Origin: Candidatus Omnitrophota bacterium
GTDB lineage: Bacteria > Omnitrophota > Gorgyraeia > Gorgyraeales > Gorgyraeaceae
Direction of reading: 5' to 3'
Length of the DNA stretch: 64,000 nucleotides
Assembly (NCBI GenBank): GCA_026387235.1
Contig: JAPLMD010000026.1
Coordinates: forward strand, 973-64,972
Shown here: positions 1-64,000 of the stretch, one piece after another
Layout of the letters: the number at the start of each line of letters is the position of its first letter
Numbering within the stretch: position 1 is the stretch's first letter
Position numbers and translations under genes: made by a program
Notes under the pieces: model-generated
Database searches by the model: none
Told to the model about the DNA's origin: nothing
What the model saw: only the letters and a program-made list of their open reading frames with translations

Positions 1-544
1 GATAATCGTCGTATTTAAGCCCCATGCCCCCCAATATTATAATATCCACTTCCGCCTGCATCGCGATGCGGGCCAAAAGTTCATTGTAAGGCTCTCCTGG
101 CACTGAAAATATCGGAAGCTTCTGCGACTCTACGAGTGAATTAAATACATCTATCATTGGGATGCCGGTGCGGATCATTTTTCTGGGGATAATCCTCTTC
201 GCCGGGTTCACCGAAGGCCCGCCTATCTCCACCATGTTCTCTTCAAGCTTCGGCCCGTTATCCCTGGGAAGGCCGGCCCCGTTAAACAAGCGGCCCATGA
301 GATTTTCCGTAAACGAAACTCTCATGGGATGCCCCAAAAATCTTATTTTATCTCCCGTAGAGATGCCGCGGCTGCCGGCGAATACCTGCAGATACACCCT
401 CTCTCCGTCTATCCTTATCACCTGCGCCAGGGATTTTCCCGCCCCGGAATAAATCTCAGCCAGGTCGCTGTAACCAATGTCTCCCGCCTCAACGGTAATT
501 ACGTTGCCGGCTATCTGAATTATGCGGTTATATATTTTTTGCAT
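1..544 (-). CDS. atpB: V-type ATP synthase subunit B (second copy), 3'-truncated by window edge. The start at 544 overlaps the stop of the upstream A gene by about 25 nt.
   Basis: Manual reverse translation of 1-544 gives [22 protein letters not shown]...[22 protein letters not shown]...[16 protein letters not shown]...[23 protein letters not shown]. This is a typical V/A-type B-subunit N-terminus, located directly downstream of an A subunit. It is not in the ORF track because it runs off the window. Confidence 0.8.
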
Positions 545-2253
545 ATTTCTTTTACCTGGTTTTCCTTTTTGTAAAACCCGTCCGACTGCCACTCGGACGA
601 ATTCCATTCGATAAATACCTGCCTCAGGCCCTGGAAAAATTTTCTGGCGGAGTCCTTATCTTTGAAATTAAATCCGGATTCCATGATCCCATGCAGCGCG
701 TGAAACACGTATTTCTGCCTTTCTTCAATCGTGGCCGCGTCCACTTCGTCAAACGCATTCTGCTGGAGATACACGTCGTCTATAAACTCGCCTTTAAGGT
801 AAATCGCGAAATCCGAAAGAGATGTGCCTTCTTCTCCCACGACCTTCATCATCTGCTTCACTTCATAGCTCCTTCGTAAAACAGCCTGGGCCTTTTTTAT
901 TTCTTTCTCGTCTATGAAACTAGCGTATTTGCTCCAGCTCTCAAGAGGGTCTATCGCGGGATATCTTCTGGCGTCTGATCTTTCGCGCGAAAGCCCGTGA
1001 AACGCGCCTACGACTTTTAATGTGGCTTGCGTGACAGGCTCTTCAAAGTTTCCTCCGGCCGGGCTCACTGTGCCGCCTATCGTAACAGAGCCTGAACTTC
1101 CGTCGTGTAATCTTACCAGGCCCGCCCTTTCATAAAATGAGGCGATCCTATTTTCAAGATACGCGGGAAACGCTTCTTCTCCCGGAATTTCTTCAAGTCT
1201 TCCTGACATCTCGCGCATTGCCTGCGCCCATCTGGAAGTGGAATCAGCGAGCAGAAGCGCATTTAGTCCCATCTGGCGGTAATACTCAGCAATGGTAACG
1301 GCTGTATAAACGCTTGATTCCCTGGCGCTCACCGGCATCGAGCTGGTGTTGCAGATAATAACAGTCCGCTCTATCAGGCTTTTCTTTGTCCTGGGATCTA
1401 CAAGATGCGGGAATTCCCTCAATGTCTCTACAACCTCGCCTGCCCTTTCTCCGCACGCCGCTATGATAACTATGTCGACTTCCGCGTGTTTGCTTATTAA
1501 CTGCTGCAAAACTGTTTTTCCCGAACCAAAAGGCCCTGGTATGCAGTATGTCCCGCCCAAGGCGACCGGCATGAGCGTATCAATAATCCTGATTTTTGTA
1601 GTCAATGGTTTTACAGGCCTTAATTTTTCGGCAAAGCATGCTATGGGCACTTTTACAGGCCAGGACTGAGACATAGTAACAGGATAAATATTTCCGTTCT
1701 CGTCTTTCAGCTCCGCTATCAAGTGTTTTATGTTATACCTGCCTTTACCGGCTATCTTCGCTACTTCAACCTGGCCTTTTAAGATAAACGGCGCCATGAT
1801 CCAGTGCTCAAAAATACCTTCGGCCGTAAATCCTAATTTTTCTCCGGGTTTTATTTTCTGGCCGATTTTAGCGGCCGGCGTAAATTCCCATTCTTTTTTA
1901 GCGTCCAGCGCTTCCAAGTATAATCCTCTTTTTAAGAAAAACCCTGTCTTTTCGGCTAATTGCGGCAATGGATTCTGCAGGCCGTCGAATATCTGGCCCA
2001 ATAGCCCGGGCCCCAGTTCTACGGAAAGAAGCTCGCCTGTAAATTCCACTCTTTCTCCGAGCTTGAGGCCTTTCGTATCTTCATATATCTGGAGTTCAGC
2101 GACATTGCCCCTGACGCGTATCACTTCTGACTTAAGGCGCTCTTCATTATGCGCGATAAAAGCGACTTCATTCTGCATGACATGGTCTTTAAACTCGACC
2201 GTTGCCATGTTCCCGTTTATGCCGGTTAGTATCCCGATTCTTTCCGCGTTCAT
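520..2253 (-). CDS. atpA: V-type ATP synthase catalytic subunit A (copy 2, diverged paralog of 5904-7667)
   Basis: 577 aa. Walker A-like motif GPFGSGKT. A-subunit signature blocks are present ([45 protein letters not shown]). It is followed by a B subunit. Confidence 0.9.
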
Positions 2254-2750
2254 GTTTTTCCTGTCAATCCTTCTAAAATTTTCATGCCATCGCCTGAATT
2301 AATCCTGTCCCATCTCTCTAATATCTGAAGCTGTAAACCGTATGCCGCAAGATATTCCGTGTCGAAATAATGGCCGGATTTGATCTCTTCTATCTTCTCC
2401 CATCTTATCTTATCCAGATACATTTCCGCGTCCATGGGCGAATGTTGATTCACTGCCCAGTGCGCCAAAGGCGCGATAAAAGGATCAATGCCCTCGCTGC
2501 CGCGTAAATAACTATTCGGATCTTTGCCTTTTTTAACAGCCCTTGTTCTTGCGAGTTCGTTTCTGAGGCCTGTGTCAAAAATCTTCCATTTTTTCAGCAA
2601 AGGGTTTTTATCCTCTTTTAAAGCGCCCATTTCATCCTGGCTCAATTGCCGGCCGCACTCTTCAAGAAAATCCGAATAAGAGAACGCCGGCTTCATGCCG
2701 AAATGAAGCATAGGTAAACTTGCGATTAAATAATAGTAACTATTTTTCAT
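2250..2750 (-). CDS. Hypothetical protein sitting in the conserved E-x-A slot of Chlamydia/Treponema-type V-ATPase operons
   Basis: 166 aa with no recognisable catalytic motif. Its stop overlaps the atpA start (ATGA). The position between subunit E and subunit A matches the uncharacterised gene found there in chlamydial and spirochaetal V-ATPase operons. Confidence 0.4.
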   Translation of the reverse strand: MKNSYYYLIASLPMLHFGMKPAFSYSDFLEECGRQLSQDEMGALKEDKNPLLKKWKIFDTGLRNELARTRAVKKGKDPNSYLRGSEGIDPFIAPLAHWAVNQHSPMDAEMYLDKIRWEKIEEIKSGHYFDTEYLAAYGLQLQILERWDRINSGDGMKILEGLTGKT

Positions 2751-3349
2751 TTTATTACTTTAGCTAATTCCGGATTAAGATATACGCACAAAGTTTCCAG
2801 CAATCCTTCATCGCTGAAATCAAAATATGATTTGCCTTTATCAAAACTTATGGAAAATCCTGCGTTTATATTTGCCGACGGCCTGAATTCCACGCCGGCC
2901 TTGATCCTGTCCTTTAATTTAGACATGACAGAGTCTTTTATTTTTTCCAGGTCTTCTTTTTTTACCAGCACTTTTATGTCGCCTGCCTGGCTGTTTTTAT
3001 CAATATATTTATCTATCAGGCCTGCCAGTATGCCTGTCATCTCTTCATTGGACAGGGCCTTATTTATCTCGCCTGCTATAATCTTATTTAATATATTTTT
3101 TATATCTTCTTTCAAGGAAAGCAAAAGATCCCTGGATGCATGTTTTACGCTGAGATCGGCATTCGCTTTGGTTTTCTCAGCCTCAACCTTAGCCTTCTGA
3201 ACAATCTCATCAGCAAGTTTCTTGGCGTTTTCCAGTATCTTCCCTGCGTCTACCCTGGCCTTATCTTCTATGGCCCTGGCCTTTTCCTCCGCTGATTTTA
3301 TCCCTTCCTGGTTTATTTTTTCAAGAAGATCTTTTAAATTTTCTGACAT
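2747..3349 (-). CDS. atpE: V-type ATP synthase subunit E (copy 2)
   Basis: 200 aa. Lys/Glu/Ala-rich N-terminal coiled coil (EEKARAIEDKARVDAGKILENAKKLADEIVQKAKVEAEK) plus C-terminal globular part. Operon context. Confidence 0.7.
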   Translation of the reverse strand: MSENLKDLLEKINQEGIKSAEEKARAIEDKARVDAGKILENAKKLADEIVQKAKVEAEKTKANADLSVKHASRDLLLSLKEDIKNILNKIIAGEINKALSNEEMTGILAGLIDKYIDKNSQAGDIKVLVKKEDLEKIKDSVMSKLKDRIKAGVEFRPSANINAGFSISFDKGKSYFDFSDEGLLETLCVYLNPELAKVIK

Positions 3350-3354
3350 AATTC

Positions 3355-3425
3355 ACCTCTATTCTTCTCGACTTCGCTCGAAGAATATTGTTCGAGCGAT
3401 CCGCCGCAGGCGGAGAGTCGAGAAC
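3355..3425. repeat. Small hairpin-forming repeat element, copy 1 (intergenic between usp stop and atpE' start)
   Basis: attcttctcgacttcgctcgaagaata...tgttcgagc...gagtcgagaact is shared with 57003-57070. Arms are imperfectly inverted (TTCTTCTCGACTTCG / CGAAGxCGAGAAGAA). An internal palindrome ccgccgcaggcgg is present. Confidence 0.6.
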
Positions 3426-3432
3426 TCAGGTA

Positions 3433-3909
3433 TTATACTAACTCTTTATACAGCCTCTCTGCTTCTTGGGGATTTTTGAGTATTACTACAGGGCACGGAG
3501 ATTCTCTGAATATCCTTTCTCCCTCGCTGTAAAGCGCCTCTTTCCAGGACAAAACCTCTTTTAGATCTCCCATAACCAGCAGATCAGCCCCTAGTTCTCT
3601 TGCCTTGCCGGCTATTTCGCTATGAACCTCTCCCTTTAAAATCAAGTGTTCAAATTCCACTTTTTTATTTTCCGCCAAGGTTTTAACCCTTTGCATGAAA
3701 AGCCTGGACTGCTGTTCCATGTCTATCTCGTATTCCTTTGCCTCTATCTCCACAAATACCCTGCTTTTCAATAACTCCTGTATCGCGTTTTCGTCTATAA
3801 CATAAACGGCAATCAATTTTACCTGAAGAAGCTTCGCGAGATATATCGCGTACTTCGCGGTAATTATAGAAGCCGGCCCGCCTGCGAGCGGGGTAATAAT
3901 CTGCTTCAT
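3433..3909 (-). CDS. Universal stress protein (UspA family)
   Basis: 158 aa. Usp-type alpha/beta fold motifs (LIAVYVID..., GADLLVMGD...). Located between the two V-ATPase gene sets. Confidence 0.65.
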   Translation of the reverse strand: MKQIITPLAGGPASIITAKYAIYLAKLLQVKLIAVYVIDENAIQELLKSRVFVEIEAKEYEIDMEQQSRLFMQRVKTLAENKKVEFEHLILKGEVHSEIAGKARELGADLLVMGDLKEVLSWKEALYSEGERIFRESPCPVVILKNPQEAERLYKELV

Positions 3910-4523
3910 TACCTTATCCTTTCCTTTATAATCTTCAGCATTGAAAACGCTTCTCTTGAATCTTCGTCAAGCCTGTCGTTTATATATTTCACGCTGTCTT
4001 CATAAAAAGGCAGGTATATCTTTTCAAGGGCATTTACCTTTCTTATTGTTTTCTGGACCTCTTTGGCAATCCTGATAAGAGCTATCTTTTTTTCCGCAAG
4101 CTGGGTTATCAGCTTCAGGACTTCTTTGAACCTTATTATAACTTCATCCACATGAAAACTTACTTCATACGTGCTATAGTACGGAGGGTTTTCCTTTACG
4201 TTCATGTTTATTATAGGCAAGCTTACGCCCATGACTCTTCTTTCGGTAATAGAAAGGTTTGTTTTTATGTCTATTGAAAAACTCAATTCTTCTAATCTTT
4301 TTCTGCCCATTATGACAATGGTTTTATCTACGAGCCCATACGCGCTCTGCATGGCAGCATCCACCTCGCGCTGGAGCTTGTCCACGATATGGACGATAGA
4401 AGTCAGTTCATTTATAAGAATCCTTCTTTTCTCGTCTAAAAGATCGTGGCCTTCTCTTGTGAGAGACAATAGCTTCTTGGACTTTAAAAGATTTGTTTTT
4501 GTGGCGGCAATATTAATTTTCAT
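3909..4523 (-). CDS. atpD: V-type ATP synthase subunit D
   Basis: 204 aa. N-terminus [36 protein letters not shown] matches the subunit D consensus (..PTRMELL.LK.RL..A..GH.LL..KR..L). Follows subunit B. Confidence 0.85.
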
Positions 4524-5902
4524 TGTTTTTTCTTATAGTGCTTTTTCAAATCTTCTTCGCGTATCCTCACCAGCTCTTCCGCAGGAAGAGATGATACAAT
4601 ATCCCATCCCAGATCCAGCCCGTCTTCCATGGTCCTGCGCTCCATATGCCCCTGGCTCAGGAATTTTTTCTCAAAATCTTCTCCGAATTTCAGATAAAGT
4701 TTATCCAGGCTGGAAAGCTCTTCTTCTCCTATGATCGACGCGAGCGCCCTGACATCTTTCACGTGGGCGTAGCACGCGAATAACTGCGAAGCCAAAGGCG
4801 GATGATCGTCTCTGGTGAGGCCTTTTCCTATATTATCTTTCATGAGCCTTGACAGAGACGGAAGCCCTGCTATGGGAGGATATATCCCTCTATTGTACAT
4901 CTCTCTCTCGAGAACAATCTGGCCTTCAGTAATGTAGCCCGTGAGGTCAGGTATAGGATGAGTGATGTCGTCGTTAGGCATTGTGAGAATAGGAATCTGC
5001 GTTATAGAGCCTTTGATCCCTTTTATCATACCTGCTCTTTCGTATATGCTCGCCAGGTCGCTATAAAGGTACCCTGGATAGCCTTTTCTAGCCGGTATCT
5101 CGCCTCTTATCGTGGAAACCTCTCTCAACGCCTCGCAATAATTCGACATGTCTGTCATAATTACAAGGACGTGCATGTTTTTCTTGAACGCCAGGTATTC
5201 CGCGCAGGTCAATGCCAGCCTGGGGGTTAAAAGCCTTTCTGTTGACGGGCTGTCAGCCAGGCTCAAAAATATCGCTACCCTTTCAAGGACCCCTGATTCT
5301 TCGAAACTTTTTTGGAAAAATCTCGCCGTATCGTATTTAACTCCCATGGCCACGAAAATGACGCAGAAGTTTTCTCCCTTGACCTGCGACTGGCGCGCGA
5401 TCTGCGTGCCGAGAAGGTCGTGCGGCAGGCCGCTTCCTGAAAATATCGGAAGCTTCTGGCCTCTCACGAGCGTATTCATGACGTCTATTGAAGAAATGCC
5501 TGTCTCTATGATGTTCTCGGGATAATTTCTTGAAACAGGATTTATCGCCAGGCCGTTCACGTTTACCATTTCATCGTACACAGGCCTTGGCATGCCGTCC
5601 AGAGGATTGCCCAGGCCGTCAAAAACCCTGCCCAGGACATCTTCAGACACTCCCATTAAAAGCGGCTTTTCTTTAAAATTCACCCTGCAATTTTTTATAG
5701 CCAGGCCGCTTGTGCCTCCCAGGACTTCCACGATCGCGAAACCTTTGCCGACCTCAAGCGTAATCCCCGGCCTGGACCTGCCTTCGTCATCGACTATCTC
5801 CACAATCTCGTTATATCCTACGTTGTGGATATTGCGTATGATAAAAATAGGCCCTGTTATTTCTTCCAGTCCGACATATTCCCTTAGATTATATTCTTTC
5901 AT
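4520..5902 (-). CDS. atpB: V-type ATP synthase subunit B
   Basis: 460 aa. Non-catalytic P-loop remnant. Conserved [11 protein letters not shown] and [17 protein letters not shown] blocks. Stop/start coupling with A (5902/5904). Confidence 0.9.
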
Positions 5903-5903
5903 A

Positions 5904-7667
5904 TCAAAACTCCAATCCTTCGAGAGAGCTTTCTACTTCGGAAGGCAGCCCGGCTAATTTATCCATGTCTTCTTTTGACTCTGAATATTTAAACCTCATC
6001 CTTATAAGCTCCTGATAAATCTGGCTCTCTTTTATCTCGCTTATATTCATGCCTTTTTTAATAAGCCCGTCGCTTTTCTCGTAAAACTTGATTATGGATT
6101 TCAACATCAGAAATTGTTTGCGGCTCGAGGAATACGCGTCGATATCATCAAAAGCGCTCTGCTGCAGAAACGTATTCTTGAATATGGTGCACGTCTCAAG
6201 TATCAGCCTCTGCCTGTGGGGCAATATATCAGGCCCTACAAGCTTCACAACCTGGAGAAGCCTTTGCTCTTTCTGTAAAAGCTCCATTATGGCGTATCTC
6301 ATAGAAAGCCAGTCTTTATCTACATTTTTATGCCACCAGCCTTTCACGTCGTCCAGATATTCTGAATAGCTGTCTATCCAGCTTATAGAAGGATAATGCC
6401 TTGCGTTTGCGAGGTCCCTGTCGAGCGCCCAGAAACAGCGTATAAATCTCTTTGTGTGCGACGTAACAGGCTCTGAAAAATCTCCGCCCGGAGGAGAAAC
6501 AGAAGCGATAATCGTAATAGAGCCGTTTTCATTATTAAGGGTAGTGATTTTGCCTGCCCTTTCATAGAATTCAGCGAGCCTTGAAGGGAGATACGCCGGA
6601 AATCCTTCTTCAAGAGGCATCTCTTCCAGCCTTCCTGAAAGCTCTCTCAGCGCCTCTGCCCATCTTGAAGTAGAATCAGCCATAAGCGCTACGCTATAAC
6701 CCATGTCCCTGTAATATTCCGCGAGCGTAATACCCGTATAGATGCTGGCTTCTCTCGCCGCAACAGGCATGTTGGAAGTATTTGCTATGAATATGGTCCT
6801 TTCCATGATAGGCCTTTTAGTAACGGGATCGATAAGCTTCGGGAAATTTAAAAGAATATCCGTCATCTCGTTTCCTCTTTCCCCGCAGCCCACGTATATG
6901 ACTATATCCGCATTGCTCCACTTGGCAATCTGATGCTGGATAACAGTCTTGCCTGTCCCGAATCCTCCGGGCACGACAACGCATCCGCCCTTCGCGACAG
7001 GGAACAGCGTATCAATAACTCTCTGGCCGGTAATAAGAGGCTCGTCTACGGGAACCCTTTCTCCGTAAGGCCTGGGACGCCTGACAGGCCACTTTTGATA
7101 CATGAAAATTTCTTTTTCAGAATCCTTTTCTACTAATACCGCGATTTTTTCTTCTAAAGAATATTCGCCTCCCGCAGCAATCCATTTAATCTTTCCATGG
7201 GCATCCGGCGGAACTAAAATCTTGTGTTTTATCAAATTGGTTTCCTGAACTGCTCCTATAACTTCTCCCCGCTTTATATAATCGCCTTCTTTTTTCAAAG
7301 GCTCGAAATGCCATTTCTTTTTCCTGTCCAGGGCAGTGACGTGAACGCCTCTATTGATATAAAAGCCTTCTTTTTCTCTTAATATCTCAAGCGGCCGCTG
7401 TATCCCGTCGTAGATATTTCCCAATAGCCCGGGCCCTAATTCAACGTACAGAGGAAATCCCTGAGTATAGATAATATCTCCTGCTTTAAGAGAAGTAGTA
7501 TCTTCATAAACCTGGATATAGGCCTTGTCGTTTTTTAATCTTACAACCTCTCCGACAAGATGCTCCTGGCCTACCTCCACCATGTCCAGCATCCTTAAGA
7601 AAGTAACCTCTTCCGCTTCAACGACAGGCCCCATTACCCTATACACCTTACCCGCAGCCTTTAACAT
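5904..7667 (-). CDS. atpA: V-type ATP synthase catalytic subunit A (copy 1)
   Basis: 587 aa. Walker A-like motif [26 protein letters not shown] and [27 protein letters not shown] present. Confidence 0.9.
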
Positions 7668-8285
7668 CTAGAACACTCCCTTCAATAAATCCATGTATAT
7701 ATCATCATGCAGCCTTTTAAACCTGGCAGAAAACGTATTATCGTAAATAAGCCTGGAATCCTTTGATTGCACGATTACGCCTATATCCTTAAAATCGCAT
7801 TTTTTAAATTCAAGCGTAACGCCGTTTATATTTTTTATAAAATCCCCTTTTATTATTTTTTCATCGAGCGCTGAATACAGGACATCAACATCTCTCTCTC
7901 CTATAACCTCAACGCCTTCCGATATGGCTTTCTCCAGGAACGCTTTATAACCCTGATCTTTCCTGAATTCCGCGGCTATCTCTCTTACCTTTTCAAGCAC
8001 TGTTTCTATGAATCTGCTTTTTTCTTCCAGAAAAAGTTTTTTCTTTTCAAGATTCAAGGTAGAGAATATTTTTTGCCTCATCTTCTCCACCTCAATATCA
8101 TTTTTTTTAAGAGCTTCTTTCTTTTTATTTTCCGCCTCCTGGTTCGCTTCTTCCAGGATTTTGGATTTTTCTTTCCCGGCTCTTGTAAGTATGGAGCCGG
8201 CCTGAGCGGAAGCGTCTTCTATTATCTTTCTGCAGATTTCTCCCGCATCTTCTATCCTTGCTTTTGAATAAAGAGACTTGTCCAT
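7668..8285 (-). CDS. atpE: V-type ATP synthase subunit E (copy 1)
   Basis: 205 aa. Charged coiled-coil N-terminal half. Operon position between F and A. Confidence 0.7.
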   Translation of the reverse strand: MDKSLYSKARIEDAGEICRKIIEDASAQAGSILTRAGKEKSKILEEANQEAENKKKEALKKNDIEVEKMRQKIFSTLNLEKKKLFLEEKSRFIETVLEKVREIAAEFRKDQGYKAFLEKAISEGVEVIGERDVDVLYSALDEKIIKGDFIKNINGVTLEFKKCDFKDIGVIVQSKDSRLIYDNTFSARFKRLHDDIYMDLLKGVF

Positions 8286-8587
8286 CAGACGCTCACTCCT
8301 ATTATATCCTTCAGATAATCTCCGACGCTTCTCCTCTTAGCAGATCCTCCCCTTGAGGGAAGCTCGAGTATAAGAGGCATCTGGTTCTTGTACATAAGAT
8401 TATCCAGTTCCTGCCTTAAAAATAACGCTGCCTTTTCAGTCACCAGAATCACCCCTGCTTCTTCTGTTGCCAGCGCCACCTTTAAAGCCTCCAAGGCATT
8501 GGAACGGCTGGCAACCTCTCTTGTCTCTACGCCGGCCAGCCTGAAACCAAGGCCTGATTCCTTATCAGCTATGCAGAAAAACGTCAT
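8285..8587 (-). CDS. atpF: V-type ATP synthase subunit F
   Basis: 100 aa. GFRLAGVE...EEAGVILVTEKAA is typical of subunit F. Confidence 0.7.
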   Translation of the reverse strand: MTFFCIADKESGLGFRLAGVETREVASRSNALEALKVALATEEAGVILVTEKAALFLRQELDNLMYKNQMPLILELPSRGGSAKRRSVGDYLKDIIGVSV

Positions 8588-8922
8588 TATATTTTACCCA
8601 GGATCATTATAGCAATGATCAAGCCGTATATCGCGATACCTTCCGCAAGCCCTACGTATATCAGCGCTTTTCCTGCCATCTCCGGTTTCTCGCTTATCGC
8701 GCCTACTGCCGCCGCTCCTACGTGCGCCACTGCAATGCCTGCCGCAATCGCGCTAAGGCCTGTTGCGATCGATGCCGCTAAAAATGCCCATCCGACTATT
8801 GCCGGATCAGTTGCAGCCTGCTGCGCCTGCGCCCAAGCAGAACCGCAAAAAGAGATAAATAGAAAAAATATACAAAGCTTTACAACGCGCCACGACCATC
8901 TTATAATACGCTCCATGCCCAC
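8587..8922 (-). CDS. atpK: V-type ATP synthase proteolipid subunit K/c. Single hairpin with a signal-peptide-like N-terminal extension. The true start may be internal.
   Basis: C-terminal 75 aa form two TM helices with the conserved ion-binding Glu (GLAEGIAIYGLIIAIMILGKI). N-terminal 35 aa resemble a cleavable signal (LCIFFLFISFCGSAWA/QAQ). Confidence 0.75.
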   Translation of the reverse strand: MGMERIIRWSWRVVKLCIFFLFISFCGSAWAQAQQAATDPAIVGWAFLAASIATGLSAIAAGIAVAHVGAAAVGAISEKPEMAGKALIYVGLAEGIAIYGLIIAIMILGKI

Positions 8923-8925
8923 CTC

Positions 8926-10827
8926 CTAAATTTTGACCGGTTTATAAATCTCTTTGCCTGCCATGAAAAACTTTGAGAAAAACTCATAATAGTTCAGCCT
9001 CAGGGATTGTATGGTCACCACAAGCCCTTCTAGAAAAATTATAAGTATATTTCCTAAAATAACAACTAAAAAAGATAAAACCGCGCCGCCCGCGTCATTT
9101 ACGATCCGCGAGAGTTCGAATATAGCGATGAACAACCCCGCGTGCGCCAGCGCAAACGCGGCTATACGTATAAAGGATACTGTGTTCGCCAGATAGCTCA
9201 TGCCTACTTCCAGGATATCTATAGTGCTCTCCATGAGCGCTACCGGAATATTTTGTTTCTTTTTTTTAAAAATAGCCTCTATAAAAGGCTTCAGGAAAAG
9301 CAGGGTAACCCCGGCCGATATAATAGCGAAATAAATATTTATGCCCTGGGTTTTAGACATGGCCATTTTAGTAAAAAGCCCTATAGCTGACCAGTAGATA
9401 ATCCCGCCTATAAGGCCTGATTTGTCAAAAAGCGCTTTCAGATAATCCTTGTCCCTCATGGCATTTATTATATTTATCAGGATCCCGAGGCTTATAAAAC
9501 CCACGCCGAACATGATGCTAACTCTGAAAATCTCCATGATGTTCTCTATGGGCTTTATCCATAAAGAACGAAACTCTATCCCGAAAAAACTCCCGTAGAG
9601 CGCGCCGAATATGATCGAGCTTATCCCGCAGTATAGTAAAAGCGCGGATGCCTGCCTGACCTTTTCATTTTTACTAATTTTCAAAAACAGGCTCCCCAGG
9701 GACAATACAAGCCCGTGCCCTATGTCTCCGAACATGGCGCCGAACATGACGAGAAAGCCTATCGCGACGAATATCGTAGGATCAATGGTCCCATACCGCG
9801 GTATGCCGTAAGAATCTATTAATAATTCAAACGGCTTGAAAAACGCGTTATGCCTGAATCTCACCGGTATCTCTTCCTTCGGTATGTTCACTTCTTCCGC
9901 GTTCTTTGATTCAATGTAAGAGATTTTATCTATTCTTTTTATTTCTCTCACGACGTTTTCCTTTTCCTCCTTCGGGACCCAGCCTGAAAGAAGAACAGTT
10001 TTATCCGTTGTGCACAAATATTTTTTTGCCTCTAAAAGAGATTTTTTAAGCTTTATCAGGGATTGCATGCAGGACAAATCATCCCGGCGGCTTTCCCCTA
10101 CTTTTTTTATCTGATCTTGTACATCCTGGAGTTTCTTTTTTATGGCGCCTATTTCGCCTGACAACTTCCCTTCCACATCTTTGGAAATATCTTCCGTGTG
10201 CTTCGGAAATTCCATCTTTTCCCAAGCGATGTCCTTTAAAACCCTGTCTATAAAAACCCTGTCGCGCCTCAGCCCTATGAATAAAGCCGTGATCCTGTCG
10301 CCTTCTTTTTTAAAAGGATAAAATATATACGGGATATCCTTCAGGCTCCTTTCTAAAACTGAAATATTCTTCTCAACCGCCTTGCCCAGGGAAACCTCTA
10401 AAAAACTATACACCGATTCTCTTTTTAAAGAAAACAGCGGATAGGCTTTCAACTGCGAGAAGATGGAGTTTTTATTCTGCAGTTCTGAATCCAGCTCCTC
10501 TTTCTGGGCAAAAAAACGGGCTGCGTCATCCTCGATTCCGGTAAGTGTTTTTTTGATGTCATCGCAGGAAAAAGCCTTTATATCCTTGGCCGGCATAGGA
10601 GAAATGCCCAGCTTTTTTAAATTATCTCTTAATCTGGAGTCCAGCTCATCCCACTCAACGTATTCCTTGTCTATCTCATAAGGAGACAGCTCTCTCAGCT
10701 CATCCTCTATGTGACGTATATCAACCGGGTGAAATATCCCGAGTTTTAAAAGGTGATAGGTTACATCCTCTATCTTTTCTTTTAAAACAACCATGCTCAC
10801 TAATTCCATGCTTGATGCGGTCAGCAT
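8926..10827 (-). CDS. atpI: V-type ATP synthase subunit I (a-subunit)
   Basis: 633 aa. Cytoplasmic N-terminal half followed by a polytopic C-terminal half with the conserved ...RIAAFALAHAGLF... arginine helix. Confidence 0.8.
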   Translation of the reverse strand: MLTASSMELVSMVVLKEKIEDVTYHLLKLGIFHPVDIRHIEDELRELSPYEIDKEYVEWDELDSRLRDNLKKLGISPMPAKDIKAFSCDDIKKTLTGIEDDAARFFAQKEELDSELQNKNSIFSQLKAYPLFSLKRESVYSFLEVSLGKAVEKNISVLERSLKDIPYIFYPFKKEGDRITALFIGLRRDRVFIDRVLKDIAWEKMEFPKHTEDISKDVEGKLSGEIGAIKKKLQDVQDQIKKVGESRRDDLSCMQSLIKLKKSLLEAKKYLCTTDKTVLLSGWVPKEEKENVVREIKRIDKISYIESKNAEEVNIPKEEIPVRFRHNAFFKPFELLIDSYGIPRYGTIDPTIFVAIGFLVMFGAMFGDIGHGLVLSLGSLFLKISKNEKVRQASALLLYCGISSIIFGALYGSFFGIEFRSLWIKPIENIMEIFRVSIMFGVGFISLGILINIINAMRDKDYLKALFDKSGLIGGIIYWSAIGLFTKMAMSKTQGINIYFAIISAGVTLLFLKPFIEAIFKKKKQNIPVALMESTIDILEVGMSYLANTVSFIRIAAFALAHAGLFIAIFELSRIVNDAGGAVLSFLVVILGNILIIFLEGLVVTIQSLRLNYYEFFSKFFMAGKEIYKPVKI

Positions 10828-11867
10828 ATATTTAACAGGTTATTTGTCTCGTCCCTTTTCCAGCCAAAATTTTTGGCGTATAAAAGAGAAATAATATTTT
10901 TCGTCTCATTTCTCTTCAACATCACATATCCAAGGATCGCGCCTATTGTAAAAGGATATCCGGAAAGGGCTCTCTTGACTTCTTTCAACAAGACCTCATG
11001 AAGGAAATTTTCTATAAGGGACATGTTTTCTTCTATAAGCTCTCTGACTTTGGCGTACGGGCCTAGCGCTACGCTATCCACGATCTTTGTAAGCCCGTCA
11101 GTCGTATAAAGGCTCGCGACGTTCTCTTTATTAATCCTCGCTCCGCCCGGAATCATCCATTCCAGGATATCGCCGGCTGCCAGGCTGTAATACTTCCTCA
11201 TCCTTATGAGCCAGTTTATGTTTTCGGTATCTATCTCTATGCCTATGACCCTTCTAGCTATCTCTTGATCGCGGGGAGAAAGCGATTCCGCGCAGGAAAG
11301 AATCCTCTGGCAATAATCAATATCCAAGCTGGCTTCCAGATAAAAAACAGATCCTTTTTCTTTGAATCTGTCCCGAGCGCGTAAAATAGGTTTTCTGTAA
11401 GGCGTGTCGTCCAGAAGAAGTATTATTTCCTCTATATTGGGAGCGTACATGATTTTTTTATAGTCTATATCAAAACTTATCTTCTCTCCTAAAATAAAAT
11501 CATCGGCGTTAACCGGTGTTTTTTTATTCCATATCCTCAATGCCGTCTTTAACTGTTCAAGCTCATACTTTTCTATAAAAAGGCTCATGAGTTCTTTTTC
11601 TGTTTTTCCCGGAGCGGATCTATATATCCTTCTGTATATACCCAAGTCATTTTTTATGAACAGCTTTTCGATAATCCTGAGATCCGTGATTTCTTTGGGG
11701 ATGCTTTCTATTGCGGCTTTATGATACGGCGATTCCTTTAACAGCTCCATGGCCTTATAAACATCTTCCGCCTCCAGCATCCTGGAAAATAAATCCGGGC
11801 TTATCAGGAATGAGATCATGGCCCTTATCTTGGCGTTGATAAAAGAATACGTGGCGAGTTCTCGCAT
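10821..11867 (-). CDS. atpC: V-type ATP synthase subunit C (d-subunit)
   Basis: 348 aa. N-terminus YSFINAKIRAMISFLIS matches the subunit C/d consensus (Y.Y.NARVRAM...L). Operon context. Confidence 0.7.
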   Translation of the reverse strand: MRELATYSFINAKIRAMISFLISPDLFSRMLEAEDVYKAMELLKESPYHKAAIESIPKEITDLRIIEKLFIKNDLGIYRRIYRSAPGKTEKELMSLFIEKYELEQLKTALRIWNKKTPVNADDFILGEKISFDIDYKKIMYAPNIEEIILLLDDTPYRKPILRARDRFKEKGSVFYLEASLDIDYCQRILSCAESLSPRDQEIARRVIGIEIDTENINWLIRMRKYYSLAAGDILEWMIPGGARINKENVASLYTTDGLTKIVDSVALGPYAKVRELIEENMSLIENFLHEVLLKEVKRALSGYPFTIGAILGYVMLKRNETKNIISLLYAKNFGWKRDETNNLLNIC

Positions 11868-11869
11868 AT

Positions 11870-12187
11870 CTAATCTTCTATGGTTATTATCCGAGAGAAA
11901 ATCTTCTTGGAAACCTCGGAGATGTCCTTGTCTTTTCTCTCTTTAATGGCAAGGGTTTCTTCCCTGACTGCTTTAAGAACATTTTCTTTTTCAGACATAA
12001 ATCTTTTTTCTGATTTTTCTTTTTCTTTATGGCTGGAATCGTCTGCTTCTATAGCTGCTCTGTCTATTATATTTTCTTTTTCTTTTTTAGCGTCTCTCGC
12101 GATGCGCTCGGCCTCTTCTTTTGCGTCCTGAAGTATCTTACCGGCCCTTTCCTCTTCCTTCAGAATCTTTTCAATCGCGTCTTTCAT
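11870..12187 (-). CDS. V-type ATP synthase subunit G/H (small coiled-coil stator subunit)
   Basis: 105 aa. Entirely Lys/Glu-rich coiled coil. First gene of the operon, as in Thermus-type atpG. Confidence 0.5.
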   Translation of the reverse strand: MKDAIEKILKEEERAGKILQDAKEEAERIARDAKKEKENIIDRAAIEADDSSHKEKEKSEKRFMSEKENVLKAVREETLAIKERKDKDISEVSKKIFSRIITIED

Positions 12188-12190
12188 GAT

Positions 12191-12757
12191 TTAGCGGCTC
12201 CCCGGTTTTATTATCTCAACGCCCTTTTTGCATAAAGGGCAATCCTCAGGCTTATAGGCGGGAAAATCAAGCCTTACCAGACTTTTTAATTTTACACCAA
12301 AATCAAGGGTTTTTCCACTTCTATTTACCACGCAGCCCACGCCTATTATCCCGGCGCCTTTTGATCTCACTGCCTCCAATACCTCATTCGTAGAAAGGCC
12401 TGTTGTTATAACATCTTCAACCACAAGGACCCTGTCTTCTTTTTTTAATTCAAAACCTCTCCTTAAGGTCATTTTGCCTTCTACCCGCTCTGTGAATAAA
12501 GATTTTACTCTTAAAGCGCGTCCTGTTTCATAAGAAACTATTATCCCTCCCAGGGCAGGCGCCACTACGCAGGTAGGCAAATCATCTTTAAAATAATCCG
12601 CCAGTTCCCCGCATAATTCTTCAGCTATATCAGGATACTGCAATAAAAGCGCGCACTGAAAATAATTCCCGCTATGAAGCCCGCTCGAAAGCATGAAATG
12701 CCCTTTCAATAAGGCTCCTGTTTCTTCAAATAATTTTAAAATCTCTTGTTCTTTCAA
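12191..12757 (-). CDS. pyrE: Orotate phosphoribosyltransferase. Apparent TTG start with AAGGAG RBS 6 nt upstream.
   Basis: 188 aa. GHF.LSSG.HS.Y and PRPP-binding VLVVEDVITTGLS motifs. Confidence 0.85.
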   Translation of the reverse strand: MKEQEILKLFEETGALLKGHFMLSSGLHSGNYFQCALLLQYPDIAEELCGELADYFKDDLPTCVVAPALGGIIVSYETGRALRVKSLFTERVEGKMTLRRGFELKKEDRVLVVEDVITTGLSTNEVLEAVRSKGAGIIGVGCVVNRSGKTLDFGVKLKSLVRLDFPAYKPEDCPLCKKGVEIIKPGSR

Positions 12758-12768
12758 AAAAACTCCTT

Positions 12769-12824
12769 ACCTTGGTCCACCTGACAGGTGAGCCAAATGG
12801 CTCACCTGTCAGGTGGACCAAGGT
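12769..12824. repeat. Perfect 27-bp-stem palindrome (2-nt loop) between pyrF and pyrE. Copy 1 of a repeated palindromic element.
   Basis: accttggtccacctgacaggtgagcca|atggctcacctgtcaggtggaccaaggt. Every position 12769-12824 pairs with its mirror, as verified by hand. Core GGTCCACCTG(A/C)CAGGTGAGCC recurs at 58386-58436. Confidence 0.8.
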
Positions 12825-12826
12825 TC

Positions 12827-13519
12827 TCAAATTGTTCTAAATGCCTTGACCGGATCTTTGGCCTTTGTAACAGGCCTTCCTATCACAATATAATCCGCGC
12901 CCCGTTCAAACGCTTCTTTGGGAGTCGCTACCCTTTTCTGGTCCCCGGCCTCACTCCCTTCAGGCCTTACGCCAGGCGTAACTATTAAAAAATCTCTTCC
13001 TGTATTTTTTCTTACCGCGATTATTTCCTCCGGGGACGCTACCACGCCGTCTAAACCTGCGTCCCTGGCCAATTTCGCCAGATTCAAAACCTGCTCTTCG
13101 GGCGATTTATTTACTCCGGATCTTTTCAAAGCTTCTCCATCCATGCTGGTAAGGACTGTTACCCCTAAGATCTTCGGCCTTGATATCCCCAGTTTCCCGC
13201 TTTCTTCTTCCGCAGCCTCTACAGCCTTTTTCATCATGCTATCCCCGCCTGACGCGTGCACGTTAAACATAAACACGCCGAACCTGACAGCTGCTTTGCT
13301 GGCGGCATAAACCGTATTCGGGATATCGTGAAATTTCAGGTCCAGAAAAATATCCTTGTCGTATTTTTTGACAAGATCTATCGCTTTCGGCCCGCAGGAA
13401 TAGAATAACTCCATGCCTATTTTAAAAATCTGCGCCTCGGGGCTTAAAATATCCAAAAGCCGCTCTTCTTCTTTAAGGGTATTCACATCCAGCGCTATTA
13501 TAATTCTATCTTTTATCAT
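12827..13519 (-). CDS. pyrF: Orotidine-5'-phosphate decarboxylase
   Basis: 230 aa. IIALD...FKIG...DLKFHDIPNT motifs of OMP decarboxylase. Confidence 0.85.
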   Translation of the reverse strand: MIKDRIIIALDVNTLKEEERLLDILSPEAQIFKIGMELFYSCGPKAIDLVKKYDKDIFLDLKFHDIPNTVYAASKAAVRFGVFMFNVHASGGDSMMKKAVEAAEEESGKLGISRPKILGVTVLTSMDGEALKRSGVNKSPEEQVLNLAKLARDAGLDGVVASPEEIIAVRKNTGRDFLIVTPGVRPEGSEAGDQKRVATPKEAFERGADYIVIGRPVTKAKDPVKAFRTI

Positions 13520-14441
13520 TCAAGCCGCCTACAATGTCTTCGATTTTTTCTATTTTATGCTTCCTTAGATACGCTTCGATACCTTTTACTATTTTCCCGC
13601 ATATACCGGGCTCTACAAAATTAGCAGTGCCTACCTGTATAGCCATAGCGCCTGCCAGCATAAATTCAATAGCGTCATCGCTATTCATTATACCACCTGC
13701 GCCTATAACGGGGATATTAATATTCTTCGAGACTTCATAGACCATTCTCAGGGCTATTGGTTTTATGCATGGCCCGCTCAAACCGCCTGTAATATTGCCG
13801 AGTTTCGGCTTTCTCGCATCTATGTCTATAGCCATTCCCAAAAACGTATTCACCAGGCTTACCGCGTCCGAACCCGCGTTCTCCGCCGCCTCGGCAATCT
13901 CAACTATATCCGTCACATTAGGAGAAAGTTTTGTAATGAGGGCTTTATTCGTTACCTTCCTCACGGCCTTTACAACTTCATACGTTGCTTTAGCATCCTG
14001 CGCTACCAGCCTTTTGCTTTTAAGATTAGGGCACGATATATTCAGCTCTATGCCTCTTATATTCTTTATCTTATCAATCCTTCTGGCAAGAATAAAAAAT
14101 TCGTCTATATTATTCCCGGATATGCTCACTATGATAGGGGCTCCTATTTTAGAGAGATACGGCATTTTTTCCTTTATGAAATCATCTACGCCTTCGTTCT
14201 GAAGCCCTATCGCATTGAGCATCCCGGCTTGGGTCTCGCATATCCTGGGCATAGGATTGCCCTGTTTCGGGTTTAACGTTATGGTCTTCGTAATAATTGC
14301 TCCTATTTCTGCCAAGTTAACCAGTTCTTCGAATTCCTTAGCGTACCCGAACGCGCCTGACGCAGCCATCACAGGATTTTTAAGCCTTATCTTTCCTATC
14401 TTCACTCCCAACATTCCCATTTTTCTTCTCCCGCCATCCAT
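13506..14441 (-). CDS. pyrD: Dihydroorotate dehydrogenase, class 1B catalytic subunit
   Basis: 311 aa. NAIGLQNEG, ELNISCPN and GGI..G.DA motifs of the PyrD TIM barrel. Adjacent to pyrK. Confidence 0.9.
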   Translation of the reverse strand: MDGGRRKMGMLGVKIGKIRLKNPVMAASGAFGYAKEFEELVNLAEIGAIITKTITLNPKQGNPMPRICETQAGMLNAIGLQNEGVDDFIKEKMPYLSKIGAPIIVSISGNNIDEFFILARRIDKIKNIRGIELNISCPNLKSKRLVAQDAKATYEVVKAVRKVTNKALITKLSPNVTDIVEIAEAAENAGSDAVSLVNTFLGMAIDIDARKPKLGNITGGLSGPCIKPIALRMVYEVSKNINIPVIGAGGIMNSDDAIEFMLAGAMAIQVGTANFVEPGICGKIVKGIEAYLRKHKIEKIEDIVGGLNDKR

Positions 14442-14448
14442 TTGAGTT

Positions 14449-15255
14449 TTACCAAATTAACTCGGAGGCGTTAAACACCGGGCCGTCTTTGCAGGCAAGC
14501 TTACTGCCTGATTTCGTTTTGACGACGCACCCGAGGCACGCGCCGATCCCGCAGGCCATCTTTTCCTCTAACGACACCTGGCATTCAAAATTCCTTTCCA
14601 GGCATATATCCGCAATGCATCTGAGCATGCCGTGCGGCCCGCAAACATATACAATAGTTTCAAACTTGCTTTCCGTAGTCTTCAGGATTTTATGGAACAG
14701 CTTCGACACAAAACCCTTGCAGCCATAAGTGCCGTCGTCAGTGGAAACATAAACCTCAGGCGCAGCTTTTTTAAAATCCTTTTCGCATAAAATAAGGCTT
14801 CTTGTTTTCGCGCCTATCAAGACTATTGTTTTTATCTTATTCTTCTTTAGCTCCTCCGCCAGATATACAAGCGGCGCGGCGCCTATGCCGCCGGCAATTA
14901 TAATGGCCCTGGGTTCCAGATTGGAAGTTCCGGGCAGGATAAAACCGTTTCCCAATGGCCCGAGAACATCCACAAATTCTCCGTCTTTTTTCTTAGACAA
15001 AACCTCTGTGCCCTTGCCGACCACCTCATACAGAATCTCTATGCCCCTTTTTACCTTATGTATGCTGAAAGGCCTTCTCAAAAGCGGCTCCGAAGAATCA
15101 CTGCACCTGATCTCCACAAACTGCCCTGGTTTTACAATCCTCGCGATATAAGAGGCGTCGAGATGCATCTTATAATAAGCCGGGCCGACTTTATTATTCG
15201 AGTAGATTTTCGCTTTAATGTCTTTCATGTCAGAATAAATCCAATTGTTTTTCAC
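14449..15255 (-). CDS. pyrK: Dihydroorotate dehydrogenase electron-transfer subunit (FAD / 2Fe-2S)
   Basis: 268 aa. FNR-like FAD/NAD fold with C-terminal Cys cluster (CGPHGML...ACGIGACLGCVV). Confidence 0.85.
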   Translation of the reverse strand: MKNNWIYSDMKDIKAKIYSNNKVGPAYYKMHLDASYIARIVKPGQFVEIRCSDSSEPLLRRPFSIHKVKRGIEILYEVVGKGTEVLSKKKDGEFVDVLGPLGNGFILPGTSNLEPRAIIIAGGIGAAPLVYLAEELKKNKIKTIVLIGAKTRSLILCEKDFKKAAPEVYVSTDDGTYGCKGFVSKLFHKILKTTESKFETIVYVCGPHGMLRCIADICLERNFECQVSLEEKMACGIGACLGCVVKTKSGSKLACKDGPVFNASELIW

Positions 15256-16462
15256 CTGCGGAATCTTTTTCTTTTAATATCTCTATTTCGCCGTATTCCC
15301 CGTCAAAACCAGGCAGAATATTTACATTTCCGTTTCTAACGTTTACGATCGCCTTTGCTATTTTTATCGGCAATTCTTTCAAGAGTTTATCCTCGCTGAC
15401 TTCCATCAATACCTCAAGCTCTGTGCCAAGCCGCGGTATTATAGCGCGGTACTCCGCGCTAACCGCTTTAGAAGCATCGCCTACGCCCAGCGTGTCAGCT
15501 ATTATCTCTGCAAGCGGTATCATTCTTTTATAAGGGATGCTGTTCTCCGGGATAAAACCTTCCGGCCTGTCCGCAAGTTCTAAGACCCTGTTCATAACTC
15601 CTATTGTAAGAGGTTTTCCGCACTTAGGGCAAATATTTTTATTCTTTTTTGTTTCGCCGGGGCTGAGCCTGACATTGCACAAGCGATGGCCGTCGTAGTG
15701 ATACTTGCCCTCTTCAGGAAAAAATTCAATGGTAGATAAAAATTTCTTTTTATCTTTTTTCTTCAATGCGTCCAGTATAGCTTTATAGCTCATCTCAGTA
15801 TCAAATACATTCGCTTCTCTCCCTATTTTCTGAGGGCTGTGAGAATCAGAATTTGATAAGAGGGCGAATCTGTCCAGCTTGCTCCATTGCCAATTCATGC
15901 CGGGGTCTGAAGAAAGCCCTGTCTCCAAGGCGTAAATGTCTTTGGCGTATTCTTCAAAACATTCTTCTATTGAATCAAAACCTGACTTAGAGCCAAAAAG
16001 CGAGAACCAGGGGGTCCATATATGCCCCGGCACCAGAAAGACATCTTTACTGATGCCGAATAAAATCTCTGCCAGGTCTTTAGCGTCAATGCCTATGATA
16101 GGCCTCCCGTCATACGCAATATTCCCATAACCCGAAAGAGTAGAATTTATTTTATCGGCAATATCAAAACTCGGCACAAAAATAACATTATGAATTTTTC
16201 TGACCTTGCCGTTTTTCGAATAGATACTGGATACCTCTCCCGTGAGCATAAAATTCACGCCGTTATATTCAAATAAACCGTTTCCGGAATCTTTCAGGGT
16301 GTTTTTCAATTCTTCAAGCCACAGGTGGTGCGTGAAATCACCTGTGCCCAGCAAAGATATGCCTTTAAGCTTCGCGTATTCCGAAAGCGTCTTTATGTTC
16401 ATGTCAGGGCTTGTGGCGCGGCTGTATTTGGAATGTATGTGGAAATCAGCTATAAACTTCAT
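15230..16462 (-). CDS. PHP-domain protein with C-terminal zinc ribbon, endonuclease Q-like (TIGR00375-type)
   Basis: 410 aa. N-terminal PHP metal site ADFHIHSKYSRATS...GTGDFTHH. C-terminal CPKCGKPLTIGV zinc-finger-like element. Architecture matches the EndoQ family. Confidence 0.5.
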   Translation of the reverse strand: MKFIADFHIHSKYSRATSPDMNIKTLSEYAKLKGISLLGTGDFTHHLWLEELKNTLKDSGNGLFEYNGVNFMLTGEVSSIYSKNGKVRKIHNVIFVPSFDIADKINSTLSGYGNIAYDGRPIIGIDAKDLAEILFGISKDVFLVPGHIWTPWFSLFGSKSGFDSIEECFEEYAKDIYALETGLSSDPGMNWQWSKLDRFALLSNSDSHSPQKIGREANVFDTEMSYKAILDALKKKDKKKFLSTIEFFPEEGKYHYDGHRLCNVRLSPGETKKNKNICPKCGKPLTIGVMNRVLELADRPEGFIPENSIPYKRMIPLAEIIADTLGVGDASKAVSAEYRAIIPRLGTELEVLMEVSEDKLLKELPIKIAKAIVNVRNGNVNILPGFDGEYGEIEILKEKDSAGEKQLDLF

Positions 16463-17733
16463 GCCTTGTATATGACCTTTCCTTTATATATCGTATATTC
16501 TACAACGCCTTTTAATTTCCTGCCGATGAAGGCTGAATTTTTAGACCTGGATACAAAATCTTGTTTTTTCACCAGCCATTCTTTATCAGGAGAAATAATA
16601 ACTATATCAGCATCCTTACCCGGCCCTAAAGTTCCTTTATCTATACCCAGAACATTCGCGGGATTAAGAGAAATCTTTTTTACAAGCTCGCTCCAGGTTA
16701 ATATCCTGCGGTCTATAAGTTCGGTGATGCTTACCGCAAGCTCTGTTTCCAAACCTATGCTTCCGAATTCCGCATACTCGAATTCTATATCTTTTTCATT
16801 CTCAGTGTGAGGCGCGTGGTCAGACGCAATAACATCTATTGTGCCGTCTTTCAACCCCTCTCTTATCGCGAGAACATCGTCTTCTGCCCTTAAGGGCGGG
16901 TTGACTTTCATATTTGTATTATAGCCCAGCAGATCTTTTTCATTCAAAGTAAAATAATGCGGGGCGGTTTCCGCAGTCACTTTCACGCCTTTTTTCTTCG
17001 CCTTTCTTATTATCTCCACTGATTCGCCGCAGCTTACGTGGGCAATATGGACGCCGGCGCCTGATTTTTCCGCAAGCATAATATCTCTGGCCACCCTTTT
17101 ATATTCGGATTCTTTTGAAATACCCCTCAGGCCGAGCTTTGTGGACGTAAAACCTAAATTAACCACGCCTTTACCTGAAAGCGACTTATCCTCTGAATGG
17201 CATATTACAGGAATCTTTTCTTTTTTCGCCTTTTCAAACGCCCTTAACATTAACTCGTCATTGTCAACTGACGCGCCGTCGTCTGAAATAGCAACTATCC
17301 CTTCTTTTTTTAATGCCTGGATGTCGGTTAACTCCCGGCCGGCCCTTCCGATTGTAATTGCGCCGCATATAAATACATCCACGTTCGCAGTATTTTTAAC
17401 AATATCTTTCAGCGTTTTGATAATCTCTATCGAGTCAAGGCTGGGTAAAGTGTTCGGCATAGCCAGAACGCTGGTAACGCCTCCTTTACCTGCGGCTTTT
17501 GTGCCGCTACTGACAGTCTCCTTGTCTTCTCTGCCAGGCTCCCTCAAATGCACGTGCATGTCAACAATACCTGGCATGACTATTTTACCTGCGGCATCGA
17601 TTAAAGTATCAGCTTTAACGTCTATGCCCCTGGCCGCCTTGGATATCTTCCCGTCTTCTACGAGAATGTCCATGACCTCTTCTATCTTACCGGCCGGGTC
17701 TATCACGCGTCCATTTTTAATGAGTAATTTCAT
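16459..17733 (-). CDS. pyrC: Dihydroorotase
   Basis: 424 aa. VDMHVHLREPG metal-binding motif. Amidohydrolase fold. Confidence 0.9.
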   Translation of the reverse strand: MKLLIKNGRVIDPAGKIEEVMDILVEDGKISKAARGIDVKADTLIDAAGKIVMPGIVDMHVHLREPGREDKETVSSGTKAAGKGGVTSVLAMPNTLPSLDSIEIIKTLKDIVKNTANVDVFICGAITIGRAGRELTDIQALKKEGIVAISDDGASVDNDELMLRAFEKAKKEKIPVICHSEDKSLSGKGVVNLGFTSTKLGLRGISKESEYKRVARDIMLAEKSGAGVHIAHVSCGESVEIIRKAKKKGVKVTAETAPHYFTLNEKDLLGYNTNMKVNPPLRAEDDVLAIREGLKDGTIDVIASDHAPHTENEKDIEFEYAEFGSIGLETELAVSITELIDRRILTWSELVKKISLNPANVLGIDKGTLGPGKDADIVIISPDKEWLVKKQDFVSRSKNSAFIGRKLKGVVEYTIYKGKVIYKA

Positions 17734-18685
17734 CTTTTTTATCCTTATCCCGCGCCTGAGACACCCAGAATAAAACCGCCATCCTGACAGCTATGCCGTT
17801 AGTAACCTGCTCCAATATAACGGAATTCACGCCGTCCGCAACCTCGCTTGATATTTCAACGCCTCTATTTATCGGCCCGGGGTGCATTACAATAATGCCC
17901 TTCTTGGCCTTTTTCAGCCTCTCTTCTGTGATGCCGAATTTCTTAAAATATTCCAACTGGCTCGGAAACGCCTTCATGTCATCCCGCTCGAACTGCATCC
18001 TTAAAACATTTATGGCGTCTGAGCCGCTAAGCGCCTCATCTATATCGTTAGTAATTTTAACGTTCATATTTTCTATGCCCGGAGGGATCAGAATGCCGGG
18101 CGCGCAGACAGTCACATTGGCCCCGAACTTGGTCAATCCCCATATATTTGAACGCGCGACGCGCGAATGCGCAATGTCGCCCACTATGCTCACGTTCAGG
18201 CCTTCCAGCCTGCCTGTTTTCTTCCTCAAGGTAAACATGTCCAAAAGCGCCTGCGTCGGGTGCTCGTGCCAGCCGTCGCCCGCGTTTATTACGCTTATGC
18301 TTACATTCCGCGCCAGCATGTCAGCAGCGCCGGAACAGTTATGCCTCACCACGATAATATCTGCCTTCAGCGCCTCTATGTTTTTGCCTGTATCATTAAG
18401 CGTTTCTCCTTTTTTTACGCTGGAAGACTCTACTGCAATGTTTATGACATCAGCTGACAGTCTCTTGGCAGCCACTTCAAAGGATACCCTGGTCCTGGTG
18501 GATGGCTCATAAAAAAGATTGACTACTGTTTTACCGCGCAGGGCAGGGACTTTCTTGATCTTTCTATCCAGGATTTCCCTGAAAGATTCAGCCGTGTCTA
18601 AAAGCAGCTCGATGTCCTCTTTTGAAAGATATTCCAACCCCAGGAGGTCCTTATGAACCCATTTTGCTGTTTTCTTCTTTGTCAT
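17717..18685 (-). CDS. pyrB: Aspartate carbamoyltransferase catalytic subunit
   Basis: 322 aa. STRTR carbamoyl-phosphate-binding motif. HP.Q and VMHPGP motifs. Confidence 0.9.
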
Positions 18686-19221
18686 TCCCCGGTTTCCTCT
18701 ATGCCGACGCTATCCTCATTATCCGTCTCCTGCAATTTCACCTGCACAAGCTCTTTCTGCGAAGTAGGGATATTTTTCCCCACGTAATCAGCCCGGATAG
18801 GAAGCTCGCGATGGCCCCTGTCTATAAGGACCGCGAGCTGTATTGTCTTAGGCCTTCCAAAATCTATAAGGGCGTCCAACGCGCACCTGATAGTGCGGCC
18901 CGTATATAAAACATCATCCACAAGCACTATATTTTTATTCTCTATGTCAAAGTCTATCTCGGTATTATGAATCACGGGCTGTTCGGATATGGCGCTCAGA
19001 TCGTCCCTGTAAAAGGTTATATCCAAAGCTCCCACGTCTAATTTCGTGCCGTATAGATTATTTATCACTTTTGCGATGCGCTCCGCCAGGACATACCCCC
19101 TGGTTCTTATCCCTACTATGGCAAGGTCCTTGACGCCTTTATTGTTTTCTATAATCTCATGGCTTATCCTTGTAATCGAACGCTCTATTTCTTCTTTTGT
19201 GAAAACTTGTTTTAGAGGCAT
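18682..19221 (-). CDS. pyrR: Bifunctional pyr operon regulator / uracil phosphoribosyltransferase PyrR
   Basis: 179 aa. PRT-type motif [19 protein letters not shown] start with AGGAGA RBS. First gene of the pyr operon. Confidence 0.9.
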
Positions 19222-19237
19222 GCTATCTCCTGGTTAG

Positions 19238-19350
19238 ATAAAATGAAATGGGCTTAACCATTTCTGATTAAGCCCATTATATACTAAAATTATAAAATCC
19301 GCTATATTCACTTTTTACTCCCTTTCCAGCCTCTCTGTGCTGATTTAAAG
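19238..19350 (-). promoter_or_regulatory. PyrR-dependent transcription attenuator: PyrR binding loop plus intrinsic terminator in the pyr leader
   Basis: Leader RNA (minus strand) contains UUUAAAUCAGCACAGAGAGGCUGGAAAGG (19321-19350). This is a near-match to the Bacillus PyrR binding-loop consensus UUUAA.UCCAGAGAGGCU.GCAAGG. Downstream lies the hairpin GGGCUUAAUCAGAAAUGGUUAAGCCC (19250-19275), followed by AUUUCAUUUUAUCU and then the RBS/ATG of pyrR. Confidence 0.75.
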
Positions 19351-19365
19351 GTACTTACTAGTGTT

Positions 19366-19397
19366 AAATTATACCACCTATTTTTAGAATGTCAAGG
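19366..19397 (-). promoter_or_regulatory. Sigma70-type promoter of the pyr operon
   Basis: Minus strand reads TTGACA-(16 nt)-TGgTATAAT. The -35 is the reverse complement of 19390-19395 and the extended -10 is the reverse complement of 19368-19376. It lies about 15 nt upstream of the PyrR binding loop. The -35 overlaps the stop codon of the upstream radical SAM gene. Confidence 0.6.
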
Positions 19398-20843
19398 TTT
19401 TCCTAAAGAGATAAAAAACTTGTTTTTTATTATCACTGCAAATCCTTCAAATAACATCTTTATCTCGGGCAAGCAGGGATTTTTCATTAGGTGCATGATC
19501 CTGTGCATAAAGAATCTAGGATTGAAATAGACTTTCCTATATGCCTCTTTTATTGATTTCTCCAGAATAGGTAAATCCAATTGGTCTTTTAATATCTTTC
19601 CTTTCTTATTAAAATATTCGTCGTAATCGTATGAAAGTAATGTCTTATTTCTTTTCGCCTCATCGAATAACTGGCTGCCGGGCAGAGGGGTGAATATATT
19701 AAACGTCGTGTAGGTCGGGTTTAATTTTAGAGCAAAATTAATAGTTTTTTTAATCTCATCGACGGTTTCGCCCGGCATCCCTATCATGAATGATGCCTTG
19801 GCCGCAATTCCTATTTTCTTTGTGGAGTTAATTGCTTCCTCTGCCTGTTCTAAGGTCGTATATTTTTTTGCCTGCGTGTGCCACTTTTGTGTCCCGAAGT
19901 CTACTCCATATTTTATATTGCGGCATCCTGCTTTCCTCATAGCCAGCAACATCTCTTTGTCTACCGTATCCACCCTCGCATAGCAATTCCATGTAATCTT
20001 AATATCCTCGTGCAGCAATTTTTCGCAAAATTCCATTATCCTTTCTTTTGGCGCCGTAAGCACGTCGTCATAAAAACGGAAGTCGTGTATTCCAAAGTCG
20101 CGTATGCATGATTTTATTTCTTCAATAACGTTTGCGATTGAGCGGAATTTTACTCTATTTTTGAAACGACTGCCGGCTCTGCCGCAATACGTGCACTGGT
20201 ACGGACAACCTCTTGAAGAAAGGATGCCGGTTGACGGCAGTTGATAATAGTTACTTGGAATGGGGATATACCTACCCACATCTACTAAATGCCGCGCCGG
20301 AAAAGGCAAACTATCCAAATCTTCGATGGGTTCATGCAGGGGGTTTTGTATCACGGCGCCGGCCTCGCGCCAGACAAGGCCCCTGATATCAGGAACATCT
20401 ATTCCTATCACAAGGTCAGTAAACGACCTCTCTCCCTCTCCGTAAATTAAATAATCAAAGTTTTTGAACATCTCCAGGGTTTCTACCGGCAGGGCCGATG
20501 CGTGGGCTCCTCCGACAATTATCTTGGCCTTACTGTATTGCCGGATCAATCCTGCTATCCGATTTGCAGTTATAATGGAGTTAGTGTAGGCAGTCATACC
20601 GATAAAGTCAAAATTAGTATGCTGCAATGCATCTACTAAACGCTGTTCTGCGTCATTATGCAAGGCCATATCAATAAAAGAAACGCGCATCCCTTGCTTT
20701 TCTAAAAAAGAGGCGATATATAACAATCCCAGCTCTAATTCGTGACCACCGTAGTCTTTTCTAAAACTCCCTCCAAAATCTATGGATAAGCGCGCGGGAG
20801 GGCGGACAAGTAATATATTCTTAGTCATAGTCTCTGGATCCAA
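19392..20843 (-). CDS. B12-binding-domain radical SAM protein (class B radical SAM family)
   Basis: 483 aa. N-terminal Rossmann-like cobalamin-binding-type domain. CxxxCxxC motif SSRGCPYQCTYCGRAGSR. Confidence 0.8.
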   Translation of the reverse strand: MDPETMTKNILLVRPPARLSIDFGGSFRKDYGGHELELGLLYIASFLEKQGMRVSFIDMALHNDAEQRLVDALQHTNFDFIGMTAYTNSIITANRIAGLIRQYSKAKIIVGGAHASALPVETLEMFKNFDYLIYGEGERSFTDLVIGIDVPDIRGLVWREAGAVIQNPLHEPIEDLDSLPFPARHLVDVGRYIPIPSNYYQLPSTGILSSRGCPYQCTYCGRAGSRFKNRVKFRSIANVIEEIKSCIRDFGIHDFRFYDDVLTAPKERIMEFCEKLLHEDIKITWNCYARVDTVDKEMLLAMRKAGCRNIKYGVDFGTQKWHTQAKKYTTLEQAEEAINSTKKIGIAAKASFMIGMPGETVDEIKKTINFALKLNPTYTTFNIFTPLPGSQLFDEAKRNKTLLSYDYDEYFNKKGKILKDQLDLPILEKSIKEAYRKVYFNPRFFMHRIMHLMKNPCLPEIKMLFEGFAVIIKNKFFISLGKP

Positions 20844-23073
20844 TATCCTTTAATACGGCATTTGCTATGTTTTCAGCCAACAATTGATTGCCCTTCCTCG
20901 TGCAGTGACCAAAATCACTCCCAAAGTGATCAGTGAAATATTCGTCATAATTACCCTTCTCTAAGGCTGCTTTAAACACAGCTTCATTATCTACGAAGAT
21001 AATACCTTCTTTATCTTCAAAAATATTCTTTAGCGGCTCAAGCTTACGGCAAGGATACTGCACTACCACCAGTCTTATTTTTTTCTGCTCTAGGATTTCT
21101 CTAAGCTTTTGATAGTTATGAATTGTGTTCGCATAAGGCGATAACTTATCTGCCGTTTCCTCGTATCGTTTCTCACTCGACCCGGACTCTAATCTTTCTT
21201 GTGGTTGCGCATTGACTCTGTAATAGTCTCCCAATCCAAGATAGGTGCTGTAATTTCGCAGGCTTTTCTCAAGAGCCCCCTGTAACAATTCTTCCGCATC
21301 ATGCAATTTTCCCTGTTCTATATAAAGCCGGGCCAATTTAGCACATATCTCGTGATTCCCTGGGTTTATTTCTAAACCTTTTGTCCAGACCTGCTGGGCT
21401 TCTTGAAATCTTGTCGCTTCCTCATACAAGCTTCCTAATCTATAGTATGCACATGACTGCCTTGGGTTTATTGATATAGCCTTTACAAACATCTCTTCTG
21501 CTTCCCGGGATTTCCCTTTCGCTTCATAGCAACTACCGAGTCCAAGGCATAGCTCGTAATGTCTTGGATTCATTTTGAGCGCCTTTCGAAACATTTCTAC
21601 TGCTTCCTGGAATGCTGCTCCCCATCTATAATACAACGCAAATTGCTTATATATTTCATAGTGCCCCGGGTTTTGCTTAAGCGCTTTCCTAAGGATTCTT
21701 CTTGCCTCTAACCATCTTCCCATATTGATATAAAACTCACCCAGTGAAAAATACGCTTCATGACTCTTTGGGTTAATTGCAATAGCTCTTTTCAATATAT
21801 TTTCTGCGTCCTTGCTCCTTCCCGTAATTCTATAATGGCGCGCCAATTCATGATACGTATTAATCTTCTGAGGGTATAGTACGATAGCCCGCTGTAACAG
21901 CTCTTCTGCTTCTTTATACCTTCCTGCATCATGATAACCCGATCCTATTGCAACGCATGCTTCATCACTCTCCGGTTTTACAGCGATGAGCTTGTCGTAC
22001 ATCTCTTTTGCTTCCCGGGATTCTCCTCTTTTTACATAATAGAGCCCCAAGGTACAAATTGCTTTGTAATTTTCCGGATTAAGCTCAATAGCCCTCTGAA
22101 GTATATCCTCTGCTTTTTTGTACCTTCCTACTTTCATATAGTACTGACCACATAAAACATAAGCTGCATCGTTTGCGGGAGATATCTCTATGGTCTTTTG
22201 GATCAGCTCTTCTATATCCTGGAGGCGCCCCTCATTGAGATAATATCCACCCAATTCGTAATACGCATCAGTGTTTTGAGGGTTTATTGCAACAGCCTTT
22301 TGGAATAGTTCTTCTGCTTCTTTAAATCTCGCTGTCTCTGCATAGCACTTTCCTAATTCGAAATAGGCCGTATCATCTCCGGCGTCAGCCATGATAGCTT
22401 TTTTAAACATTTCTTCTGCTTCCAGGAATCTTGCTGAATCCAGATAATAACTGCCTAATTCAAGATAGGCTTTGTTATCGCCAGGGTTTATTGCAATGGC
22501 CTTTTGCAGCTTCTCCTCTTCTTTCTTAAACCTTACCGCCATAGAATGCGTTGTTAAAAAGAGGCCTTTTTCTCGCAGTTCTCCAAGTTTATTGGCGCTA
22601 TGCAGCCATAGAAGGTTCACAAGTTTATAGACTCTATATCCCTTCAAAAAAGATAATATTCGAGGAAAAGGCATACTCTCATAAGGAAGAATATCTGAGT
22701 CATTTATCCCCATCATCGTAATTACCATATCAGGATGGTATTTATTCAACTGATCGGGTAATCGTCTTAAAATATCTCTTGTGGTGATTCCGCTGACTCC
22801 TCCATTGATAACAACGAACTTAACCCCAATATTATTCTTATTCAGTATCTGCTGAAGCTGAGAAGGATAGGAGCCCTTTTTTGTGTGCGCTGTCGTAGAC
22901 TCACCTAAACAAAGAATACGATATGCCTTTCCTTCGCGAATAACCTTTTCATTTCTGTATTGCTGCAAAGATATGAGTGCCCAGCCCCCCAGTCGCAATC
23001 CTAGCTCAAGGATAATCACACATACAACTAACCCAATAAGTATTAAAATTACTTTTTCTCTAAGTCTCAGCAT
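20821..23073 (-). CDS. Membrane-anchored SGNH/GDSL-type hydrolase split by a ~450-aa TPR-repeat array
   Basis: 750 aa. N-terminal TM helix. SGNH block I CLGESTT, blocks II/III GGVSGITT / MMGINDSD. About 12 TPR repeats follow. The catalytic block V DFGHCT sits at the extreme C-terminus. Confidence 0.65.
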   Translation of the reverse strand: MLRLREKVILILIGLVVCVIILELGLRLGGWALISLQQYRNEKVIREGKAYRILCLGESTTAHTKKGSYPSQLQQILNKNNIGVKFVVINGGVSGITTRDILRRLPDQLNKYHPDMVITMMGINDSDILPYESMPFPRILSFLKGYRVYKLVNLLWLHSANKLGELREKGLFLTTHSMAVRFKKEEEKLQKAIAINPGDNKAYLELGSYYLDSARFLEAEEMFKKAIMADAGDDTAYFELGKCYAETARFKEAEELFQKAVAINPQNTDAYYELGGYYLNEGRLQDIEELIQKTIEISPANDAAYVLCGQYYMKVGRYKKAEDILQRAIELNPENYKAICTLGLYYVKRGESREAKEMYDKLIAVKPESDEACVAIGSGYHDAGRYKEAEELLQRAIVLYPQKINTYHELARHYRITGRSKDAENILKRAIAINPKSHEAYFSLGEFYINMGRWLEARRILRKALKQNPGHYEIYKQFALYYRWGAAFQEAVEMFRKALKMNPRHYELCLGLGSCYEAKGKSREAEEMFVKAISINPRQSCAYYRLGSLYEEATRFQEAQQVWTKGLEINPGNHEICAKLARLYIEQGKLHDAEELLQGALEKSLRNYSTYLGLGDYYRVNAQPQERLESGSSEKRYEETADKLSPYANTIHNYQKLREILEQKKIRLVVVQYPCRKLEPLKNIFEDKEGIIFVDNEAVFKAALEKGNYDEYFTDHFGSDFGHCTRKGNQLLAENIANAVLKDIGSRDYD

Positions 23074-23156
23074 AAACGACTTGCGGCAGTTAGATGTAAG
23101 GTGGAATTCTAAAATTACGATTATTCACGCTAGACCACATTTCCCTGGAGAGACAC

Positions 23157-24272
23157 TCACTCATGCGGCCAAATTTCATCCCAGTGTTGGCTTAGGTACT
23201 CGGCAATTGCTTCATTCCCCTGAGGAGTTAAATGTATTTGATTAAACAGGTTAACAAGATTCTGGCCGATGCGCTTATTTAAATCTATATATGGTACGCG
23301 CTCTTCTAACGCAACTTCTTCTAGAATTTTTCCGGCGTCGCTCATTAATTGCGGCAGCCTCTCCGCAGGCACCTTCACTAGCCTGTAAGCAATCCGCCTT
23401 TTCTCCTCGCTAGAATTTCTAGAATGCACCAGGGTAAGCGGGTTTATAAGCAAAACCTGCACGCCATTTTTTTTGGCCACGGTAACGATATTCCTGATAT
23501 TCCTTTTATAGACTAATTTTCCGTAATCTGTATCGCCCCCTTCGTTTGGCCTTAAGGTTTTCTCAACGACAGAGGCCATTTCTAGTTCTTCGGGAAAAAA
23601 TTCACGCAGATGGCGCCGCAAGGGTTTCATTGCTAACCAGAGATACGAATGGTTAGCCAGTGTTGCGAGTGCATTATGAGTCTCGAATTGAGAATATATT
23701 CTTTGCCATGATTGTCCATAAGAGGCCTTTCTGTTCAGATATGGCCAGGCCTTAATATCATTCCACGAATGATAAACAATAATCGCATCGGGATTGTAAT
23801 CTAATATCCGAGTGGACAAGTTTATGAGAGAATGGAACGTGGTGTATCCTGACACGCCGGCATTAACTATCTCAATATCACGGTCGGGGTATTTCGCTTG
23901 TAACTTCTTCTCAAGGATTGCACAAAAGCCAATATTATCATTCCCCGATCTGTTGAATACAGACGAACCACCCAATACAAAAACCCTGAAAGGGCGCGCG
24001 TCATCCGGATCGAATTCTTTCCCGCGGAAACCCAAAGAGTTTATATGAAGCTTTATCTTGCCGCAATTGATTTCTACGTTTGGCCGGAGGGTGTACTCTA
24101 GGAAGGGATGCCTTTCATACAAAAGCAGGTCTGGGCTGGTCCAGGCAAGAATATTCTTATGGCTTAAAAAAAAGAAGGCCCTCAATGCCAGCTCACACAA
24201 CAACAAGGTCAGAAATAATGCTACGCAAAACTTGATACATATCTTCCTGTTCAGCATATACTTAATATCCAT
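23157..24272 (-). CDS. SGNH/GDSL-like hydrolase (probable glycan O-acyl esterase/transferase), N-terminal TM anchor
   Basis: 371 aa. FVLGGSSV (block I), NAGVSGYTT (II), YHSWNDI (III), IHLTPQGNEAIAEY (V-like). Confidence 0.55.
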   Translation of the reverse strand: MDIKYMLNRKICIKFCVALFLTLLLCELALRAFFFLSHKNILAWTSPDLLLYERHPFLEYTLRPNVEINCGKIKLHINSLGFRGKEFDPDDARPFRVFVLGGSSVFNRSGNDNIGFCAILEKKLQAKYPDRDIEIVNAGVSGYTTFHSLINLSTRILDYNPDAIIVYHSWNDIKAWPYLNRKASYGQSWQRIYSQFETHNALATLANHSYLWLAMKPLRRHLREFFPEELEMASVVEKTLRPNEGGDTDYGKLVYKRNIRNIVTVAKKNGVQVLLINPLTLVHSRNSSEEKRRIAYRLVKVPAERLPQLMSDAGKILEEVALEERVPYIDLNKRIGQNLVNLFNQIHLTPQGNEAIAEYLSQHWDEIWPHE

Positions 24273-24315
24273 AGAAACCAGTATTGATAATTATACTACA
24301 AAAGGTTAAAACACA

Positions 24316-25233
24316 TCAATCTTTAAACGCAAAAACTTTTCTCAGCCCTTCTTCTATGTCAGCGGGATGATAGCCGATATCTCGCGCGGCCTCTTCGAAA
24401 TTGAAATTTGCATCCATTGTTACGCCCAGGATAGTATCCCTGTTCAAAATAGGATTTTTTACAAATAGAGCTATTATAGCTGTGATAAAGTTACAAAGCC
24501 ATAGCGGGATCCCGACCAGCGGCTTATTGATCCCGAAAGTACGACATATGAGCCTGGTATATTCCCACATGCTCATATCAATACCACCGCTGAAATTGTA
24601 TGTCTTTCCGTAGGTTACAGGTTTGTCAATGATCATCTCCAAACCATCAACAATATCTTCCACCCATACAGGGCGCTTTCTGGCTTTGCCCATGCCTATG
24701 ACGGGCGCAATAAAGGGAAATCGGCGAAGATAATTTGCGTACAAATTGAACTCCTGGCCACCTCCCGCGCCATATAAGAGTGTCGGCCGAATAATAGTGA
24801 ACCTTGTTTTCCCGGGCCTCTTCATTAAGGCTTCCGATCTAAGCTTAGATTCGCCATAGGTAGTCCTTTTGATATATGCTGCGGCTGCTGCGGAAATATA
24901 AACAAAATGCTCCACCCCAGCCTCGACGGCTGCATTGACGAGATTTTCCGTCCCTTGATAATTTACTTTGTGAAAAAGTTCCTTATTGCCGGAAACAAGC
25001 ACGGCTGCCAGATGGAAAACCGTCTTTACTCCTTCTAAACAAGGCCGCAATGTCCCCGGCGCCGTGATATCTCCTTTCACCATCTCGCAGTTTACCCCAT
25101 GCAATTTAGAAAGCAACGGATCATCATCGATGACCATTGCCCGAACGCTGTATCCGGATTCGCACAGCCTTCGTACCAATCTGTTACCGATAAAGCCGGT
25201 AGCGCCAGTGACTAAAATTATTTTTTCACTCAT
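24316..25233 (-). CDS. NAD-dependent sugar epimerase/dehydratase (extended SDR)
   Basis: 305 aa. VTGATGFIGNRLVRRL Rossmann motif. YxxxK-type region. Confidence 0.7.
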   Translation of the reverse strand: MSEKIILVTGATGFIGNRLVRRLCESGYSVRAMVIDDDPLLSKLHGVNCEMVKGDITAPGTLRPCLEGVKTVFHLAAVLVSGNKELFHKVNYQGTENLVNAAVEAGVEHFVYISAAAAAYIKRTTYGESKLRSEALMKRPGKTRFTIIRPTLLYGAGGGQEFNLYANYLRRFPFIAPVIGMGKARKRPVWVEDIVDGLEMIIDKPVTYGKTYNFSGGIDMSMWEYTRLICRTFGINKPLVGIPLWLCNFITAIIALFVKNPILNRDTILGVTMDANFNFEEAARDIGYHPADIEEGLRKVFAFKD

Positions 25234-25249
25234 CGTGATATTAAAGTTT

Positions 25250-26866
25250 TTATTCCCTCGGGCTGAAACGGTATATATTAATGCCCCTTACTTCCTTAGC
25301 AAGTGTAAGTTTATAATGGGTATTTAACTTGTCGATAAACACCCGTTTGCCATAGGCAATACCTGCCCACCGACTTATGAGCACCCAAATCTGCCGATGT
25401 GATTTTATAATATCTTCACGTTGCATAACTTTTTTATCAAAATCGCTCACAATATAGTCTAAGTTATGCATCATGTTCAAACCAGAACCGGGATTCCGGT
25501 ACTCGTCTTTTCCTGTGTCGCGTTCGCTACCAAGAGTTATAATAAAATGATCTTTGTACAGGAACGATTCCTGCCAGCGGTCGGCTTCAAATTTACCAAA
25601 AATGAGTATATCCTTTAAAGCCGCCTGGTCAGCGTCGCCTAAATAATACATAAACGAAACTACTTCTTTTGTTGTAGCTATAATGAAAATATCATCGACT
25701 TTTAACTCATGCCCCTTGACGAAATGCACGGCCTTTTCCCAATCGACATTGATTTTGGCGCTGTACATCGTCCTTAAAGGGACGATGTTTAACAATAGGA
25801 TAGCGACAAGAATGACCCCAGAAATCAATTGGCGCCTATAGTAAATCCCTCTGGCAACGATCAGATAGAATGCGGGTAAGAAAAATAAGAAATTCTTGAT
25901 AAGATACACAGGGGAAAAAAGATAAGAAAATACTAAACTCAAGGCAATAGGCAGGGCTAACCATATAACCACAAATGCTTGACGACTATTAGGTTCCTGA
26001 CTCATAATGATAAAGAGGCCCCGTACGAAAAAAATCCCAAACATCAGCATTAATGCGCCAGCAATTACCGGCGGGAAAGATGTATTTTCTAAAGAACTAA
26101 GGCCGTAGGCCGGTCCCCCGTAAGTAAATGTGCTGAATGTGTCTATTAAACTCTGCATAGCAGGCGGCCGTACCCACCATAGTATTGCCTTAAAATTATT
26201 TCTCCCCGCAAACAATATCCATACCCATAATCCTAAAAAAAGTACTAAGGGTAATTGAAAGGAGAGCCATTGCTTTAATTGCTCGATCTTGATCGAGCGA
26301 CGCGCGTAGATGACATAAAAAAATTGCACGAGGACAGCAGAGATACCGAATGGATGCGTGCAGACGGCCAAGATATTGAGCAATAAGTTGGCGCCCAGCA
26401 TACATGGCTTCTTCTTTTCAAAAAAATCAATAAAGAAAATAAAGGAAAGAAGAACCAAAATAGTAAGCAGGCCGTAGTGTTTGACCTGCTGAGAATGATA
26501 AATGTCAAAACATGAAATTGATAAAAGAAATGATGCGATCAGCGCTGAGCCGGTATTAAACAACCTTTTACCCAATTTATAGGTCAAAAAAATGGCCAAG
26601 ATCCCAAGCATGACTGACAATAGCCGAGTGGCAAAAATCCCCATCCCAAAAGCCGCTATCCAAACCTTCAATAAAATAATATACGGTATCTTATAATTAG
26701 CGACTGAATGAAGCATAAAATCAAACCCTTTGAGCGCATGCGCAAAGAAGCCTATTTCATCATACCAGAGCGGTTTTGCAGTAAGCCCATATAATCGCAG
26801 TATCGCGCCCAGGAGCATGACCGAAAAAAGGATAACAGGAACCCTGATTTTCAATAATTTAGCCAT
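25250..26866 (-). CDS. GT-C fold membrane glycosyltransferase, ArnT/PMT (GT39/GT83)-like
   Basis: 538 aa. Polytopic. N-terminal region LYGLTAKPLWYDEIGFFAHAL resembles the ArnT/PMT loop-1 Asp/Glu motif. Confidence 0.6.
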   Translation of the reverse strand: MAKLLKIRVPVILFSVMLLGAILRLYGLTAKPLWYDEIGFFAHALKGFDFMLHSVANYKIPYIILLKVWIAAFGMGIFATRLLSVMLGILAIFLTYKLGKRLFNTGSALIASFLLSISCFDIYHSQQVKHYGLLTILVLLSFIFFIDFFEKKKPCMLGANLLLNILAVCTHPFGISAVLVQFFYVIYARRSIKIEQLKQWLSFQLPLVLFLGLWVWILFAGRNNFKAILWWVRPPAMQSLIDTFSTFTYGGPAYGLSSLENTSFPPVIAGALMLMFGIFFVRGLFIIMSQEPNSRQAFVVIWLALPIALSLVFSYLFSPVYLIKNFLFFLPAFYLIVARGIYYRRQLISGVILVAILLLNIVPLRTMYSAKINVDWEKAVHFVKGHELKVDDIFIIATTKEVVSFMYYLGDADQAALKDILIFGKFEADRWQESFLYKDHFIITLGSERDTGKDEYRNPGSGLNMMHNLDYIVSDFDKKVMQREDIIKSHRQIWVLISRWAGIAYGKRVFIDKLNTHYKLTLAKEVRGINIYRFSPRE

Positions 26867-27942
26867 AGCATTCTTGGTACAAGTGAAAGTAGCGCTTTCA
26901 AATTAAAAAATGTGGCGATTTGCAAGCTACACTCATAGGTACAACAGCATCTGGTGTCTTTGATTTCTTTTCTGAGCGACTCAGCATCCCGAGAAAACCA
27001 TAGCTTGCGAAAATCATAGCCGTAGGCCCTTATGCTGCCAAAGCCTCGCCCCATTATTTCACAAGGGTAAACGTTTAATGAACTATCGATTATGCACAAC
27101 AATCTTCCTGCGTAGCAGGGAAATAGATACCGGTTTTGATTTGTGATTTGCGCAATCATTTCTGAGATCTTGGATTTGTAGGCGGAGTAAAATCTATAAT
27201 ATAGATTCGTCTGTTTATTTTTTTTAGCCAATAAAAAAGAGAGGACTCTTCTATATAATTTAAGATAATTCACTGCATCTACTTCTTTAATTTTTGGGTC
27301 TCTGACGTTGCCTCTTGCGAAGCTTAGGCTAATCATATCGGGGTTAAGTTTTTCTTCTATGTAATCCAGCGTTTCAGGTAAATCTTCTTGGTTAAGAGCG
27401 GAATAGGTAATGATTATTCCAACTTTGAAATAGGGATTTGTCTTTTTTAATTTCACCAGCCCATGGTAGGTATCAACAGCTTTTAAGAACGCCCCTCGCG
27501 CGCCTCTTATCGCATCATGTTTTTCTTCCAGGCCGTCGAGCGATATTTTTACGGCGAGATCGACGTTCCTGATATTTCTTAATATGTTCTCGGTAGTCCT
27601 CAATATCCGTTCTGTAAAAAATCCATTTGTGGGGATACTTACGTTTGAGACAGAGTTGTTCTTATTGAAAATTTTTATTATCTCCGGGATGTCGTCCCTC
27701 AAAAAAGGCTCTCCTCCGGTCAGCGTCAAGAAACTAAAGCGCCCTAATGACTTTGAAAACCTGTCTATTTCTTCCAGAGTAGCTTCATTAGTTTCTTTGT
27801 TGAGATTGGCCCAATAAAAACAATGCGCGCATGCTAAATTACACTTATCGGTTATAAAAAATATAACTTGTTCGGGCATACGCCATGCGCATATAGGAAA
27901 TAAAATTTTACCAGCCCATCTAATTTTTTCGCGAAATCTCAT
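26851..27942 (-). CDS. Radical SAM protein with C-terminal SPASM/twitch-like Cys cluster
   Basis: 363 aa. ITDKCNLACAHCFY (CxxxCxxC). C-terminal ...YPCEIMGRG...RCCCTYECSLQ. Confidence 0.7.
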   Translation of the reverse strand: MRFREKIRWAGKILFPICAWRMPEQVIFFITDKCNLACAHCFYWANLNKETNEATLEEIDRFSKSLGRFSFLTLTGGEPFLRDDIPEIIKIFNKNNSVSNVSIPTNGFFTERILRTTENILRNIRNVDLAVKISLDGLEEKHDAIRGARGAFLKAVDTYHGLVKLKKTNPYFKVGIIITYSALNQEDLPETLDYIEEKLNPDMISLSFARGNVRDPKIKEVDAVNYLKLYRRVLSFLLAKKNKQTNLYYRFYSAYKSKISEMIAQITNQNRYLFPCYAGRLLCIIDSSLNVYPCEIMGRGFGSIRAYGYDFRKLWFSRDAESLRKEIKDTRCCCTYECSLQIATFFNLKALLSLVPRMLWLNY

Positions 27943-27951
27943 TGTGAATTA

Positions 27952-29043
27952 TCAATATTTTTTCTGAAAGATGAAAAAATCGATCCCCCCGTGAAGCAGC
28001 CCGAAAAAGGCGAATAACATGTCTAGATAAAAAATGCCTATCCATGCGGAACAAAACGGCCAACCTTTAATCTTCGACAGTGACAACAGGTATTTTAAAT
28101 TTATTAATATGAATACAAGCATGAGTGATAAAAATAAGGCTAGATAATGCATCTTAAAATTCAAAAAAGTATAAATACCGAAGCTAAAAATAACAAACGA
28201 CAGGACAAAACTTATAACAAGAGATGGATTGGCCTTTTGCCCCGAACTTACGGGAATAAATGGAGCCCGCCCGGGGTTCCTTGGGCGGAATTTTGTAAAT
28301 CTGATTCTTAAGAAGAATTTAACCATATTGAAACTCACGATATAGGCGCGCTTTAATAGGGATTTTAAGGAATATCTTTTCAGGTGCATTGCGGTCAAAT
28401 TCCTGTTTAGCACTACCAAATTCCCTGACTCAAAAAGCCTATATCCCAAATCGTTATCTTCAACTGTCGCTCCCGGAATTTTAGCGTCAAATCCACCGAC
28501 CTCAAAAAAAGCCTGCCTTCTTATCGCAAAACAATAGGTTGCTATTATATTTACGCAGTCACTTTCATCCCATCGGTTTTTATAATTATTAAAATAATCC
28601 TTGTACTGGGTAATGATATTCTTGGGCATGCTCTCTTGGAAATACCTGCCCTGGACCGCTTGCGCGGCAGGATGATCCTGGAGCATCTTTAGTATCTCTG
28701 ACAACGCATTATCTGCCACTATTACATCTGAGTCCAGAAAGAATAGTATGTCTCCGGAGGCCTGCTCAGCACCGCGATTTCTGGCAAAAGCAGCCCCTCT
28801 ATGCTTACCTAGCTTAATCAACTGACAGGGAAACCTCTCTGCAATCTCGGCTGTCCCGTCTTGCGAACAGTCATCGATCACAATCGCTTCATAATTATCA
28901 TTGTCTAGTTTTAGGATCGACTCAAGACACGTTGCAATAGTATCCTTCTGGTTATAGGTAATAACTATTACTGAAATTTTATGTTTTTGGCTCTGCATAT
29001 AGGTCTTGTTTTCATACTGCCTTGCGATCTCTGCGTGTTGCAT
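27952..29043 (-). CDS. Family 2 glycosyltransferase with C-terminal membrane domain
   Basis: 363 aa. SVIVITYN...VIDDCSQDGT (GT-A DxD region). FFLDSDV. C-terminal TM helices. Confidence 0.75.
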   Translation of the reverse strand: MQHAEIARQYENKTYMQSQKHKISVIVITYNQKDTIATCLESILKLDNDNYEAIVIDDCSQDGTAEIAERFPCQLIKLGKHRGAAFARNRGAEQASGDILFFLDSDVIVADNALSEILKMLQDHPAAQAVQGRYFQESMPKNIITQYKDYFNNYKNRWDESDCVNIIATYCFAIRRQAFFEVGGFDAKIPGATVEDNDLGYRLFESGNLVVLNRNLTAMHLKRYSLKSLLKRAYIVSFNMVKFFLRIRFTKFRPRNPGRAPFIPVSSGQKANPSLVISFVLSFVIFSFGIYTFLNFKMHYLALFLSLMLVFILINLKYLLSLSKIKGWPFCSAWIGIFYLDMLFAFFGLLHGGIDFFIFQKKY

Positions 29044-31003
29044 CGTTCCGTGTTTTGTACACCGTAAAATAGTAGGCTAAAAGTAATGATATTATGCTTA
29101 TCGCAAGGCCGCGATAAAATTCCACAGGAACATATGTCAATTGAATCATGTAATCCCCAGGGTCATCTAGGACTACCGCCAACCGACCACCGTCACCGCG
29201 TTTAGGCAGCTTTCCGACATTCGTTCTCCAGCTCTGATGATAATTCTGATTAATAATGAGCGTATCGGCACGTTGTAGATGCACACTGACCCGGATCTTA
29301 TTTGGGCTGAAATATTGAAGCTGCGCCTGGTTCTCTTCATTCTGGAAAAATACCTCTCCCCGATAAGCAGGATTAGCTTCTAATTTATCGAGCTCGGAAG
29401 GCAGAAATCGCGAATCTCTCTCTCTAACCATATATTTAGGCGTAACGTTTGTCTTAATCGCCAGATTGCCGAAGAGCCAATCAATGAGGCCGATATTACT
29501 CTGCGCATAGTAATACTGGTCAATTTGGTAGGGTTCCGGAAACCCGATGTAATCTTTAATCTTGACATGAAAAAACTCTTTCTGAAACGAAAACTCAGAC
29601 CTATCCTTGAGATGTATCCGGTTTTCTAAAAAACGCTGGTTCAGCCAGAACATATTGTTCAGGCTGAATATTGCAACCGGAATCAAAAGCCAAAGAAACT
29701 TCCTCCTTTCCCGGAGATCCAATACAGAGAAAAAGCGCCCCGAAATGACAGAAATTAGAAAAAAAATCTGGAATGTGAAATATTCATCCATCCGCCAAAT
29801 GCTGTGGACATACGGGTGAAGATGCCATATCCACTTAAATATATCAACCGGGCTATGCGGCCCAAAGGAGATAATAATAGAAATGATCGAAAGAATTATA
29901 TAACGCCAGATCTTTTTCCAATAAAAAAAGCAGCCAAGTGCGGCCAGTATGACGGGTATATAGCCAAAATACATCTGTGTATAATCATCCTGGTCTGGGG
30001 TAACGGTAAAGGAACCAGTTTTGAATGACCGGTTATACGGTTTTTTTGAATTAATATCCCTTGAATAACCGTATTCGAATGGAAAATGACAAGATTTGAT
30101 AAATCGAAAAGAATCGGTCCTAAATAGCCAGCCATGCAACTTCTTCGGATTGACGTCTCTTCCAGTTGCCACAATTGTTTTCGCTATCTTAGAATAGTCG
30201 TTTTCGTAGGGAAAATGAATAAATGGGATATCTTTGCGCGCAAGTAACTGATGCATAGGCAGGATTTTAACCATAGAAATAAGCAGCGTAATCAGCATGA
30301 TAAGCGCAAACACTACCGGAAACCTGGTATTAACTTTAATCCTGCGGGATTTTTCACGGTAGACAGCGTGAAGGCAGGCAAAGAGGAATAAGAAAATGAC
30401 GATGGGTATAAGAATGCTGCCGGTAGATACGGCTATGATACTCATCACCACAGAAGTAAAAAATATAAACTTCTTATCTCGTATAGATTTAATAAAAAAC
30501 ACGATCAGCAGAGGCAGAAAATAAAAGTATAGCTTTTCATAGTTCGACTGCATGTATTGGCAGGGACCCCAGCTGCAGAAAAGAAAAGCTAGCGTGGAAA
30601 AAAGGGAGCCCGCCAGATTATAGCGAAGCTGGTAGCGGGTTAAATAGAATAAGCTCAAGGCCCCGCATAAAACGATTAAAAAGATGGTAATCTTAGTCCC
30701 TTCTATGGCTCCAAACGCCAGGACGATCAGCATTAAGGGGCTTAAGGATATGTCATAGGGAAAACCTATAAAGGGATAGCCTCCTTCAAAATGAGGGATC
30801 CTTAAAGGAAACTGATGATATTTGATAATGGATATTCTAAAAAAGTCGATATAAGGATATATCCCGCACCAATCAACTCGGGGAATGCCATGACTTATAT
30901 CTCTAAAAAGCGGCAAATAAAACAAAATCGCCGATATTGTGATGAGCGCAATGGCAACAGAATCTTTAAAATGGCTCCGTATAGTATTAATCAAAGTTTT
31001 CAT
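29012..31003 (-). CDS. Large polytopic membrane protein, putative GT-C glycosyltransferase/polymerase (YfhO-like)
   Basis: 663 aa. More than 10 predicted TM segments with a large C-terminal extracytoplasmic domain. No confident family match from sequence alone. Confidence 0.35.
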   Translation of the reverse strand: MKTLINTIRSHFKDSVAIALITISAILFYLPLFRDISHGIPRVDWCGIYPYIDFFRISIIKYHQFPLRIPHFEGGYPFIGFPYDISLSPLMLIVLAFGAIEGTKITIFLIVLCGALSLFYLTRYQLRYNLAGSLFSTLAFLFCSWGPCQYMQSNYEKLYFYFLPLLIVFFIKSIRDKKFIFFTSVVMSIIAVSTGSILIPIVIFLFLFACLHAVYREKSRRIKVNTRFPVVFALIMLITLLISMVKILPMHQLLARKDIPFIHFPYENDYSKIAKTIVATGRDVNPKKLHGWLFRTDSFRFIKSCHFPFEYGYSRDINSKKPYNRSFKTGSFTVTPDQDDYTQMYFGYIPVILAALGCFFYWKKIWRYIILSIISIIISFGPHSPVDIFKWIWHLHPYVHSIWRMDEYFTFQIFFLISVISGRFFSVLDLRERRKFLWLLIPVAIFSLNNMFWLNQRFLENRIHLKDRSEFSFQKEFFHVKIKDYIGFPEPYQIDQYYYAQSNIGLIDWLFGNLAIKTNVTPKYMVRERDSRFLPSELDKLEANPAYRGEVFFQNEENQAQLQYFSPNKIRVSVHLQRADTLIINQNYHQSWRTNVGKLPKRGDGGRLAVVLDDPGDYMIQLTYVPVEFYRGLAISIISLLLAYYFTVYKTRNDATRRDRKAV

Positions 31004-31012
31004 GTTCCCCTA

Positions 31013-32401
31013 TTAATCGGCAACTGAATACAATAAAACCATGAAGGCCTCTTGCAAACTTCTAATTTTATTCGGCAGTATTTTCCATATTCGCCACATC
31101 TGGCGCGGCCGGAGGTAAAATTCCCTGAATAACTTCGCATGCATCCTTTTTAATTCCCGGTCGGAAAGCGATGAGGCATTCGTGGAAAACTTATGATAAT
31201 CGTGGGCACTGAATTTCTTTAATTTAACATTCTCTCTGTCAAGCTCATTAAATATCTCCGTCTTCGGCTGTGGAATAAGATAAAAAAAGTCTGCTATGTG
31301 AAATCCTGCATCTTTTGCAAATCTAAGAGTCTGGAGCACCTCTTCCTTTGTTTCACCGGGGAATCCCAGCATAAAATAGCCGCAGGTAACTATGCCCTGT
31401 TTGATGGTTTGAGCGATGATGTGTCTGGCCTTATCAAGATCAAGGTTCTTCTTGACAATCTTCTGGATCCGTGGCGAGGCTGACTCAATGGCATAAAAGA
31501 TCACGCGTGCCCCCGCCTGCTTTAGCTTTACGATAAGCTCTTCATCCATCCTGTCGACGCGAAGGCCGTTGGGAAAAGAAAGGGCTATCTTGATGCCGCG
31601 GCGGATTATCTCATCGCAGATGCGCTTGGCCCGAGGAAGGTCGAAATTAAAGCAGTCATCGATAACCTCTATCTCCTGAACCCCATAGTTTTTGATCAAG
31701 GCCTCAATCTCTTCAATGACATTCTCAACACTCCTGAACCTGATCTTTTTGCCAAAGATATTATGGCAGTAGGTGCATTGGTAGGGACAACCCCGGGAGG
31801 TAAATAAAGACGCGATCCTGTTAGAGGTGGGAATGGGGTTCTGTGAATGGTTGCGAATGTCCTTAAAATATCCCTCCATGTTGATAATATCCCATGCAGG
31901 AAAAGGAATGACGTCAAGGTCTTCGATCGCCGACTGCACAGGGTTGACTACACAGGTCCCGTTGTTTTTAAAGGCCATGCCATCGATTTCCGAGAAATCT
32001 TTTCCTTCTTGTAAAGCGTTGATAAGCCTGGCGGCTGTCCTTTCCCCCTCCCCGATGACCACGAAATCTACGTTCTGGTCTTTCATGATGTGTTCGGGGC
32101 TGGAGGTAGCGTACGGGCCGCCTACGATTACTTTGCAGTTAGCGTCAATCTCCTTGGCTAACCTGGCAAGCCTATGGACATGGGCAGACTCCATGCTCAT
32201 GCCGGAAATGCCGACCACATCGGGGGAAAGAGCTTTTATGCGCCGGGAAACGGCCTTATCGCTGAGACGCTCATGCCGGGCGTCAATAATGGTTATATCG
32301 TGATATCCCTGGCTTCTGAGATATGAGGCGAGGTAGAGGGGACCGAGCGGAATAAGGTGTTTGACCTCAGGTGAATTCGCTATGATGAAAGCTATTTTCA
32401 T
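31013..32401 (-). CDS. B12-binding-domain radical SAM protein (tandem duplicate 1)
   Basis: 462 aa. TSRGCPYQCTYCHNIFGKK motif. About 80% identical to 32422-33813. Confidence 0.8.
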   Translation of the reverse strand: MKIAFIIANSPEVKHLIPLGPLYLASYLRSQGYHDITIIDARHERLSDKAVSRRIKALSPDVVGISGMSMESAHVHRLARLAKEIDANCKVIVGGPYATSSPEHIMKDQNVDFVVIGEGERTAARLINALQEGKDFSEIDGMAFKNNGTCVVNPVQSAIEDLDVIPFPAWDIINMEGYFKDIRNHSQNPIPTSNRIASLFTSRGCPYQCTYCHNIFGKKIRFRSVENVIEEIEALIKNYGVQEIEVIDDCFNFDLPRAKRICDEIIRRGIKIALSFPNGLRVDRMDEELIVKLKQAGARVIFYAIESASPRIQKIVKKNLDLDKARHIIAQTIKQGIVTCGYFMLGFPGETKEEVLQTLRFAKDAGFHIADFFYLIPQPKTEIFNELDRENVKLKKFSAHDYHKFSTNASSLSDRELKRMHAKLFREFYLRPRQMWRIWKILPNKIRSLQEAFMVLLYSVAD

Positions 32402-32421
32402 ATTAAGATAAAGTTGATTGA

Positions 32422-33813
32422 TTATTTACCTATCAGGATACGGCTTAGGACAACAAGCCCATTCCTTAAAAGTATCCTCTTGTCCGGAATCGCCTTCCAT
32501 ATCCGCCACATTTGTCCGGGTCGAAAATAAAATTCTCTGTGCGCCATCGACCAAATATTTTGCAGCTCATGATCCGTAACCGCCGAAGCATTATAGGTTA
32601 ACCGCTGATAACAATTAATCTTGATATTTCTTAGGTCGCCATTCTTTCCGAAAAGATCATTGAACATCTCTGTATTCGGCGGAGGAGTTACATAAAACAT
32701 ATTTATTATATGAAAAGGCATATCTTTAGCGAATCTGACCGTCTGAAGCATCTCTTCCTTTGTCTCCCCGGGAAATCCCAGCATGAAATAACCGCAGGTA
32801 ACTATGCCATGGTCAGCCGTGTAGTTGATGATTTTCTTGGCCTTCTCTAAATCGAGGTTTTTCTTGATTCTCTGCTGTATTGTGGGCGATGCGGACTCTA
32901 TAGCGTAAAATATTATATACGTACCCGCCTGCTTTAACTTTATGATAAGCTCTTCATCCATCCTATCGACCCGAAGGGCGTTGGGAAAAGAAAGGGTTAT
33001 TTTGATGCCGCGCCTGATGATCTCATCGCAAATCTCTTTTGCCCTGGGAAGGTCGAAATTAAAGCAGTCATCAATGATCTCTATCTCCTGGACCCTATAG
33101 CGCTTAACCAAGGCCTCGATCTCTTCCATGACATTCCCGACACTCCTGAACCTGATCTTTTTGCCGAAGATATTATGGCAGTAGGTGCATCGGTACGGAC
33201 ACCCCCGGGAGGTAAATAAAGGCGCGATCCTATTGGATGTAGGAATGGGATTATTCGAATGATTATGAATATCCTTAAAATATCCTTCCATATCGATAAG
33301 ATCCCAGGCAGGGAAAGGAATGGCGTCAAGGTCTTCGATCGCCGACTGCACAGGGTTGACTACACAGGTCCCGTTGTTTTTAAAGGCCAGGCCATCAATT
33401 TCCGAGAAATCTTTTCCCTCTTGTAAAGCGTTGATAAGCCTGGCGGTTGTCCTTTCCCCCTCACCGATGATCACGAAGTCCACATTCGAATCTTTCAGGA
33501 TGCGTTCGGGGCTGGAGGTAGCGTATGGGCCGCCTACGATTACTTTGCAGTTCCTATCAACCGCCTTGGCTAACCCCGCAAGGCTATGAATCTCTGAAGA
33601 CTCCATACTCAAACCAGAAATACCGACCACATCAGGGGAAAGGTCTTTTATGCTCCGGGAAATACCCGCATGGCCCAGGTGTTTGTGCCTAGCGTCAATA
33701 ATGCTTATATCGTGATATCCTTCTCTTCTTAGATAAGAAGCGACGCAAAGAGGACCTAGCGGAATACTGCGTATGACCTCACGTGCATTGGGTATGACGA
33801 AAGTTATCTTCAT
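32422..33813 (-). CDS. B12-binding-domain radical SAM protein (tandem duplicate 2)
   Basis: 463 aa. TSRGCPYRCTYCHNIFGKK. Shares stretches of more than 55 bp of identical DNA with the neighbouring copy. Confidence 0.8.
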   Translation of the reverse strand: MKITFVIPNAREVIRSIPLGPLCVASYLRREGYHDISIIDARHKHLGHAGISRSIKDLSPDVVGISGLSMESSEIHSLAGLAKAVDRNCKVIVGGPYATSSPERILKDSNVDFVIIGEGERTTARLINALQEGKDFSEIDGLAFKNNGTCVVNPVQSAIEDLDAIPFPAWDLIDMEGYFKDIHNHSNNPIPTSNRIAPLFTSRGCPYRCTYCHNIFGKKIRFRSVGNVMEEIEALVKRYRVQEIEIIDDCFNFDLPRAKEICDEIIRRGIKITLSFPNALRVDRMDEELIIKLKQAGTYIIFYAIESASPTIQQRIKKNLDLEKAKKIINYTADHGIVTCGYFMLGFPGETKEEMLQTVRFAKDMPFHIINMFYVTPPPNTEMFNDLFGKNGDLRNIKINCYQRLTYNASAVTDHELQNIWSMAHREFYFRPGQMWRIWKAIPDKRILLRNGLVVLSRILIGK

Positions 33814-34532
33814 GGCTTTTTCAATCGCCCGCTTACTATTCGGTATTTAAGTTTTACGAGGTCCATCAGATAAACGCTGCAGAGCCTCAATAAATAAAAA
33901 CCAATCATGCTGGTTTTTCCCGTCTTCCGTTCAAAATGAACAACGGGCACCTCAACTATTCGATATCCTTTCAACTTGGCTATAATATATATAATGATCG
34001 GCGTTGCAGAAAAATTCTGGGGCATATCGCTCATGATATCGTTTAATACGCTGGCCTTGATAAGCTTAAACGGAGCATTCACGTCTCTTAAAGATACGCC
34101 GAAAAGAATTACGTTTATCCATCGAAGAATCAATGAAAGGATCTTACGATGCAGGCGATCATGCCGAGGGCTGCGATAGCCTGCCGCTATATCACTCCCT
34201 TCTATATGCCTATATAACTGCCAAAAATCTTTTATGCTGAATTGGTTGTCGCCGTCAATATGAAATACAAGAGGCTTGCACGCCTGATCAAACGCCGCAC
34301 GGAGCGCCTTACCGTGTCCGCTATTCTTCTCTAAATGAATTACCTTCAATTGTCCGAACTTCTGCTTGAGGCGCTTAAGAATCTTGAATGTACCGTCGGT
34401 AGATCCGTCATTGACGACAATAAGCTCAGAGTCGGGTATTTTTTCGATAATCTCGCTATAGCAGTCATTCACCACCTTCTCGATTATTGCTTCCTCATTA
34501 AACACTGGAATAGTCACTGAGACAGCCATCAT
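33810..34532 (-). CDS. Family 2 glycosyltransferase (polyprenyl-phosphate sugar synthase-like)
   Basis: 240 aa. VTIPVFNEE...VNDGSTDGT...DGDNQ GT-A motifs. Confidence 0.75.
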   Translation of the reverse strand: MMAVSVTIPVFNEEAIIEKVVNDCYSEIIEKIPDSELIVVNDGSTDGTFKILKRLKQKFGQLKVIHLEKNSGHGKALRAAFDQACKPLVFHIDGDNQFSIKDFWQLYRHIEGSDIAAGYRSPRHDRLHRKILSLILRWINVILFGVSLRDVNAPFKLIKASVLNDIMSDMPQNFSATPIIIYIIAKLKGYRIVEVPVVHFERKTGKTSMIGFYLLRLCSVYLMDLVKLKYRIVSGRLKKP

Positions 34533-34543
34533 AGTCTTTTGGT

Positions 34544-35659
34544 TTACCTGACTTTAGTTAGTAATTCCATTCTCTCTTCGAGGTTTAGCGCCGGATAATT
34601 CTCAACCGCATTGATATTATCAAGGCACCATTCCGTTGCTTCGTCCATATCATAATAGCGGAAGAGCCCCAATCTCCCTATACTGAGGAGATTTTTTATC
34701 CGTACGAGGCACGCAAGATATTTATTGAAAAGTTTTTTGTTTTCAGAGGTATAGACGGGATACATGCTGCTATTGTTACCCGGAAAATCATAGCCAACGA
34801 TGCAAGAAGTAACTGGGCCATTTGGATAACAAAGGCTATAGTTGCATTTTCTGGTGTAGGCAACGTCGCTATCAGGAAAATTGATGCAGCCGTATTTGAC
34901 ATCTTCCCATTCAGCTTCTTCAAAGTTTATCTCAAAGCGAAGTCCTCTATAGGCTAGACGCCCATAGCAAAAACTAAACAACTCATCTATGGGAATAGTA
35001 GCTATCACCAAATCATACTTCAAATCTCTATAGTCTTTTATTTCGACATTATAATGAATTGGTATGCCTTCTGTCATCTTTTCAAGCATATGCGAATAAC
35101 CACAGTGAGGTACTCCCTGCCATTCATGCTTAAAATATCCTAAGCTATTATCGCGCCTTATCTCTATCCTTTTCGGCGCCCATTCTGCTTCCATATTTGC
35201 CGGCAGTATTCCCCAGAATTTCATTGTATAGTTTTTAATGAACTTTTTATATAATTCCTTTCCAATCATAGAAACGACACAGGTTTCAAAATTCGCCATA
35301 TTAATCTTCTTCGGAAGACGTCTAAGCTCTTTTAATATTTGATCTCTTTCCTGCAACATCTCTATCGTCTCATAGCTAATAGGATACGGTAAAACCCTGC
35401 CATCGACAAAGGTCCCTACATAGTGAGTATATTCATTGAACTTACTAAATCTACAGAGGAACTCGATAACCGACTCATTGTCGGTATGAAAATTATGCGG
35501 CCCAAACAATTGATAAAATCTCCCTCTATGGACGTCGGTAGCGCAAAGACCGCCTATCCTTTTCTCCTTCTCAAAGATAACGACATCATGTCCCCGATCC
35601 TTAAGGAGCCGCGCGATAGTACAGCCAACTAATCCTGCGCCGACAATTGCGATTTTCAT
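34544..35659 (-). CDS. glf: UDP-galactopyranose mutase
   Basis: 371 aa. FAD motif IAIVGAGLVGCT. UGM blocks FGPHNFHT, MKFWG, GRLGLFRYYDMDEA align to E. coli Glf (GAHIFHT, TEKQWG, GRLAEYKYYDM). Confidence 0.85.
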   Translation of the reverse strand: MKIAIVGAGLVGCTIARLLKDRGHDVVIFEKEKRIGGLCATDVHRGRFYQLFGPHNFHTDNESVIEFLCRFSKFNEYTHYVGTFVDGRVLPYPISYETIEMLQERDQILKELRRLPKKINMANFETCVVSMIGKELYKKFIKNYTMKFWGILPANMEAEWAPKRIEIRRDNSLGYFKHEWQGVPHCGYSHMLEKMTEGIPIHYNVEIKDYRDLKYDLVIATIPIDELFSFCYGRLAYRGLRFEINFEEAEWEDVKYGCINFPDSDVAYTRKCNYSLCYPNGPVTSCIVGYDFPGNNSSMYPVYTSENKKLFNKYLACLVRIKNLLSIGRLGLFRYYDMDEATEWCLDNINAVENYPALNLEERMELLTKVR

Positions 35660-35675
35660 TTATCCCTGCCTAAAA

Positions 35676-37070
35676 TTATATAAGCGCGCACGCGGAACCA
35701 ATAATGCCCTTCAACTCTTTAAACGACTTCACCTTCATTAGCGTCCTTACGATATATCTTGGTCTAAAGTAAAAACTTTGATAAGCATTTTTTAGCCAAT
35801 AAATAAGTTCGTCCGAAGAAATGCTTAAGTTAACCGATTTGAGATTTTCTAAATCTTCTTTGCCTAACGTGTAATCTCGCAAAAAATCGCCTCCAATCTT
35901 CTCTTGCACCATGCGATACAACTCAGTATGAGGTGAAGGAGTAACCTTGGTAAACTGTACGTAATCAAGATCGAGTTCTTTCGCCAATTTTATTGTTTTC
36001 TTAATGCTTTCCTTGCTTTCACCAGGCGATCCTATCATAAAAAAACCGAACGCATCTATATTTTCTTTTCGTGTCCACCTAACAGCATCTCTCATTATCG
36101 CTATAGGAATATCCCTTTTTAATATTTTCAATATCTGAGGATCTCCCGATTCAAAACCATAATTAATCCTTATACAACCGGCCTTAGCAAATAACTTTAT
36201 AAGGCTCTCATTGACACAATCAGGTCGAGTCCTTATCGACCAGCTAATATCGAGTTTTCTTCTTAGAATCTCTTCACAAATTACCATTGCCCTTTTTTTG
36301 TCTAATGAAAAAATCTCATCATAAAACAAAATTTCTCTTATTCCGTATTTGGTAGTACATTGCTCCATTTCGTCAACAACCTTAAGAGGATCTCTGAAAA
36401 CAACGTCAGGATTAGCGCTGCAATAAATACAATTGAAAGGACATCCTTCACTGGACATCATAGTTGTGATCGGTCTTTTTTTAGAAAGAATTGTGCTATA
36501 TTTTTCATTTGGCAATAAATGCCTTGATGGAAATGGAACATTATTTATCGTAACTTTGCTCTGCCGTATTCCAGTTACTATTACCTCGCCATTCTTTCTA
36601 TACGCGATTCCTTTAACACCTTCAAAATAGCCTTTTGTCTCTATGCAATCTATAAGTTCAGGCAAAGTCTCCCATCCTTCTCCTATTACACAAAAATCAA
36701 TACAATGATAAGTTAAAATCTCAGCTGGGTAGAGAGTAGCTTGAGGCCCTCCAACTATAATAGGCGCATTTATATGCTTTTTTAGCTCTTTTATCCAGCG
36801 TAGATCGCTCTGAAAATTAGCCGTTAGCATACTAAATAGAAGTATATCCGGCCGGAAAATTCTTAACTCAGCAATAACTTCATTGACATTTAAACGAAGG
36901 GCATTTCCCTCTACTACTTTTACCATATGCTTTTTTTCTAGAATAGCCGCTAGATAAGCGATTCCTAGAGGAGGTAATATGGCGCCAACGTTGCTGTAAT
37001 GTTTATAGATTTTTTTTGTAAAAGCTATGGGGCATATCTCTTGTGGAGGATAAACAAATGCCAGCCTCAT
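35676..37070 (-). CDS. B12-binding-domain radical SAM protein
   Basis: 464 aa. SSEGCPFNCIYCSA motif. N-terminal Rossmann-like domain. Confidence 0.75.
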   Translation of the reverse strand: MRLAFVYPPQEICPIAFTKKIYKHYSNVGAILPPLGIAYLAAILEKKHMVKVVEGNALRLNVNEVIAELRIFRPDILLFSMLTANFQSDLRWIKELKKHINAPIIVGGPQATLYPAEILTYHCIDFCVIGEGWETLPELIDCIETKGYFEGVKGIAYRKNGEVIVTGIRQSKVTINNVPFPSRHLLPNEKYSTILSKKRPITTMMSSEGCPFNCIYCSANPDVVFRDPLKVVDEMEQCTTKYGIREILFYDEIFSLDKKRAMVICEEILRRKLDISWSIRTRPDCVNESLIKLFAKAGCIRINYGFESGDPQILKILKRDIPIAIMRDAVRWTRKENIDAFGFFMIGSPGESKESIKKTIKLAKELDLDYVQFTKVTPSPHTELYRMVQEKIGGDFLRDYTLGKEDLENLKSVNLSISSDELIYWLKNAYQSFYFRPRYIVRTLMKVKSFKELKGIIGSACALI

Positions 37071-39400
37071 CTTGCGTCCCTCGTCCCTCTATAAAAATAA
37101 GACCTATAATCCAAAGGAATTTTCCCTGCCTCATGAACCCATCCCTCTGTCTCATAATTATATCTTCTCATCACTCCTACTCCTAACCCCTCATATATAT
37201 AAGGCCAAAATATTTGATCCGTATACCTTATAAGCTTTGTGCATCCCTCAATGTTGTAGGCAAACCTCCACCCAATACCGGTCCCTAAACCTCTGTAGAG
37301 ATACGGACGATACTCCTGGTCAACCGCCCTTAAAAATAAAACGTATTTTGTTACATCATGGATAAATCTCCACCCTACTTCGATACCAAGGCGCTGGTAA
37401 CATAGAGGCTTATATTTTTCTTCTATCTTACTCATAATCATTTTCCATGTGCCGATATTATAACCAACCTTCCCAATACCGAACCCAAAATCATCATAAA
37501 TGCACCGATAATATTCTTTTCCCTGAGCCAATCCTGCATATATCACGGGTTCAAATCTTTTATCCACCGCATTCATGAAACGAAAGAATTTTTCCGGTTG
37601 GTCAACTAAAACGTCAAATAGCTCAATCCCCATCCCGCTATAAAAAAATGGCTCATATTCCTCATCAATCTTTTTCCGAAAATCCATGAGCGCATGCTTC
37701 GGATTGTCGTGCACCTCACGGGCGGCCTGGCGGCCCACGCCGCTATAAAAATAAGAAGCCAGTTTGGGGTCAAGATAGTTCTTTAATTCGGCACCGGTTG
37801 CTTTATCGTACCTGAGTTCCCTCTCTAATGCCTCCCCCATCCACTCGTATGCATAAGGCCAGTAATTCCTCTCGATCTTATGTATCCAGGTACTAAGATA
37901 TAAGCGATAATCATTATCAAATTTATCTTCAGCGTATCCCCAACCCATACCGGAATAACAATACCGCCTGGCCTCTCCGTCCTTAATCCCTTTTATGGAA
38001 TCGACCCATCTGGAGGAACCGTCAAACCTCCAGGCGATCACTCTGCCTAGATCATAATAGTTGTAACCCCGGTAGATCCCTGATAAGGCAGCCTTATGCA
38101 AGGGATCTTTAGAAATGAAATTAAAATTAGAGACTAACCCCAGCCCCAGCAAAAACGCCATAATACAGAAATTTAAATACGGCGCGAAAAAACTCCTGAA
38201 TTGCGTGCGTTTTCCGTACAGGAATATGACTATCATAGCAGGAATAAAAAGACCGACAGGCGCGACATGCCTGTAACGGAACACGCTGCTTTCATAATAA
38301 CTCATATTAAATTGTATACCGGAAAGGCTGAGGGTAAAAACGAACACTGCAAAAAACACAAGCAAGAATACCTCTTTGGATATCTCTTGAGGCAATACGG
38401 AGAAACGCGGCAAAGGAATAATGCCTCGTATGATCTTTAGCAAAGACCTGCGGTTGAGCCACGATAGGGCGCAGAAAGAAATCACAAATACAAAGTAATA
38501 AATACGGGACAAAAACCAGTGGCCGAGCAATGCCTGAGGCTCAAACTCCAAAATAGGATCGGAAAAAGTAAAAATTCCTGGCATATCAATGGTAAAAAAA
38601 TTCTTAAGCCTTAAAAAGAAATTAACAGGGTTATTACCTGCGAACCAGTGAGAAAGGAGGTGATCGCATACGATTAATCCTTGAAAATTATGGGTGAGAT
38701 TATACCAGATCCAGGGAGCAAGGCCGGTTAAAAAGGCGGCGGCAAAGATAAAGAATTCGCTTTTGAGAAAAAACTTCTTATCGAAAATATACCAGAATAA
38801 AATAATAGTCAATAATGTCGGTAAAAAACTGTAATGAAAGAACATGCCAAAACCGCAAACTACTCCTAAGAGCCCGAACAGGACTTTCTTTTTTCTTACA
38901 AAAAAAATCTGGTAAAAGATTAATACCGCCATCATGGTGAAGAAATTGACCTCGTAAAGCGCGCCGTAATTGGAAACGCTGGCCTTTATCCAGCCAGGCT
39001 GCGGGAAAATCAAAAGTAAACTTGTCCAAACTGCTACCCTCCTATTGAAAAACCTATCTAAAAATAAATACCACAAAATGAATAAGCCTGTTCCTGTCAA
39101 TAGCCCCACAAATTTGAGAGATATCAACTTATCTCCAAAAAGCAAAAAAAACGGCACCGCCAAGATGCCGCTTACCAATGAACCGCCTTCATATTCACTC
39201 CTTTGGTAATCAAAGAAGGGAAAGGCTTGACCCGAAATCAATTCCTTGGATATGTTACCGCGGTATAATTCTTCATCCAGACTCACCAGGTCTATTGCGC
39301 AAAACAAAACCAGCAGCCTAACCAATAAATACAGCAGGGTTAAGCCTACCAAATACGCATACCTGCTATTGACAATCCGGATTGCCCTGGACATATTCAT
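37067..39400 (-). CDS. GT-C fold membrane glycosyltransferase (PMT_2/ArnT-like) with C-terminal Tyr/Gly-rich tandem-repeat domain (paralog 1). The start is probably at the internal Met (MNMSRAI), so the CDS spans 37067-39400.
   Basis: The ORF track shows 813 aa to 39508; the trimmed start avoids an 85-nt overlap. N-terminal polytopic domain aligns to paralogs at 43072 and 47595. C-terminal ~380 aa consist of about 10 repeats of ...YRPxxYxGxGxxxGWRF... Confidence 0.55.
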   Translation of the reverse strand: MNMSRAIRIVNSRYAYLVGLTLLYLLVRLLVLFCAIDLVSLDEELYRGNISKELISGQAFPFFDYQRSEYEGGSLVSGILAVPFFLLFGDKLISLKFVGLLTGTGLFILWYLFLDRFFNRRVAVWTSLLLIFPQPGWIKASVSNYGALYEVNFFTMMAVLIFYQIFFVRKKKVLFGLLGVVCGFGMFFHYSFLPTLLTIILFWYIFDKKFFLKSEFFIFAAAFLTGLAPWIWYNLTHNFQGLIVCDHLLSHWFAGNNPVNFFLRLKNFFTIDMPGIFTFSDPILEFEPQALLGHWFLSRIYYFVFVISFCALSWLNRRSLLKIIRGIIPLPRFSVLPQEISKEVFLLVFFAVFVFTLSLSGIQFNMSYYESSVFRYRHVAPVGLFIPAMIVIFLYGKRTQFRSFFAPYLNFCIMAFLLGLGLVSNFNFISKDPLHKAALSGIYRGYNYYDLGRVIAWRFDGSSRWVDSIKGIKDGEARRYCYSGMGWGYAEDKFDNDYRLYLSTWIHKIERNYWPYAYEWMGEALERELRYDKATGAELKNYLDPKLASYFYSGVGRQAAREVHDNPKHALMDFRKKIDEEYEPFFYSGMGIELFDVLVDQPEKFFRFMNAVDKRFEPVIYAGLAQGKEYYRCIYDDFGFGIGKVGYNIGTWKMIMSKIEEKYKPLCYQRLGIEVGWRFIHDVTKYVLFLRAVDQEYRPYLYRGLGTGIGWRFAYNIEGCTKLIRYTDQIFWPYIYEGLGVGVMRRYNYETEGWVHEAGKIPLDYRSYFYRGTRDAR

Positions 39401-39423
39401 TTTAGCCAACACCCATTTTCTAA

Positions 39424-49478: not shown

Positions 49479-50717
49479 CTAATGAGCCTGTTTGCACCGT
49501 GTGCTTGTGCATTCCCGGGTTAAAATCCCGGCTATATACCTCATATCCGCTTCCTTGAGTCTCGGATAATTCGGGATCTGCAAGCTTACCCTGACCGCTT
49601 CAGAGGCAGATACGCAGTCACTCTCCTTGCCGTCGATCGCCGAACAATCGCGCATAATATGCTTACCCGTATCTATACCTTTACGCAATAGCTTTTTAGC
49701 CAGGCCTGATGCATCCCGGGTTAAGACCACAAAAAAATAATACGTCGGCCGAAGAGCCTCTCTGTCTTTAAGCGTATCTATCTTGCCTTCGATAAGGCTC
49801 ATCAGCAAGCCGGCATTGCGCCTGCGGCTTTCATTTTCCGTATCGATATTGCTTAGCTGCCTGATCCCCATCAATGCCTGCATGTTCGTATATTTTACCC
49901 CGGATGCCCCGGATTTGGCTACAGGTTTCACAGTCTTGTTGTAAATATTTATCAGATCCTTATCAAAAAAAGACAAGAATAAGAGCCAGGGGAAAACGAT
50001 CATTAAGAAAAATGGAGGTGAAGTCAACAAAAATAAGCCGTAAGAAATAAGGGCCTTCTTCAAGATTGCGGCAGGAACCGGATAATCAAAATGCGCTGAT
50101 CTTTCTTCGATCTTGGCATACAACACCGGGTCATTGGTTGTGATCATGCCTCCTCCGAACGTATTAAAAGGCTTGGTTATCCCAAAGCTGAAATAGGCAG
50201 CTGCGCCGAATGAACCGACCCGCCGTCCATTATATTCTGCTCCGATCGCATGGGCACAGTCTTCAATAACAACCAGGCTGTGCTTCTTTGCTATTTCCGT
50301 TATTTTTGCCAAATTGCAAGGCCGGCCGAAAATATGGGTAGCCAGGATCGCTTTGGTCCTGGAGTTGATTTTCCCTTCAATGAAGTTAGCATCGATATTG
50401 TGGGTATCTCTCTCAATATCTATAAAAATTGGCGCCAAGCCTAAGCTCTGAATCACTTCCGAAACACTTTCATCTGTGTAGGCAGGGAGCATAACTTCAT
50501 CATTCTTATTCAGCGATAACGCATCGAGTATCAGAAACAAACCCAATCTACCCGATGCTACCGCAATAGCATACTTGGTTCCAATATATTTACTAAACTG
50601 TTCTTCAAATTGTTTGATATAAGGCCCTTCCTTGATTCTCCGTTGAAAAATTAAGATTAGAATGTCTTTCAATTCCCCTCTATAATGAGCAATATTTCTT
50701 CGCGCTATTACTCTCAT
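49479..50717 (-). CDS. DegT/DnrJ/EryC1/StrS-family PLP-dependent sugar aminotransferase, with an unusual ~60-aa hydrophobic insertion
   Basis: 412 aa. ...AAAYFSFGITKPFNTFGGGMITTND (active-site Lys region) and ...KYTNMQALMGIRQL... The TM-like insert LFLLTSPPFFLMIVFPWLLFLSFF lies between them. Confidence 0.65.
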   Translation of the reverse strand: MRVIARRNIAHYRGELKDILILIFQRRIKEGPYIKQFEEQFSKYIGTKYAIAVASGRLGLFLILDALSLNKNDEVMLPAYTDESVSEVIQSLGLAPIFIDIERDTHNIDANFIEGKINSRTKAILATHIFGRPCNLAKITEIAKKHSLVVIEDCAHAIGAEYNGRRVGSFGAAAYFSFGITKPFNTFGGGMITTNDPVLYAKIEERSAHFDYPVPAAILKKALISYGLFLLTSPPFFLMIVFPWLLFLSFFDKDLINIYNKTVKPVAKSGASGVKYTNMQALMGIRQLSNIDTENESRRRNAGLLMSLIEGKIDTLKDREALRPTYYFFVVLTRDASGLAKKLLRKGIDTGKHIMRDCSAIDGKESDCVSASEAVRVSLQIPNYPRLKEADMRYIAGILTRECTSTRCKQAH

Positions 50718-50726
50718 ACAAATCCT

Positions 50727-52214
50727 TTATAAACTGACTATCGCTAAAAAACCCTGCCAGCACCTATATACGTCAGAGAAGTTTCTGATCTGACGCAGCT
50801 GGCTTAAGATGTAACTCGGCCTAAAATAAAAAGATCTGTGCGCCCGCGAAGAAGACTTGCGAATCTGATTTTCTCCCAACCCCTTTGATACAAAAGGCAA
50901 GCGCATATATTTTGGCAGATTTAATTGGCAATAATGCTGGTAGTTTCTATGCAAAAGCAGGCCTTCGGCGCTAATTTTGTGAAAAAGTTCTGTGCCGGGA
51001 AAAGGTATAAAAATATGAAAGTTAACGATATCTGCGGGGAGCGTCTTGGCGAAATCAATTGTTTTTTGGATAGTCTTCTCTGTTTCTCCCGGGAGGCCAA
51101 ACATAAATGATACCTTAACGTCCATGCCGCATGCTTTTGCGCATAGCACGGCGTCTTTGCATTCCTCCGGTGTTATATATTTCTTAACTCTTTCCAATAT
51201 GGCAGCCTCTGCGCTTTCGATACCGAATCCAATCTGCCAACAGCCAGAGCGTTTCATTATCTTCAAAAGATCAAAAGAAAGGTTTTTTACATGAACACGG
51301 CACGTCCAAGGGATTTTCATATTTCTCTTCGATATCTCTTCACAAATATCTATAACCCGCTTTGGGTCCGCATTGAAGGTATCATCGTTAAACTTTACTT
51401 CTTTTACACCGAACCGCCTCATCAACATTTCTATTTCATCTACTACATTTTTTGGAGAACGCGCACGAAATAACTGGCCAAAAACTTTTCGGTCACAAAA
51501 TGTGCATTGATAAGGACAGCCTCTGGAGGTCATAATCTGAGCATAGGGCATTTTTCTGACATTCCCTGGCATTGGACGGTATATGGATAGGGGTGGAAAT
51601 AAATGAAATGCGGGAAAAGGCAAAGAATCTAAATTATCTATGTAAGCCCTCCTGCCGGTAGAAATTAACTCGCCATTTTTTCTATACATTAATCCACTAA
51701 TGCCGGAAAAATCTTTTGATGCGTTTCTAACCCGTTGCACAATTTCTAGAAATGAATACTCCCCTTCTCCTAAAACTACCACATCAAAGGGACCGTTACG
51801 CATTGTCTCTTCAGGTAAAGCCGTAACATGCGGTCCACCTATCACAATCAAGGAATGCGGCAGGACAGCCCTGGCATTCCGGGCGGCTTTTATGGCGCTA
51901 TCAATAGAAATGGTGGTAGCCGTAAAACCGATGATCTGCGGCTTTTCTATCGCCAGATCCTTGCACAAATCATCGTGGGTCAGGCTTAACGGAGGGCAAT
52001 CAACTATCTTTACAACAAAACCCTCTCTTTCCAGAAGCGCAGCGATATACCCAATCCCTAGCGGAGGGAGAAGGCTAGCAATTCTCTTCATCTTCCCCGC
52101 TGCTTCCTGTCTCGTAAGAGGAGGGTTAACGAGAAATATCTTCATATTTGTTGAAAACACTCTTTCATTTAAGTTGTACCAGTTTTTAAGAGAGCGCAGC
52201 CGCATTTTTGTCAA
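50727..52214 (-). CDS. B12-binding-domain radical SAM protein
   Basis: 495 aa. TSRGCPYQCTFCDRKVFG motif. Confidence 0.75.
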   Translation of the reverse strand: MTKMRLRSLKNWYNLNERVFSTNMKIFLVNPPLTRQEAAGKMKRIASLLPPLGIGYIAALLEREGFVVKIVDCPPLSLTHDDLCKDLAIEKPQIIGFTATTISIDSAIKAARNARAVLPHSLIVIGGPHVTALPEETMRNGPFDVVVLGEGEYSFLEIVQRVRNASKDFSGISGLMYRKNGELISTGRRAYIDNLDSLPFPAFHLFPPLSIYRPMPGNVRKMPYAQIMTSRGCPYQCTFCDRKVFGQLFRARSPKNVVDEIEMLMRRFGVKEVKFNDDTFNADPKRVIDICEEISKRNMKIPWTCRVHVKNLSFDLLKIMKRSGCWQIGFGIESAEAAILERVKKYITPEECKDAVLCAKACGMDVKVSFMFGLPGETEKTIQKTIDFAKTLPADIVNFHIFIPFPGTELFHKISAEGLLLHRNYQHYCQLNLPKYMRLPFVSKGLGENQIRKSSSRAHRSFYFRPSYILSQLRQIRNFSDVYRCWQGFLAIVSL

Positions 52215-53356
52215 AGAAAATCATAGGAGAAATAAGCTATGCCGTCCGGATTCAGAGACTCTATTATCTTCTCCTGCTCGGATAGGATCTGGGGGTCATT
52301 TTCCATTAAAAAATTACCTATACCTATGTAAACCCTGCCCTTTCCTCTCTGAGCAAGGGCTGAGCGCGTTATCTCTTTTGCAAGCTGATTATTCTTTGTG
52401 TAATTCATTAGCACCACATAATCAACTGTGCCGTTTTCCAGCCACCCGGGCCAATCCTGAAACGACGCGGAAAAAGCAGTATCAGGCGAAGGAAGCACTG
52501 CGCAGGACATAAGCATCCCCGGGTATTTATTTTTTATATCCTTCGCCAGCTTATCCACGAGATTCGTGACCTGGCTTCTTTTCCAGTCGTCCCATATGAG
52601 AGAATTTTCATTATTGTCCGGCATGGATAAAGAGTCCAGGCCTGTTTTTTCCTTAAATCTTTTTACATTTTCCTCTCCGTATCCGTATGTCAGGCCATAT
52701 TTATTGAAGCTTGAACGCGGAAGAAAAGGCACGGGATACGGATAACGCACGTAATCAAGATGCAGCCCGGATAAATCAGGGTATCTGGTTATAATTTCAT
52801 CTATTACGGACGCCATATATTCGCTTACCCGCGGGTCTCCGGGCTCAAGAAAAAGCTGATCGTCCCTGAGATAATATTTATCGGATTCATTTACGTCCTC
52901 TGTCCTCATTGAGACCCTCTGATGCTGGTCCCGCGTCAATACGGAATTCCCGAATTTTTTTATTATATCGGCGTTTTTATTTTTCCCCGCGCAAAGGACA
53001 TTTACCCAGGCAAATACTTTTACGCCGCACCTCTTCGCCTCTTTCAGCAGGCAATCTATCGCATCAGCTCCGGATGCTTTAAGCATAGCCTCATATTTTG
53101 ACCTGCCGCCGAGTTTAGTATCGTAATAAGCTTCGCCGCTTCTATAAAACTGAAGGTATACTTCGTTCAGGCCTTTTTTCCTGCAAAATTTAATAAGCTC
53201 AAATGCGGACTTTTCGGAATATAGGACTTCTTTGTCTGAAAAACAAGTTACCCACACGCCTTTCGCAGGGATATTTTTATCTTTTCCATGCGCGGATAAA
53301 GGCATTATTAAAAAAATAATTATAAAAAATAGAAGAAATCTTTTTATGCCTTCCAT
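52211..53356 (-). CDS. Secreted glycoside-hydrolase-like family 10 (GHL10/DUF187-type) protein
   Basis: 381 aa. N-terminal signal peptide. GVWVTCF..., ...KVFAWVNV... and LHLDYVRYPY blocks typical of GHL10 TIM-barrel proteins. Confidence 0.5.
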   Translation of the reverse strand: MEGIKRFLLFFIIIFLIMPLSAHGKDKNIPAKGVWVTCFSDKEVLYSEKSAFELIKFCRKKGLNEVYLQFYRSGEAYYDTKLGGRSKYEAMLKASGADAIDCLLKEAKRCGVKVFAWVNVLCAGKNKNADIIKKFGNSVLTRDQHQRVSMRTEDVNESDKYYLRDDQLFLEPGDPRVSEYMASVIDEIITRYPDLSGLHLDYVRYPYPVPFLPRSSFNKYGLTYGYGEENVKRFKEKTGLDSLSMPDNNENSLIWDDWKRSQVTNLVDKLAKDIKNKYPGMLMSCAVLPSPDTAFSASFQDWPGWLENGTVDYVVLMNYTKNNQLAKEITRSALAQRGKGRVYIGIGNFLMENDPQILSEQEKIIESLNPDGIAYFSYDFL

Positions 53357-54029
53357 TTTTCTCCTTTTATAACAATAACAAACTCGCCGCGCGGCTGATT
53401 TGAAGTAAAATGCTCTATTGCTTCTGAAACCTTCAGGCGGAGGGTTTCTTCAAAGACCTTGGTAAGTTCGCGCATAACGCTGATATCCCTGTCTCCCATG
53501 ACATCTAACACATCCTTTAGAGTCTTTAAAATCCTGTGAGGCGATTCATAGATCACTATGGTCCTTTTTTCCTGATTTAAAGCCTCTAATTCTTTGCGCC
53601 GCTTGCCCGGTTTCTGCGCCAGGAATCCTTCAAATACAAAACTATCCGTAGGCATGCCTGATAAAACAATGCCCGCTATAATAGCGCTTGGCCCCGGGAT
53701 GACTATAATCAGAATATTGTTTTCTATCGCGAGCCTTACTATGTTAAATCCCGGATCGCTTATGCCGGGAGTCCCGCTATCTGACACGAGCGCAATTGCC
53801 CTGCCTTCTTTTAGTAATTTCAATAAATGTTCGCCTTTTTGGATCTTATTGTATTCAAAATAGCTTGTGGTAGGAGTATTTATTCCGTAATGCGAAAGGA
53901 GTTTTTTCGTATGCCTGGTATCCTCGCACGCGATAAGAGCAACTGCCTTCAGCGTCTCAATAGCCCGAAACGTTATATCCTTAAGATTCCCTATCGGCGT
54001 GGCAACTACAAAAAGTTTTCCTGTCATAT
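53344..54029 (-). CDS. rsmI: 16S rRNA (cytidine1402-2'-O)-methyltransferase RsmI. Start is probably at MTGKLFVV; the ORF track extends to 54108.
   Basis: GKLFVVATPIGNLKDIT...ACEDTRHTKKLL tetrapyrrole-methylase-fold motifs typical of RsmI. Confidence 0.8.
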
Positions 54030-54056
54030 GCGCTATATTATAACACATTTTTGAAT

Positions 54057-55886
54057 TTATTCCACTGTAACGCTTTTGGCTAGATTTCTTGGCTGGTCGA
54101 CGTCGCATCCGCGTTTTACCGCGATGTAATACGCGAGAAGCTGTAACGGGACTACCGTGACTATCGGGGAAAAGACCTCGTCTATCCTGGGGATGTATAT
54201 TATTTCTTTTGTAAAATTCTCTATGCCTTTATCGCCTTCTGTAGCGATAGCGATTACCTTGCCTTTTCTGGCGCGGATCTCTTCTATGTTCGAGACCATT
54301 TTTTCATACACAAACGACTCGGGCGCGATGCACACTACAGCCCTGTATTCGTCTATAAGAGCTATAGGCCCATGCTTCATTTCTCCCGCGGCGTAGCCTT
54401 CAGCGGGTATGTAGGAGATTTCTTTTAGTTTCAGCGCGCCTTCAAGCGCTGTTGGGAAATTCAGGTTCCTGCCTAGATACAAAAATGAGCCAAAATTCAG
54501 GTGTTTAGCGGCAATCTTCTGTATGCGGTTCTTTTTGCCTAAAATATTCTCTATAACACCCGGCACATTTTTAAATTCTTCCAATAAAGATTTTTTCAAA
54601 TCGCTTTTTAATAATCCTTTTTTATCCGCAATATAAAAAGCCAGCGTATAAAGGACCGCCAACTGAGCTGTATACGCTTTTGTAGACGCAACCCCTATCT
54701 CAGGCCCGGCGTAAGTATACAAAACGCCGTCAGAAACCCTGGCAAGGCTTGACCCGACAACGTTGCATACAGATAAAATCTTAGCTCCCTTTTGCTTCGC
54801 CTCTTTAACAGCCGCCAGGGTATCAGCTGTTTCGCCTGACTGGCTTATGGCAATGACTAATGTATTTTTATTTACAATAGGGTCCCTATACCTGAATTCA
54901 GACGATAAGTCAATGGATACCGGTATCTTTGTAAATTTTTCCAGCACGTATTTGCCGACAAGTCCGGCGTGATACGCAGTGCCGCACGCTACTATAATGA
55001 TGTCGGAAATACCTTTTATATCCATGTCCGGGATATTTATGCCTTCCAGATTGAATTCGGAATCGCCTATTATCCTGGAAGAAATAATCTGTTTTAGGAC
55101 CTTCGGCTGCTCGTGAATTTCTTTCAGCATGAAATGCTGGAAACCGCCCTTTTGCGCTGAATCGAGGGTCCACTTTATAACATCTGCATTTTTGCGCCTT
55201 TGGCTGCCGTCTGAGTCAAAGACCGTAACGTTATCTTTCGTCAAAACAGCTATTTCTCCGTCTTCAAGATAAATTACTTTCTTTGTATATTTCAATATAG
55301 CGGGCACATCTGAGGCAATAAAATTCTCGCCCTCTCCGATGCCCACTATCAGGGGGCTTTCCTTCCTTGCCGCAACAATCCTGTCAGGTTCCTTTTTAGA
55401 TATGACTCCCAGGGCAAAAGAGCCTTTAAGATCTTTGATTGTTTTTAGAACAGCTTCTCTGAGGCAGCCATTGTAATATTTTTCCACAAGATGGCTTATG
55501 ACCTCTGTGTCTGTCTGGGATTTAAATTTATGGCCTTCTTCTATAAGCTGTTTCTTTAACTCGCTGAAATTTTCTATGATGCCGTTATGGACTACCGCTA
55601 TATCGCCTGAACAGTCCTGGTGAGGATGGGCGTTTATATTCGTGGGCGCGCCGTGCGTTGCCCATCTATTATGCGAGATGCCAATATGGCTTTCAGAAAT
55701 ATCTTTCGAGCCAAGCAGCTCCTCTAAGTTTTTTATTTTGCCCTTGCATTTCTTAATAACAATTTTATCTTTCGGGATAATAGCTATGCCCACAGAATCA
55801 TATCCTCTATACTCAAGCCTTCTCAGGCCTTCTATTAAAATAGGCAGGGCGTTCTTATTCCCGACATAACCGACTATCCCGCACAT
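54057..55886 (-). CDS. glmS: Glutamine--fructose-6-phosphate aminotransferase
   Basis: 609 aa. MCGIVGYVG N-terminal nucleophile Cys. Two SIS domains. C-terminal ...KSVTVE. Confidence 0.95.
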   Translation of the reverse strand: MCGIVGYVGNKNALPILIEGLRRLEYRGYDSVGIAIIPKDKIVIKKCKGKIKNLEELLGSKDISESHIGISHNRWATHGAPTNINAHPHQDCSGDIAVVHNGIIENFSELKKQLIEEGHKFKSQTDTEVISHLVEKYYNGCLREAVLKTIKDLKGSFALGVISKKEPDRIVAARKESPLIVGIGEGENFIASDVPAILKYTKKVIYLEDGEIAVLTKDNVTVFDSDGSQRRKNADVIKWTLDSAQKGGFQHFMLKEIHEQPKVLKQIISSRIIGDSEFNLEGINIPDMDIKGISDIIIVACGTAYHAGLVGKYVLEKFTKIPVSIDLSSEFRYRDPIVNKNTLVIAISQSGETADTLAAVKEAKQKGAKILSVCNVVGSSLARVSDGVLYTYAGPEIGVASTKAYTAQLAVLYTLAFYIADKKGLLKSDLKKSLLEEFKNVPGVIENILGKKNRIQKIAAKHLNFGSFLYLGRNLNFPTALEGALKLKEISYIPAEGYAAGEMKHGPIALIDEYRAVVCIAPESFVYEKMVSNIEEIRARKGKVIAIATEGDKGIENFTKEIIYIPRIDEVFSPIVTVVPLQLLAYYIAVKRGCDVDQPRNLAKSVTVE

Positions 55887-55954
55887 ATAAGCTCCTTTTT
55901 GCTTATTATATATTATCCGCCCGCTTGTGCCAATAGAAAAAATATGTTAAACTT

Positions 55955-58273
55955 ATGATAATGAAACTAAGCCTGAAATTAAACGCCGGCGCTTTTATAC
56001 TAGGCCTTACTTCAATGATAGGCCAGATAATCATTATAAGAGAGCTTGTCAGCGCATTTTACGGCAATGAGCTTTCTTTAGGGATCATCCTCGCATCGTG
56101 GCTCTTTTGGGTTTCGTTCGGCAGTTTGATCCTCGGGAGGCTAGCGGACTTTATCTCTTCCAAAGAAAAACTGCTGTCGCACATACAACTTGCCTTATCA
56201 ATACTTATACCTTTGGATATATTCTTTATCCGCGTTATAAAATCAATTTTAAAGATCCCTGCAGGGAAAATCATCGGCTTGGCGCAGATGCTGGGCGCGT
56301 CTTTTGTATCCCTATCCGCCGTGTGCGCATTATTGGGCCTTAGTTTTATATTGATATCAAAGATTGCCGCAAAAGATAATAACCTGCCGGCTAAGCAGGT
56401 AGGAAAGATTTATCTATTGGAAGGGCTGGGGGCTTCTGTCGGAGGCCTCATATATACGTTTCTCCTTATAAAAGCGTATACGCCTTTTCAAAACGCGCTC
56501 ATTCTCGGGAATCTGAATCTGATCGCGTCGATATTATTCAACAGGAACATAGTCCAGCTGGTATATCTTGTAATATTTTCAACCACGGTCATGTTCAACT
56601 GGCCAAAACACATAGATGGATTCACGAGATCTCTTCAGGTAAGGCCTCTTAAACTCATAGAAAATGCAGACTCAATATACGGAAACATCACTGTAGCAAA
56701 ATTAGAAAATCAATATAGCTTTTATGAAAACGGCGCGTTGATGTTTACCGGAGGGGACATATCAACCAGCGAAGAATCTGTTCATTACGCGATGCTTGAA
56801 CACCCGCAGCCTAAAAAGATACTGCTCGTCGGAGGCGGGATAGGAGGCGCAATAAACCAGATTTTAAAACATAAGCCCGCCAGGATTGATTACGTGGAAT
56901 TAGATCCGTTAATGATAAGCCTTTCCCAAAAATACCTCCCTCCGATAACAGATGACAGGGTAAACATCATACACACAGACGGCAGGCTTTTTGTGAAAGA
57001 TTATTCTTCTCGACTTCGCTCGAAGAATAATAGCGATACTGTTCGAGCAAGCGAAGCGAGTCGAGAACTATCAGGCTACGATGTAGTAATACTAAACCTT
57101 CCTGACCCTTATACTGCAAGCCTCAATAGATTTTATTCCCTGGAATTCTTCCAGGAGGTTAAAAAAATACTGGAGCCAGGGGGTTTATTTTCGTTCGGCC
57201 TTCTTTCTTCCGAGAATTACATAAGCCCGGAACACGCCATGTATCTGAGCTGTATTTATAATACGCTTAAAAAAGAATTCTCTGATGTGAAAATACTCCC
57301 CGGAGATAATATGACGTTTATCGCGTCGCAGGACTCCGGCAGCCTTACTGATGACGCAAACACCATAATAAAAAGGCTGAAGGAAAGAAATATCAAAACC
57401 AAGTTCGTAAGAGAGTATTACATACCTTTTAAATTAGACCCCCTGAGAATCAAATATGTAGAAAGCGCTATCCAAAAATTTAATAATACTAAAATCAATA
57501 CTGACTTCAGGCCTATCGGTTATCTTTATCACGCCATATTATGGGTGAGCTTTTTCGACGCCACGAGAAATTTCCTGCCTTACGTTGATAAGATAAATAT
57601 AGGCATTTTTATCCTGCTGGCATTTGCTTTTTTTATCATAACCCTGTTGACGCAGAAATTAACCATGGCAACTTTAAAATTCCCTGTTCTGATATCCGCC
57701 GGCGCGACAGGCATGAGCCAGATATGTTTTCAGGTAATCATCATGCTGGCGTTCCAATTTATATACGGCTACATGTATTATCAGTTAGGATTTATCCTTA
57801 CCTCATTCATGATAGGGCTCACGCTCGGAAGTTTTTTAATAACAAGCTTCATGGAAAAGATAGAGGATGAAAAATCATTGTATATTAAAACTCAGGCGTG
57901 GATGTCTGTTTATCCGCTGATTCTCGCTATAACCTTGATGGCTGTAGCAAAAATAAACCGGGCCTTTCCTGCCGCGGGAAACATGCTTCAGATAGTTTTT
58001 TTAATAATGCCTGTATTGGGCGGTTTTATAGGCGGATTCCAATTCATTCTCGCGAATAAAATATGGCTCAAAGATTCCAAAGACGTCGGAAAAACAACAG
58101 GCCTTCTCTACGGCATTGATTTAATCGGTTCATGCATAGGCGGGCTGGCAATAGGCGTGATACTCATCCCTCTCCTGGGGATCATTCAGACATGCGCGCT
58201 CTTGAGCGTTATAAATATCTTTATTTTTATATTAATCTCGAATTCCAGGCCTTGTTTTATCCAAAAAATGTGA
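55955..58273 (+). CDS. Polytopic membrane protein fused to a spermidine-synthase-like (aminopropyltransferase-fold) domain
   Basis: 772 aa. About 6 N-terminal and 6 C-terminal TM helices flank a central SpeE-like domain (LLVGGGIGGAINQIL...DYVELDP...HTDGRLFV...YDVVILNLPDP). The only plus-strand gene in the window. Confidence 0.65.
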   Translation: MIMKLSLKLNAGAFILGLTSMIGQIIIIRELVSAFYGNELSLGIILASWLFWVSFGSLILGRLADFISSKEKLLSHIQLALSILIPLDIFFIRVIKSILKIPAGKIIGLAQMLGASFVSLSAVCALLGLSFILISKIAAKDNNLPAKQVGKIYLLEGLGASVGGLIYTFLLIKAYTPFQNALILGNLNLIASILFNRNIVQLVYLVIFSTTVMFNWPKHIDGFTRSLQVRPLKLIENADSIYGNITVAKLENQYSFYENGALMFTGGDISTSEESVHYAMLEHPQPKKILLVGGGIGGAINQILKHKPARIDYVELDPLMISLSQKYLPPITDDRVNIIHTDGRLFVKDYSSRLRSKNNSDTVRASEASRELSGYDVVILNLPDPYTASLNRFYSLEFFQEVKKILEPGGLFSFGLLSSENYISPEHAMYLSCIYNTLKKEFSDVKILPGDNMTFIASQDSGSLTDDANTIIKRLKERNIKTKFVREYYIPFKLDPLRIKYVESAIQKFNNTKINTDFRPIGYLYHAILWVSFFDATRNFLPYVDKINIGIFILLAFAFFIITLLTQKLTMATLKFPVLISAGATGMSQICFQVIIMLAFQFIYGYMYYQLGFILTSFMIGLTLGSFLITSFMEKIEDEKSLYIKTQAWMSVYPLILAITLMAVAKINRAFPAAGNMLQIVFLIMPVLGGFIGGFQFILANKIWLKDSKDVGKTTGLLYGIDLIGSCIGGLAIGVILIPLLGIIQTCALLSVINIFIFILISNSRPCFIQKM
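57003..57070. repeat. Hairpin repeat element copy 2, inserted in-frame inside the spermidine-synthase-like CDS
   Basis: Shares a 27-nt left arm (attcttctcgacttcgctcgaagaata) and right arm (tgttcgagc...gagtcgagaact) with 3355-3425. It encodes ...SSRLRSKNNSDTVRASEASRELSG..., placed in the loop between the DGR and YDVVI motifs of the SpeE fold. Confidence 0.6.
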
Positions 58274-58345
58274 TATAGTATTTATAGAAGGTACTTAAAC
58301 AAGGAGGCGCGTAATAGCGGTAAGCTTCAAGGTTTATAGCCTATA

Positions 58346-58376
58346 AAAAAAGCCCTAAATTTAGGGCTTTTTTTAT
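58346..58376. terminator. Bidirectional Rho-independent terminator
   Basis: aaaaaaaGCCCTAAATTTAGGGCttttttt is a symmetric GC stem flanked by an A-run and a T-run. It lies between convergent genes (+ gene ends 58273, - gene ends 58437). Confidence 0.8.
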
Positions 58377-58385
58377 TTTAACCAT

Positions 58386-58436
58386 GGTCCACCTGCCAGG
58401 TGAGCCATTTGAATTGGCTCACCTGGCAGGTGGACC
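58386..58436. repeat. Palindromic element copy 2 (22-bp stem, 7-nt loop)
   Basis: GGTCCACCTGCCAGGTGAGCCA tttgaat TGGCTCACCTGGCAGGTGGACC. It differs from copy 1 (12769-12824) by A->C in the left arm with the matching T->G in the right arm. The element abuts the stop codon of the Memo-AMMECR1 gene. Confidence 0.8.
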
Positions 58437-59906
58437 TTATAGTGTATCGCCAAATATTTCTGCGCTGAAAATGTAGATTTCTGTAGCTTTATCCTTCCAT
58501 GCGTCTTGAGGAAGGCCTGCTTTCCTGCAGGTTTCTTTTAAGAAAGTCTCTTTGTCCCAATTATATTCCGTGGCTACCTGAGGTAAAAGTAATCCTGAAT
58601 TAAAACCCTTTTTCATGTAAAGCCCATGCCTGCCGACCTCTATCTCGCTTATATCTTTTATTTTCTTTAGAGGCGTCAGGACCGATATCTCAAGTTCCAG
58701 CTTATCCAATTCATCCTGAGTAACAGGATTAAATCTATAATCGTTAACCGCAGCTGATTTAGCAACGTCTTTCACTGTTTCATAAAGCGGTTTTACTGCC
58801 TGTATATAGCCAATGCATCCGCGAAGCTGGCCGCGTTCGTTCAGCGTGACAAATGCCCCGCAATTTTCTTTGAGCTTTTCTTCTGTCACATTGGGATAAA
58901 ATTGTCTTTTGCCGGTAACTGCCTCTATTATTGAAAATCTCGCTATCTCAAGAAGCTTCTTCTTTTCCTCTTTATTAAGATATTCGTCTTCCATGATAAG
59001 CCCTCCCTTCTCTTCCGCTCCTTCAGGCACATATATCAAAATGCTTGAATATCCCACCACCCTGGATTTATCGCCTGTAACATCGCCTGAATTTGCGTAT
59101 TTTAAAAGGACCGCCTTTGCATTATGCCTATTCGCAAACATAATACCGGCAAGAACAGCTACAGGCGCGTCTATCTCTGTGTTTTTGCTGTCAATCTGCT
59201 GCATAAGCCATTCCGCGTCCAGTTTTTCAATAGCGCTTATGCCGCTTGTATCAAGCTTTACTGCCTTATCGTAAGGATAATAATGCGACAGGTCCACGCT
59301 TATGATTACCAGAGTATCCTTGTCCGCAACATCGTAAAGCGCATCGCTTAGTATCTTCATATCCTCGGACGCAGGGATTCCCATAACGATAGGGACTATT
59401 CTAAAATCCCTGTCTTTATACGCTCTTTGCAAAAATGGCAGTTCCACCTCTATCGCGTGTTCTTTTAAATGCGCTTCAGGATAAAAAATAAATCTTTTAT
59501 CCTTTGCCATTATTCTATCGGCAAGCCCTTCGTCTATTTTCACGATTCCAAGCGGGGTTTCAAACGAGCCTTTATTATAAACTGAAATGCCGTCAAAAGC
59601 CACGTAATGGCTCGGAGATATTATGATAATCTTTTTGAAATCTGTTCCTTCCAGCTGTTTAAAACTATGAGCCGCGACCTGGCCGGAATATTCATAGCCC
59701 GCGTGCGGCACAATGATAGCCAAAACCCTGCCTTCTATATCAGATTTTTCGGCATTGGCTAAAAAATCATCTACCTTCCCGGCAAGCTCTCCTTTATTTC
59801 CGGGATAAAACATGCCTGCTACAGCCGGCTTCCTTATGTCTTCAGAATAAGACCTCAAGCAAAAACATAATAATATGGCTATAAAAAATATAACGCCTTT
59901 CATCAT
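58437..59906 (-). CDS. Memo1-family (AmmeMemoRadiSam system protein B) fused to C-terminal AMMECR1 domain (system protein A)
   Basis: 489 aa. N-terminal signal-like helix. Memo/extradiol-dioxygenase-like block AGMFYPG...VPHAGYEYSG...ISPSH. C-terminal ~190 aa carry the AMMECR1 motif CGAFVTLNERGQLRGCIGY. Confidence 0.75.
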   Translation of the reverse strand: MMKGVIFFIAILLCFCLRSYSEDIRKPAVAGMFYPGNKGELAGKVDDFLANAEKSDIEGRVLAIIVPHAGYEYSGQVAAHSFKQLEGTDFKKIIIISPSHYVAFDGISVYNKGSFETPLGIVKIDEGLADRIMAKDKRFIFYPEAHLKEHAIEVELPFLQRAYKDRDFRIVPIVMGIPASEDMKILSDALYDVADKDTLVIISVDLSHYYPYDKAVKLDTSGISAIEKLDAEWLMQQIDSKNTEIDAPVAVLAGIMFANRHNAKAVLLKYANSGDVTGDKSRVVGYSSILIYVPEGAEEKGGLIMEDEYLNKEEKKKLLEIARFSIIEAVTGKRQFYPNVTEEKLKENCGAFVTLNERGQLRGCIGYIQAVKPLYETVKDVAKSAAVNDYRFNPVTQDELDKLELEISVLTPLKKIKDISEIEVGRHGLYMKKGFNSGLLLPQVATEYNWDKETFLKETCRKAGLPQDAWKDKATEIYIFSAEIFGDTL

Positions 59907-59909
59907 AGC

Positions 59910-60059
59910 TCACCCTGCTAATTTCTTATAATACTTCGCTTCTTTGTATGATTTTTTGAACAGGCTCAATTTCTTCAAACCCGGCAAAAGAAAAACCGCA
60001 AATACCCCAAAACCCGCCATCCTCAAAAATTCTCTCCGCGTCATCTTTCTATCCATCAT
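59910..60059 (-). CDS. Small ORF (49 aa) with twin-arginine-like motif, wedged between the radical SAM and Memo-AMMECR1 genes
   Basis: Manual translation gives MMDRKMTRREFLRMAGFGVFAVFLLPGLKKLSLFKKSYKEAKYYKKLAG. TRREFLR matches the Tat consensus S/T-R-R-x-F-L-K and is followed by a hydrophobic h-region. The TGA stop is in-frame, 3 nt before the ATG of the downstream gene. Confidence 0.35.
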   Translation of the reverse strand: MMDRKMTRREFLRMAGFGVFAVFLLPGLKKLSLFKKSYKEAKYYKKLAG

Positions 60060-60068
60060 AAATCCCCT

Positions 60069-61043
60069 CTACTCCCAGCGGCCCGGGATTTTGTTGCTGC
60101 AAAACTTACACTTGCTGTCCACTATATAGTTCTGAGTAACTGTATAGCCGAGTCTTTCAATAATCAGCTTTTTGCACGCCTGGCAATAAGTATTATTGCC
60201 TTCGTGTTCCGGGATATTGCCTACGTACACGTAATTCATGCCTTTTGACATAGCGATATTCCTCGCCAAGATCAGCGATTCTTCAGGCGTGGGCGGCAGG
60301 TTTTTTAACTGATATATCGGCCAGAATTTTGAAAAGTGCATCGGCACATCCGGCCCGAGATTTCCTACAACCCAGTCGCATAGTTTCGAAAAATCATCCT
60401 TGGTGTCATTGTAAGTAGGCACGACGAGATTTACAAGTTCAAGCCAGATCCCTTTTTCTTTTATCAATTTTATGGAATTCATGACAGGGCCGATACTGCC
60501 GCCTGTAACATTCTGGTAAAAATTTTCTGTTATGCCTTTAAAATCCACCTTCACGGCATCCAGAAACTTGCACGCGTCTTCAAGAGGCTTCTGGTTTATA
60601 TACCCTGCTGTAACCCAGATATTCAACAGATTATTTTTATGCGCGATATCCGCTATATCAGCCGCATATTCAAAAAATATAATAGGCTCGGAATAAGTGC
60701 AGGCAATGGTCCTGCATTTATTTTTTATTGCCTCGCTGACAACCTGTTCCGGAGACATGTCTATATTTACGGTATCTTCAGGGTTAGATTGGGATATTTC
60801 CCAATTCTGGCAATACAGACAATGCATATTGCATCCTGCCGTAGCCAAAGAAAAAGACAGCGTCCCGGGCAAAAAATGATAAAAAGGCTTTTTCTCAATA
60901 GGGTCCACGTGCGCGGTGCAGGGTTTTCCGTAAACAAGGGTTTGGAGTTTCCCGTTTATATTCATGCGCGAGCGGCAGTTTCCCCTCTCTCCCTCTTTTA
61001 ATTCGCAGCCCCTGGGACACAATAAACACTTTACTTTTTTCAT
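60069..61043 (-). CDS. AmmeMemoRadiSam system radical SAM enzyme (PFL-activase-like)
   Basis: 324 aa. CLLCPRGCEL N-terminal Cys pair plus CNMHCLYCQNWEIS CxxxCxxC motif. Adjacent to the Memo/AMMECR1 gene. Confidence 0.8.
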   Translation of the reverse strand: MKKVKCLLCPRGCELKEGERGNCRSRMNINGKLQTLVYGKPCTAHVDPIEKKPFYHFLPGTLSFSLATAGCNMHCLYCQNWEISQSNPEDTVNIDMSPEQVVSEAIKNKCRTIACTYSEPIIFFEYAADIADIAHKNNLLNIWVTAGYINQKPLEDACKFLDAVKVDFKGITENFYQNVTGGSIGPVMNSIKLIKEKGIWLELVNLVVPTYNDTKDDFSKLCDWVVGNLGPDVPMHFSKFWPIYQLKNLPPTPEESLILARNIAMSKGMNYVYVGNIPEHEGNNTYCQACKKLIIERLGYTVTQNYIVDSKCKFCSNKIPGRWE

Positions 61044-61216
61044 TCTTCTATAACCCTGTAATATTTTGCTTCCCTTGGATGTAAGCCTTTTTTTTCTATG
61101 CTGTTCAGATTGGTTTTTAGAATGCTTGGCCTTGGTTTATTAGCGCGCATAATTGCCGCTCCTATCATTACAAGGATTAATATAATGACTAGATTAAAAA
61201 TTATTTTTTTAACCAT
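61040..61216 (-). CDS. Small single-TM protein (58 aa), translationally coupled (ATGA) to the downstream radical SAM gene
   Basis: Manual translation gives MVKKIIFNLVIILILVMIGAAIMRANKPRPSILKTNLNSIEKKGLHPREAKYYRVIEE. Absent from the ORF track (<60 aa). Start overlaps the lgt stop by a few nt. Confidence 0.35.
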   Translation of the reverse strand: MVKKIIFNLVIILILVMIGAAIMRANKPRPSILKTNLNSIEKKGLHPREAKYYRVIEE

Positions 61217-61925
61217 GCCTTCTCTTTATGTATAAAATCGTCGCTATTATAAACATCAATATACTCGTGAGGCCTGCCAAAGTCAACGCCGTATTCCATA
61301 GATAAACATTATCCGCCCTGAACTGGGAAACAATAATCCTGATGACTCCGTACGCCATAAGGTATAATAAAAATAACCCGCCAACAAATTTCACCTTTTT
61401 TCTTAAGTTCCATAATAGTAAAAATCCTGCGAAATCTAAAATAAGCTCATAAATCTGGGTAGGATGATTCTCCATGCCGAATAATGGTTTTATCGGCATG
61501 CCAAAACAGCACCCGTTTAAAAAACAGCCTATCCTTCCGATCGCTTGGCCCAGTATTATGGAAGGCGCTATCAAATCAGCCAATGCCCAGAAAGAAATCT
61601 TTCTGGCCTTTGAAAATATAATGCCTGCTATTACGCCTCCAAAGATCCCTCCGTGTATAGCAAGTCCTCCCTGCCACACCTTAAATATAGACACAGGATC
61701 TTCTGAAAAATCCTTAAGGCCGAAAAAAAGGATGTAATAAATCCTCGCGCCTATTATCGAACCTATCAGCAGATAAAAACCAAGGTCATATACCAGGTCC
61801 GGCTTTATATTTTTTCTTACAGCCTCGCGCCTGGCAATAAATATCCCAAACAAAAAAGCTATGGCGACCATCATGCCATAGCTATAAATTATAAAAGGCC
61901 CGATTTTAGCTATTATAGGATGCAT
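61209..61925 (-). CDS. lgt: Prolipoprotein diacylglyceryl transferase
   Basis: 238 aa. Polytopic. Conserved GARIYY and GRIGCFLNGCCFG signature regions of Lgt. Confidence 0.8.
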   Translation of the reverse strand: MHPIIAKIGPFIIYSYGMMVAIAFLFGIFIARREAVRKNIKPDLVYDLGFYLLIGSIIGARIYYILFFGLKDFSEDPVSIFKVWQGGLAIHGGIFGGVIAGIIFSKARKISFWALADLIAPSIILGQAIGRIGCFLNGCCFGMPIKPLFGMENHPTQIYELILDFAGFLLLWNLRKKVKFVGGLFLLYLMAYGVIRIIVSQFRADNVYLWNTALTLAGLTSILMFIIATILYIKRRHG

Positions 61926-61929
61926 AAAA

Positions 61930-62679
61930 TTATCTTATCTCTAAATCCGCCTTACCTGTCCTTTGTTTTGCGAAATCCCAGGAGTAATCGTAAAGATGGA
62001 GCCCTTTGCTGGCAGCTATAATTTCCCCATTCTCAACGCCTATTTCTTCTGCCATATATTGCTTCACAAGCTCCAGCCCGCCTAAATTTGAAGGGAAGCC
62101 TCCCCATAAATCCCATGACCTGAAATAAAGGAAGAAATGCAGTTTCCCGTAACGAATCCTTGTATCTATAAGCCGCAGGCACGGCGGATCAATCAGCTTT
62201 ATGTCAGAAGGCATGCCTATCTCTATTATAGCCTGATTAGTGCCATGCCCATGGGTTTTGTACATCTTTATAACTTCTTCAACCTGATTTACTTCTAAAG
62301 GCATCTCCCTGACCATTTCCTTGCCGTCTACTGTTTCCTTCAGCCTGACCTTTGCGTCCACCATTCTTTCGCCATAGGTATAGTCTTCGGTATTTGTTTT
62401 CTGGCCTGTCAATAAATACGAAAGGTAACCGTTTATGTATTCCATGCTCGTAGGCGCAGGAATGCTTGAACCTTCGGGTATTATAGGTATCATCTGATGG
62501 CTTGGATTTTTTATCCTGATGGTAACAAAATCAAATTCAAGCCTTTTCTGGCCGGCGTAACTGCCTCTCGTGATCGTATACACGTGCCCGCATTCTAAAA
62601 TCTTTGAAAGGCACCTGAACCACGCGTCGTCTAAATCAAACGCCTCTATGTGAACCGGTTTAAGCTCGTTTCTCTCCAC
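61930..62679 (-). CDS. Thymidylate synthase-family protein (short, archaeal-like ThyA fold)
   Basis: 249 aa. DPPCLRLIDTRIRYGKLHFFLYFRSWDLWGGFPSNLGGLELV aligns to the ThyA active-site region [40 protein letters not shown], including the catalytic Cys. Confidence 0.55.
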   Translation of the reverse strand: MERNELKPVHIEAFDLDDAWFRCLSKILECGHVYTITRGSYAGQKRLEFDFVTIRIKNPSHQMIPIIPEGSSIPAPTSMEYINGYLSYLLTGQKTNTEDYTYGERMVDAKVRLKETVDGKEMVREMPLEVNQVEEVIKMYKTHGHGTNQAIIEIGMPSDIKLIDPPCLRLIDTRIRYGKLHFFLYFRSWDLWGGFPSNLGGLELVKQYMAEEIGVENGEIIAASKGLHLYDYSWDFAKQRTGKADLEIR

Positions 62680-62680
62680 T

Positions 62681-63175
62681 TTATTTCACTCCCCAATATT
62701 TTTTGAGTTCGTTTGTAATAGCATCCTGATCTTTATTCCCGATATCTTTTTCTATTATTTTACTCCTCTGGGCTTTCTTCTTCAAGCTAATTAAATCCTC
62801 TAATTCTCTAACGCTCGTTATCCCGCAGCCAAACGCCCTCGCGTGATTTTTTATGAAATTGTCATCTGAGGCGACGGTTATCTTGTTCTTTCCGGATGAT
62901 ATTTTAAGTATGTCTACTATTACCTTGTCAGCGTCTTTGTCCTTATTGGAGAATAAAACCTCTATGTCTCCGTATGTCTGCCTGCCTAATCCCAGGCCTT
63001 CGCTCTTGCCGTCAAAAACAATTATTATCTTATCAAACGAGCTGTTCCTATGCCTGAAATCCGCTAGCGCCTTAATAAATGACAGGCGCGAAGACTCAAG
63101 GTTTATGTCTTTTTTTGCGTCAAATTCTTTGATCTTGCTTATCGCGTTATAGCCGTCGATAATTAAACATCTCAT
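62681..63175 (-). CDS. NYN-domain (YacP/LabA-like) predicted ribonuclease
   Basis: 164 aa. LIIDGYNAI...IIVFDG...VASDD acidic-residue pattern typical of YacP-like NYN domains. Confidence 0.6.
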   Translation of the reverse strand: MRCLIIDGYNAISKIKEFDAKKDINLESSRLSFIKALADFRHRNSSFDKIIIVFDGKSEGLGLGRQTYGDIEVLFSNKDKDADKVIVDILKISSGKNKITVASDDNFIKNHARAFGCGITSVRELEDLISLKKKAQRSKIIEKDIGNKDQDAITNELKKYWGVK

Positions 63176-63786
63176 GAGAGCTCGGATTTTATTTTTTTAA
63201 AAGCCCCTTCTCCGTTAAACGCCACTCCTTTTATGCCAAGCTTTGACGCCGCTTCAATCAAATCCGCCCTGTCATCTATATAAAATGCGCCCGAGTTCTT
63301 CGCGCCGACTGCCCTAAGCGCTGCATCGTAAATCTCAGGGCTAGGCTTTCTAAAACCTATCTCATAAGAAAGTATAAGTTTATCAAACTCGCGGAAGATA
63401 GGCATTTTCTCTTTAAGAAATCCGTAATGCGTTTCATTTATATTGGATATCATCGCTATCTTATATCTATTTTTTATTTTCTTTAAAAAATCCTGTATTT
63501 TTTTATTAAGCGGGGTTTCAAAAAATATGTCGTTCCAAATCGGTAAAAACACGCCATAATCCATATCCAGCTTAAGAGAATCTTTTACTCTTTTGAAAAA
63601 ATCCAAAGAGGAGATTTTCCCTTCTTCGTAATCCTTTGTAATGCCTGAATCAAAGAAAAGCTGATAGATATCCTCTTCTTTTTTAGGGGTGAAGGCCAAA
63701 ATCTTTTTTACCGCTATCCTGTGGTCAAAATTGACAAGGACATTCCCCAGGTCGCAGAATATAGCATCGTATTTATTTTTAACCAT
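63172..63786 (-). CDS. HAD-superfamily hydrolase (subfamily IA-like)
   Basis: 204 aa. Motif I AIFCDLGNVL (DxG). Motif III/IV FYIDDRADLIE. Confidence 0.6.
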   Translation of the reverse strand: MVKNKYDAIFCDLGNVLVNFDHRIAVKKILAFTPKKEEDIYQLFFDSGITKDYEEGKISSLDFFKRVKDSLKLDMDYGVFLPIWNDIFFETPLNKKIQDFLKKIKNRYKIAMISNINETHYGFLKEKMPIFREFDKLILSYEIGFRKPSPEIYDAALRAVGAKNSGAFYIDDRADLIEAASKLGIKGVAFNGEGAFKKIKSELS

Positions 63787-63810
63787 AGATTTCAGCGTTG
63801 CGGGATATAT

Positions 63811-64000
63811 TCAGTCAACCTTTGGCAGACATTTTATCGCTTTTTTTATTGCCTCTTCGGGATGCTCGTAATCCTTCAGCTTGCCTCCGATGTATGCGTC
63901 ATAAGCAGCCAGGTCGAAATTACCGTGGCCGGAATAGTTAAAGACTATGCATTTTTCTTTATTTTCTTTTTTACATATCAATGCCTCGTCTATTGCCGCC
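63811..64000 (-). CDS. TrpB-like PLP-dependent enzyme, C-terminal fragment (5' end outside window)
   Basis: Manual translation ...[46 protein letters not shown] resembles the C-terminus of TrpB2/TrpB-like proteins (..LSGHG..DL.AY). Confidence 0.45.

Follow-up and report, generated by a model that had tools for sequence, protein, structure and literature searches.

We consider it rather probable that the organism from which the analysed stretch of 64,000 nucleotides (henceforth the window) originates possesses two complete rotary ATPases of unlike structure whose genes were brought into tandem recently. The host is a member of Candidatus Omnitrophota, with MAG UBA10183 as a near relative. The first enzyme (set 1), a classical nine-subunit A/V-type ATPase with a putatively co-transcribed universal stress protein (USP) gene, is presumably proton-coupled, would have a high ion-to-ATP ratio and would be the more likely ATP synthase. 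The second one (set 2), a seven-gene DUF2764-type V-ATPase, is presumably Na+-coupled with a low ion-to-ATP ratio and would most likely work as an ATP-driven Na+ pump.

The whole array lies on the minus strand, and its gene coordinates, based on the open reading frames and on Pfam, agree with those originally predicted. Its upstream boundary is formed by the last gene of the pyrimidine cluster, pyrE (orotate phosphoribosyltransferase; 12191..12757), assigned via NCBIfam TIGR01367 (219.6 bits versus a cut-off of 150) and via synteny across loci. Set 1 (12187-3909) comprises nine genes in the order G/H-like, C, I, K, F, E, A, B, D, as had been proposed from the sequence alone. Its first gene (11870..12187), which encodes a coiled-coil protein of 105 aa, is designated G/H (peripheral stalk)-like on the basis of position and size, as its Pfam matches to ATP-synt_B, vATP-synt_E and V-ATPase_G are all sub-threshold coiled-coil matches. 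Place and size correspond to b(G) of Tepidanaerobacter (PMC4374699) and to archaeal AhaH in locus L035 of our collection. There follow the genes of C (d, AC39; 348 aa; 10821..11867; PF01992, E 9e-59), I (a; 633 aa; 8926..10827; PF01496, E 6e-37), K (c; 111 aa; 8587..8922; PF00137, E 2e-16), F (100 aa; 8285..8587; PF01990, E 2e-18), E (205 aa; 7668..8285; PF01991, E 7e-18), catalytic A (587 aa; 5904..7667), B (460 aa; 4520..5902; PF00006, E 5e-77) and D (204 aa; 3909..4523; PF01813, E 7e-47). The A subunit of set 1 (A1) matches four Pfam domains, among them the A/V-specific barrel-sandwich insert PF16886 (E 5e-33), PF00006 (best E value, 1e-73) and PF22919, and reaches 879 bits against the NCBIfam subfamily PRK04192 (cut-off 470). 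The central-stalk and rotor subunits D, F and C(d) and the membrane subunits I(a) and K(c) of this classical nine-subunit A/V-type enzyme all score above the Pfam cut-off, as does E of the peripheral stalk.

The USP gene (158 aa; 3433..3909; PF00582, E 6e-15) indeed lies between the two ATPase sets, as the original prediction had stated, but it does not separate them. Since its start overlaps the stop of the D gene and since it directly follows D in every set 1 operon examined (L002, L082, L083, L084/85, L086-L088, L090/91), it has to be regarded as the conserved tenth gene of set 1 rather than as a spacer. The sole real gap within the whole array are the 83 nucleotides between USP and the E gene of set 2 (3350..3432). 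This spacer is predicted to fold into a very stable three-way hairpin (MFE -39.3 kcal/mol, z -5.4) which, in the predicted fold, pairs with the ribosome-binding site of the E gene. It has no match in Rfam, is not found as a conserved feature in the relatives and has no second copy in the window or in the loci compared; judged from these comparisons, the putative element is specific to this lineage.

Downstream of the spacer, set 2 (3349-1) shows the anticipated order of E, a hypothetical gene, A and B. The E-like protein (200 aa; 2747..3349) scores 21.9 bits against PF01991, just under the cut-off, and matches the NCBIfam V-type subunit E (PRK01558) with an E value of about 1e-40 to 3e-40, which is likewise below the curated cut-off; its L002 orthologue exceeds the Pfam cut-off (28.8 bits). 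The hypothetical gene (2250..2750) could be identified as encoding an all-helical DUF2764 protein of 166 aa (PF10962, E 3e-14). It is followed by the gene of the catalytic A subunit (A2; 577 aa; 520..2253), assigned via four Pfam domains (E 3e-65) and its clade placement, and by the N-terminal 181 codons of B (B2; 1..544), which starts with the ATG at 544, runs off the window and is assigned via Pfam and its 94% identity to B2 of L002. The source contig (about 65.5 kb) probably itself ends within set 2. The genes of D2, I2 and K2 lie off the window and are deduced here from relatives sharing 89-94% identity with it in A2. In these, the complete set 2 has the order E-DUF2764-A-B-D-I-K and lacks genes of F, G and C. 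It is present in L002, L082, L086, L087, L090 and L091, D-I-K following B2 in L002, L082, L086/87 and L090, and the full complement of seven could be located in 50 of the collected loci. Hence, set 2 is not a fragmentary pseudo-operon.

The two A subunits turned out to be slightly less similar than the originally estimated 45%: they are 42% identical over 532 residues (408 bits) and 41% identical globally. Compared to the A subunits of Pyrococcus, Thermus, Enterococcus and yeast from the PDB, A1 scores 743, 690, 636 and 587 bits and A2 451, 426, 421 and 379 bits, respectively. In a neighbour-joining tree of 73 A subunits based on a simple distance, A2 forms a group with its counterparts in Spirochaetes, Chlamydiia, Bacteroidota and Desulfobacterales, which 89 of 100 bootstraps separate from the classical A/V clade and A1. 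The set 2 clade evolves fast and is difficult to position in trees (reviewer comment in PMC2359735). Members on the side of A2 include Chlamydiia, Phaeodactylibacter, Ancylomarina, Sunxiuqinia and Desulfobacterales as well as loci of Treponema, Spirochaetia and Zixibacteriota, and on the side of A1 Oscillospiraceae/Clostridiales and Lokiarchaeota. The E-DUF2764-A-B order agrees with the chlamydial/spirochaetal arrangement suspected for set 2. As A1 scores higher against the archaeal, Thermus, Enterococcus and yeast subunits than against A2, and A2 belongs to the divergent clade, the two are not sister paralogs. The earlier view that the sets do not result from a recent duplication is thereby corroborated, and that of their different origin holds in the sense of different ancient clades. 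Since both ATPase types are widespread in the phylum, a duplication within Omnitrophota followed by faster evolution of set 2 might be considered, the more so as the set 2 clade evolves fast. Such an event is, however, contradicted by the 65-69% identity of A2 to homologues from Spirochaetes, Zixibacteriota and Methanomicrobiales, which contrasts with its much lower identity to A1. In addition, subunit composition and c-subunit architecture differ between the sets, the set 2 operon type also occurs in Bacteroidota and Chlamydiia, and the split in the tree has 89% support. We therefore give hardly any credence to a within-phylum duplication; both sets appear to have long been resident in Omnitrophota.

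The original prediction had raised different ion specificities of the two enzymes, and the ligand residues of their c subunits support this suggestion. As reference for Na+ binding we used NtpK of Enterococcus hirae, whose ligands are T64, Q65, Q110, E139 and the backbone carbonyl of residue 61. K1 consists of a signal-like N-terminal extension and a single hairpin with a glutamate in its second helix. It aligns over its full length, including the N-terminal leader, with the c subunit of Thermus and was also aligned to NtpK. At the NtpK positions Q110, T64 and Q65 it carries V, G and I, respectively, leaving only the glutamate and a tyrosine, and this ligand loss is common to all five distinct Omnitrophota K1 sequences of the family alignment. 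An assignment of set 1 as Na+-translocating was rejected on account of these exchanges. K2 is too diverged for a phmmer search to find NtpK. Each of the 50 K2 homologues, which stem from several phyla and include those of L002 and L082, is a four-helix protein that retains T/S64, Q65, Y68, Q110, E139 and T/S140 and whose first hairpin is devoid of a carboxylate. Because K1 is a single hairpin without Na+ ligands and the K2 homologues keep every Na+ ligand of NtpK, H+ coupling is predicted for set 1 and Na+ coupling for set 2. It is very unlikely, in our view, that both enzymes move the same ion and merely represent isoforms for particular conditions (stress, pH, growth phase), the Na+ motif of K2 being physiologically meaningless. 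The USP gene attached to set 1 does hint at stress-linked control, and, according to PMC2359735, some of the Na+ ligands are retained by H+ enzymes. In K2, however, the ligand set is complete rather than partial in all homologues across several phyla, a strict conservation which argues for its functionality, and K1 has lost all ligands apart from the glutamate and the tyrosine.

The direction in which each enzyme works is less readily deduced. Its single carboxylate per two helices in K1 would endow set 1 with a high ion-to-ATP ratio and make it the likelier synthase, while the four helices with one ion site of K2 would endow set 2 with a low ratio and make it the likelier pump. By established reasoning, having four helices share a single ion site means fewer ions per ATP, which makes synthesis less favourable where, as in fermenters, the ion-motive force is low. 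Pyrococcus furiosus, however, makes ATP with a c subunit of just this four-helix, one-site type; the argument is not decisive, and we infer the direction of both enzymes. The roles might conversely be such that set 2 is a Na+-driven ATP synthase, fed by a gradient originating, for example, from an Rnf complex of these fermenting or acetogenic bacteria, and set 1 an ATP-driven H+ pump serving pH homeostasis or building up a proton motive force. This agrees with the prediction that Omnitrophota of the class Gorgyraia, including the family UBA10183, are acetogens in which the Rnf complex is conserved (PMC10066038), and with set 2 being the more widely conserved one among the collected loci, with fixed synteny throughout the phylum. 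Besides the general energetic reasoning given above, the end-to-end resemblance between the single-hairpin K1 and its counterpart in the Thermus synthase speaks against such an exchange of roles, as does the lack of Rnf genes within the 64-kb window. On balance we regard it as unlikely and prefer set 1 as the synthase and set 2 as the Na+ pump.

The head-to-tail layout of the two sets is probably a young rearrangement. Throughout the phylum, set 2 is found directly after pyrimidine genes, most Omnitrophota having pyrE or pyrF next to E2: of the 68 loci that carry E2 and are not truncated by the end of a contig, 47 have pyrK-pyrD-pyrF(-pyrE) immediately before it. In the tandem clade, set 1 together with USP sits between pyrE and E2, while it is located elsewhere in L083 and L084. 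In L003, whose A2 is 87% identical and which branches beside the tandem clade (56% bootstrap for its position as outgroup), pyrE is directly followed by E2. The set 1-USP block most likely moved into an ancestral pyrE/E2 junction; with the opposite polarity, L003 would have lost set 1 from this site. One might object that the tandem is an assembly chimera or that set 2 is a decaying fragment, given that the window ends inside B2 and that set 2 genes are uncalled in L091. This objection is contradicted by the presence of the same USP-E2 junction in seven other closely related Omnitrophota contigs from different samples and assemblers, one of which (L088) covers the pyrE-set 1-USP side. Moreover, the gaps in L091 result from 82 masked N bases, with tblastn recovering intact A2 and E2, and all set 2 reading frames present in the window are intact. 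An artefact or a decaying set 2 is thus extremely improbable.

A comparable layout exists in MAGs of Methanomicrobiales: there, a set 2 operon gained by horizontal transfer is located shortly before the native ahaHIKECF... operon, and a gene for a USP of two domains lies between the two. The combination of a Na+-motif DUF2764-type operon and an A/V-type operon with USP between them has arisen at least two times. It is conceivable, albeit doubtful, that it has been selected, the pair forming one regulated module which interconverts H+ and Na+ gradients via ATP.

The DUF2764 protein of the window is short, and its match to the 271-position Pfam model is confined to the C-terminal quarter; the family members in 78 Omnitrophota-type loci comprise about 176 aa. 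A Foldseek search of the PDB with its AF2 model (pLDDT 87) produced no significant match, the top two being Thermus subunit d/C (E 0.9 and 2.1, TM 0.26), and hhalign gave a probability of 0.2% for the DUF2764 family versus the C (AC39) family. The protein may possibly be a shortened C/d-like rotor adaptor.

With respect to known systems, set 2 most closely resembles the V-ATPases of the Bacteroides fragilis/Porphyromonas/Chlamydia/Treponema type, with which it shares the E-DUF2764-A-B-D-I-K order without F, G and C, the duplicated K with all NtpK Na+ ligands and the A subunit of the divergent clade, already noted in PMC2359735. For B. fragilis, an operon of these seven genes has been described in which DUF2764 comes second and K carries the Na+ motif; according to the same paper, no member of the DUF2764-type family has been characterised biochemically or structurally (PMC10790697). 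The partner of this enzyme in B. fragilis is an F-type ATPase, whereas here it is a second A/V-type enzyme, and the short DUF2764 protein is a further difference. With the Na+ V-ATPase of E. hirae (ntp operon; NtpK ring, PDB 2BL2), K2 has in common its four helices and a single site in which T64, Q65, Q110 and E139 have their equivalents, and by analogy set 2 might be expected to behave as an ATP-driven Na+ pump. The ntp operon, however, is of the classical nine-subunit type, and NtpA is closer to A1 than to A2. Set 1 shares its nine subunits with the H+ V/A-ATP synthase of Thermus thermophilus but has the additional USP gene and a gene order different from the G-I-L-E-C-F-A-B-D of Thermus; furthermore, Thermus c retains Q and E-T where K1 has V and E-G. 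Exactly the gene order of set 1, b(G)-C-I-K-F-E-A-B-D, is found in operon 1 of Tepidanaerobacter acetatoxydans, an anaerobe that has two operons for V-type ATP synthases but lacks an F-type enzyme (PMC4374699), and A1 groups near Clostridia-type A subunits. The second operon of that organism (G-I-K-E-C-F-A-B-D) is a classical nine-gene one rather than of the DUF2764 type, and the two are not adjacent. Thaumarchaeota are reported to have gained V-type ATPase operons by horizontal transfer, either alongside the A-type or in its place (PMC6863869), which resembles the present case in that distinct A/V-type variants are tied to ion/pH ecology and horizontal transfer. These archaea have other operon variants and are not known to carry them in tandem.

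Pairs of rotary ATPases that differ in their ion specificity have been described before, namely for Bacteroides, Tepidanaerobacter and Thaumarchaeota, and the Omnitrophota pair repeats a pattern of other anaerobes. For this phylum, whose very small cells are uncultured, a proton-type rotary ATPase next to a sodium-type one, as predicted from the ligand residues, would constitute a concrete bioenergetic trait. The diverse DUF2764-family sequences, including the short form, could aid structural and functional work on this family.

Minus-strand genes fill positions 1-12187 as a single unbroken array, as revealed by ORF calls with gene identities assigned by Pfam, and the coordinates and gene list of the original prediction turned out to be correct. 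The first ATPase, set 1, begins with a G/H-like gene for a 105-aa coiled-coil protein whose matches are all sub-threshold (11870-12187). It continues with the genes of subunits C/d (10821-11867), I (8926-10827), K (8587-8922), F (8285-8587), E (7668-8285), A (5904-7667; 587 aa), B (4520-5902) and D (3909-4523), followed by that of a universal stress protein (USP, 3433-3909). The second ATPase, set 2, comprises an E-like gene (2747-3349), a DUF2764 gene (2250-2750), A (520-2253; 577 aa) and the first 181 codons of B (544-1), which continues past the window edge. Within set 1 and up to USP, junctions lie between -7 and +3 nt, and neighbouring genes of set 2 share 4 to 25 nt; the 83-nt interval between USP and the E gene of set 2 (E2; subunits are numbered by set) is the sole real gap in the array. 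Tepidanaerobacter has two V-type operons, and set 1 shares the arrangement of one of them, b(G)-C-I-K-F-E-A-B-D (PMC4374699). Set 2, with DUF2764 between E and A, belongs to the operon type of Bacteroides, Chlamydia and Treponema, in agreement with the chlamydial/spirochaetal order anticipated for it.

USP, whose start overlaps the stop of D, represents a conserved tenth gene of the set-1 operon in Omnitrophota, with orthologues in loci L082-L091. Inspected by eye, its C-terminal region appears to be devoid of the ATP-binding motif G-x2-G-x9-G-S/T. The rest of the window is devoted to pyrimidine synthesis and to a glycan and radical-SAM cluster. The latter, densely packed on the minus strand (19392-43142), harbours six B12-binding radical SAM paralogs and three more radical SAM genes interspersed with GT2 glycosyltransferases, GDSL lipases, a UDP-galactopyranose mutase, a PMT_2-type transferase and a TPR protein, as well as two large proteins of 663 and 813 aa without Pfam matches. 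A hairpin in the pyrF-pyrE spacer (12767-12828), to which Rfam assigns two sub-threshold microRNA matches, both spurious, is probably a mere intergenic stem-loop.

The two A subunits are 42% identical, slightly less than the approximately 45% claimed originally, and are not sister paralogs. A1 scores 743 bits against the A subunit of Pyrococcus horikoshii, 690 against that of Thermus, 636 against Enterococcus hirae NtpA and 587 against yeast Vma1, while only 408 bits are reached with A2, which is below all four. A2, in turn, is about equally far from every A subunit of solved structure (451 to 369 bits) and is 65-69% identical to homologues on Treponema, Spirochaetia, Zixibacteriota and Methanomicrobiales contigs. 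A neighbour-joining tree was calculated from 73 full-length A subunits, consisting of cluster representatives from a profile search with A1 and A2 and of sequences from the fetched loci, the reference names being taken from cluster look-ups of the representatives. It splits a 23-member A2 side from all other sequences in 89 of 100 bootstraps, the named members on this side being Chlamydiia, Bacteroidota (Phaeodactylibacter, Ancylomarina, Sunxiuqinia) and Desulfobacterales. A1 clusters with further Omnitrophota sequences and next to those of Clostridiales type, and the Lokiarchaeota A subunits are placed elsewhere on the A1 side. The A2 clade is the group of Chlamydia, Borrelia, Treponema and Bacteroides A subunits described as 'very divergent' (PMC2359735). 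The remaining comparable subunits are, in partial alignments, more distant than the A pair (B 36%, I 27% and D 28% identical), and a comparison of the E1 and E2 sequences gave no significant match. Both the bit scores and the split in the tree thus uphold the view that no recent duplication gave rise to the pair. Many of the A-subunit cluster representatives (P0363, P0365 and P0369 among them) are 900-1140 aa long and align in two separate segments, the pattern anticipated for intein-bearing A subunits; the A2-type homologue P0223 has 741 aa.

The nearest genomic relatives are Candidatus Omnitrophota MAGs, namely UBA10183 (A2 89% identical) and a Crystal Geyser MAG (87%). An exact-protein look-up with A2 retrieved only a 2.7-kb Logan contig, one with the DUF2764 protein retrieved no entry, and neither extended the window. 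The source assembly itself probably ends within set 2, because a protein identical to the DUF2764 gene product of the window is found on a 65.5-kb NCBI Omnitrophica contig. D2, I2 and K2, which lie downstream of the window, were therefore read from syntenic relatives. The junction of set 1, USP and set 2 is common to L002, L082, L086, L087, L090 and L091, and in all of these loci set 2 goes on as B, D, I and a K of 153-154 aa. Hence, set 2 is a complete seven-gene operon, E-DUF2764-A-B-D-I-K, and not a fragmentary pseudo-operon; a genome scan mapped all seven genes in 50 of 80 loci. Apparent gene loss in L091 was dismissed since the uncalled genes correspond to masked N bases without any decay.

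With regard to the origin of the tandem layout, 68 loci among L002-L082 contain E2 and are not truncated by a contig end, and 47 of them have the genes pyrK-pyrD-pyrF, in some cases with pyrE, immediately before E2 on the same strand. Between pyrE (12191-12757) and E2, the window holds set 1, which starts 3 nt after pyrE, and then USP. More distant Omnitrophota (A1 74-78% identical) possess the identical set-1 order and trailing USP, but at another site, where a PTS EIIA-like gene comes next. Both types of A subunit are widespread in Omnitrophota, with at least 120 clusters each at 71% identity or more. The tandem itself is restricted to contigs with an A2 about 89% or more identical to that of the window. 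A comparison of contig sizes among the matches listed did not reveal both sets together in a genome without the tandem: A1 and A2 matches coincide in contig size (63806, 34111, 64630 and 190085) only where they are 88-91% identical to the A1 and A2 of the window, and the contig behind the 190085 pair, L082, is a tandem on reading. L088 (A1 87% identical) displays the pyrE-set 1-USP side before its contig ends. In L003 (A2 87% identical), which branches beside the tandem clade with only 56% support, E2 immediately follows pyrE. The layouts are explained most simply by a relocation of the set 1-USP block to the pyrE/E2 junction in a recent ancestor. The synteny of pyrimidine genes (12191-19221 in the window) and set 2, in which the former often overlap E2 by 16 nt, runs across the phylum.

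On the minus strand, the USP/E2 spacer (3350-3432) is predicted to fold into a three-way hairpin (-39 kcal/mol, z -5.4) which pairs with the Shine-Dalgarno region of E2. A role as a conserved regulator was rejected, as the close relatives L002 and L082 lack the fold, the element is unrepeated in the window and the loci compared, and an Rfam scan of 1-13000 for riboswitches or other known RNAs returned nothing relevant. A consensus scan of the spacer detected no terminator-like site, and its promoter-like matches were near background. Long near-perfect palindromes occur in the pyr/E2 or USP/E2 spacer of L005, L007, L008, L043 and L082, within the 110 nt preceding E2. They vary between loci, with a GC-rich 22-bp stem in L008 and a similar AAGTTTACAC... 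arm common to L005 and L082, and possibly represent terminators or small mobile palindromes.

The two ATPase types have become neighbours a second time, independently, in archaea. Methanomicrobiales or Methanoregula-type MAG contigs (L035, L047, L024, L026 and L033) carry the bacterial DUF2764-type operon, which implies cross-domain transfer; its A subunit is 68-70% identical to A2. In L035 (8825-21960), archaeal by AglJ and AhaC, and in L047 (8750-22047), this operon is located just upstream of the native ahaH-I-K-E-C-F... operon on the same strand, and the two are separated by a two-domain USP gene in opposite orientation.

The DUF2764 protein of the window (166 aa) is no truncation since the sampled family measures about 176 aa; of the Pfam model, it matches the C-terminal part only. 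An AlphaFold model based on 46 sequences is of high confidence (pLDDT 87, pTM 0.82) and all-helical. Profile comparison of the family with subunit C found nothing, and Foldseek against the PDB gave no significant match. Its two top-ranked, non-significant matches are both to Thermus subunit d/C (E 0.9 and 2.1), at most a hint that DUF2764 might replace the C/d rotor socket.

Conspicuous differences exist between the K subunits. In K1 (111 aa), a signal-like N-terminal extension precedes a single hairpin, and the protein aligns with the Thermus c subunit over the full length. At the positions of Q110, T64 and Q65 of E. hirae NtpK it has V, G and I, leaving only Glu and Tyr, a pattern identical in the four other distinct Omnitrophota K1 sequences. 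K2, as read in the relatives, has four helices and exceeds the cut-off of the NCBIfam equivalog model for V-type K. A MAFFT alignment with NtpK segments shows T or S at 64, Q65, Y68, Q110 and E139 in all 50 homologues, with T (48) or S (2) at position 140 and no carboxylate in the first hairpin. By the ligand-completeness criterion of PMC2359735, set 1 is predicted to be H+-coupled and set 2 Na+-coupled, which supports the different ion specificity proposed originally. The orthologous operon of Bacteroides fragilis, as yet uncharacterised, likewise has DUF2764 in second place, and an identical Na+ motif has been reported for it (PMC10790697).

With one site per two helices, K1 would afford a high ion-to-ATP ratio suited to ATP synthesis, as in Thermus, whereas one site per four helices in K2 would halve this ratio and suit ATP-driven pumping, as in E. 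hirae. The main rival reading reverses these roles, with set 2 acting as a Na+ synthase fed by Rnf. Rnf is predicted to be encoded by Omnitrophota of the same class (PMC10066038); within the window, neither Rnf nor other Na+ machinery is present. That survey of Omnitrophota names a V-type ATPase once and discusses no pair. Two rotary ATPases of different ion type in one genome are already documented (PMC10790697, PMC4374699). Taken together, the finding is real and its original interpretation sound. Based on the ion-to-ATP ratios, we favour H+-driven ATP synthesis by set 1 and ATP-driven Na+ extrusion by set 2 in this organism.

Follow-up and report, generated by a model that had tools for sequence, protein, structure and literature searches.

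The window analysed here, a 64-kb stretch (64,000 nucleotides) of a Candidatus Omnitrophota contig, contains the 28-nt string TATTCTTCTCGACTTCGCTCGAAGAATA exactly twice, at 3360-3387 and 57002-57029, both on the plus strand. No third copy occurs in the window with up to three mismatches, and 100 shuffles yielded none. A second string, the 12-nt GAGTCGAGAACT, is common to 3415-3426 and 57058-57069. The middles of the two copies are unlike: TCCGCCGCAGGCGGA in copy 1; an extra spacer, ATAGCGATAC, together with AAGCGAAGCGA in copy 2. A preliminary description of this DNA had reported two copies of a small repeat, and it placed the shared strings correctly to within a few bases. Its location of copy 1, between usp and atpE', also holds: the neighbours are a Usp gene, which ends beside copy 1 (3433-3909, minus strand; Pfam Usp, 56 bits), and a V-ATPase-E-like gene, which begins beside it (2747-3349, minus strand; vATP-synt_E, 21.9 bits, under the cut-off of that family). 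The features of both copies are collected in Table 1.

Table 1. Features of the two element copies and their surroundings, in window coordinates
Feature	Position	Strand	Remark
Start codon (3347-3349) and Shine-Dalgarno GAGGTG (3354-3359) of the V-ATPase-E-like gene	3347..3359	-	Adjoin the A end of copy 1
Copy 1 unit A with TA borders, TA-TTCTTCTCGACTTCGCTCGAAGAA-TA	3360..3387	+	28-mer exact in copy 2
Copy 1 unit B, TTGTTCGAGCGA-(TCCGCCGCAGGCGGA)-GAGTCGAGAAC	3388..3425	+	Inverted A core split by a GC hairpin
Copy 1 right border, TCAGG then TA	3426..3432	+	TA doubled by comparison with a relative's empty site
Copy 2 host gene, fused membrane/spermidine-synthase-like protein, 772 aa	55955..58273	+	Pfam Spermine_synth, 85.7 bits
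Recombination (co-conversion) tract around copy 2	56918..57197	+	Informative sites match element-bearing relatives
Copy 2 unit A with TA borders	57002..57029	+	In-frame reading YSSRLRSKN, residues 350-358
Copy 2 spacer ATAGCGATAC and unit B, TGTTCGAGC-AAGCGAAGCGA-GTCGAGAAC	57030..57068	+	Mini-hairpin GCGAAGC at 57051-57057
Copy 2 right border, TA-TCAGGC	57069..57076	+	Codes the end of the insert, with G374 as its last residue

Each copy is a doublet of 67-68 nt that lacks coding capacity, has terminal inverted repeats, and comprises two inverted, imperfectly palindromic units of ~24 nt, A and B, with TA bounding each unit. Unit A is TTCTTCTCGACTTCGCTCGAAGAA. Unit B is an inverted variant, GTTCGAGCGA-hairpin-GAGTCGAGAAC, within which the hairpin is nested; its minimal form is the reverse complement of the unit A core. 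The element is read as a doublet of two units because its arms are inverted copies of a single 18-nt core. In copy 1, the nested GC hairpin occupies 3400-3414 and carries the triloop C-GCA-G; in copy 2, a mini-hairpin, GCGAAGC, lies at 57051-57057. All six reading frames of copy 1 are free of stops, as are five of the six in copy 2.

The predicted fold of copy 1 is a three-way junction that involves: an outer stem, TTCTCGACT/AGTCGAGAA; an inner stem, CGCTCGAA/TTCGAGCG; and the side hairpin. This fold is far better than those of shuffled sequences (DNA z = -6.7 and -5.9; RNA z = -4.5 and -4.1), in keeping with the structured element that had been suspected. Copy 2 exceeds its shuffles by a small margin (DNA z = -1.4 and -1.7). 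One possibility would be that the junction belongs to a structured non-coding RNA or small ribozyme, as the RNA score of copy 1 and a third stem that differs between copies with complementary changes might suggest. This is highly improbable. Stems I and II are invariant, so that no covariation comes from them, the junction linkers are 1 nt long, and a conserved core is absent. Copies also occur in both orientations relative to transcription, and copy 2 folds poorly. Around copy 1, an Rfam scan at E up to 10 returned chance-level matches only (E at least 2.6); a gathering-threshold scan of the whole window matched PyrR elsewhere and nothing for the element. Further, C-GAA-G and C-GCA-G triloops are characteristic of hairpins in DNA, not in RNA, which counts against an RNA. 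A hammerhead-like ribozyme reading of the three-way fold was rejected from the sequence. An integron attC site, which would have the core sites RYYYAAC and GTTRRRY, was likewise rejected: the units end in TTCTTC/GAAGAA and GTTC/GAAC, and GTTCGAG departs from the second of these cores. ORF clustering within 2.5 kb of the copies, for loci among the matches listed, gave no integrase cluster.

At the site of copy 1, a relative (L135) carries the orthologous empty site, TAA-TA-GAGGTG, where the minus strand of the window reads TAA-TA-(CCTGA GTTCTCGAC...GTCGAGAAGAA)-TA-GAGGTG. Copy 1 is a filled site with a TA duplication relative to this empty site. The duplication is read from this single orthologous site and from a statistical enrichment: at the right border, TA follows GAGAAC in 12 of 50 doublets versus a background of 6.5% (p = 6e-5), with TA at both borders in just 6 of the 50. 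A degraded copy is present in L128, and mosaic analysis of copy 1 gave a hint of a breakpoint that is not clean. The TA duplication, the enrichment of TA at borders, the terminal inverted repeats and the small size without coding capacity would all suit an ordinary MITE of a DDE transposon (such as IS630/Tc1-mariner), cut and pasted at TA by a transposase encoded elsewhere.

The host protein of copy 2 has 1403 homologs, the closest from Omnitrophota. The copy is in frame, as the preliminary description stated, and adds residues 350-374, 25 residues in place of the ~22 given there; Y375 of the conserved YDVVILNLPDP motif follows directly. Because the spermidine-synthase domain aligns too poorly with solved structures around the insert, an AlphaFold model (mean pLDDT 88.4) was used to place the insert, which lies between a helix and the YDVVILN strand, with pLDDT below 50 at residues 363-371. 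The nearest relative has a 13-residue loop where copy 2 sits. It is a surface loop, and copy 2 has taken its place, with no target-site duplication; the earlier placement of copy 2 in a surface loop of this domain stands, and the view of it as a simple insertion does not. In ortholog alignments the peptide is lineage-specific, with 2-4 residues in that loop in distant orthologs.

Around copy 2, the window gene shifts its likeness from the element-free L119 to the element-bearing L122, L012 and L121. All 27 informative sites in the tract match the element-bearing relatives, versus 31 of 108 outside it (Fisher p = 1.4e-12), and the outer bounds of the tract are 56882 and 57229. The presence of copy 2 is patchy across the ortholog tree. 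Taken in aggregate, the sequence comparisons indicate that copy 2 arrived via homologous recombination, with co-conversion of flanking DNA. Spread through recombination and not transposition argues against a DDE-type MITE. The tract is itself explicable without a dedicated nuclease.

Beyond the window, a scan of the collection with the exact 23-mer of unit A found it in at least 118 stretches from ~59 assemblies. Among the matches listed, 14 assemblies are Omnitrophota, 24 are labelled CPR (candidate phyla radiation), 13 are labelled Gammaproteobacteria and 8 are others; the single "Gammaproteobacteria" assembly tested groups with CPR, and this label is doubtful. Because the exact 23-mer was required and these counts are for matches listed, the divergence spectrum and the list of taxa are biased. 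In 344 kb of unselected Omnitrophota DNA there are four exact copies, none with 1-3 errors and two that are disrupted. The family is dispersed and multi-copy, with a core that is letter-perfect across phyla (Omnitrophota and CPR). The further copies that had been anticipated from the window pair do occur in relatives, with at least 5-13 exact-core copies per related Omnitrophota assembly, and distant orthologs lack the peptide of copy 2; neither outcome that would have refuted the original proposal was seen.

An exact 23-mer across phyla is unusual and the sources are mostly metagenome-assembled genomes, as would be seen if errors of assembly or binning, or contamination, had placed one string in many of them. 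An artefact of this kind is scarcely credible here. The string occurs in a single-cell Omnitrophota genome (JBHPHU01) and, elsewhere, on contigs as long as 365 kb; the projects and assemblers behind these are independent of one another. Intact genes carry it in frame, and the same gene position is occupied in different species with variable internal parts.

Long open frames span 24 of 121 copies, or 43 under a looser ORF call (among the matches listed), suggesting that roughly one-fifth to one-third of copies lie in frame inside genes. The hosts encode SecA, GatB, QueA, DHFR, ribosomal protein L1, AroA, AsnB, IleRS and LeuRS, in addition to the spermidine-synthase-like gene. With NCBIfam models, SecA, GatB, QueA, AroA and AsnB score over the cut-off, and DHFR and L1 under it. 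The IleRS with an insert has an ortholog at 86% identity without one. The core of the original notion holds: a small, MITE/REP-like structured repeat that would tolerate translation.

Such sequence constancy could instead reflect a cis element useful to the host, such as a protein-binding site, an intercistronic site for mRNA stabilisation or processing, or a translation signal, that is kept by selection and has intragenic copies as by-products. Consistent with this, orthologous copies with 79-98% identity in their flanks have the same unit A; copies are biased 3:1 in orientation relative to genes; and, among 42 intergenic cases whose left gene is divergent, 17 have the A end within 24 nt of a start codon. 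Unit A sequence also stands directly ahead of the ATG of the GIY-YIG gene described below. A cis element is nevertheless unlikely, as the intragenic copies occupy several reading frames, in both orientations, within unrelated essential genes. At each of the two window sites some close relatives have the element and others lack it, the L128 copy is degraded, and no Rfam family matches.

All-against-all ORF clustering around 121 copies at 118 loci revealed no recurrent transposase within 2.5 kb; the biggest ORF cluster near copies comprises 12 loci, nearly all from Omnitrophota. A gene for a GIY-YIG protein of 88-90 aa is flanked by the units as inverted repeats at every independent locus whose contig covers both flanks (8 of 8). 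Loci with both ends are L018, L203, L204-209, L210, L211-214, L215 and L216-223; a ninth locus, L077, shows the left end alone because the contig stops. The flanking of a GIY-YIG gene by these units is a new finding. The resulting cassette, of ~0.35 kb, occurs in CPR and Omnitrophota genomes, and its inverted terminal repeats are the same units as those of the window. Its left end, TA-TTCTTCGAGCG..GTCGAGAAG, lies 3-25 nt upstream of the ATG and is the reverse complement of unit A; in L216, it is identical to the reverse complement of the copy 1 24-mer. Its right end, TTCTCGAC..GCTCGAACAATA, lies 0-7 nt past the stop codon. The L204 cassette has two identical substitutions in both ends. In L210, a gene-less junction, GAGAAG/TTCTCGAC, is palindromic, and the GIY-YIG gene is placed exactly there; BIME-like arrays of alternating units lie near the gene in L210 and L215.

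The product is a minimal nuclease of the Slx1/UPF0213 type (Pfam PF01541, E = 1.7e-15), with the GIY-YIG domain at residues 6-78 and a length of 88-90 aa in most members. Identity between CPR and Omnitrophota proteins is 64-82%. Across 120 members, residues of the GIY, YIG, Arg, His and Glu motifs (YI, YTG, R, QH, RE.QIK) show conservation of at least 95%, and the closest solved structures are the UPF0213 proteins 1zg2 and 1ywl. No separate sequence-specific DNA-binding domain is apparent in the 88-90 residues, and the nuclease has no match in libraries of defence systems or in NCBIfam. There is no GIY-YIG gene in the 64-kb window. Ordinary GIY-YIG genes of the COG2827-like kind, which occur close to copies in L007, L020, L036 and L060, belong to another subfamily and are not bounded by units. 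A phage vector was also considered and rejected: neither the 24-mer nor the nuclease gene has a match among the viral contigs of the collection. In the doublet of the window type, A then B, the two outer ends of the cassette meet at a single TA, which means that simple internal deletion of the cassette would not produce it.

These observations bear on the two transposase-based explanations. For the DDE-type MITE introduced above, the GIY-YIG gene would be a passenger. Against this, the nuclease gene is the sole unit-bounded gene found, at all eight loci with two flanks and at the left end in L077, and among the matches listed no transposase family recurs within 2.5 kb at the 118 loci. Most known TIR-binding sites are, moreover, longer than 24 nt, which argues in the same direction, and this explanation is considered distinctly unlikely.

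The second explanation is a REP/REPIN-type element, moved by a RAYT (an HUH Y1 transposase) that would act on hairpins in DNA left single-stranded as it replicates. The short imperfect palindromes, the REPIN-like inverted doublets, the BIME-like arrays that accompany the nuclease gene in L210 and L215, and the orientation bias relative to genes would all be expected of such a system. The hairpins also have GNA triloops, which are typical of stable DNA hairpins. Movement by a RAYT is still very unlikely, given that no Y1 or other recurrent gene lies within 2.5 kb of the copies at loci among the matches listed, that the units have no GTAG or CGTC head, that the TA duplication is present, and that at least one-fifth of copies are intragenic whereas REPs are extragenic. 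Spread across phyla likewise contrasts with the vertical inheritance of REPIN-RAYT systems that one account reports (10.1101/2022.05.22.493013).

Together, the data are probably best explained by a non-autonomous, selfish DNA resembling RPEs and REPINs, which has a GIY-YIG nuclease as its partner. If the nuclease is the mover of the units, as it may be, the process would involve: cleavage, in trans, of a hairpin or cruciform formed by the units; repair of the breaks from other copies or alleles; and, through this repair, homogenisation of the units and a homing-like drive of element-bearing alleles through related genomes. Repair might now and then seed new TA sites. Within genes, survival would be limited to insertions that are in frame, free of stops and located in tolerant surface loops. 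We infer this action in trans, with repair that copies, homogenises and spreads the units, at a probability just short of an even chance. Somewhat more tentatively, the family could represent a new class of prokaryotic mobile DNA, in which an Slx1-like GIY-YIG nuclease, instead of a transposase, cuts its own 24-nt terminal units. If so, this activity would account for the spread of units and doublets within genomes, between relatives, across CPR and Omnitrophota, and into essential genes.

The family is apparently undescribed, with no match in Rfam or the literature. Full-text literature searches covering the element DNA, the peptides SSSEVEK, SRLRSKN, ILRAKSR and SRQARTI, GIY-YIG genes together with REP/REPIN/RAYT/MITE elements, and palindromic repeats in Patescibacteria found no published description. 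How RPE-like in-frame elements move has gone unexplained for want of an enzyme linked to them. In the present family, a 90-residue nuclease whose gene is bounded by the same units provides a candidate that can be tested at the bench. Proteins of the small-genome lineages CPR and Omnitrophota, among them SecA, aminoacyl-tRNA synthetases and ribosomal protein L1, would gain loop insertions from selfish DNA, which is relevant to unexplained insertions in the proteins of these lineages, to genome annotation and alignment, and to horizontal exchange between lineages. The letter-perfect 24-nt core is also a handy marker for further copies.

Among known systems, the Rickettsia palindromic elements (RPEs; Ogata et al. 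2000, 2002) are described as palindromic selfish DNA lying in frame in housekeeping genes, and as being ~100-150 bp long, confined to Rickettsia and without a known partner gene in the account consulted (PMC10969869). The present family resembles RPEs in its in-frame position in many unrelated housekeeping genes, in the predicted added peptide, and in having no transposase of its own. It differs in its 24-nt units and ~67-nt doublets, its Omnitrophota and CPR hosts, and the GIY-YIG gene that it bounds; the comparison is one of described features.

REP, REPIN and BIME sequences are short imperfect palindromes for which an inverted doublet is considered the mobile form and whose RAYT gene is flanked by repeats (PMC3116915, PMC2817692). 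The likeness extends to palindromes of 20-40 nt, inverted doublets, alternating unit types, a low-copy partner gene flanked by repeats, and clusters nearby. The differences are a GIY-YIG partner in place of an HUH Y1 enzyme, the lack of a GTAG/CGTC head, many intragenic copies, cross-phylum spread and the TA duplication. Unlike a typical MITE, the termini bound a GIY-YIG nuclease gene and not a transposase gene, as judged from 2.5 kb around the copies at 118 loci. Correia elements are 100-155 bp long, have 26-bp TIRs and are specific to the genus Neisseria; we know of no transposase assigned to Correia/NEMIS and other TA-targeting bacterial MITEs, or of Correia elements that share bounding repeats with a nuclease gene. 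The family resembles Correia/NEMIS and other TA-targeting MITEs (PMC10969869) as a small TIR element, flanked by TA and often just upstream of genes.

Yeast mitochondrial GC clusters are portrayed in one source as very small, hairpin-forming mobile DNA (PMC4478555), and mitochondrial hairpin elements are noted in another near sites of recombination (PMC8209160). GC clusters and fungal double-hairpin elements share with the present family a tiny, hairpin-forming mobile DNA that nests within itself. They can lie in frame in coding regions and adjoin mobile endonuclease genes. They differ in being organellar, in their sequence, and in having no known, defined partner nuclease bounded by the repeats. 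In Nostoc, small dispersed repeats (SDRs) are reportedly 21-27-nt hairpins whose insertion targets include one another as well as other hairpins (Elhai et al. 2008). SDRs are associated with tandem heptamers, are known only from cyanobacteria and have no known partner gene. A similarity to these is seen in L008 and L024, where GGGATTT runs adjoin units; the SDR sequences themselves are apparently unrelated.

Finally, the prokaryotic Slx1 family is the minimal GIY-YIG form, without auxiliary domains (PMC1564403). The cassette gene resembles free-standing GIY-YIG homing genes in its catalytic domain, its small size and apparent mobility, its varied contexts, and the co-conversion of markers that flank the associated element, seen at the gene-less copy 2. 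Classical GIY-YIG homing enzymes have a long DNA-binding domain and one target, whereas the protein here has 88-90 aa and its putative targets are dispersed palindromic units.

The repeat pair proposed in the preliminary description is real: the window contains a 28-nt string, TATTCTTCTCGACTTCGCTCGAAGAATA, at exactly two places, and a search allowing up to three mismatches to it returned no additional match there and none in shuffled sequences. The copies also share GAGTCGAGAACT, while their middle parts differ. The arms are common to both copies, as had been claimed, but they are not two different motifs. At other loci the minimal second arm is GTTCGAGCGAAGTCGAGAAC, the reverse complement of the first-arm core TTCTCGACTTCGCTCGAA, so that the element pairs two inverted units of ~24 nt as a doublet: A (TA-TTCTTCTCGACTTCGCTCGAAGAA-TA) and B (TTGTTCGAGCGA-insert-GAGTCGAGAAC). 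Longer repeats in the window are tabulated alongside: the 102-nt periodicity of the paralogous regions is consistent with 34-residue (TPR-like) repeats, the direct duplicate probably represents tandem paralogous genes, and the related segments are probably three paralogous genes.

Coordinates of the repeat copies, their host and flanking genes, and other features of the window
Feature	Position	Strand	Remark
Copy 1	3355-3425		
Copy 2	57003-57070		
28-nt string	3360-3387; 57002-57029	+ (both)	
Second arm, GAGTCGAGAACT	3415-3426; 57058-57069		
V-ATPase-E-like gene	2747-3349	-	start bounds copy 1 spacer
Usp gene	3433-3909	-	stop bounds copy 1 spacer
Fused membrane/spermidine-synthase-like gene	55955-58273	+	772 aa; hosts copy 2
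Tract of shared sites around copy 2	56918-57197		
PyrR binding site (Rfam RF00515)	19242-19355	-	54.5 bits; gathering score 54
Paralogous regions	21005-23070; 45521-47577		~24.5 kb apart; 66-76% identical; 102-nt internal periodicity
Direct duplicate	31228-31714; 32640-33126		spacing 1412 nt; 77-80% identical
Related segments	38684-39184; 44692-45222; 48762-49283		spacing 6008 and 4070 nt; 61-85% identical

In the 51 A+B doublets among the matches listed, the inserts of unit B sort into classes: 2-3 nt, such as GAA (8 copies); 11 nt of type GAGCGAAGCGA (12 copies, 5 with the exact string), a class including GCGAAGC, the very stable DNA mini-hairpin; and GC hairpins, perfectly paired over 4-8 bp, that have GA..GA flanks and C-GAA-G or C-GCA-G triloops. 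The folding energy of the inserts is -0.36 kcal/mol per nt, against -0.15 in shuffles. The hairpin character claimed for both copies holds strongly for copy 1, which folds into a three-way structure (DNA z = -6.7 and -5.9, RNA z = -4.5), and weakly for copy 2 (DNA z = -1.4 and -1.7). That the element is a structured RNA is highly improbable: Rfam scans at copy 1 and over the whole window found no family for it, and triloops of the C-GAA-G and C-GCA-G kind are typical of DNA hairpins rather than RNA hairpins. The PyrR binding site is the sole gathering-level RNA family match in the window. Near the 23-mer at four fetched loci (L029, L054, L058, L076) lies a related hairpin family with a conserved loop, TCGACAAGCTC / GAGCTTGTCGA, and copy-specific stems; these hairpins are at times nested in unit B, and apparently give rise to peptides such as 'FDKLR..' and 'LSLSK..' in many hypothetical proteins.

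A scan of the exact 23-mer of A, which all family counts require, against 185,579 species-representative genomes gave at least 118 stretches, with at least 5-13 exact copies in single other assemblies, bearing out the expectation of copies beyond the window. Divided by record title, the loci listed fall in: Omnitrophota, including one single-cell genome (at least 54 loci, at least 14 assemblies); CPR/Patescibacteria (at least 33, at least 24); MAGs labelled Gammaproteobacteria (at least 21, at least 13); and Auribacterota, WOR-3, Bdellovibrio, Planctomycetia and unclassified records (at least 10, at least 8). At least one of the latter MAGs labelled Gammaproteobacteria (L103, CAYHPG010000002.1, 'uncultured Gammaproteobacteria'; other TPA MAGs are likewise labelled) is of doubtful assignment: its IleRS is 86% identical to an Uhrbacteria protein, and nearly all named top matches are Patescibacteria. 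Presence in Gammaproteobacteria may be a labelling problem, and the safe statement of range is Omnitrophota and CPR, plus a few others. Most source sequences are MAGs, and the chance of an assembly or binning artefact is negligible: the element is present in a single-cell genome and on long contigs, and the same gene position is occupied in different species. It was in none of the viral contig collection.

Among the matches listed, A precedes B in 51 copies (mostly Omnitrophota, and the window), B lies upstream of A in 35 (mostly CPR) and A stands alone in 35; C directly precedes the 23-mer in 119 of 121. In 344 kb of Omnitrophota DNA chosen independently of the element, the 20-mer core occurs four times exactly, never with 1-3 errors and twice badly disrupted; copies in this sample are perfect or broken. 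Tandem GGGATTT heptamers directly adjoin units at two CPR-type loci (L008:~1470-1500, L024:~920-945). Cyanobacterial SDR elements have a heptamer context, which these runs recall.

Copy 1, unit A and minimal B are free of stops in all six frames, and copy 2 in five. Open frames (at least 50 codons left, at least 90 right) span 24 of 121 copies among the matches listed. Hosts of in-frame copies include SecA, GatB, QueA, AroA and AsnB (above NCBIfam cut-offs), DHFR and ribosomal protein L1 (clear matches under cut-off), and LeuRS, MurE and an M1-type aminopeptidase (identified by eye). The dominant frames in the matches listed are antisense YSSSEVEK (17 copies), antisense ILRAKSR (6) and sense SSRLRSKN; relative to host or flanking genes, A is antisense in 60 and sense in 25 of these matches. 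In the IleRS of a CPR MAG, YSSSEVEKYTLSLSKGSRQARTI occupies a variable loop and is missing from an 86% identical ortholog. The element forms a dispersed family of multiple copies whose core is perfect, and it persists in frame in essential genes. A cis element useful to the host would account for the conservation of A and its position 5' of start codons, yet is unlikely, being hard to reconcile with patchy occurrence and with unrelated genes that carry the element in frame. In the AroA of Omnitrophota JAUYDX01 (L111:2885-4420, minus strand), a second A/B-like copy (TRSKNIVRAIRLGGESRT) lies beside the A/B element, and several extra in-frame repeat peptides (for example KVPAATCEVGQAGEP / KLPAATCEVGQSKRE and LTLTLSPKGRGNKESRLSPSGRGKGEG) suggest that other coding-tolerant repeat families live in such genomes.

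Copy 2 is in frame in the spermidine-synthase-like gene, as described, and codes residues 350-374 (YSSRLRSKNNSDTVRASEASRELSG) rather than ~22 residues. Its proposed place in a surface loop is supported by AlphaFold (mean pLDDT 88.4): the first inserted residues prolong a helix, 360-374 are coil, with pLDDT <50 at 363-371, and a strand (375-381) follows directly. Across 120 orthologs, the stretch from DGRLFVK to YDVVILNLPDP comprises 2-4 residues in distant members and, for most genes of the clade to which the window belongs, EAS..G.L.TPYK; element-derived peptide, intact or decayed to YSS(R/K)...RE(P/L)(S/T)G, is confined to a scattered minority, in line with a lineage-specific origin. Simple addition fails: in the nearest relative (L119; protein P0001, 91% identical) 38 nt stand in place of the window's 77 nt, which indicates replacement, not clean insertion. 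In a loop-masked tree, element-bearing genes are scattered among element-free ones because of recombination. Outside the tract, identity between the window gene and L119 is 82-98% for most 60-nt windows (at least 83% on the downstream side). Within the tract, 27/27 informative sites match the element-bearing L122, L012 and L121, against 31/108 outside (Fisher p = 1.4e-12); an element-bearing allele was therefore imported, along with ~85 nt of flank upstream and ~120-130 nt downstream. The window, L012 and L122 agree at 28/28 positions of unit A, with left flanks just 79-83% identical.

Copy 1 is intergenic, as reported, and fills nearly the whole 83-nt spacer, 6 nt from the Usp stop codon and directly adjoining the Shine-Dalgarno. 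Among 18 relatives (AtpE identity 72-84%), L135 has an empty site, TAA-TA-GAGGTG, where the window minus strand reads TAA-TA-(CCTGA GTTCTCGAC...GTCGAGAAGAA)-TA-GAGGTG; this is a TA duplication. L124 is filled, with a different B hairpin; L128 holds a decayed copy; the distant L143 has a hairpin in place of unit A; the remaining spacers are unrelated. Among the doublets listed, TA follows GAGAAC in 12/50 (background 6.5%, p = 6e-5), and stands at both borders in just 6/50. The terminal inverted repeats and TA would fit a MITE of a DDE transposase, a quite unlikely source, as clustering of the ORFs lying up to 2.5 kb from 121 copies among the matches listed gave no transposase. Over 2300-4400, the window and L125 are 82-100% identical on the usp side upstream of copy 1 (at least 90% in most 60-nt windows) and 72-85% on the atpE side for its first ~300 nt, hinting at a recombination breakpoint at or near copy 1, less clean than at copy 2. 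The two window copies provide one filled/empty pair with TA duplication and one homologous-recombination import with co-converted flanks.

An ORF search of the fetched loci found two small GIY-YIG genes, one in L018 (Curtissbacteria) and one in L077 (Omnitrophota), each starting just 3' of unit A; the 64-kb window has none. The nuclease is little more than a GIY-YIG domain (Pfam E = 1.7e-15), with 326 close relatives, mostly 88-90 aa and 64-82% identical across CPR and Omnitrophota. Across 120 members, conservation is 95% or higher at each of the positions GIY (VYI), YIG (YTG), Arg, His and the Glu of RE.QIK. Its nearest solved structures are UPF0213 BH0048 (1zg2) and EF2693 (1ywl); NCBIfam and PADLOC models gave no match, and it is absent from the viral contig collection. 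[quoted passage not shown]

Cassettes were compared in L018, L077 and the DNA around six further members. All independent loci with both flanks (L018, L203, L204-209, L210, L211-214, L215, L216-223) are bounded alike by the element's own units: 3-25 nt 5' of the ATG by TA-TTCTTCGAGCGA, an optional hairpin and GAGTCGAGAAG, the reverse complement of unit A; and 0-7 nt 3' of the stop by (G)TTCTCGAC-N3-4-GCTCGAAC-AATA, the reverse complement of a B-type unit. In L077 the contig ends at the cassette, leaving the left end alone visible. The left end of L216 is the exact reverse complement of the window 24-mer. In the Daviesbacteria locus (L204) the two ends share one pair of substitutions (TTCTCC..GGTCGAA) and hence co-evolve. 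Each locus has its own neighbouring genes, which shows that it is the cassette that moved. In L211 the left end of the GIY-YIG cassette (locus at 1501-1773) overlaps the 3' end of hisS (282-1508), whose final residues are thus apparently encoded by a repeat unit. The gene lies amid arrays of alternating units in L210 and L215. Taken without the gene, the L210 junction (...GAGAAG/TTCTCGAC...) forms a palindrome, with the gene located at precisely the slash. Doublets, arrays and orientation bias would suit a REPIN-RAYT element, which is very unlikely here: the head motif is absent, copies are not confined to extragenic sites, the partner is a GIY-YIG nuclease, and the vertical inheritance described for those systems is not matched.

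Selfish palindromic units with a GIY-YIG partner are the probable overall picture; the nuclease as motor of the element is put forward more tentatively. The nuclease would recognise and cut the units once they fold into a hairpin or cruciform; eukaryotic Slx1 is a structure-selective nuclease. Repair of the cut from other copies would explain both the perfect A and the changing unit centres, which differ from copy to copy at one and the same gene position (L076, L085, L102). The co-conversion tract of copy 2 would follow from repair templated by an element-bearing allele, and new sites such as copy 1 from rare capture at TA. The window-type doublet equals the two outer ends of the cassette joined at a single TA (...GCTCGAACAA-TA-TTCTTCGAGC...) and resembles a head-to-tail or circle junction; the form usual in CPR, with B then A, would be the expected remnant of internal cassette deletion.

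The literature searched contained neither the element's strings and encoded peptides nor a description of a cross-phylum core, a unit-bounded GIY-YIG gene or homing-like allelic spread. Set beside known systems by description, the element is nearest in behaviour to Rickettsia palindromic elements, which enter many housekeeping genes in frame (PMC10969869), and nearest in organisation to REPIN/BIME-RAYT systems. Additional analogues are mitochondrial GC clusters, double-hairpin elements and cyanobacterial SDRs. By what defines membership in each, it lies outside them all. It is small palindromic selfish DNA, tolerated in coding sequence, and the evidence for its homing-like allelic spread is direct.

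Follow-up and report, generated by a model that had tools for sequence, protein, structure and literature searches.

Endonuclease Q as a conserved member of the pyrimidine biosynthesis operon in Omnitrophota

We analysed a 64-kb stretch of DNA from an Omnitrophota bacterium (the window) and found a gene for a protein of the endonuclease Q (EndoQ) family inside an operon of the order pyrR-pyrB-pyrC-endoQ-pyrK-pyrD-pyrF-pyrE (Table 1). Judged from the gene orders of related genomes, endoQ is a built-in gene of the pyr operon across the phylum Omnitrophota. The kind of enzyme is known, but its conserved placement in a pyr operon appears to be undescribed. A literature search returned no paper that contains both EndoQ and pyrimidine biosynthesis, and the Omnitrophota literature found did not mention pyrimidine or endonuclease Q. 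The reading that we favour, and hold to be probable though by no means assured, is that the gene encodes a bona fide EndoQ which would be an integral cistron of the pyr/car operon, subject to PyrR attenuation and expressed in step with the pyr enzymes.

The earlier note on this DNA had described a 410-aa open reading frame between pyrC and pyrK with the motifs DFHIHSKYS, GTGDFTHH and CPKCG, and all of these were found, the motifs at residues 6-14, 39-46 and 278-282 of the protein. An identical protein from an Omnitrophica MAG is named "endonuclease Q family protein" at NCBI. More than 100 homologs with 81-100% identity are spread over many metagenomes, and the dN/dS of endoQ was 0.056 in comparison with one relative (L010), with 0.04-0.12 for the pyr genes. 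Based on these homologs and the dN/dS, endoQ is a real gene under purifying selection.

In a phmmer search against the PDB the protein matched Pyrococcus furiosus EndoQ (PfuEndoQ, 5zb8_A; E 1.3e-61), with residues 5-398 of the query aligned to 5-385 of the chain and 37% identity over 377 aligned positions. The assignment to EndoQ made in the earlier note was borne out by this full-length homology and by the presence of all the catalytic and pocket residues. The HMM check proposed there succeeded in part: TIGR00375 was, as predicted, the best and indeed the sole NCBIfam match, covering 2-374 of the 374 profile positions, but the score of 194.2 bits was below the strict cut-off of 326.6. The protein thus represents a bacterial branch of the EndoQ family that has diverged. 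Precomputed Pfam annotation gave PF27218 (MJ0043_C), and a match to Pfam PHP_C was sub-threshold (21.1 bits vs 21.3). The UvrD/REP helicase domains (PF00580, PF13361) are absent, and the reading frame stops at residue 410 after the clamp motif. AlphaFold2 run on a shallow alignment, in which all sequences were >=81% identical, reached a mean pLDDT of 42 and a pTM of 0.26, too low for the model to be used. The fold is predicted to be that of PfuEndoQ, whose solved structure the sequence matches directly. By homology, the gene product is a genuine protein of the endonuclease Q type, and the corresponding activity is predicted.

The roles of the metal ligands and pocket residues of PfuEndoQ have been described previously (PMC5961232, PMC8307549). 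We mapped its ligands His8, His10, Glu76, His84, His139 and Asp193, with His195 in addition, onto H8, H10, E76, H91, H147, D206 and H208 of the window protein, and the PHP metal ligands were invariant in alignment A1 (14 sequences). The pocket and steric gate are also kept, with H147, T150, E180, G182, L183, S184 and N204 at the positions of Pfu His139, Thr142, Glu167, Gly169, Leu170, Ser171 and Asn191; the Pfu steric gate H139/G169/S171 corresponds to H147/G182/S184. Metal and pocket residues are invariant within the clade. The sole changed pocket residue is Pfu Leu168, which is Thr181 in the window protein. In the zinc-binding domain H259 stands in place of the first Cys of the C4 site of PfuEndoQ (ligands C249/C252/C268/C271; PMC5961232) and is invariant in 14 of the 14 sequences of A1.

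Several phosphoesterase families contain PHP domains, and the neighbours of the gene serve nucleotide synthesis. This would suit a phosphoesterase of pyrimidine metabolism with nucleotides or oligonucleotides as substrates, or a member of another PHP family, in place of a lesion nuclease. We find this hardly credible, since no other PHP family was matched and conservation extends to the EndoQ-specific zinc domain, the C-terminal DNA-binding domain, the lesion pocket and the clamp motif. Histidinol phosphatase HisJ, PolX/PolIII PHP and TrpH/YcdX gave no NCBIfam match at E<=1e-3, and a classification such as histidinol phosphatase was rejected for lack of profile support in NCBIfam and Pfam. Neither a different PHP family nor a loss of the EndoQ catalytic residues, which the note had named as evidence against its proposal, was seen.

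Table 1. Features of the pyr operon and of the EndoQ protein in the window, in the direction of transcription.
Feature	Position	Strand	Evidence or remark
Operon promoter, TTGACA-16 nt-TATAAT with TG extension	19368..19395	minus	12/12 sigma-70 consensus match
PyrR binding site/attenuator leader, predicted	19242..19355	minus	Rfam RF00515, 54.5 bits vs gathering 54
pyrR, bifunctional regulator/UPRTase	18682..19221	minus	NF003549, 256 bits > cut-off 138
pyrB, aspartate carbamoyltransferase	17717..18685	minus	NF002032, 413 bits > cut-off 263
pyrC, dihydroorotase	16459..17733	minus	TIGR00857, 410 bits > cut-off 279
endoQ	15230..16462	minus	ATG start, 410 aa, stand-alone endonuclease Q family protein
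PHP catalytic domain, about residues 1-248	15719..16462	minus	PfuEndoQ mapping; limits approximate
Zn-binding domain, about residues 249-315	15518..15718	minus	Predicted ligands H259, C262, C278, C281
C-terminal helical DNA-binding domain, about residues 316-398	15269..15517	minus	PF27218 MJ0043_C and alignment to residue 398
Putative beta-clamp-binding motif QLDLF, extreme C-terminus	15233..15247	minus	Bacterial consensus QL[SD]LF matched
pyrK	14449..15228	minus	NF000798, 217 bits vs cut-off 219; ATG 15228 probable start
pyrD, dihydroorotate dehydrogenase catalytic subunit	13506..14441	minus	NF005574, 409 bits > cut-off 269
pyrF, OMP decarboxylase	12827..13519	minus	NF001273, 291 bits > cut-off 193
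Perfect 26-27 bp palindrome, pyrF-pyrE spacer	12769..12824		RNA hairpin, -57.6 kcal/mol
pyrE, orotate phosphoribosyltransferase, TTG start	12191..12757	minus	TIGR01367, 220 bits > cut-off 150

Clamp motifs have been recorded for bacterial EndoQ homologs (PMC4858679), and DPANN archaeal homologs have PIP-like tails instead of QLDLF. The motif at the C-terminus of the window protein probably serves to tether this EndoQ to the replication clamp.

Within the PyrR leader lie a predicted binding loop (...CAGAGAGGCUGG...) and, at 19247-19278, a terminator hairpin of 14 bp with a U-rich tail after it; the fold of the leader had a z of -3.4 in comparison to shuffles. Of the cistrons, pyrR alone has a canonical GGAG Shine-Dalgarno sequence. 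No second or internal PyrR site was found in the window operon, even at E<=1-5, and no convincing terminator or promoter was found ahead of endoQ. The earlier claim that endoQ lies within the pyr operon was supported, with promoter, PyrR RNA site and terminator all at the head. Weak promoter-like matches were seen within pyrC (16947->16918 and 16526->16497).

The stop of pyrC and the start of endoQ share an ATGA, through which the translation of endoQ is probably coupled to that of pyrC. Overlap of endoQ with both neighbours had been claimed; it held for pyrC, but for pyrK only if translation begins at GTG 15255 (longest ORF 14449-15255), which gives a 26-nt overlap. From ATG 15228 pyrK starts 1 nt beyond the endoQ TGA. 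We favoured this ATG because the profile match begins at residue 10 and the pyrK of a relative (L001) is called as 259 aa. Downstream of endoQ, the palindrome between pyrF and pyrE is a possible transcript boundary or processing site. None of carA, carB, fpg and SLOG4 is encoded in the 64-kb window by tblastn, which agrees with the reported absence of carAB from the operon; the relatives indicate that carAB once stood after endoQ.

According to the favoured reading, EndoQ would be a metal-dependent PHP nuclease with a tight pocket for bases that are deaminated or lost (uracil, hypoxanthine, xanthine or an AP site). It would flip such a base into this pocket and nick the DNA backbone directly on the 5' side. 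Transcription of endoQ would start at the one strong promoter, ahead of pyrR, and pass the PyrR attenuator. Since promoter and attenuator would be those of the pyr enzymes, endoQ mRNA would be expected to rise together with theirs at low UMP/UTP, that is, with the nucleotide supply for replication. A nuclease in step with pyrimidine synthesis, the coupling that the earlier note proposed, might in this way be of benefit to the cell.

Between 520 and 55886 the genes lie almost all on one strand, and at about 31 of 43 junctions they overlap or have at most 11 nt between them. A V-ATPase gene begins 3 nt past the pyrE stop. As tight co-directional packing is usual here, with pyrE running into V-ATPase genes, adjacency alone says little on co-regulation. 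The place of a normal EndoQ in the pyr operon may therefore be a frozen accident, in which the gene hitch-hikes in a compact co-directional genome, is kept since a break in the operon would be costly, has no regulatory meaning and maybe uses its own promoter, for which the weak sites inside pyrC would be candidates. Against this stands the ATGA shared with pyrC, which hints at coupled translation. We consider such an accident rather unlikely, although with a real chance of being correct, and the comparison with relatives bears on it from both sides.

Among the matches listed, endoQ lies in a pyr/car cluster at 18 of the 19 genome loci of the Omnitrophota EndoQ clade, whereas none of 61 loci outside the clade or in other phyla has a pyr or car gene within 8 kb of endoQ. 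In 15 of the linked loci pyrR-pyrB-pyrC is directly upstream of endoQ, one is a cut contig with endoQ-pyrK-pyrD and two have endoQ-car; EndoQ identity ranges from 95% down to 54%. The proposed check of the gene's conservation in pyr operons of related genomes was therefore strongly positive across Omnitrophota. PyrR sites (RF00515) were also found upstream of pyrR in the relatives L019 (53.7 bits), L036 (43.5 bits) and L013 (41.3 bits). The clade was monophyletic in a neighbour-joining (NJ) tree, which points to a single ancestral origin of every linked locus, so the contrast of 18 to 0 does not amount to 18 independent observations. We rejected its use as independent statistics for this reason, and regard the decay of the flanks as the fairer argument.

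The single origin speaks for a frozen accident. The genes that flank the operon are, however, not conserved even among relatives at 86-91% identity, where they are already replaced, and the slot after pyrC persists to 54% identity. In addition, compact operons that have lost carAB and kept endoQ occur on two separate branches of the tree. Both observations speak for endoQ as an integral cistron. Some loci point the other way. In L020, endoQ is the first gene of a unit with divergent transcription, endoQ-flavodoxin-tRNA-Arg-SLOG4-carB-...-fpg; no pyrRBC is present at this locus and no PyrR site was detected ahead of endoQ even at E<=1-5, and L020 thus keeps the endoQ-car linkage without PyrR. 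L003 and L086, both inside the clade, showed no linkage of endoQ to the pyr operon. An ancestral linkage of EndoQ and PyrK in archaea was considered and rejected: the gene after endoQ in L009 is FAD/NAD-binding and not a PyrK relative (BLASTP E 0.029).

In deeper relatives carAB, a tRNA-Arg and a true Fpg/MutM share the operon with endoQ. Relatives carry endoQ, tRNA-Arg, SLOG4, carAB and fpg between pyrC and pyrK. Both carA and carB follow endoQ in L016 and L053; L019 has carB with no carA detected, and L013 a half-length carB. Further guests in the pyr operons of relatives are genes for a PEMT-like methyltransferase, a flavodoxin, YjbQ and a LolA-like protein. Their presence shows that unrelated genes can ride in the operon, which again would suit an accident. 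Fpg/MutM, as a second base-damage repair gene, is a conserved guest in many lineages, and this argues against one. Going further, base-damage repair might be wired to nucleotide-pool sensing in the whole phylum, with EndoQ and often Fpg/MutM as obligate cistrons of the PyrR operon and repair raised together with de novo pyrimidine synthesis. This extension is speculative, and we would give it only about one chance in four. If true, regulation would tie DNA base repair to dNTP supply, a connection undescribed in the literature searched.

It is also conceivable that EndoQ mainly restricts uracil-containing invading DNA, as of PBS1-like phages, and does not serve repair of the chromosome. The gene stands in a core biosynthetic operon and not in a defence island, its product is as slow-evolving as the pyr enzymes, and inheritance is vertical along phylum lines, unlike that of typical defence genes. 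The predicted clamp-binding tail likewise points to replication-coupled repair. A role in defence is thus very improbable.

Taken as a whole, the enzyme belongs to a known family; the operon variant in which it lies is conserved across the phylum and appears to be undescribed. In Omnitrophota endoQ has kept its place in the pyrimidine operon through deep divergence, in many lineages together with fpg. A real co-regulation would make this a testable example of DNA-repair capacity set by the nucleotide-pool sensor PyrR. Operon context could help to flag functional bacterial EndoQs. If the placement is a frozen accident, what is left would be a repair gene with a good annotation in a compact genome and nothing more.

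Previous work has regarded EndoQ as mainly archaeal, with 'a limited number of bacteria' also having it (PMC5961232, PMC6202378). In our search the family comprised 3560 clusters at 50% identity (E<=1e-3), its members were spread very widely among uncultured bacteria and DPANN archaea, and its clamp-binding tail switches with the domain of life. PfuEndoQ (PF1551; PDB 5ZB8, 7K30-7K33) has the same architecture of PHP, Zn-binding and C-terminal helical domains, aligned over 5-398, with identical metal ligands and steric-gate residues and a clamp-binding peptide likewise at the extreme C-terminus. Besides the modest overall identity and the Leu-to-Thr change in the pocket, the window protein differs from it by an H-C-C-C zinc site, by a 7-residue insertion after the Glu76 strand and by the QLDLF (beta-clamp) tail in place of a PIP box, and its host is bacterial and mesophilic. 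The literature found does not mention a pyr operon as context for EndoQ.

The stand-alone EndoQ of Bacillus pumilus / B. subtilis nicks 5' of dU, dI and AP sites (Shiraishi et al. 2017, as cited in PMC5961232 and PMC6202378). It is a stand-alone bacterial homolog like the window protein, and in the part of this literature available to us no pyr-operon context is mentioned. The B. pumilus EndoQ study reportedly defines EndoQ families 1-3. The nearest representatives of the 50%-identity clusters are EndoQ-UvrD helicase fusions of 1000-1200 aa, with 50-58% identity across the EndoQ module and likewise an H-C-C-C zinc site; their helicase domains occur only in the long relatives and not in the 410-aa window protein. 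The old "DNA helicase UvrD" names on 410-aa relatives seem to have been carried over from these fusions during annotation, and such names are wrong for stand-alone EndoQ proteins.

The pyr operon of Bacillus subtilis has the order pyrR-pyrP-pyrB-pyrC-pyrAA-pyrAB-pyrK-pyrD-pyrF-pyrE and is PyrR-attenuated. The window operon resembles this type in its order of pyr genes, its PyrR protein and its PyrR-binding leader with terminator. It differs in having one attenuator only and no pyrP between pyrR and pyrB, which overlap by 4 nt. At the slot between pyrC and pyrK, where Bacillus has carAB (pyrAA/pyrAB), the window operon lacks carAB and has endoQ.

The open reading frame between pyrC and pyrK (endoQ) has an ATG start and encodes 410 aa, with the PHP and CPKCG motifs quoted in the earlier note, and NCBIfam profiles identified both neighbours as that note had placed them. 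Phmmer was run against all PDB sequences and the sole matches were to Pyrococcus furiosus endonuclease Q (PfuEndoQ; 5ZB8, E 1.3e-61; 7K30/7K31), with query residues 5-398 aligned to residues 5-385 of the 400-residue chain and 37% identity across 377 aligned positions. The sole NCBIfam match was TIGR00375, the profile proposed in the earlier note, covering the whole profile (E 4e-57), but its 194 bits fall under the strict cut-off of 326.6. No other PHP family, such as histidinol phosphatase, was matched among the NCBIfam and Pfam profiles. An identical public protein is named 'MAG: endonuclease Q family protein [Candidatus Omnitrophica bacterium]' and carries Pfam PF27218 (MJ0043_C).

Metal-ligand, pocket and steric-gate residues of PfuEndoQ have been defined by structure work (PMC5961232; review PMC8307549). 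All metal ligands were found to be kept (H8, H10, E76, H84, H139, D193 and H195 correspond to H8, H10, E76, H91, H147, D206 and H208), which together with the homology bore out the EndoQ identity. The pocket and steric-gate residues T142, E167, G169, L170, S171 and N191 correspond to T150, E180, G182, L183, S184 and N204, whereas pocket Leu168 is replaced by Thr181 and the first zinc cysteine, C249, by His259, giving an H-C-C-C site. The mapped positions, including His259, were invariant in an alignment of Omnitrophota, other bacteria, DPANN archaea and helicase fusions. An AlphaFold2 model from a shallow alignment had a mean pLDDT of 42 and was set aside.

At its C-terminus the protein carries QLDLF-COOH, a match to the consensus for binding the bacterial beta clamp. 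Among the best 80 of 594 loci, nearly all bacterial stand-alone homologs had a Q-x-x-L-F ending, in comparison to PIP-box-like tails such as QKNLLDF in eight DPANN archaeal homologs (L006, L009, L023, L033, L051, L072, L082 and L089). Shiraishi et al. showed that PCNA, bound via a C-terminal PIP box, stimulates archaeal EndoQ, and beta-clamp motifs were already pointed out in bacterial homologs (PMC4858679).

Features of the window and of related loci (numbered within each sequence)
Feature	Position	Strand	Evidence or description
Extended -10 sigma-70 promoter	19395 to 19368	-	TTGACA, 16 nt, TG-n-TATAAT; 12/12 pattern match
PyrR-binding RNA	19355-19242	-	Rfam RF00515, 54.5 bits (gathering score 54)
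Hairpin ending PyrR leader	19278-19247	-	14 bp and U-rich tail; pattern scan
pyrR	18682-19221	-	NCBIfam profile
pyrB	17717-18685	-	NCBIfam profile
pyrC	16459-17733	-	NCBIfam profile
endoQ	15230-16462	-	ATG start, 410 aa
pyrK	14449-15255	-	NCBIfam profile; longest ORF
pyrD	13506-14441	-	NCBIfam profile
pyrF	12827-13519	-	NCBIfam profile
pyrE	12191-12757	-	NCBIfam profile
Palindrome, first copy	12769-12824		26-bp stem, -57.6 kcal/mol, z -12
Palindrome, second copy	58386-58436		22-bp stem, -51.2 kcal/mol
V-type ATPase region	520-12187	-	Two A-subunit genes (520-2253; 5904-7667), other subunits alongside each
B12-binding radical SAM cluster	19392-33813	-	Paralogs 19392-20843, 31013-32401, 32422-33813
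Long plus-strand gene	55955-58273	+	772-aa fused membrane/spermidine-synthase-like protein
AmmeMemoRadiSam system	58437-59906, 60069-61043	-	489-aa fused B+A protein adjoining radical SAM partner
Thymidylate-synthase-like	61930-62679	-	TIGR03283, 104.5 bits (cut-off 174.55)
HAD-IA hydrolase	63172-63786	-	Weakly similar to pyrimidine 5'-nucleotidases
fpg	L013 11486-12286; L016 12197-12997; L019 13863-14663		Between carB and pyrK; also L014, L018, L020, L057
tRNA-Arg(CCG)	L013 9311-9382; L016 7255-7326; L019 9715-9786; L020 9754-9827	coding	Also L014, L017, L018, L057

Upstream of pyrR the promoter, PyrR RNA, hairpin, a GGAG Shine-Dalgarno sequence and the pyrR ATG follow in this order, and the leader folded better than 200/200 shuffles (z -3.4). 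Scanned permissively with Rfam, the operon as a whole showed no second PyrR site, and pattern scans inside the coding sequence gave only weak promoter-like and terminator-like matches. Sub-threshold PyrR sites were detected directly upstream of pyrR in three related loci (L019, 53.7 bits; L036, 43.5; L013, 41.3). In B. subtilis, PyrR bound to UMP or UTP stabilises an anti-antiterminator and transcription terminates in the leader, which is read through when pyrimidines are low. The window endoQ would be transcribed from the PyrR-attenuated promoter and, by analogy, expressed together with the pyr enzymes through this leader.

The earlier note had endoQ overlapping both neighbours. This held for pyrC, whose stop shares the tetranucleotide ATGA with the endoQ start, but the 26-nt overlap with pyrK arises only with an upstream GTG as start. 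Profile alignments and a 259-aa gene call in a relative indicate that the likely pyrK start is ATG AAA GAC (MKD...), one base after the endoQ TGA. Between 520 and 55886 essentially every gene is encoded on the minus strand, and at about 31 of 43 junctions the neighbours overlap or are separated by at most 11 nt, so overlapping genes say little about functional coupling in this genome. The only long plus-strand gene follows this stretch. In tblastn searches carA, carB, fpg and a SLOG-family gene were not found in the whole 64-kb window, and pyrR overlaps pyrB by 4 nt, which means that pyrP is not at its Bacillus position; carAB and pyrP are thus missing from their usual places, as had been noted. 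Purifying selection on endoQ is strong (dN/dS 0.056 at dS 0.55 against locus L010), with values of 0.04-0.12 for the pyr genes.

Conservation was studied with an alignment of diverse EndoQ modules as query against a single genome for each GTDB species, which gave 594 confirmed loci; the best 80 were analysed, with pyr, car and other genes placed by tblastn. Nineteen of these loci formed one EndoQ clade in a neighbour-joining tree: 13 were labelled Omnitrophota or Omnitrophica, one had no phylum label, and five, third-party assemblies labelled 'uncultured Planctomycetia', were nested within this clade. As the earlier note had proposed to check, the arrangement recurs in related genomes, with pyrR-pyrB-pyrC directly upstream of endoQ in 15 of the 19. 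One further locus is a contig cut at its edge with endoQ-pyrK-pyrD, two (L020, L048) have endoQ linked to carB without pyrRBC, and one (L086) showed no pyr or car linkage. Such linkage was also not found for a nested stand-alone homolog (P0129; L003-L005). Of the 61 loci outside the clade, which include CPR/Patescibacteria, DPANN, WOR-3, Nitrospirota and Thermodesulfobacteriota among others, not one had a pyr or car gene within 8 kb. EndoQ identity in linked loci ranged from 95% down to 54%. In a baseline comparison, relatives at 86-91% identity already lacked the upstream neighbour genes of the window, and only L001, L002 and L011 had kept the V-ATPase genes downstream; pyrC and endoQ have thus stayed adjacent far beyond the reach of ordinary synteny. 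In the tree the linkage goes back to a single event shared by every linked locus.

Three operon types were distinguished. The compact type, pyrR-B-C-endoQ-K-D-F-E, was found in the window and in L001, L010, L011, L012, L022, L025 and L036. The long type, pyrR-B-C-endoQ-(flavodoxin)-tRNA-Arg(CCG)-SLOG cluster 4-(carA)-carB-(YjbQ)-fpg-(PEMT-like)-pyrK-D-F, was found in L013, L014, L016-L019 and L057. In the third (L034, L053) an insert of 1.1-1.6 kb precedes endoQ and carA-x-carB follows. CarAB, fpg, SLOG4 and the tRNA have been lost from the operon in the window's lineage while endoQ was retained. Because the compact type occupies two separate branches of the tree, which is an unbootstrapped distance tree, the comparison suggests that carAB may have departed twice while endoQ stayed.

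The tRNA gene, kept in 8/8 long-type loci, directly follows endoQ or endoQ-flavodoxin, precedes the SLOG cluster 4/TIGR00725 gene and may divide the transcript unit into two parts for processing. Fpg, a second DNA base-repair gene in many Omnitrophota pyr/car operons, classifies as a genuine MutM (TIGR00577, 274-279 bits for L013 and L016; cut-off 203). Its substrates are oxidised purines. What endoQ and fpg share would be the expression of base-damage repair along with nucleotide synthesis, plausibly in step with replication, and not a uracil-specific logic. In L020 endoQ is first in a divergently transcribed car/fpg unit in which no PyrR site was detected; what endoQ invariably accompanies is therefore the pyrimidine/carbamoyl-phosphate neighbourhood and not PyrR itself. 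Unrelated passenger genes also occur in relatives' pyr operons; like the L020 locus, the dense gene packing and the single origin, they call for a cautious reading. The best supported reading is a predicted genuine, clamp-tethered EndoQ lesion nuclease whose gene is built into the Omnitrophota pyr/car operon and has been kept there by selection.

Other features were observed in the window. The REP-like perfect palindrome (GGTCCACCTG[A/C]CAGGTGAGCC ... reverse complement) lies in the pyrF-pyrE spacer, followed by the pyrE Shine-Dalgarno sequence and a U-run, and again between convergent genes; compensatory changes distinguish the copies, and close relatives L001 and L011 have other palindromes in this spacer. 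It may mark a transcript boundary or a processing site, or represent a mobile palindromic element. The V-ATPase genes, suggestive of two sets back to back, begin 3 nt after pyrE with no terminator in the gap. The radical SAM cluster also encodes a SPASM radical SAM protein, a GT2 glycosyltransferase, an SDR epimerase-like protein and a 750-aa TPR protein, and may serve to modify lipids or polysaccharides. Some 45 kb from the pyr operon, a second small group of pyrimidine-related genes is made up of the divergent archaeal/methanogen-type thymidylate-synthase-like gene and, two genes beyond, the HAD-IA hydrolase.

When 1.84 billion cluster representatives were searched exhaustively with HMMER, 3560 EndoQ clusters were found at E<=1e-3, of which 1059 reached E<=1e-30. 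Among the nearest representatives, most have 1000-1200 aa, with the EndoQ module fused to a UvrD/REP helicase; this architecture dominates the nearest 50%-identity clusters (P0124, P0126, P0130 and most of P0121-P0270), and for this reason some stand-alone 410-aa Omnitrophota relatives are wrongly named 'DNA helicase UvrD' in older records. Inspected fusions (P0130, L075, L087) carry a clamp-like QLxLF in the inter-domain linker, and inteins (Intein_splicing and LAGLIDADG homing endonuclease domains) interrupt P0121 (834 aa) and P0150 (1331 aa). EndoQ occurs widely among CPR/Patescibacteria and DPANN archaea, and its tree largely follows phylum boundaries. A 218-aa FAD/NAD-binding protein after EndoQ in an archaeal MAG (L009, 8001-9913) was rejected as a PyrK relative (BLASTP E 0.029, insignificant).

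Among the papers searched, none combined EndoQ with 'pyrimidine biosynthesis', and those listed on Omnitrophota made no mention of pyrimidine or endonuclease Q. Already known are the enzyme family, the NCBI name of the window protein, which is correct, and the clamp motif in bacterial homologs (PMC4858679). In comparison to the Bacillus pyr operon, carAB of the relatives is in the Bacillus position between pyrC and pyrK, with endoQ just ahead. What appears to be new is this pyr operon variant with built-in repair genes, together with a divergent H-C-C-C bacterial EndoQ that, unlike the UvrD/REP fusions, stands alone.

Follow-up and report, generated by a model that had tools for sequence, protein, structure and literature searches.

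Radical SAM genes interleaved with glycosyltransferase genes in a 34-kb locus of a Candidatus Omnitrophica genome

Radical SAM (rSAM) enzymes that act on lipid-linked sugars have precedent in HpnJ, whose substrate is bacteriohopanetetrol glucosamine, and calditol synthase (Cds), which acts on a GDGT hexose (PMC13459092). Other carbohydrates are substrates for the rSAM enzymes of gentamicin and fosfomycin (PMC12931638), and systems combining a GT2 glycosyltransferase, a flippase and a GT-C glycosyltransferase are also described (PMC11127046). Our literature search found no paper describing a glycan locus in which rSAM and GT-C genes are interleaved, in agreement with the original prediction, which knew of no characterised cluster of this composition; nor did it find product, expression or glycan data for any Omnitrophota.

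We describe such a locus from a Candidatus Omnitrophica metagenome-assembled genome, lying within the 64,000 bp stretch of DNA analysed here (the window). With a probability of roughly 0.6, we read it as a variable cell-envelope glycoconjugate locus following lipid-carrier/GT-C logic, with cassettes to which rSAM tailoring has been added. It is a lead rather than a solved pathway. Domains were called with Pfam, and family membership was decided by curated NCBIfam cutoffs.

Extent and composition of the locus

The locus spans 34 kb (19392-53356) and comprises 23 tightly packed genes on the minus strand (Table 1). Every open reading frame of the original prediction was found in place on that strand. 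Its description of about 24 genes with gaps of 0-25 nt and many ATGA or overlap couplings was right as to tight packing; the count is 23, gaps range from -85 to +83 nt (20 of 22 junctions at ≤27 nt), and 4-nt start/stop overlaps occur at 4 of the 22. Start/stop overlaps join rSAM genes to glycosyltransferase genes. Nine genes encode rSAM proteins (six B12-binding, one methylthiotransferase-like and two small twitch/SPASM-like), and the others encode five GT-C and two GT2 proteins, a GLF-family mutase, a DegT and an SDR protein, three SGNH proteins and a secreted GHL10 protein. Nine rSAM genes among 23 is far beyond chance (binomial P ∼3e-10, taking an assumed rSAM background of 2%), and the domain assignments for all 23 genes uphold the proposal of a glycan-assembly locus that is extraordinarily rich in rSAM genes.

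Downstream, the locus ends exactly at the pyr promoter, as had been noted: a sigma-70 match (12/12, with extended -10) at 19395-19368 is followed by a PyrR-binding leader at 19242-19355 (Rfam RF00515, 54.5 bits). Upstream, glmS (SIS and GATase domains) and rsmI (TIGR00096, 276 bits, above its cutoff) each overlap the next gene, rsmI running 13 nt into g52211, and a promoter-like site (11/12 match) lies at 55933-55905. Given this site and these overlaps, the single long transcription unit proposed earlier probably starts outside the locus, at glmS, and glmS and rsmI probably share their promoter with it. All genes from 520 to 55886 are on the minus strand, so co-directionality is not specific to the locus. 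The flanks were searched for transposase and integrase genes, which the original prediction had likewise noted as absent there, and for tRNA genes; none was found.

Table 1. Features of the locus and its boundaries, in order of transcription (window coordinates)
Feature	Position	Strand	Evidence
glmS (54057-55886) and rsmI (53344-54108), housekeeping, overlapping into locus	53344-55886	-	
g52211, secreted GHL10-family, TIM-barrel glycosidase-like	52211-53356	-	PF02638 108 bits
g50727, B12-binding rSAM, 495 aa, first rSAM of locus	50727-52214	-	PF02310 80.7, PF04055 82.1 bits
g49479, DegT/DnrJ/EryC1-type PLP sugar aminotransferase	49479-50717	-	PF01041 248 bits
g47595, GT-C, 626 aa	47595-49475	-	PMT_2 25.3 bits, just under 26.1 threshold
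g45454, membrane-anchored SGNH-TPR	45454-47598	-	Lipase_GDSL_2, TPR families
g43072, GT-C, 784 aa, C-terminal helical-repeat domain	43072-45426	-	PMT_2 25.5 bits
g42069, small twitch/SPASM-like rSAM	42069-43142	-	PF04055 87.6 bits
g40620, B12-binding rSAM, 474 aa	40620-42044	-	PF02310 60.8, PF04055 90.8 bits
g39424, methylthiotransferase-like rSAM, no TRAM	39424-40608	-	UPF0004 47.7, PF04055 71.5 bits
g37067, GT-C, TM domain (∼450 aa) then periplasmic alpha-solenoid (∼350 aa)	37067-39508	-	
g35676, B12-binding rSAM	35676-37070	-	PF02310 73, PF04055 79.5 bits
g34544, GLF-family flavin mutase, UDP-galactopyranose mutase-like	34544-35659	-	PF03275 138 bits
g33810, soluble GT2, 240 aa	33810-34532	-	PF00535 82.6 bits
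g32422 (32422-33813) and g31013 (31013-32401), tandem B12-binding rSAM pair	31013-33813	-	Pfam
g29012, divergent YfhO-like GT-C, 663 aa	29012-31003	-	Predicted fold, homologue
g27952, GT2, 363 aa, C-terminal hydrophobic segments	27952-29043	-	PF00535 121.9 bits
g26851, small twitch/SPASM-like rSAM	26851-27942	-	PF04055 59.7 bits
g25250, GT-C (PMT_2/ArnT-like)	25250-26866	-	PMT_2 31 bits, above 26.1 threshold
g24316, NAD-dependent SDR, sugar epimerase/dehydratase-family	24316-25233	-	PF01370, PF01073
g23157, membrane-anchored SGNH hydrolase/acyltransferase-family	23157-24272	-	Lipase_GDSL_2 48.3 bits
g20821, membrane-anchored SGNH-TPR	20821-23073	-	Pfam, motifs
g19392, B12-binding rSAM, last gene of locus	19392-20843	-	PF02310 73.1, PF04055 74.9 bits
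Consensus sigma-70 promoter and PyrR-binding leader of pyr operon	19242-19395	-	

Radical SAM proteins

All nine rSAM proteins keep the CxxxCxxC motif and lack membrane segments. PF02310 and PF04055 both score above gathering in all six predicted B12-binding members, for which the Pfam domain suggests cobalamin binding; domains of this type need not bind B12, as in AprD4. None of the nine reaches any curated NCBIfam cutoff, so membership of the HpnJ, BchE and PhpK families is rejected and no reaction can be assigned. The top named families of the B12-binding proteins are BchE, HpnJ and PhpK/Sden_1168, at 150-241 bits against cutoffs of 481-600, and the best sub-threshold NCBIfam matches in the locus also include HpnA, HpnB, HpnH and a lipid B12 rSAM family; the hopanoid or bacteriochlorophyll assignment that the original prediction named as a possible refutation thus falls far short. 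The best partial matches span ring contraction (HpnJ), cyclisation (BchE), dehydration (AprD4) and P-methylation (PhpK/Sden_1168). Class B membership does not by itself imply the 'extensive C-methylation' once proposed, which is just one possible chemistry here. QCMT, a protein methyltransferase, is among the nearest solved relatives of the B12-binding proteins, and the rSAM proteins resemble PDB entries as generic members of the superfamily (E 1e-12 to 1e-24).

For g50727 (CPYQCTFC at residue 233), HpnJ scores highest among the NCBIfam families, at 241 bits (cutoff 577.6), and QCMT (9CCB) and AprD4 are the closest proteins of known structure. Orthologues in related loci are 81% identical for g40620 (L011, same position), 88% for g19392 (L010, after an SGNH-TPR gene) and 53-64% for g35676 (L004-L007 and L012-L015), the last lying beside a GT-C gene in most related loci. 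The tandem genes g32422 and g31013 encode paralogues with 73% identity, are kept as a pair in L001 and L006, and are coupled to the GT2 gene g33810, whose stop codon overlaps the g32422 start (ATGA). The methylthiotransferase-like call for g39424 was sound at domain level (UPF0004), although TIGR00089, at 175 bits, falls short of its cutoff of 251, and we take the spacing of its C13, C49 and C81 to agree with the auxiliary-cluster motif of methylthiotransferases.

The two small proteins, g26851 and g42069, have Radical_SAM and Fer4_12 domains. They had been called SPASM proteins; neither has a Pfam SPASM match, but a profile of the family can be aligned with SkfB and CteB over the full length, and four C-terminal cysteines are invariant (C268, C286, C315 and C318 for g42069), which makes them twitch/SPASM-like. 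SkfB and CteB, both peptide maturases, are among their nearest solved relatives. g26851 has a CNLACAHC motif and the C-terminal cysteine cluster, and the GT2-rSAM-GT-C order around it is kept in L001 and L010.

Glycosyltransferases, sugar-nucleotide and SGNH proteins

Domain or fold evidence bears out the predicted five GT-C and two GT2 proteins, DegT aminotransferase, epimerase and GHL10 protein, the last with an N-terminal hydrophobic signal-like segment. Two GT-C proteins that Pfam misses or barely detects were confirmed by fold. One of them, g29012, has no Pfam match; its homologue P0068 has PF09586 (YfhO), and its AF2 model (pTM 0.80) retrieves GT-C proteins as all of the top 13 Foldseek matches. 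Public annotation shortens it to 477 aa. g47595 (∼11 hydrophobic segments) is paralogous to g37067 and g43072 (32% identity over ∼640 aa), which share 37% over 783 aa, and in g25250, which has ∼12 hydrophobic segments, TM1 is followed by a YDE motif. The GT2 protein g33810 has near-full-length, sub-threshold matches to PgfS (the top match), ArnC, dolichyl-P hexose transferase, AglJ and PpgS, and appears to resemble polyprenyl-phosphate glycosyl synthases; its type adjoins Glf in the window, L001, L004, L006, L011 and L012. The C-terminal part of g27952 (residues 275-350) holds three hydrophobic segments, a GtrB/ArnC-like architecture.

The Glf call holds for the family; since g34544 scores 226 bits on TIGR00031, below the equivalog cutoff of 303.75, UDP-Galp specificity is at family level only. 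PseC, LegC and ArnB give g49479 partial matches, all below cutoffs, and g24316 scores 108 bits for HpnA against a cutoff of 368. The three SGNH proteins each have a single N-terminal membrane anchor. In g20821, SGNH blocks I-III (residues 55-127) precede a long TPR array, with block V (DFGH) at 720; this interruption rules out a plain esterase, the class originally proposed together with acyltransferases, for g20821 and for g45454 (53% identical). An out-of-frame deletion at the 3′ end of g45454 removes the catalytic block V relative to homologues in L001, L005 and L010. A SAM methyltransferase occupies the position of g23157 in L010.

Related loci and predicted product

Mosaic versions of the locus occur on ∼12 related contigs and keep conserved cassettes: a small rSAM gene adjoining a GT-C gene, Glf-GT2-B12 rSAM-B12 rSAM-YfhO-like GT-C, and GT2-rSAM-GT-C-SDR. 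All independent loci anchored on the g37067-type GT-C gene, with GT-C identities as low as 43%, have a g42069-type rSAM gene upstream of it; the two genes abut directly except in the window, L011 and L012, where two extra rSAM genes intervene. The rSAM genes co-vary with sugar-nucleotide genes, and in relatives conventional tailoring genes (SAM methyltransferase, Hexapep acyltransferase, FrhB-like protein) replace genes of the locus. The linkage of rSAM to GT-C genes extends to more distant Omnitrophota loci, where this rSAM family also occurs; they are equally rSAM-dense and add GT9, GT4, polysaccharide deacetylase, YdjC and WbqC genes. A Schekmanbacteria locus shares the non-rSAM gene set and has, in addition, Wzx and two rSAM/SPASM genes. 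The gene-set co-occurrence that the original prediction proposed to look for exists in mosaic form, and the locus belongs to a class of such mosaic loci spread across the phylum and is no unique island. Because the interleaving recurs in related genomes, the product is probably a surface coat of chemically unusual sugars.

We infer substrates, step order, chemistry and acceptor as follows. Cytoplasmic enzymes would make unusual nucleotide sugars: the GLF-family mutase a furanose, probably UDP-Galf, and the DegT and SDR proteins an amino or deoxy sugar, with GlmS, encoded upstream, also taking part in this supply. The GT2 proteins g33810 and g27952 would load single sugars onto polyprenyl phosphate, and the nine cytoplasmic rSAM proteins would modify sugars at unactivated carbons at the lipid-linked or nucleotide-linked stage (possibly by C-alkylation, ring contraction, epimerisation/oxidation or deoxygenation or, for g39424, methylthiolation). 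A transporter encoded outside the locus would flip the sugars, and the five GT-C proteins would then transfer them to an acceptor in the periplasm, where the anchored SGNH and SGNH-TPR proteins may add or remove acyl groups. The locus has no flippase (GtrA, MATE, ArnEF), initiating phosphoglycosyltransferase, Wzx/Wzy, polymerase or ABC exporter gene, and is therefore not a self-contained pathway. Counting against the envelope-glycoconjugate reading are these absences, the shortage of GT2 genes (two, with five for GT-C), the lack of an rSAM family assignment, and the protein and peptide modifiers (QCMT, SkfB, CteB) among the nearest solved rSAM relatives.

The product might instead be a membrane glycolipid, neither polysaccharide nor glycoprotein, with the B12-binding proteins turning lipid-bound hexoses into carbocyclic or rearranged head groups, or modifying the lipid chain itself in the manner of Mss, Hbs or Grs. 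Cds and HpnJ are precedents (PMC13459092), Mss/Hbs lipid rSAM enzymes are reported from Omnitrophota (10.1101/2023.10.20.563219), and in L017, which lacks GT-C, the same rSAM set accompanies LPG_synthase_TM, a membrane protein of MprF/HpnL type. We consider this unlikely: the sub-threshold Hpn and lipid-family matches would favour it, but every Hpn score is less than half of its curated cutoff, squalene-hopene cyclase, Mss and Tes homologues were not found in the window, related loci carry the polysaccharide genes Wzx, GT4, WbqC and deacetylase, and five GT-C proteins (two with large periplasmic solenoids) with periplasmic SGNH-TPR proteins fit a polymer or protein acceptor better.

A slightly less likely alternative is protein O-glycosylation of PMT/TMTC/Pgf type, in which the rSAM proteins modify the acceptor protein or peptide (methylation, epimerisation, thioether) and not the sugars. 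The g37067-type protein joins a GT-C module to a C-terminal helical-repeat domain, which we take to be the architecture of TMTC protein O-mannosyltransferases, and its closest folds include Pmt4 and Pmt2; PgfS comes from a protein-glycosylation system, and the solved rSAM relatives point the same way. That likeness, however, is generic, the rSAM proteins lie in the cytoplasm but GT-C transfer takes place in the periplasm, gaps of ≤83 nt could not hold the gene of a precursor or acceptor, and the rSAM genes vary together with sugar-nucleotide genes and show translational coupling with the genes for GT2 and GT-C proteins. That this is an ordinary O-antigen or capsule-type locus with rSAM proteins as unrelated passengers or members of known non-glycan pathways (BchE, hopanoid, PhpK) is very improbable: those are the top named families, but far under their cutoffs, photosynthesis, hopanoid and phosphonate core genes are absent from the window, and rSAM genes overlap glycosyltransferase genes here and stay adjacent to GT-C genes in independent loci, including those of low identity.

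Layout and boundaries of the island

All 23 glycan and radical SAM (rSAM) genes of the island, each named here by its lower coordinate (as in g37067), were recovered in the ORF listing at the coordinates originally predicted. Every ORF in the island is assigned, no intergenic gap exceeds 83 nt, and the genes are tightly packed (20 of 22 junctions at 27 nt or less; 4-nt start/stop overlaps at 4 of 22). The co-directionality first noted for the island is present but is common to a whole 55-kb stretch, the minus-strand gene series running unbroken from 55886 to 19392 and continuing on to 520. On an assumed background of 2% rSAM genes, the binomial probability of finding nine among 23 genes is ~3e-10.

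The island does end exactly at the pyr promoter, as had been claimed; a perfect sigma-70 match at its 3′ edge is followed by a PyrR-binding leader and then by pyrR, pyrB, pyrC and the remaining pyr genes. At the upstream edge the gene for a GHL10 protein overlaps rsmI, rsmI overlaps glmS, and the sole strong promoter match lies ahead of glmS, so that the transcription unit may extend to ~36.5 kb and include these two housekeeping genes. Internal promoter and terminator counts do not differ clearly from those of shuffled sequence and therefore do not decide for or against a single transcript. As first noted, no transposase or integrase flanks the island, and there is likewise no tRNA gene near it. 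Codon usage separates island from flanks (RSCU r 0.75, compared with 0.97 for the two flank halves and 0.91 for the two island halves) and GC3 is slightly lower in the island (0.44 versus 0.47), but because the flanks consist of housekeeping operons with high expression, we do not take the codon difference as proof of horizontal transfer.

Features of the window, with coordinates and strand where assigned
Feature	Coordinates	Strand	Remarks
V/A-type ATPase operon	520-11867		Subunits I, C, E, A, B, D, with inserted universal stress protein gene
Second A/B-like catalytic subunit gene	520-2253		In V/A-type ATPase region
PyrR-binding leader	19242-19355		Rfam 54.5 bits; holds 14-bp hairpin and T-run
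pyr promoter	19395-19368		12/12 sigma-70 consensus and extended -10; overlaps g19392 stop codon
Island	19392-53356	-	23 genes
g20821, SGNH-TPR protein	20821-23073	-
g29012, GT-C protein	29012-31003	-	~650 aa, supported by 20-odd homologues; only 477 aa in public source-MAG annotation (NTX47_02385)
g37067, GT-C protein	37067-39508	-	Annotated start 22 codons downstream of longest-ORF start
g45454, SGNH-TPR protein	45454-47598	-
g45454, 3′ end	45454-45560	-	Out-of-frame deletion
Promoter ahead of glmS	55933-55905
Membrane protein gene	55955-58273	+	772 aa, spermidine-synthase-like domain; region's only large plus-strand gene, divergent from glmS promoter
Memo-AMMECR1 fusion gene	58437-59906		Outside island, next to small rSAM gene
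Small rSAM gene	60069-61043		Outside island
Memo-AMMECR1 and small rSAM genes together	58437-61043		Composition of AmmeMemoRadiSam system

Radical SAM and glycan-assembly proteins

One CxxxCxxC motif is kept in each of the nine island rSAMs, and all nine are free of hydrophobic segments, which places them in the cytoplasm. The six originally described as B12-binding-domain proteins (g19392, g31013, g32422, g35676, g40620 and g50727) are indeed so: every one passes both PF02310 (60.8–80.7 bits; cutoff 32.1) and the Radical_SAM domain PF04055 (74.9–90.8 bits), with a single CxxxCxxC. These paralogues share ~30% mutual identity. Their cobalamin use is putative: in sequence they match QCMT, TokK, TsrM and OxsB, but also AprD4, which has a B12-type domain yet does not use B12.

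No curated NCBIfam cutoff is reached by any of the nine. The best scores are 241 bits for HpnJ (cutoff 577.6), 204 for BchE (481), 212 for Sden_1168 (575), 160 for PhpK (600) and 89–114 for AprD4 (500); among named families, g50727 and g19392 come closest to HpnJ. On these cutoffs, hopanoid, bacteriochlorophyll and phosphonate family membership (HpnJ, BchE, PhpK) was rejected, the first two of which the original prediction had named as evidence that would count against it. Since the named families that score best differ widely in chemistry (ring contraction, cyclisation, P-methylation, dehydration), the extensive C-methylation once thought to be implied by these enzymes is one option for them and not a necessary one.

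The MTTase-like g39424 combines UPF0004 (C13, C49, C81) with a Radical_SAM core, an architecture resembling MiaB/RimO, but membership is unsupported, with no TRAM domain and 175 bits against a cutoff of 251 for the MiaB/RimO subfamily TIGR00089. The small rSAMs g26851 and g42069 had been called SPASM proteins; they carry Radical_SAM and Fer4_12 with no Pfam SPASM hit, but the g42069 family, taken as a profile of 31 sequences, can be aligned with SkfB and CteB over its entire length and has four invariant C-terminal cysteines; in this respect it is twitch/SPASM-like. Among solved structures the closest, at the level of superfamily likeness, are QCMT (9CCB), AprD4, TokK, CysS, TsrM and OxsB for the B12 rSAMs, and SkfB, CteB, viperins, BlsE, PqqE and anSME for the small ones. 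When g42069 is searched as a single sequence, the solved structure closest to it is PDB entry 9DFN, for which a literature search found no paper.

Only one of the membrane glycosyltransferases, g25250, passes the PMT_2 threshold, with g37067, g43072 and g47595 just below it, and g29012 matches nothing in Pfam or NCBIfam. The predicted model of g29012 (pTM 0.80) nevertheless has GT-C structures as its top 13 Foldseek hits, and a homologue 30% identical to it bears a Pfam YfhO domain, so that the count of five GT-C proteins holds. The multi-pass membrane GT-C fold is supported, with AftA, AftB, AftD and EmbA among the structural neighbours at 6–13% sequence identity. The first extracytoplasmic loop has conserved acidic residues with a putative catalytic role: the g37067 family has LDEELY after TM1, with E58 nearly invariant, as are its Asp-containing motifs DYQRS/EYEGG, and g25250 has YDE after TM1.

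Matches of the 240-aa GT2 protein g33810 to ArnC, PgfS, PpgS, AglJ and dolichyl-P hexose transferase span nearly the entire protein but stay below cutoffs (34–67 bits, far below, for all but AglJ), and the second GT2, g27952, has C-terminal membrane segments as in GtrB/ArnC-type enzymes. The putative UDP-galactopyranose mutase g34544 (Glf) passes Pfam GLF (138 bits), but at 226 bits it falls under the TIGR00031 equivalog cutoff of 303.75, so that its substrate specificity is not fixed. No flippase (GtrA, MATE, ArnE/F) was found in the island, and none of its assigned ORFs has a GtrA or MATE domain.

The remaining genes encode a DegT aminotransferase, an SDR, the GHL10 protein with a signal-like N-terminus and three SGNH-domain proteins. 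Of the last, predicted to be esterases or acyltransferases, g20821 and g45454 (53% identical) do have SGNH domains, but these are anchored at the N-terminus and split, with blocks I–III placed before a long TPR array and block I reading GES rather than GDS. Block V (DFGH) of g20821 comes only after the array, at residue 720 at the far C-terminus. In g45454 an out-of-frame deletion of ~37 codons removes this catalytic DxxH block; the conserved tail (NRLLAENIA...) persists in a different frame, and block V is intact in the homologues from three related loci (L001, L005 and L010), which were compared along with the paralogue g20821. The deletion reflects either decay of the gene or a mistake in the assembly.

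Related loci

The g37067 and g29012 proteins are 100% identical to proteins on a 65.5-kb contig of a MAG that NCBI names 'Candidatus Omnitrophica bacterium', and the taxonomy of the source rests on that name. Few relatives belong to the g37067 family of GT-C proteins: a search of 5.8 billion proteins gave 39, with three loci among GTDB species representatives and six in JGI metagenomes. Wider distribution was therefore traced through the g42069 rSAM family, with 375 proteins at E <=1e-10, of which those with a named source are almost all Omnitrophota/Omnitrophica. Island proteins were compared by tblastn with all fetched loci (numbered L001 onward).

Each independent locus, even at 43% GT-C identity, has a g42069-type rSAM gene upstream of its g37067-type GT-C. 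The two are directly adjacent except in the window, L011 and L012, where two rSAM genes stand between them; the window and L011 have g40620 and g39424 in common. Further modules recur: Glf adjoins the 240-aa GT2, followed by B12 rSAMs and then the YfhO-like GT-C, in the window, L001 and L006, and the order GT2, small rSAM, GT-C, SDR is found in the window, L001 and L010. Gene content is otherwise mosaic. In L001, g40620 and g39424 are missing and their place is taken by genes for a Hexapep acyltransferase and an FrhB-like protein; in L010 a SAM methyltransferase stands in place of the SGNH gene g23157, L007 and L014 have no Glf, and L004 and L006 lie in a different genomic neighbourhood. Such mosaicism among closely related genomes suggests that the cell surface is under diversifying selection. 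The contigs of L006 and L007 are publicly labelled 'uncultured Planctomycetales' and 'Patescibacteria group'; because their gene content matches that of Omnitrophota loci, these labels may be taxonomic mislabels.

Distant members of the g42069 family again occur within rSAM-dense glycan loci. In one (L018), seven to eight rSAMs are accompanied by GT2, SGNH, a GLF-like oxidase, polysaccharide deacetylase, PMT_2 and YdjC, and another (L019) has four rSAMs with DegT, two PMT_2, GT4, GT2 and WbqC. The third, L017 (positions 1881-15100 of the 2.69-Mb contig ctg94818l, ERZ21869602), has five rSAMs (four B12 and one g42069-type) without any GT-C, beside two GT9 heptosyltransferases, an LPG_synthase_TM protein (MprF/HpnL-like) and a TPR protein, a context that may connect this set with LPS core or with lipid flipping.

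An uncharacterised Schekmanbacteria locus (L009, GCA_016219965.1) resembles the island in its DegT, SDR, 240-aa GT2, PMT GT-C, SGNH and YfhO-like GT-C (30% identical to g29012), and also has two rSAM/SPASM genes. Unlike the island, it encodes Wzx, GT4 and ordinary SAM methyltransferases, whereas B12-domain rSAMs are absent from it. A reading of the island as an S-layer glycan locus of an anammox planctomycete was rejected: the Kuenenia S-layer paper makes no mention of radical SAM and the source is Omnitrophica.

Proposed pathway, alternatives and significance

Among known classes, the closest in mode of action is three-component extracytoplasmic glycosylation, as in the GtrA/GtrB/GtrC, ArnC/ArnEF/ArnT, CsbB/GtcA/YfhO and Citrobacter pentofuranose systems (PMC11127046). 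In both, GT2s resembling polyprenyl-phosphate glycosyl synthases stand beside PMT_2/ArnT-like and YfhO-like GT-Cs, with sugar-nucleotide tailoring enzymes and a furanose supply enzyme within the locus. Membership is incomplete, since the island encodes no flippase; it also has five GT-C genes to two GT2 genes, and nine interleaved rSAM genes are a feature of none of the described systems. Mycobacterial arabinan/LAM assembly, where Emb, AftA-D and PimE are GT-Cs using decaprenyl-phosphate sugars, likewise brings together several paralogous GT-Cs, some with large extracytoplasmic C-terminal domains, and furanose chemistry; but phylum and envelope are different and the characterised mycobacterial pathway has no rSAMs.

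We picture the island as several cassettes sharing one logic, by which a sugar would be made, loaded on a lipid carrier, tailored by radical chemistry and transferred outside the cytoplasm. Loading would fall to the GT2s, given the alignments of g33810 and the membrane segments of g27952, and periplasmic transfer to the GT-Cs, given their folds and acidic first-loop residues. The acceptor may be LPS or lipid, a polysaccharide or a protein; the solenoid domains carried by g37067 and g43072, and the TPR arrays found in the SGNH proteins, would suit the recognition of a polymer or protein. That the rSAMs would act on sugars or lipid-sugars is an indirect argument, from their cytoplasmic location, translational coupling to GT2 and GT-C genes, conserved adjacency, and replacement in relatives by ordinary sugar-tailoring genes. 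It also has precedent: Cds and HpnJ act on lipid-bound hexoses (PMC13459092), and class B enzymes C-methylate carbohydrates (PMC12931638). Antibiotic tailoring enzymes of class B (GenK and GenD1 of gentamicin, Fom3, AprD4, MoeK5) are similarly cobalamin-domain proteins that modify carbohydrates, or substrates like them, at unactivated carbons, although these are single enzymes of actinobacterial secondary-metabolite clusters and the island has six paralogues in an envelope glycan locus.

The most far-reaching form of this reading, to which we give a probability of about 0.35, is that in Omnitrophota envelope glycans lipid-linked sugars are rewritten by rSAM batteries before GT-C transfer. These would include the first lipid-linked galactofuranose donor (we know of none described) and radical reactions new to carbohydrates, giving sugars that are C-alkylated, ring-contracted or methylthiolated, with the g42069-type twitch rSAM and its GT-C partner as a new obligate pair. 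A glycolipid head-group pathway of the HpnJ/Cds type is unlikely, though it comes nearest among the alternatives. In hopanoid side-chain synthesis (HpnH, HpnI, HpnK and HpnJ with HpnA, HpnB and HpnL) and in archaeal calditol synthesis, rSAMs, including a B12-domain rSAM, act on a lipid-bound sugar, as those of the island may, with GT2 and SDR alongside; in the hopanoid pathway flippase-like proteins accompany them. The window, however, has no squalene-hopene cyclase, HpnG or HpnK, its scores are far below the equivalog cutoffs, and GT-Cs have no part in the Hpn pathway.

Somewhat less probable again is a protein O-glycosylation system in which the rSAMs modify the protein. It is very improbable that the rSAMs are unrelated passengers or belong to a known non-glycan pathway; their conserved place beside GT-C genes, the start/stop overlaps with GT genes and the unreached family cutoffs speak against this. 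In its favour, BchE, HpnJ and PhpK/Sden_1168 are the named families that score highest for the B12 rSAMs.

The backbone logic of GT2, GT-C and sugar-nucleotide enzymes is already known; the dense, conserved rSAM complement is new. Full-text searches pairing radical SAM with glycosyltransferases, GT-C, polysaccharides or Omnitrophota found no description of rSAM-rich glycan loci. In a 2026 survey of Omnitrophota genomes, radical SAM is mentioned only as a Pfam module in giant proteins, and glycosyltransferases figure solely as hypervariable cargo. The finding is real, unusual and general across a phylum, and is a genomic lead only.

To our knowledge, carbohydrate-acting rSAMs are few and almost all come from antibiotic pathways or lipid head groups. 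Conserved envelope glycan loci with four to nine rSAMs each would indicate sugars unseen on bacterial surfaces. Omnitrophota are ultrasmall, largely uncultured and thought to depend on other organisms, and surface chemistry is likely to be central to this lifestyle. The loci would also offer co-evolving enzyme-substrate cassettes for reconstitution, such as Glf, GT2, two B12 rSAMs and the YfhO-like GT-C.

Follow-up and report, generated by a model that had tools for sequence, protein, structure and literature searches.

The question raised by this locus is how one SGNH hydrolase can carry its catalytic blocks on the two sides of a long tetratricopeptide repeat (TPR) array, and what has become of a second copy of the gene that lacks the last of these blocks. 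The window, that is, the whole stretch of 64,000 nucleotides that was analysed, contains two such paralogues, and all features described below lie on its minus strand. The first gene, par1 (20821..23073), is complete and encodes 750 aa, as judged from its ORF, its Pfam matches and its orthologues P0001 and L001, which are 71-79% identical to it. The second, par2 (45454..47598), encodes 714 aa; its ORF and alignments show that blocks I-III are intact and that strand β5 and block V are missing. An earlier note on this DNA had reported both genes, and its observation was reproduced nearly word for word: the two ORFs are present exactly where it had placed them, and so are the par1 motifs CLGESTT (residues 55-61), GGVSGITT (91-98), MMGINDSD (120-127) and DFGHCT (720-725). 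The best explanation, to which we assign a probability of about 0.6, is that par1 is an envelope-glycan SGNH esterase with nested TPRs and that par2 is a young pseudogene.

The par1 protein begins with a transmembrane helix (aa 8-26; 22996..23052) that is hydrophobic in all 111 aligned family members. Just C-terminal of it, family conservation reveals an invariant E23 and near-invariant R27, G29 and G30. Across the same 111 members, the stretch before the helix contains on average 3.6 lysines plus arginines and the stretch after it 1.9; therefore, by the positive-inside rule, the family topology would be N-in, C-out. From this bias we infer that par1 is a single-pass membrane protein with an extracytoplasmic catalytic domain. 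The N-terminal half of the SGNH domain (aa 50-167; 22573..22926), delimited by PF13472, the AF2 model and conservation, contains strands β1-β3, blocks I-III and two amphipathic helices (138-167). It is followed by the nested TPR array (aa 179-601; 21271..22539), defined by TPR Pfam models, AF2 helices and Foldseek, and by a return linker (aa 602-645; 21139..21270) recognised by its low AF2 confidence, with pLDDT < 50 at residues 605-607, 609-613 and 616-644. The C-terminal half (aa 646-750; 20824..21138), assigned from PDB 7DDY, the AF2 model and the match of a TPR-excised chimera to PF00657, consists of a helix, β4, β5, block V (Asp720-x-x-His723; 20905-20916) and a terminal helix. The repeats interrupt the SGNH domain downstream of block III and the pair of amphipathic helices, ahead of the helix leading into β4.

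Do the two halves belong to the same domain? Lipase_GDSL_2 (PF13472) covers only residues 55-127 of par1, equivalent to profile positions 1-76 of 178 (42.4 bits, cutoff 32.9), and searched by itself the C-half yields no significant Pfam match. The latter result could be read to mean that the last 100 residues form a domain of their own with a block-V lookalike and that the N-half is a degenerate SGNH fragment. This reading is largely refuted and retains hardly any probability. When the TPRs are excised, the chimera matches PF00657 (Lipase_GDSL) over its full length (1-208 of 208, E 9.7e-9); the order β4-β5-DxxH-helix is that of SGNH proteins; the histidine is invariant; and the C-half never occurs without the N-half and TPRs, save in fragments. 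The claim that the C-terminal DxxH is a true SGNH block V is therefore upheld by the full-length PF00657 match, by the colinearity of this block with block V of 7DDY and of the SGNH protein encoded next to par1, and by His723, present in 111/111 sequences.

The catalytic residues are nearly universal in the 111-sequence alignment (Ser 100%, Gly 98%, Asn 96%, His 100%). Block I, LGES59TT, conforms to the SGNH pattern G-[DE]-S, with Ser in 111/111 members and Glu in place of Asp in 108/111. The oxyanion-hole residues of blocks II and III are also in place (Gly92 in 109/111, Gly122 in 111/111, Asn124 in 107/111). In block V, D720-F-G-H723, the acidic position is Asp or Glu in 105/111 (95%), and Asp alone in 87%. 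The AF2 model of par1 contains β1-β3 at 51-57, 86-90 and 116-120 with pLDDT > 90, and β4 and β5 at 667-671 and 691-694 within a C-half of pLDDT 85-97. The order of these elements, the high pLDDT and the profile matches thus suggest that the two halves would re-associate into one five-stranded SGNH domain with Ser59, Gly92, Asn124, Asp720 and His723.

The array itself is a regular one. About 12 repeats had been claimed, and the AF2 model agrees, with 25 helices over residues 179-601 corresponding to twelve 34-residue repeats and a capping helix; a custom repeat HMM counts 13 units. TPR_1, TPR_2, TPR_8, TPR_19 and other models score far over their cutoffs, and a 34-residue period extends over residues 182-589. 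In Foldseek searches the TPR part is best matched by the TPR superhelices of OGT and SPINDLY (E 1e-14). With the full par1 model against the PDB, the 50 best matches listed are all of the TPR type or other solenoids (OGT, SPINDLY, APC/C), and none informs on the SGNH domain. Inserted domains normally have both ends close together. A solenoid with distant ends and, in most family members, a return linker of only ~22 residues is awkward for a nested insert, and a solenoid of 4-13 TPRs within an SGNH catalytic domain is therefore a structural puzzle worth solving. A dependence of linker length on repeat number was considered; rho is 0.29 for insert length and 0.17 for repeat count, a weak correlation on which we do not rely. 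It is conceivable, if quite unlikely, that the nesting is functional rather than incidental, with the TPR superhelix wrapping or gating the SGNH active site, or spanning the periplasm like an arm or ruler of adjustable length. If so, the repeat number (4-13) would determine the envelope glycan or partner within reach of the esterase, and this new coupling of repeat scaffold and enzyme would be confined to Omnitrophota, Elusimicrobia and similar lineages.

The TPR insertion had been described as unusual. The nested design is indeed odd, but the layout is far from a singular case, since it defines a large conserved family. Both halves flank a TPR insert in 120 of the 120 best homologues, with 4-13 repeats detected per member, and the C-half alone retrieves 1,918 protein clusters (50% identity level; E <= 1e-10). 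Among species-representative genomes there are 493 family loci, often with tandem paralogues; 32 of 79 loci contain 2-5 copies. No Pfam or NCBIfam model covers the entire length of par1. Our literature search found no description of a TPR-split SGNH protein, and in the Lipocone preprint SGNH and Omnitrophota occur only in unrelated contexts. Judged by these sequence comparisons, proteins with the split layout form a large family without a name, whose members come mainly from Omnitrophota, Elusimicrobia and related uncultured lineages and are prone to tandem duplication, repeat-number change and gene conversion. Some C-half matches of ~280-350 aa looked like natural uninserted members; the checked ones that start in N-half or TPR sequence are N-terminally truncated fragments. 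An exception among these short matches, P0242, has a GNAT-like segment upstream. Some 2,000 clusters now labelled only "tetratricopeptide repeat protein" could be relabelled as probable membrane-anchored esterases.

The genomic surroundings provide some clues regarding function. The par1 gene sits in a 36-kb envelope-glycan cluster, and the window encodes GT2, PMT_2-like, Glf, DegT and GlmS proteins, an epimerase and 9 radical-SAM proteins. Adjoining par1 is a gene for a 371-aa membrane-anchored SGNH protein without TPRs (23157..24272; PF13472 over residues 102-355). Like the family, it has SGNH blocks and, in its N-terminal helix, a similar E-L-x-L-R motif; block III is followed by ~76 extra residues, a helical insertion in the position that the insert takes in par1. 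It lacks a TPR array, however, and only its N-half aligns significantly with the family: the family chimera HMM matches the N-half (E 1.9e-9), with block V colinear but weak, and hhalign with the chimera profile aligned only the N-half. Against NCBIfam NF047475 (LA_2490 family) it scores 19 bits, far below the cutoff of 325. Such TPR-less proteins adjoin family members in ~4-5 of 79 loci. Upstream of par2 lies a gene for a 626-aa PMT_2-like polytopic membrane protein (47595..49475); its stop and the start of par2 share 4 nt, an arrangement that recurs in a related metagenome-assembled genome (MAG). Elsewhere in the family, the 68 immediate neighbours examined with Pfam include MBOAT (3/68), other GDSL proteins (3/68) and ~14 polytopic membrane proteins. 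The neighbourhoods differ widely from locus to locus. Enrichment is only weak, for radical SAM, MBOAT, GDSL and polytopic membrane proteins, and no conserved partner gene exceeds ~12-20% of loci, whether locus ORFs are compared by BLAST with the proteins of the window or the 68 neighbours are examined with Pfam.

Since par1 combines canonical hydrolase blocks with a place in the envelope-glycan cluster, we propose that its most likely substrate is a surface glycan, or the lipid-linked precursor of one, from which it would remove (possibly transfer) an ester-bound acyl or acetyl group. Through the TPR array it would dock either to the polymer or to partner proteins, for instance the neighbouring GT-C-like transferases. 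The par1 protein is probably a periplasm-facing envelope-glycan esterase with the array as its scaffold; both the substrate and the role of the TPRs are inferred. Omnitrophota and Elusimicrobia, whose envelope biology is poorly known, would gain with it a candidate glycan-modifying enzyme.

Among characterised systems, the closest analogues are TviD and AlgK-AlgX. TviD, the product of a surface-polysaccharide locus of Salmonella Typhi, O-acetylates the Vi antigen (PMC8760489). It likewise joins an SGNH-fold catalytic domain and a long TPR region in one polypeptide; the TPRs make up >60% of the protein and mediate membrane association and binding to the glycosyltransferase TviE (PMC8760489). 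However, the TviD repeats are appended after a complete SGNH domain, whereas those of par1 are nested; its site is an atypical Cys-His one without clear blocks II and III, whereas the par1 nucleophile is Ser; and an N-terminal transmembrane helix, present in par1, is not described for it. No sequence homology between the two was detected, and the nested TPRs and Ser nucleophile place par1 outside the TviD type. It may nevertheless work like TviD. In alginate secretion (PMC9734138), AlgX is a periplasmic SGNH-fold polysaccharide-modifying enzyme attached to, and acting while bound to, the TPR protein AlgK. There, two separate proteins share what par1 combines in one, and AlgX, which has a carbohydrate-binding module, belongs to the ALGX/DHHW branch, where the catalytic residues come in a different order. 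The ALGX model (PF16822) matches only the C-half of par1, at a non-significant E of 0.13 (12.4 bits; cutoff 26.5). Closer in sequence are the single-domain SGNH/GDSL esterases (7DDY, Axe2 3W7V, TesA/TAP 1IVN), which share the four blocks, the catalytic residues and the secondary-structure order. These esterases are contiguous domains of ~180-230 residues, whereas par1 has a ~480-residue insert between block III and β4 and a membrane anchor.

These likenesses bear directly on the reaction catalysed. SGNH-fold transferases exist, TviD joins such a domain with TPRs, AlgX acts together with AlgK, and MBOAT proteins occupy 3 of 68 neighbour positions of family members. The family could thus be composed of O-acyl or O-acetyltransferases acting on an exported glycan, as PatB, OatA, AlgX or TviD, and we regard this as a possible reading of clearly lower probability than hydrolysis. 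The four canonical hydrolase blocks are all intact, the best PDB sequence matches of par1 are esterases, namely 7DDY, Axe2 and carboxylesterases, the ALGX match is not significant, and no MBOAT or AT3 acyl-donor gene was detected in the window, two large proteins of which have no Pfam match. The earlier note had also suggested that the array may tether substrate proteins to the enzyme; if it selected them as in OGT, par1 would be a protein or lipoprotein deacylase. OGT and SPINDLY, which are cytoplasmic or nuclear eukaryotic proteins, join a long N-terminal TPR superhelix to a catalytic domain of the unrelated GT-B fold; TPRs generally bind peptides, and these superhelices are structurally closest to the par1 array. 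Any long near-consensus TPR array will match OGT, however. A repeat number varying from 4 to 13 argues against a fixed peptide-binding lumen, and the genomic context is glycan biosynthesis, not proteins. A deacylase of proteins is therefore very unlikely.

The second gene, par2, is 53% identical to par1 in amino acid sequence, and 88% identical in nucleotide sequence to L002:5980-8319, its orthologue from a related Omnitrophota MAG, which is intact and encodes 779 aa. It had been said to carry an out-of-frame deletion of ~120 nt that removes block V. The deletion is out of frame and does remove β5 and the Asp/His block, but DNA alignment to par1 and L002 puts its size at 110 nt, with the junction between 45518 and 45517 (45510..45525). 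The protein ends, as had been quoted, in ...GVQSIIGRKHSRCNNSSWALNR. Downstream of the junction, an out-of-frame remnant of the SGNH terminal helix (45462..45517) would read RLLAENIADAIIQAGH followed by a stop, matching the L002 C-terminus RLLAETIANAIIQAGY. Microhomology at the junction was considered: GAAGG is present at both borders in par1, but an extra CGT remains in par2 and the second GAAGG is missing from the orthologue, and slippage is not claimed. The last TPRs of par2 contain another deletion, absent from the earlier account, of 93 nt in frame (91 + 2 nt; junction at 45751..45770 by alignment to L002); the segment lost there is also retained in a second relative, P0128.

Having lost β5 and the Asp/His block, par2 is, by its sequence, catalytically dead, and as encoded it is not a functional member of the SGNH/GDSL superfamily. 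The deletion is derived because L002 and P0128 are intact. Of the two fates that had been offered, a pseudogenising lesion or a non-catalytic TPR scaffold, the former fits better, and the latter is not a recurring form: block V is present in all of 126 family ORFs from 79 loci, save where a contig ends or a simple frameshift intervenes. The dN/dS of par2 is 0.38 vs 0.42 for par1; thus decay is not yet visible and the lesion should be recent. Most likely, par2 is a recent pseudogene. Its retention as a membrane-anchored scaffold, neofunctionalised after the loss of block V, would be in keeping with the open 714-codon frame, the preserved translational coupling to the upstream 626-aa gene and the same low dN/dS. 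This ratio mostly records the time before the lesion, however, and with a core strand lost and the terminal helix frameshifted the SGNH domain should misfold, which makes such a scaffold improbable. It is unlikely, though less so, that the deletions are assembly errors or a minority variant of the population and that the real par2 is intact and catalytic. The window appears to be an assembly from an uncultured organism whose closest relatives are MAGs, an exact look-up finds neither protein on record, near-identical tracts between paralogues can confuse assemblers, the ORF is otherwise open, and par2 dN/dS is no higher than that of par1. On the other hand, a clean internal loss of 110 nt with collinear flanks is atypical of assemblers, its junction lies outside the most similar tract, where the paralogues are 77-88% identical, and the 93-nt deletion is a second, independent one within par2.

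With par2 read as a pseudogene, the two genes show cleanly and on a small scale how mosaic gene conversion was followed by the recent inactivation of one of them. Gene conversion had been proposed from near-identical stretches of more than 200 bp. There is one such tract, of 206 bp, lying at 22265..22470 in par1 and 46757..46962 in par2, where 196/206 positions are identical (95%, against a par1/par2 background of ~65%); among all four paralogue and orthologue sequences it is 91-99% identical. A second, older tract falls short of that description, being only ~150 bp long, with approximate boundaries (22600..22750) from a four-sequence sliding-window comparison. Here par1 is 84-89% identical to par2 and the par2 orthologue, vs 58-80% to its own orthologue. 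The four-sequence comparison thus supports gene conversion and reveals it to be mosaic and recurrent.

The earlier note placed two paralogous genes at 20821-23073 (par1, an SGNH hydrolase split by a nested TPR array) and 45454-47598 (par2), and both open reading frames were recovered exactly there on the minus strand (750 and 714 aa, respectively), with every quoted motif in them. The two proteins are 53% identical over ~700 residues. In Pfam, Lipase_GDSL_2 is detected in par1 at residues 55-127 only, corresponding to profile positions 1-76 of 178 (42.4 bits, cutoff 32.9), and TPR models match most of the remainder. The C-terminal half by itself has no significant Pfam match, and the hhalign alignment covers the N-terminal half only, leaving the C-terminal half unaligned. 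Once the array is cut out and residues 1-170 are joined to 632-750, the resulting chimera matches PF00657 (Lipase_GDSL) over its full profile (1-208 of 208, E 9.7e-9). A profile of 16 family chimeras matches the solved SGNH esterases 7DDY, 9OTV, 7C23 and Axe2. The family segment GGDFGHCTxKGNRLLAENIA aligns with trDrvHlndiGNrfvAdkm of 7DDY (residues 197-222 of 230), that is, with block V in the correct order, and this match is also colinear with the SGNH protein of the gene adjoining par1, both alignments being weak taken alone. The full-length chimera match and the colinearity with 7DDY support the identification of the C-terminal DxxH as SGNH block V.

In an AF2 model of par1 built from a 111-sequence alignment (mean pLDDT 85.5), an N-terminal helix (residues 4-45) is followed by strands β1, β2 and β3 (51-57, 86-90 and 116-120), two helices (138-167), 25 TPR helices (179-601), a low-confidence linker (602-645), a helix (648-663), strands β4 and β5 (667-671 and 691-694), the DxxH loop (720-723) and a terminal helix (726-745). 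All 111 members carry the hydrophobic N-terminal helix, with on average 3.6 Lys plus Arg residues before it and 1.9 after it, so that by the positive-inside rule the SGNH enzyme and its TPRs would lie outside the cytoplasmic membrane. The sequence suggests that this helix may do more than anchor the protein. At its end (LLExGLRLGG), Glu23 is invariant and Arg27, Gly29 and Gly30 are near-invariant; the uninserted SGNH neighbour at 23157-24272 has a comparable ELxLR motif. Cys55 (in β1, four residues before Ser59; nt ~22909-22911) is invariant, and Cys670 (in β4; nt ~21064-21066) and Cys724 (directly after His723; nt ~20902-20904) are near-invariant. These cysteines adjoin active-site elements, with disulfide, redox or packing as candidate roles.

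The earlier description is accurate, and the architecture that it called unusual is real, but it is not isolated: it is shared by a large family that is conserved and uncharacterised. All 120 best database matches have the N-terminal half at the start and the C-terminal half at the very end. Among 111 aligned members the insert between the halves measures 196-519 residues with 4-13 detected TPRs (median 7), and the catalytic positions are strongly conserved: Ser59 100%, Gly92 98%, Asn124 96%, Asp720 87% (95% with Glu) and His723 100%. At E <= 1e-10, the 111-residue C-terminal half alone matches 1,918 representatives of clusters at 50% identity; among the best 150 of these, it nearly always sits at the very C-terminal end of a protein of 380-790 aa. 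The shorter matches inspected are N-terminally truncated fragments, except for one 261-aa protein (P0242) with a GNAT-acetyltransferase-like segment in place of the N-terminal half and TPRs, which may be either a genuine fusion or the product of a chimeric contig. Scanning one genome per species gave 493 family loci, mostly in Candidatus Omnitrophota and Elusimicrobia, with others in MAGs labelled Margulisiibacteriota, Firestonebacteria, Spirochaetes, Planctomycetes and Patescibacteria; 32 of the 79 fetched loci contain 2-5 copies. The proteins are named "tetratricopeptide repeat protein" in the databases, apart from one JGI entry, "PilF/lysophospholipase L1-like esterase". NCBIfam holds no model specific to the family, and a literature search for TPR-split SGNH proteins found no description.

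We favour a glycan or lipid esterase as the probable function of the family, because the hydrolase blocks are complete and the PDB matches are esterase-like; acyltransferase activity is a possible alternative. In TviD, the appended TPRs mediate both its association with the membrane and its binding to its partner glycosyltransferase, TviE (PMC8760489), and AlgX is reported to act bound to the TPR protein AlgK (PMC9734138). By analogy, both systems may offer a precedent for the role of the TPRs in the par1 family, although those of TviD are appended to the SGNH domain whereas those of par1 are nested.

The interest centres on this nested solenoid, and the lesion in par2 is ordinary. The genome closest to the window, an Omnitrophota MAG from a marine glass biofilm, carries orthologues of both genes. 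Its par2 orthologue (L002:5980-8319, 779 aa) has a par2-type N-terminus and an intact C-terminal half (...GIIFVDNENTFREALKQGNYNEYFNDRFAGDFGHCTRRGNRLLAETIANAIIQAGY), lies downstream of a 626-aa gene as par2 does, and is 88% identical to par2 in DNA. Relative to it, par2 lacks 93 nt in frame within the last TPRs and a further 110 nt that shift the frame and remove β5 through block V; the former C-terminal helix is still readable out of frame past the junction. The reported out-of-frame loss of block V therefore stands, with its length corrected from ~120 to 110 nt by DNA alignment. A second relative (P0128) also retains both segments, so the lesions were derived in the window's lineage. Measured against the orthologue, par2 has a dN/dS of 0.38 and par1 one of 0.42; no relaxation is visible in par2, and the lesion is therefore young.

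The earlier note left open whether par2 is a pseudogene or a non-catalytic scaffold. The 79 loci contain 126 family ORFs with an N-terminal half, and 108 of these carry both halves in a single ORF. The others are cut by contig ends, are uninserted SGNH neighbours or, in 3 cases, are simple split genes; none of the 126 has a par2-like form. The three split genes (MAG loci L049, L055 and L063), with the N-terminal half and TPRs in one ORF and the C-terminal half in the next, result from frameshifts or sequencing errors, and from them the background rate of broken copies can be put roughly at ~3 in 115. Because the lesions are derived and young and none of these ORFs has the scaffold form, a recent pseudogene is favoured over a scaffold function, and par2 is, as judged from sequence, probably a recent loss-of-function copy. 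It is unlikely that the deletions represent an assembly or population variant, a reading with which the lack of any record elsewhere of either the par1 or the par2 protein is consistent.

Gene conversion between the paralogues, also proposed earlier, is confirmed. A 206-bp tract (par1 22265-22470, par2 46757-46962) has 196 identities against a background of ~65%, and is 91-99% identical among par1, par2 and both orthologues. At ~22600-22750, par1 is nearer par2 and the par2 orthologue (84-89%) than its own orthologue (58-80%), and at ~22160-22300 the par1 orthologue is nearer the par2 type (82-92%) than par1 (62-76%). This mosaic pattern in the four-way comparison shows that conversion took place repeatedly, in both lineages. 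Gene order is also not that of the related MAG: in the window the 784-aa gene and a radical-SAM gene lie downstream of par2, but in the MAG they are found upstream of the 626-aa one, with a breakpoint <= ~30 bp from the par2 stop codon (45426-45460).

The par1 gene lies at the end of a 36-kb minus-strand cluster (~19.4-55.9 kb) encoding GT2 transferases, several polytopic proteins of PMT_2-like type (one of them at 25250-26866), UDP-galactopyranose mutase, a DegT aminotransferase, GlmS, an epimerase, a GHL10 hydrolase and nine radical-SAM enzymes. Both here and in the MAG, translational coupling links par2 to a PMT_2-like gene. Elsewhere the neighbours are heterogeneous (radical SAM 8/68, MBOAT 3/68, GDSL 3/68, ~14 polytopic membrane proteins). 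With its nine radical-SAM genes, the co-directional glycan cluster of the window (19392-55886, minus) is unusually dense in them for a polysaccharide locus; six are B12-binding (19392-20843, 31013-32401, 32422-33813, 35676-37070, 40620-42044 and 50727-52214) and three are not so classed (26851-27942, the MiaB-like 39424-40608, and 42069-43142), all on the minus strand. Three polytopic membrane proteins, weakly PMT_2-like (43072-45426, 784 aa; 47595-49475, 626 aa; 37067-39508, 813 aa), share soluble C-terminal ~34-aa repeats with the motif Y-[RW]-P-Y-[VL]-Y-x-G-[LI]-G, a part that no Pfam model matches. Outside the cluster, a V/A-type ATPase operon (520-11867, minus), with two A/B-type catalytic subunit genes (520-2253 and 5904-7667), subunit I and subunit C/AC39, is followed by a pyrimidine biosynthesis operon (12191-19221, minus). 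Finally, 58437-59906 encodes a 489-aa Memo-AMMECR1 fusion protein. The one long gene on the plus strand of the window, 55955-58273, specifies a 772-aa membrane protein that includes a spermidine-synthase-like domain.
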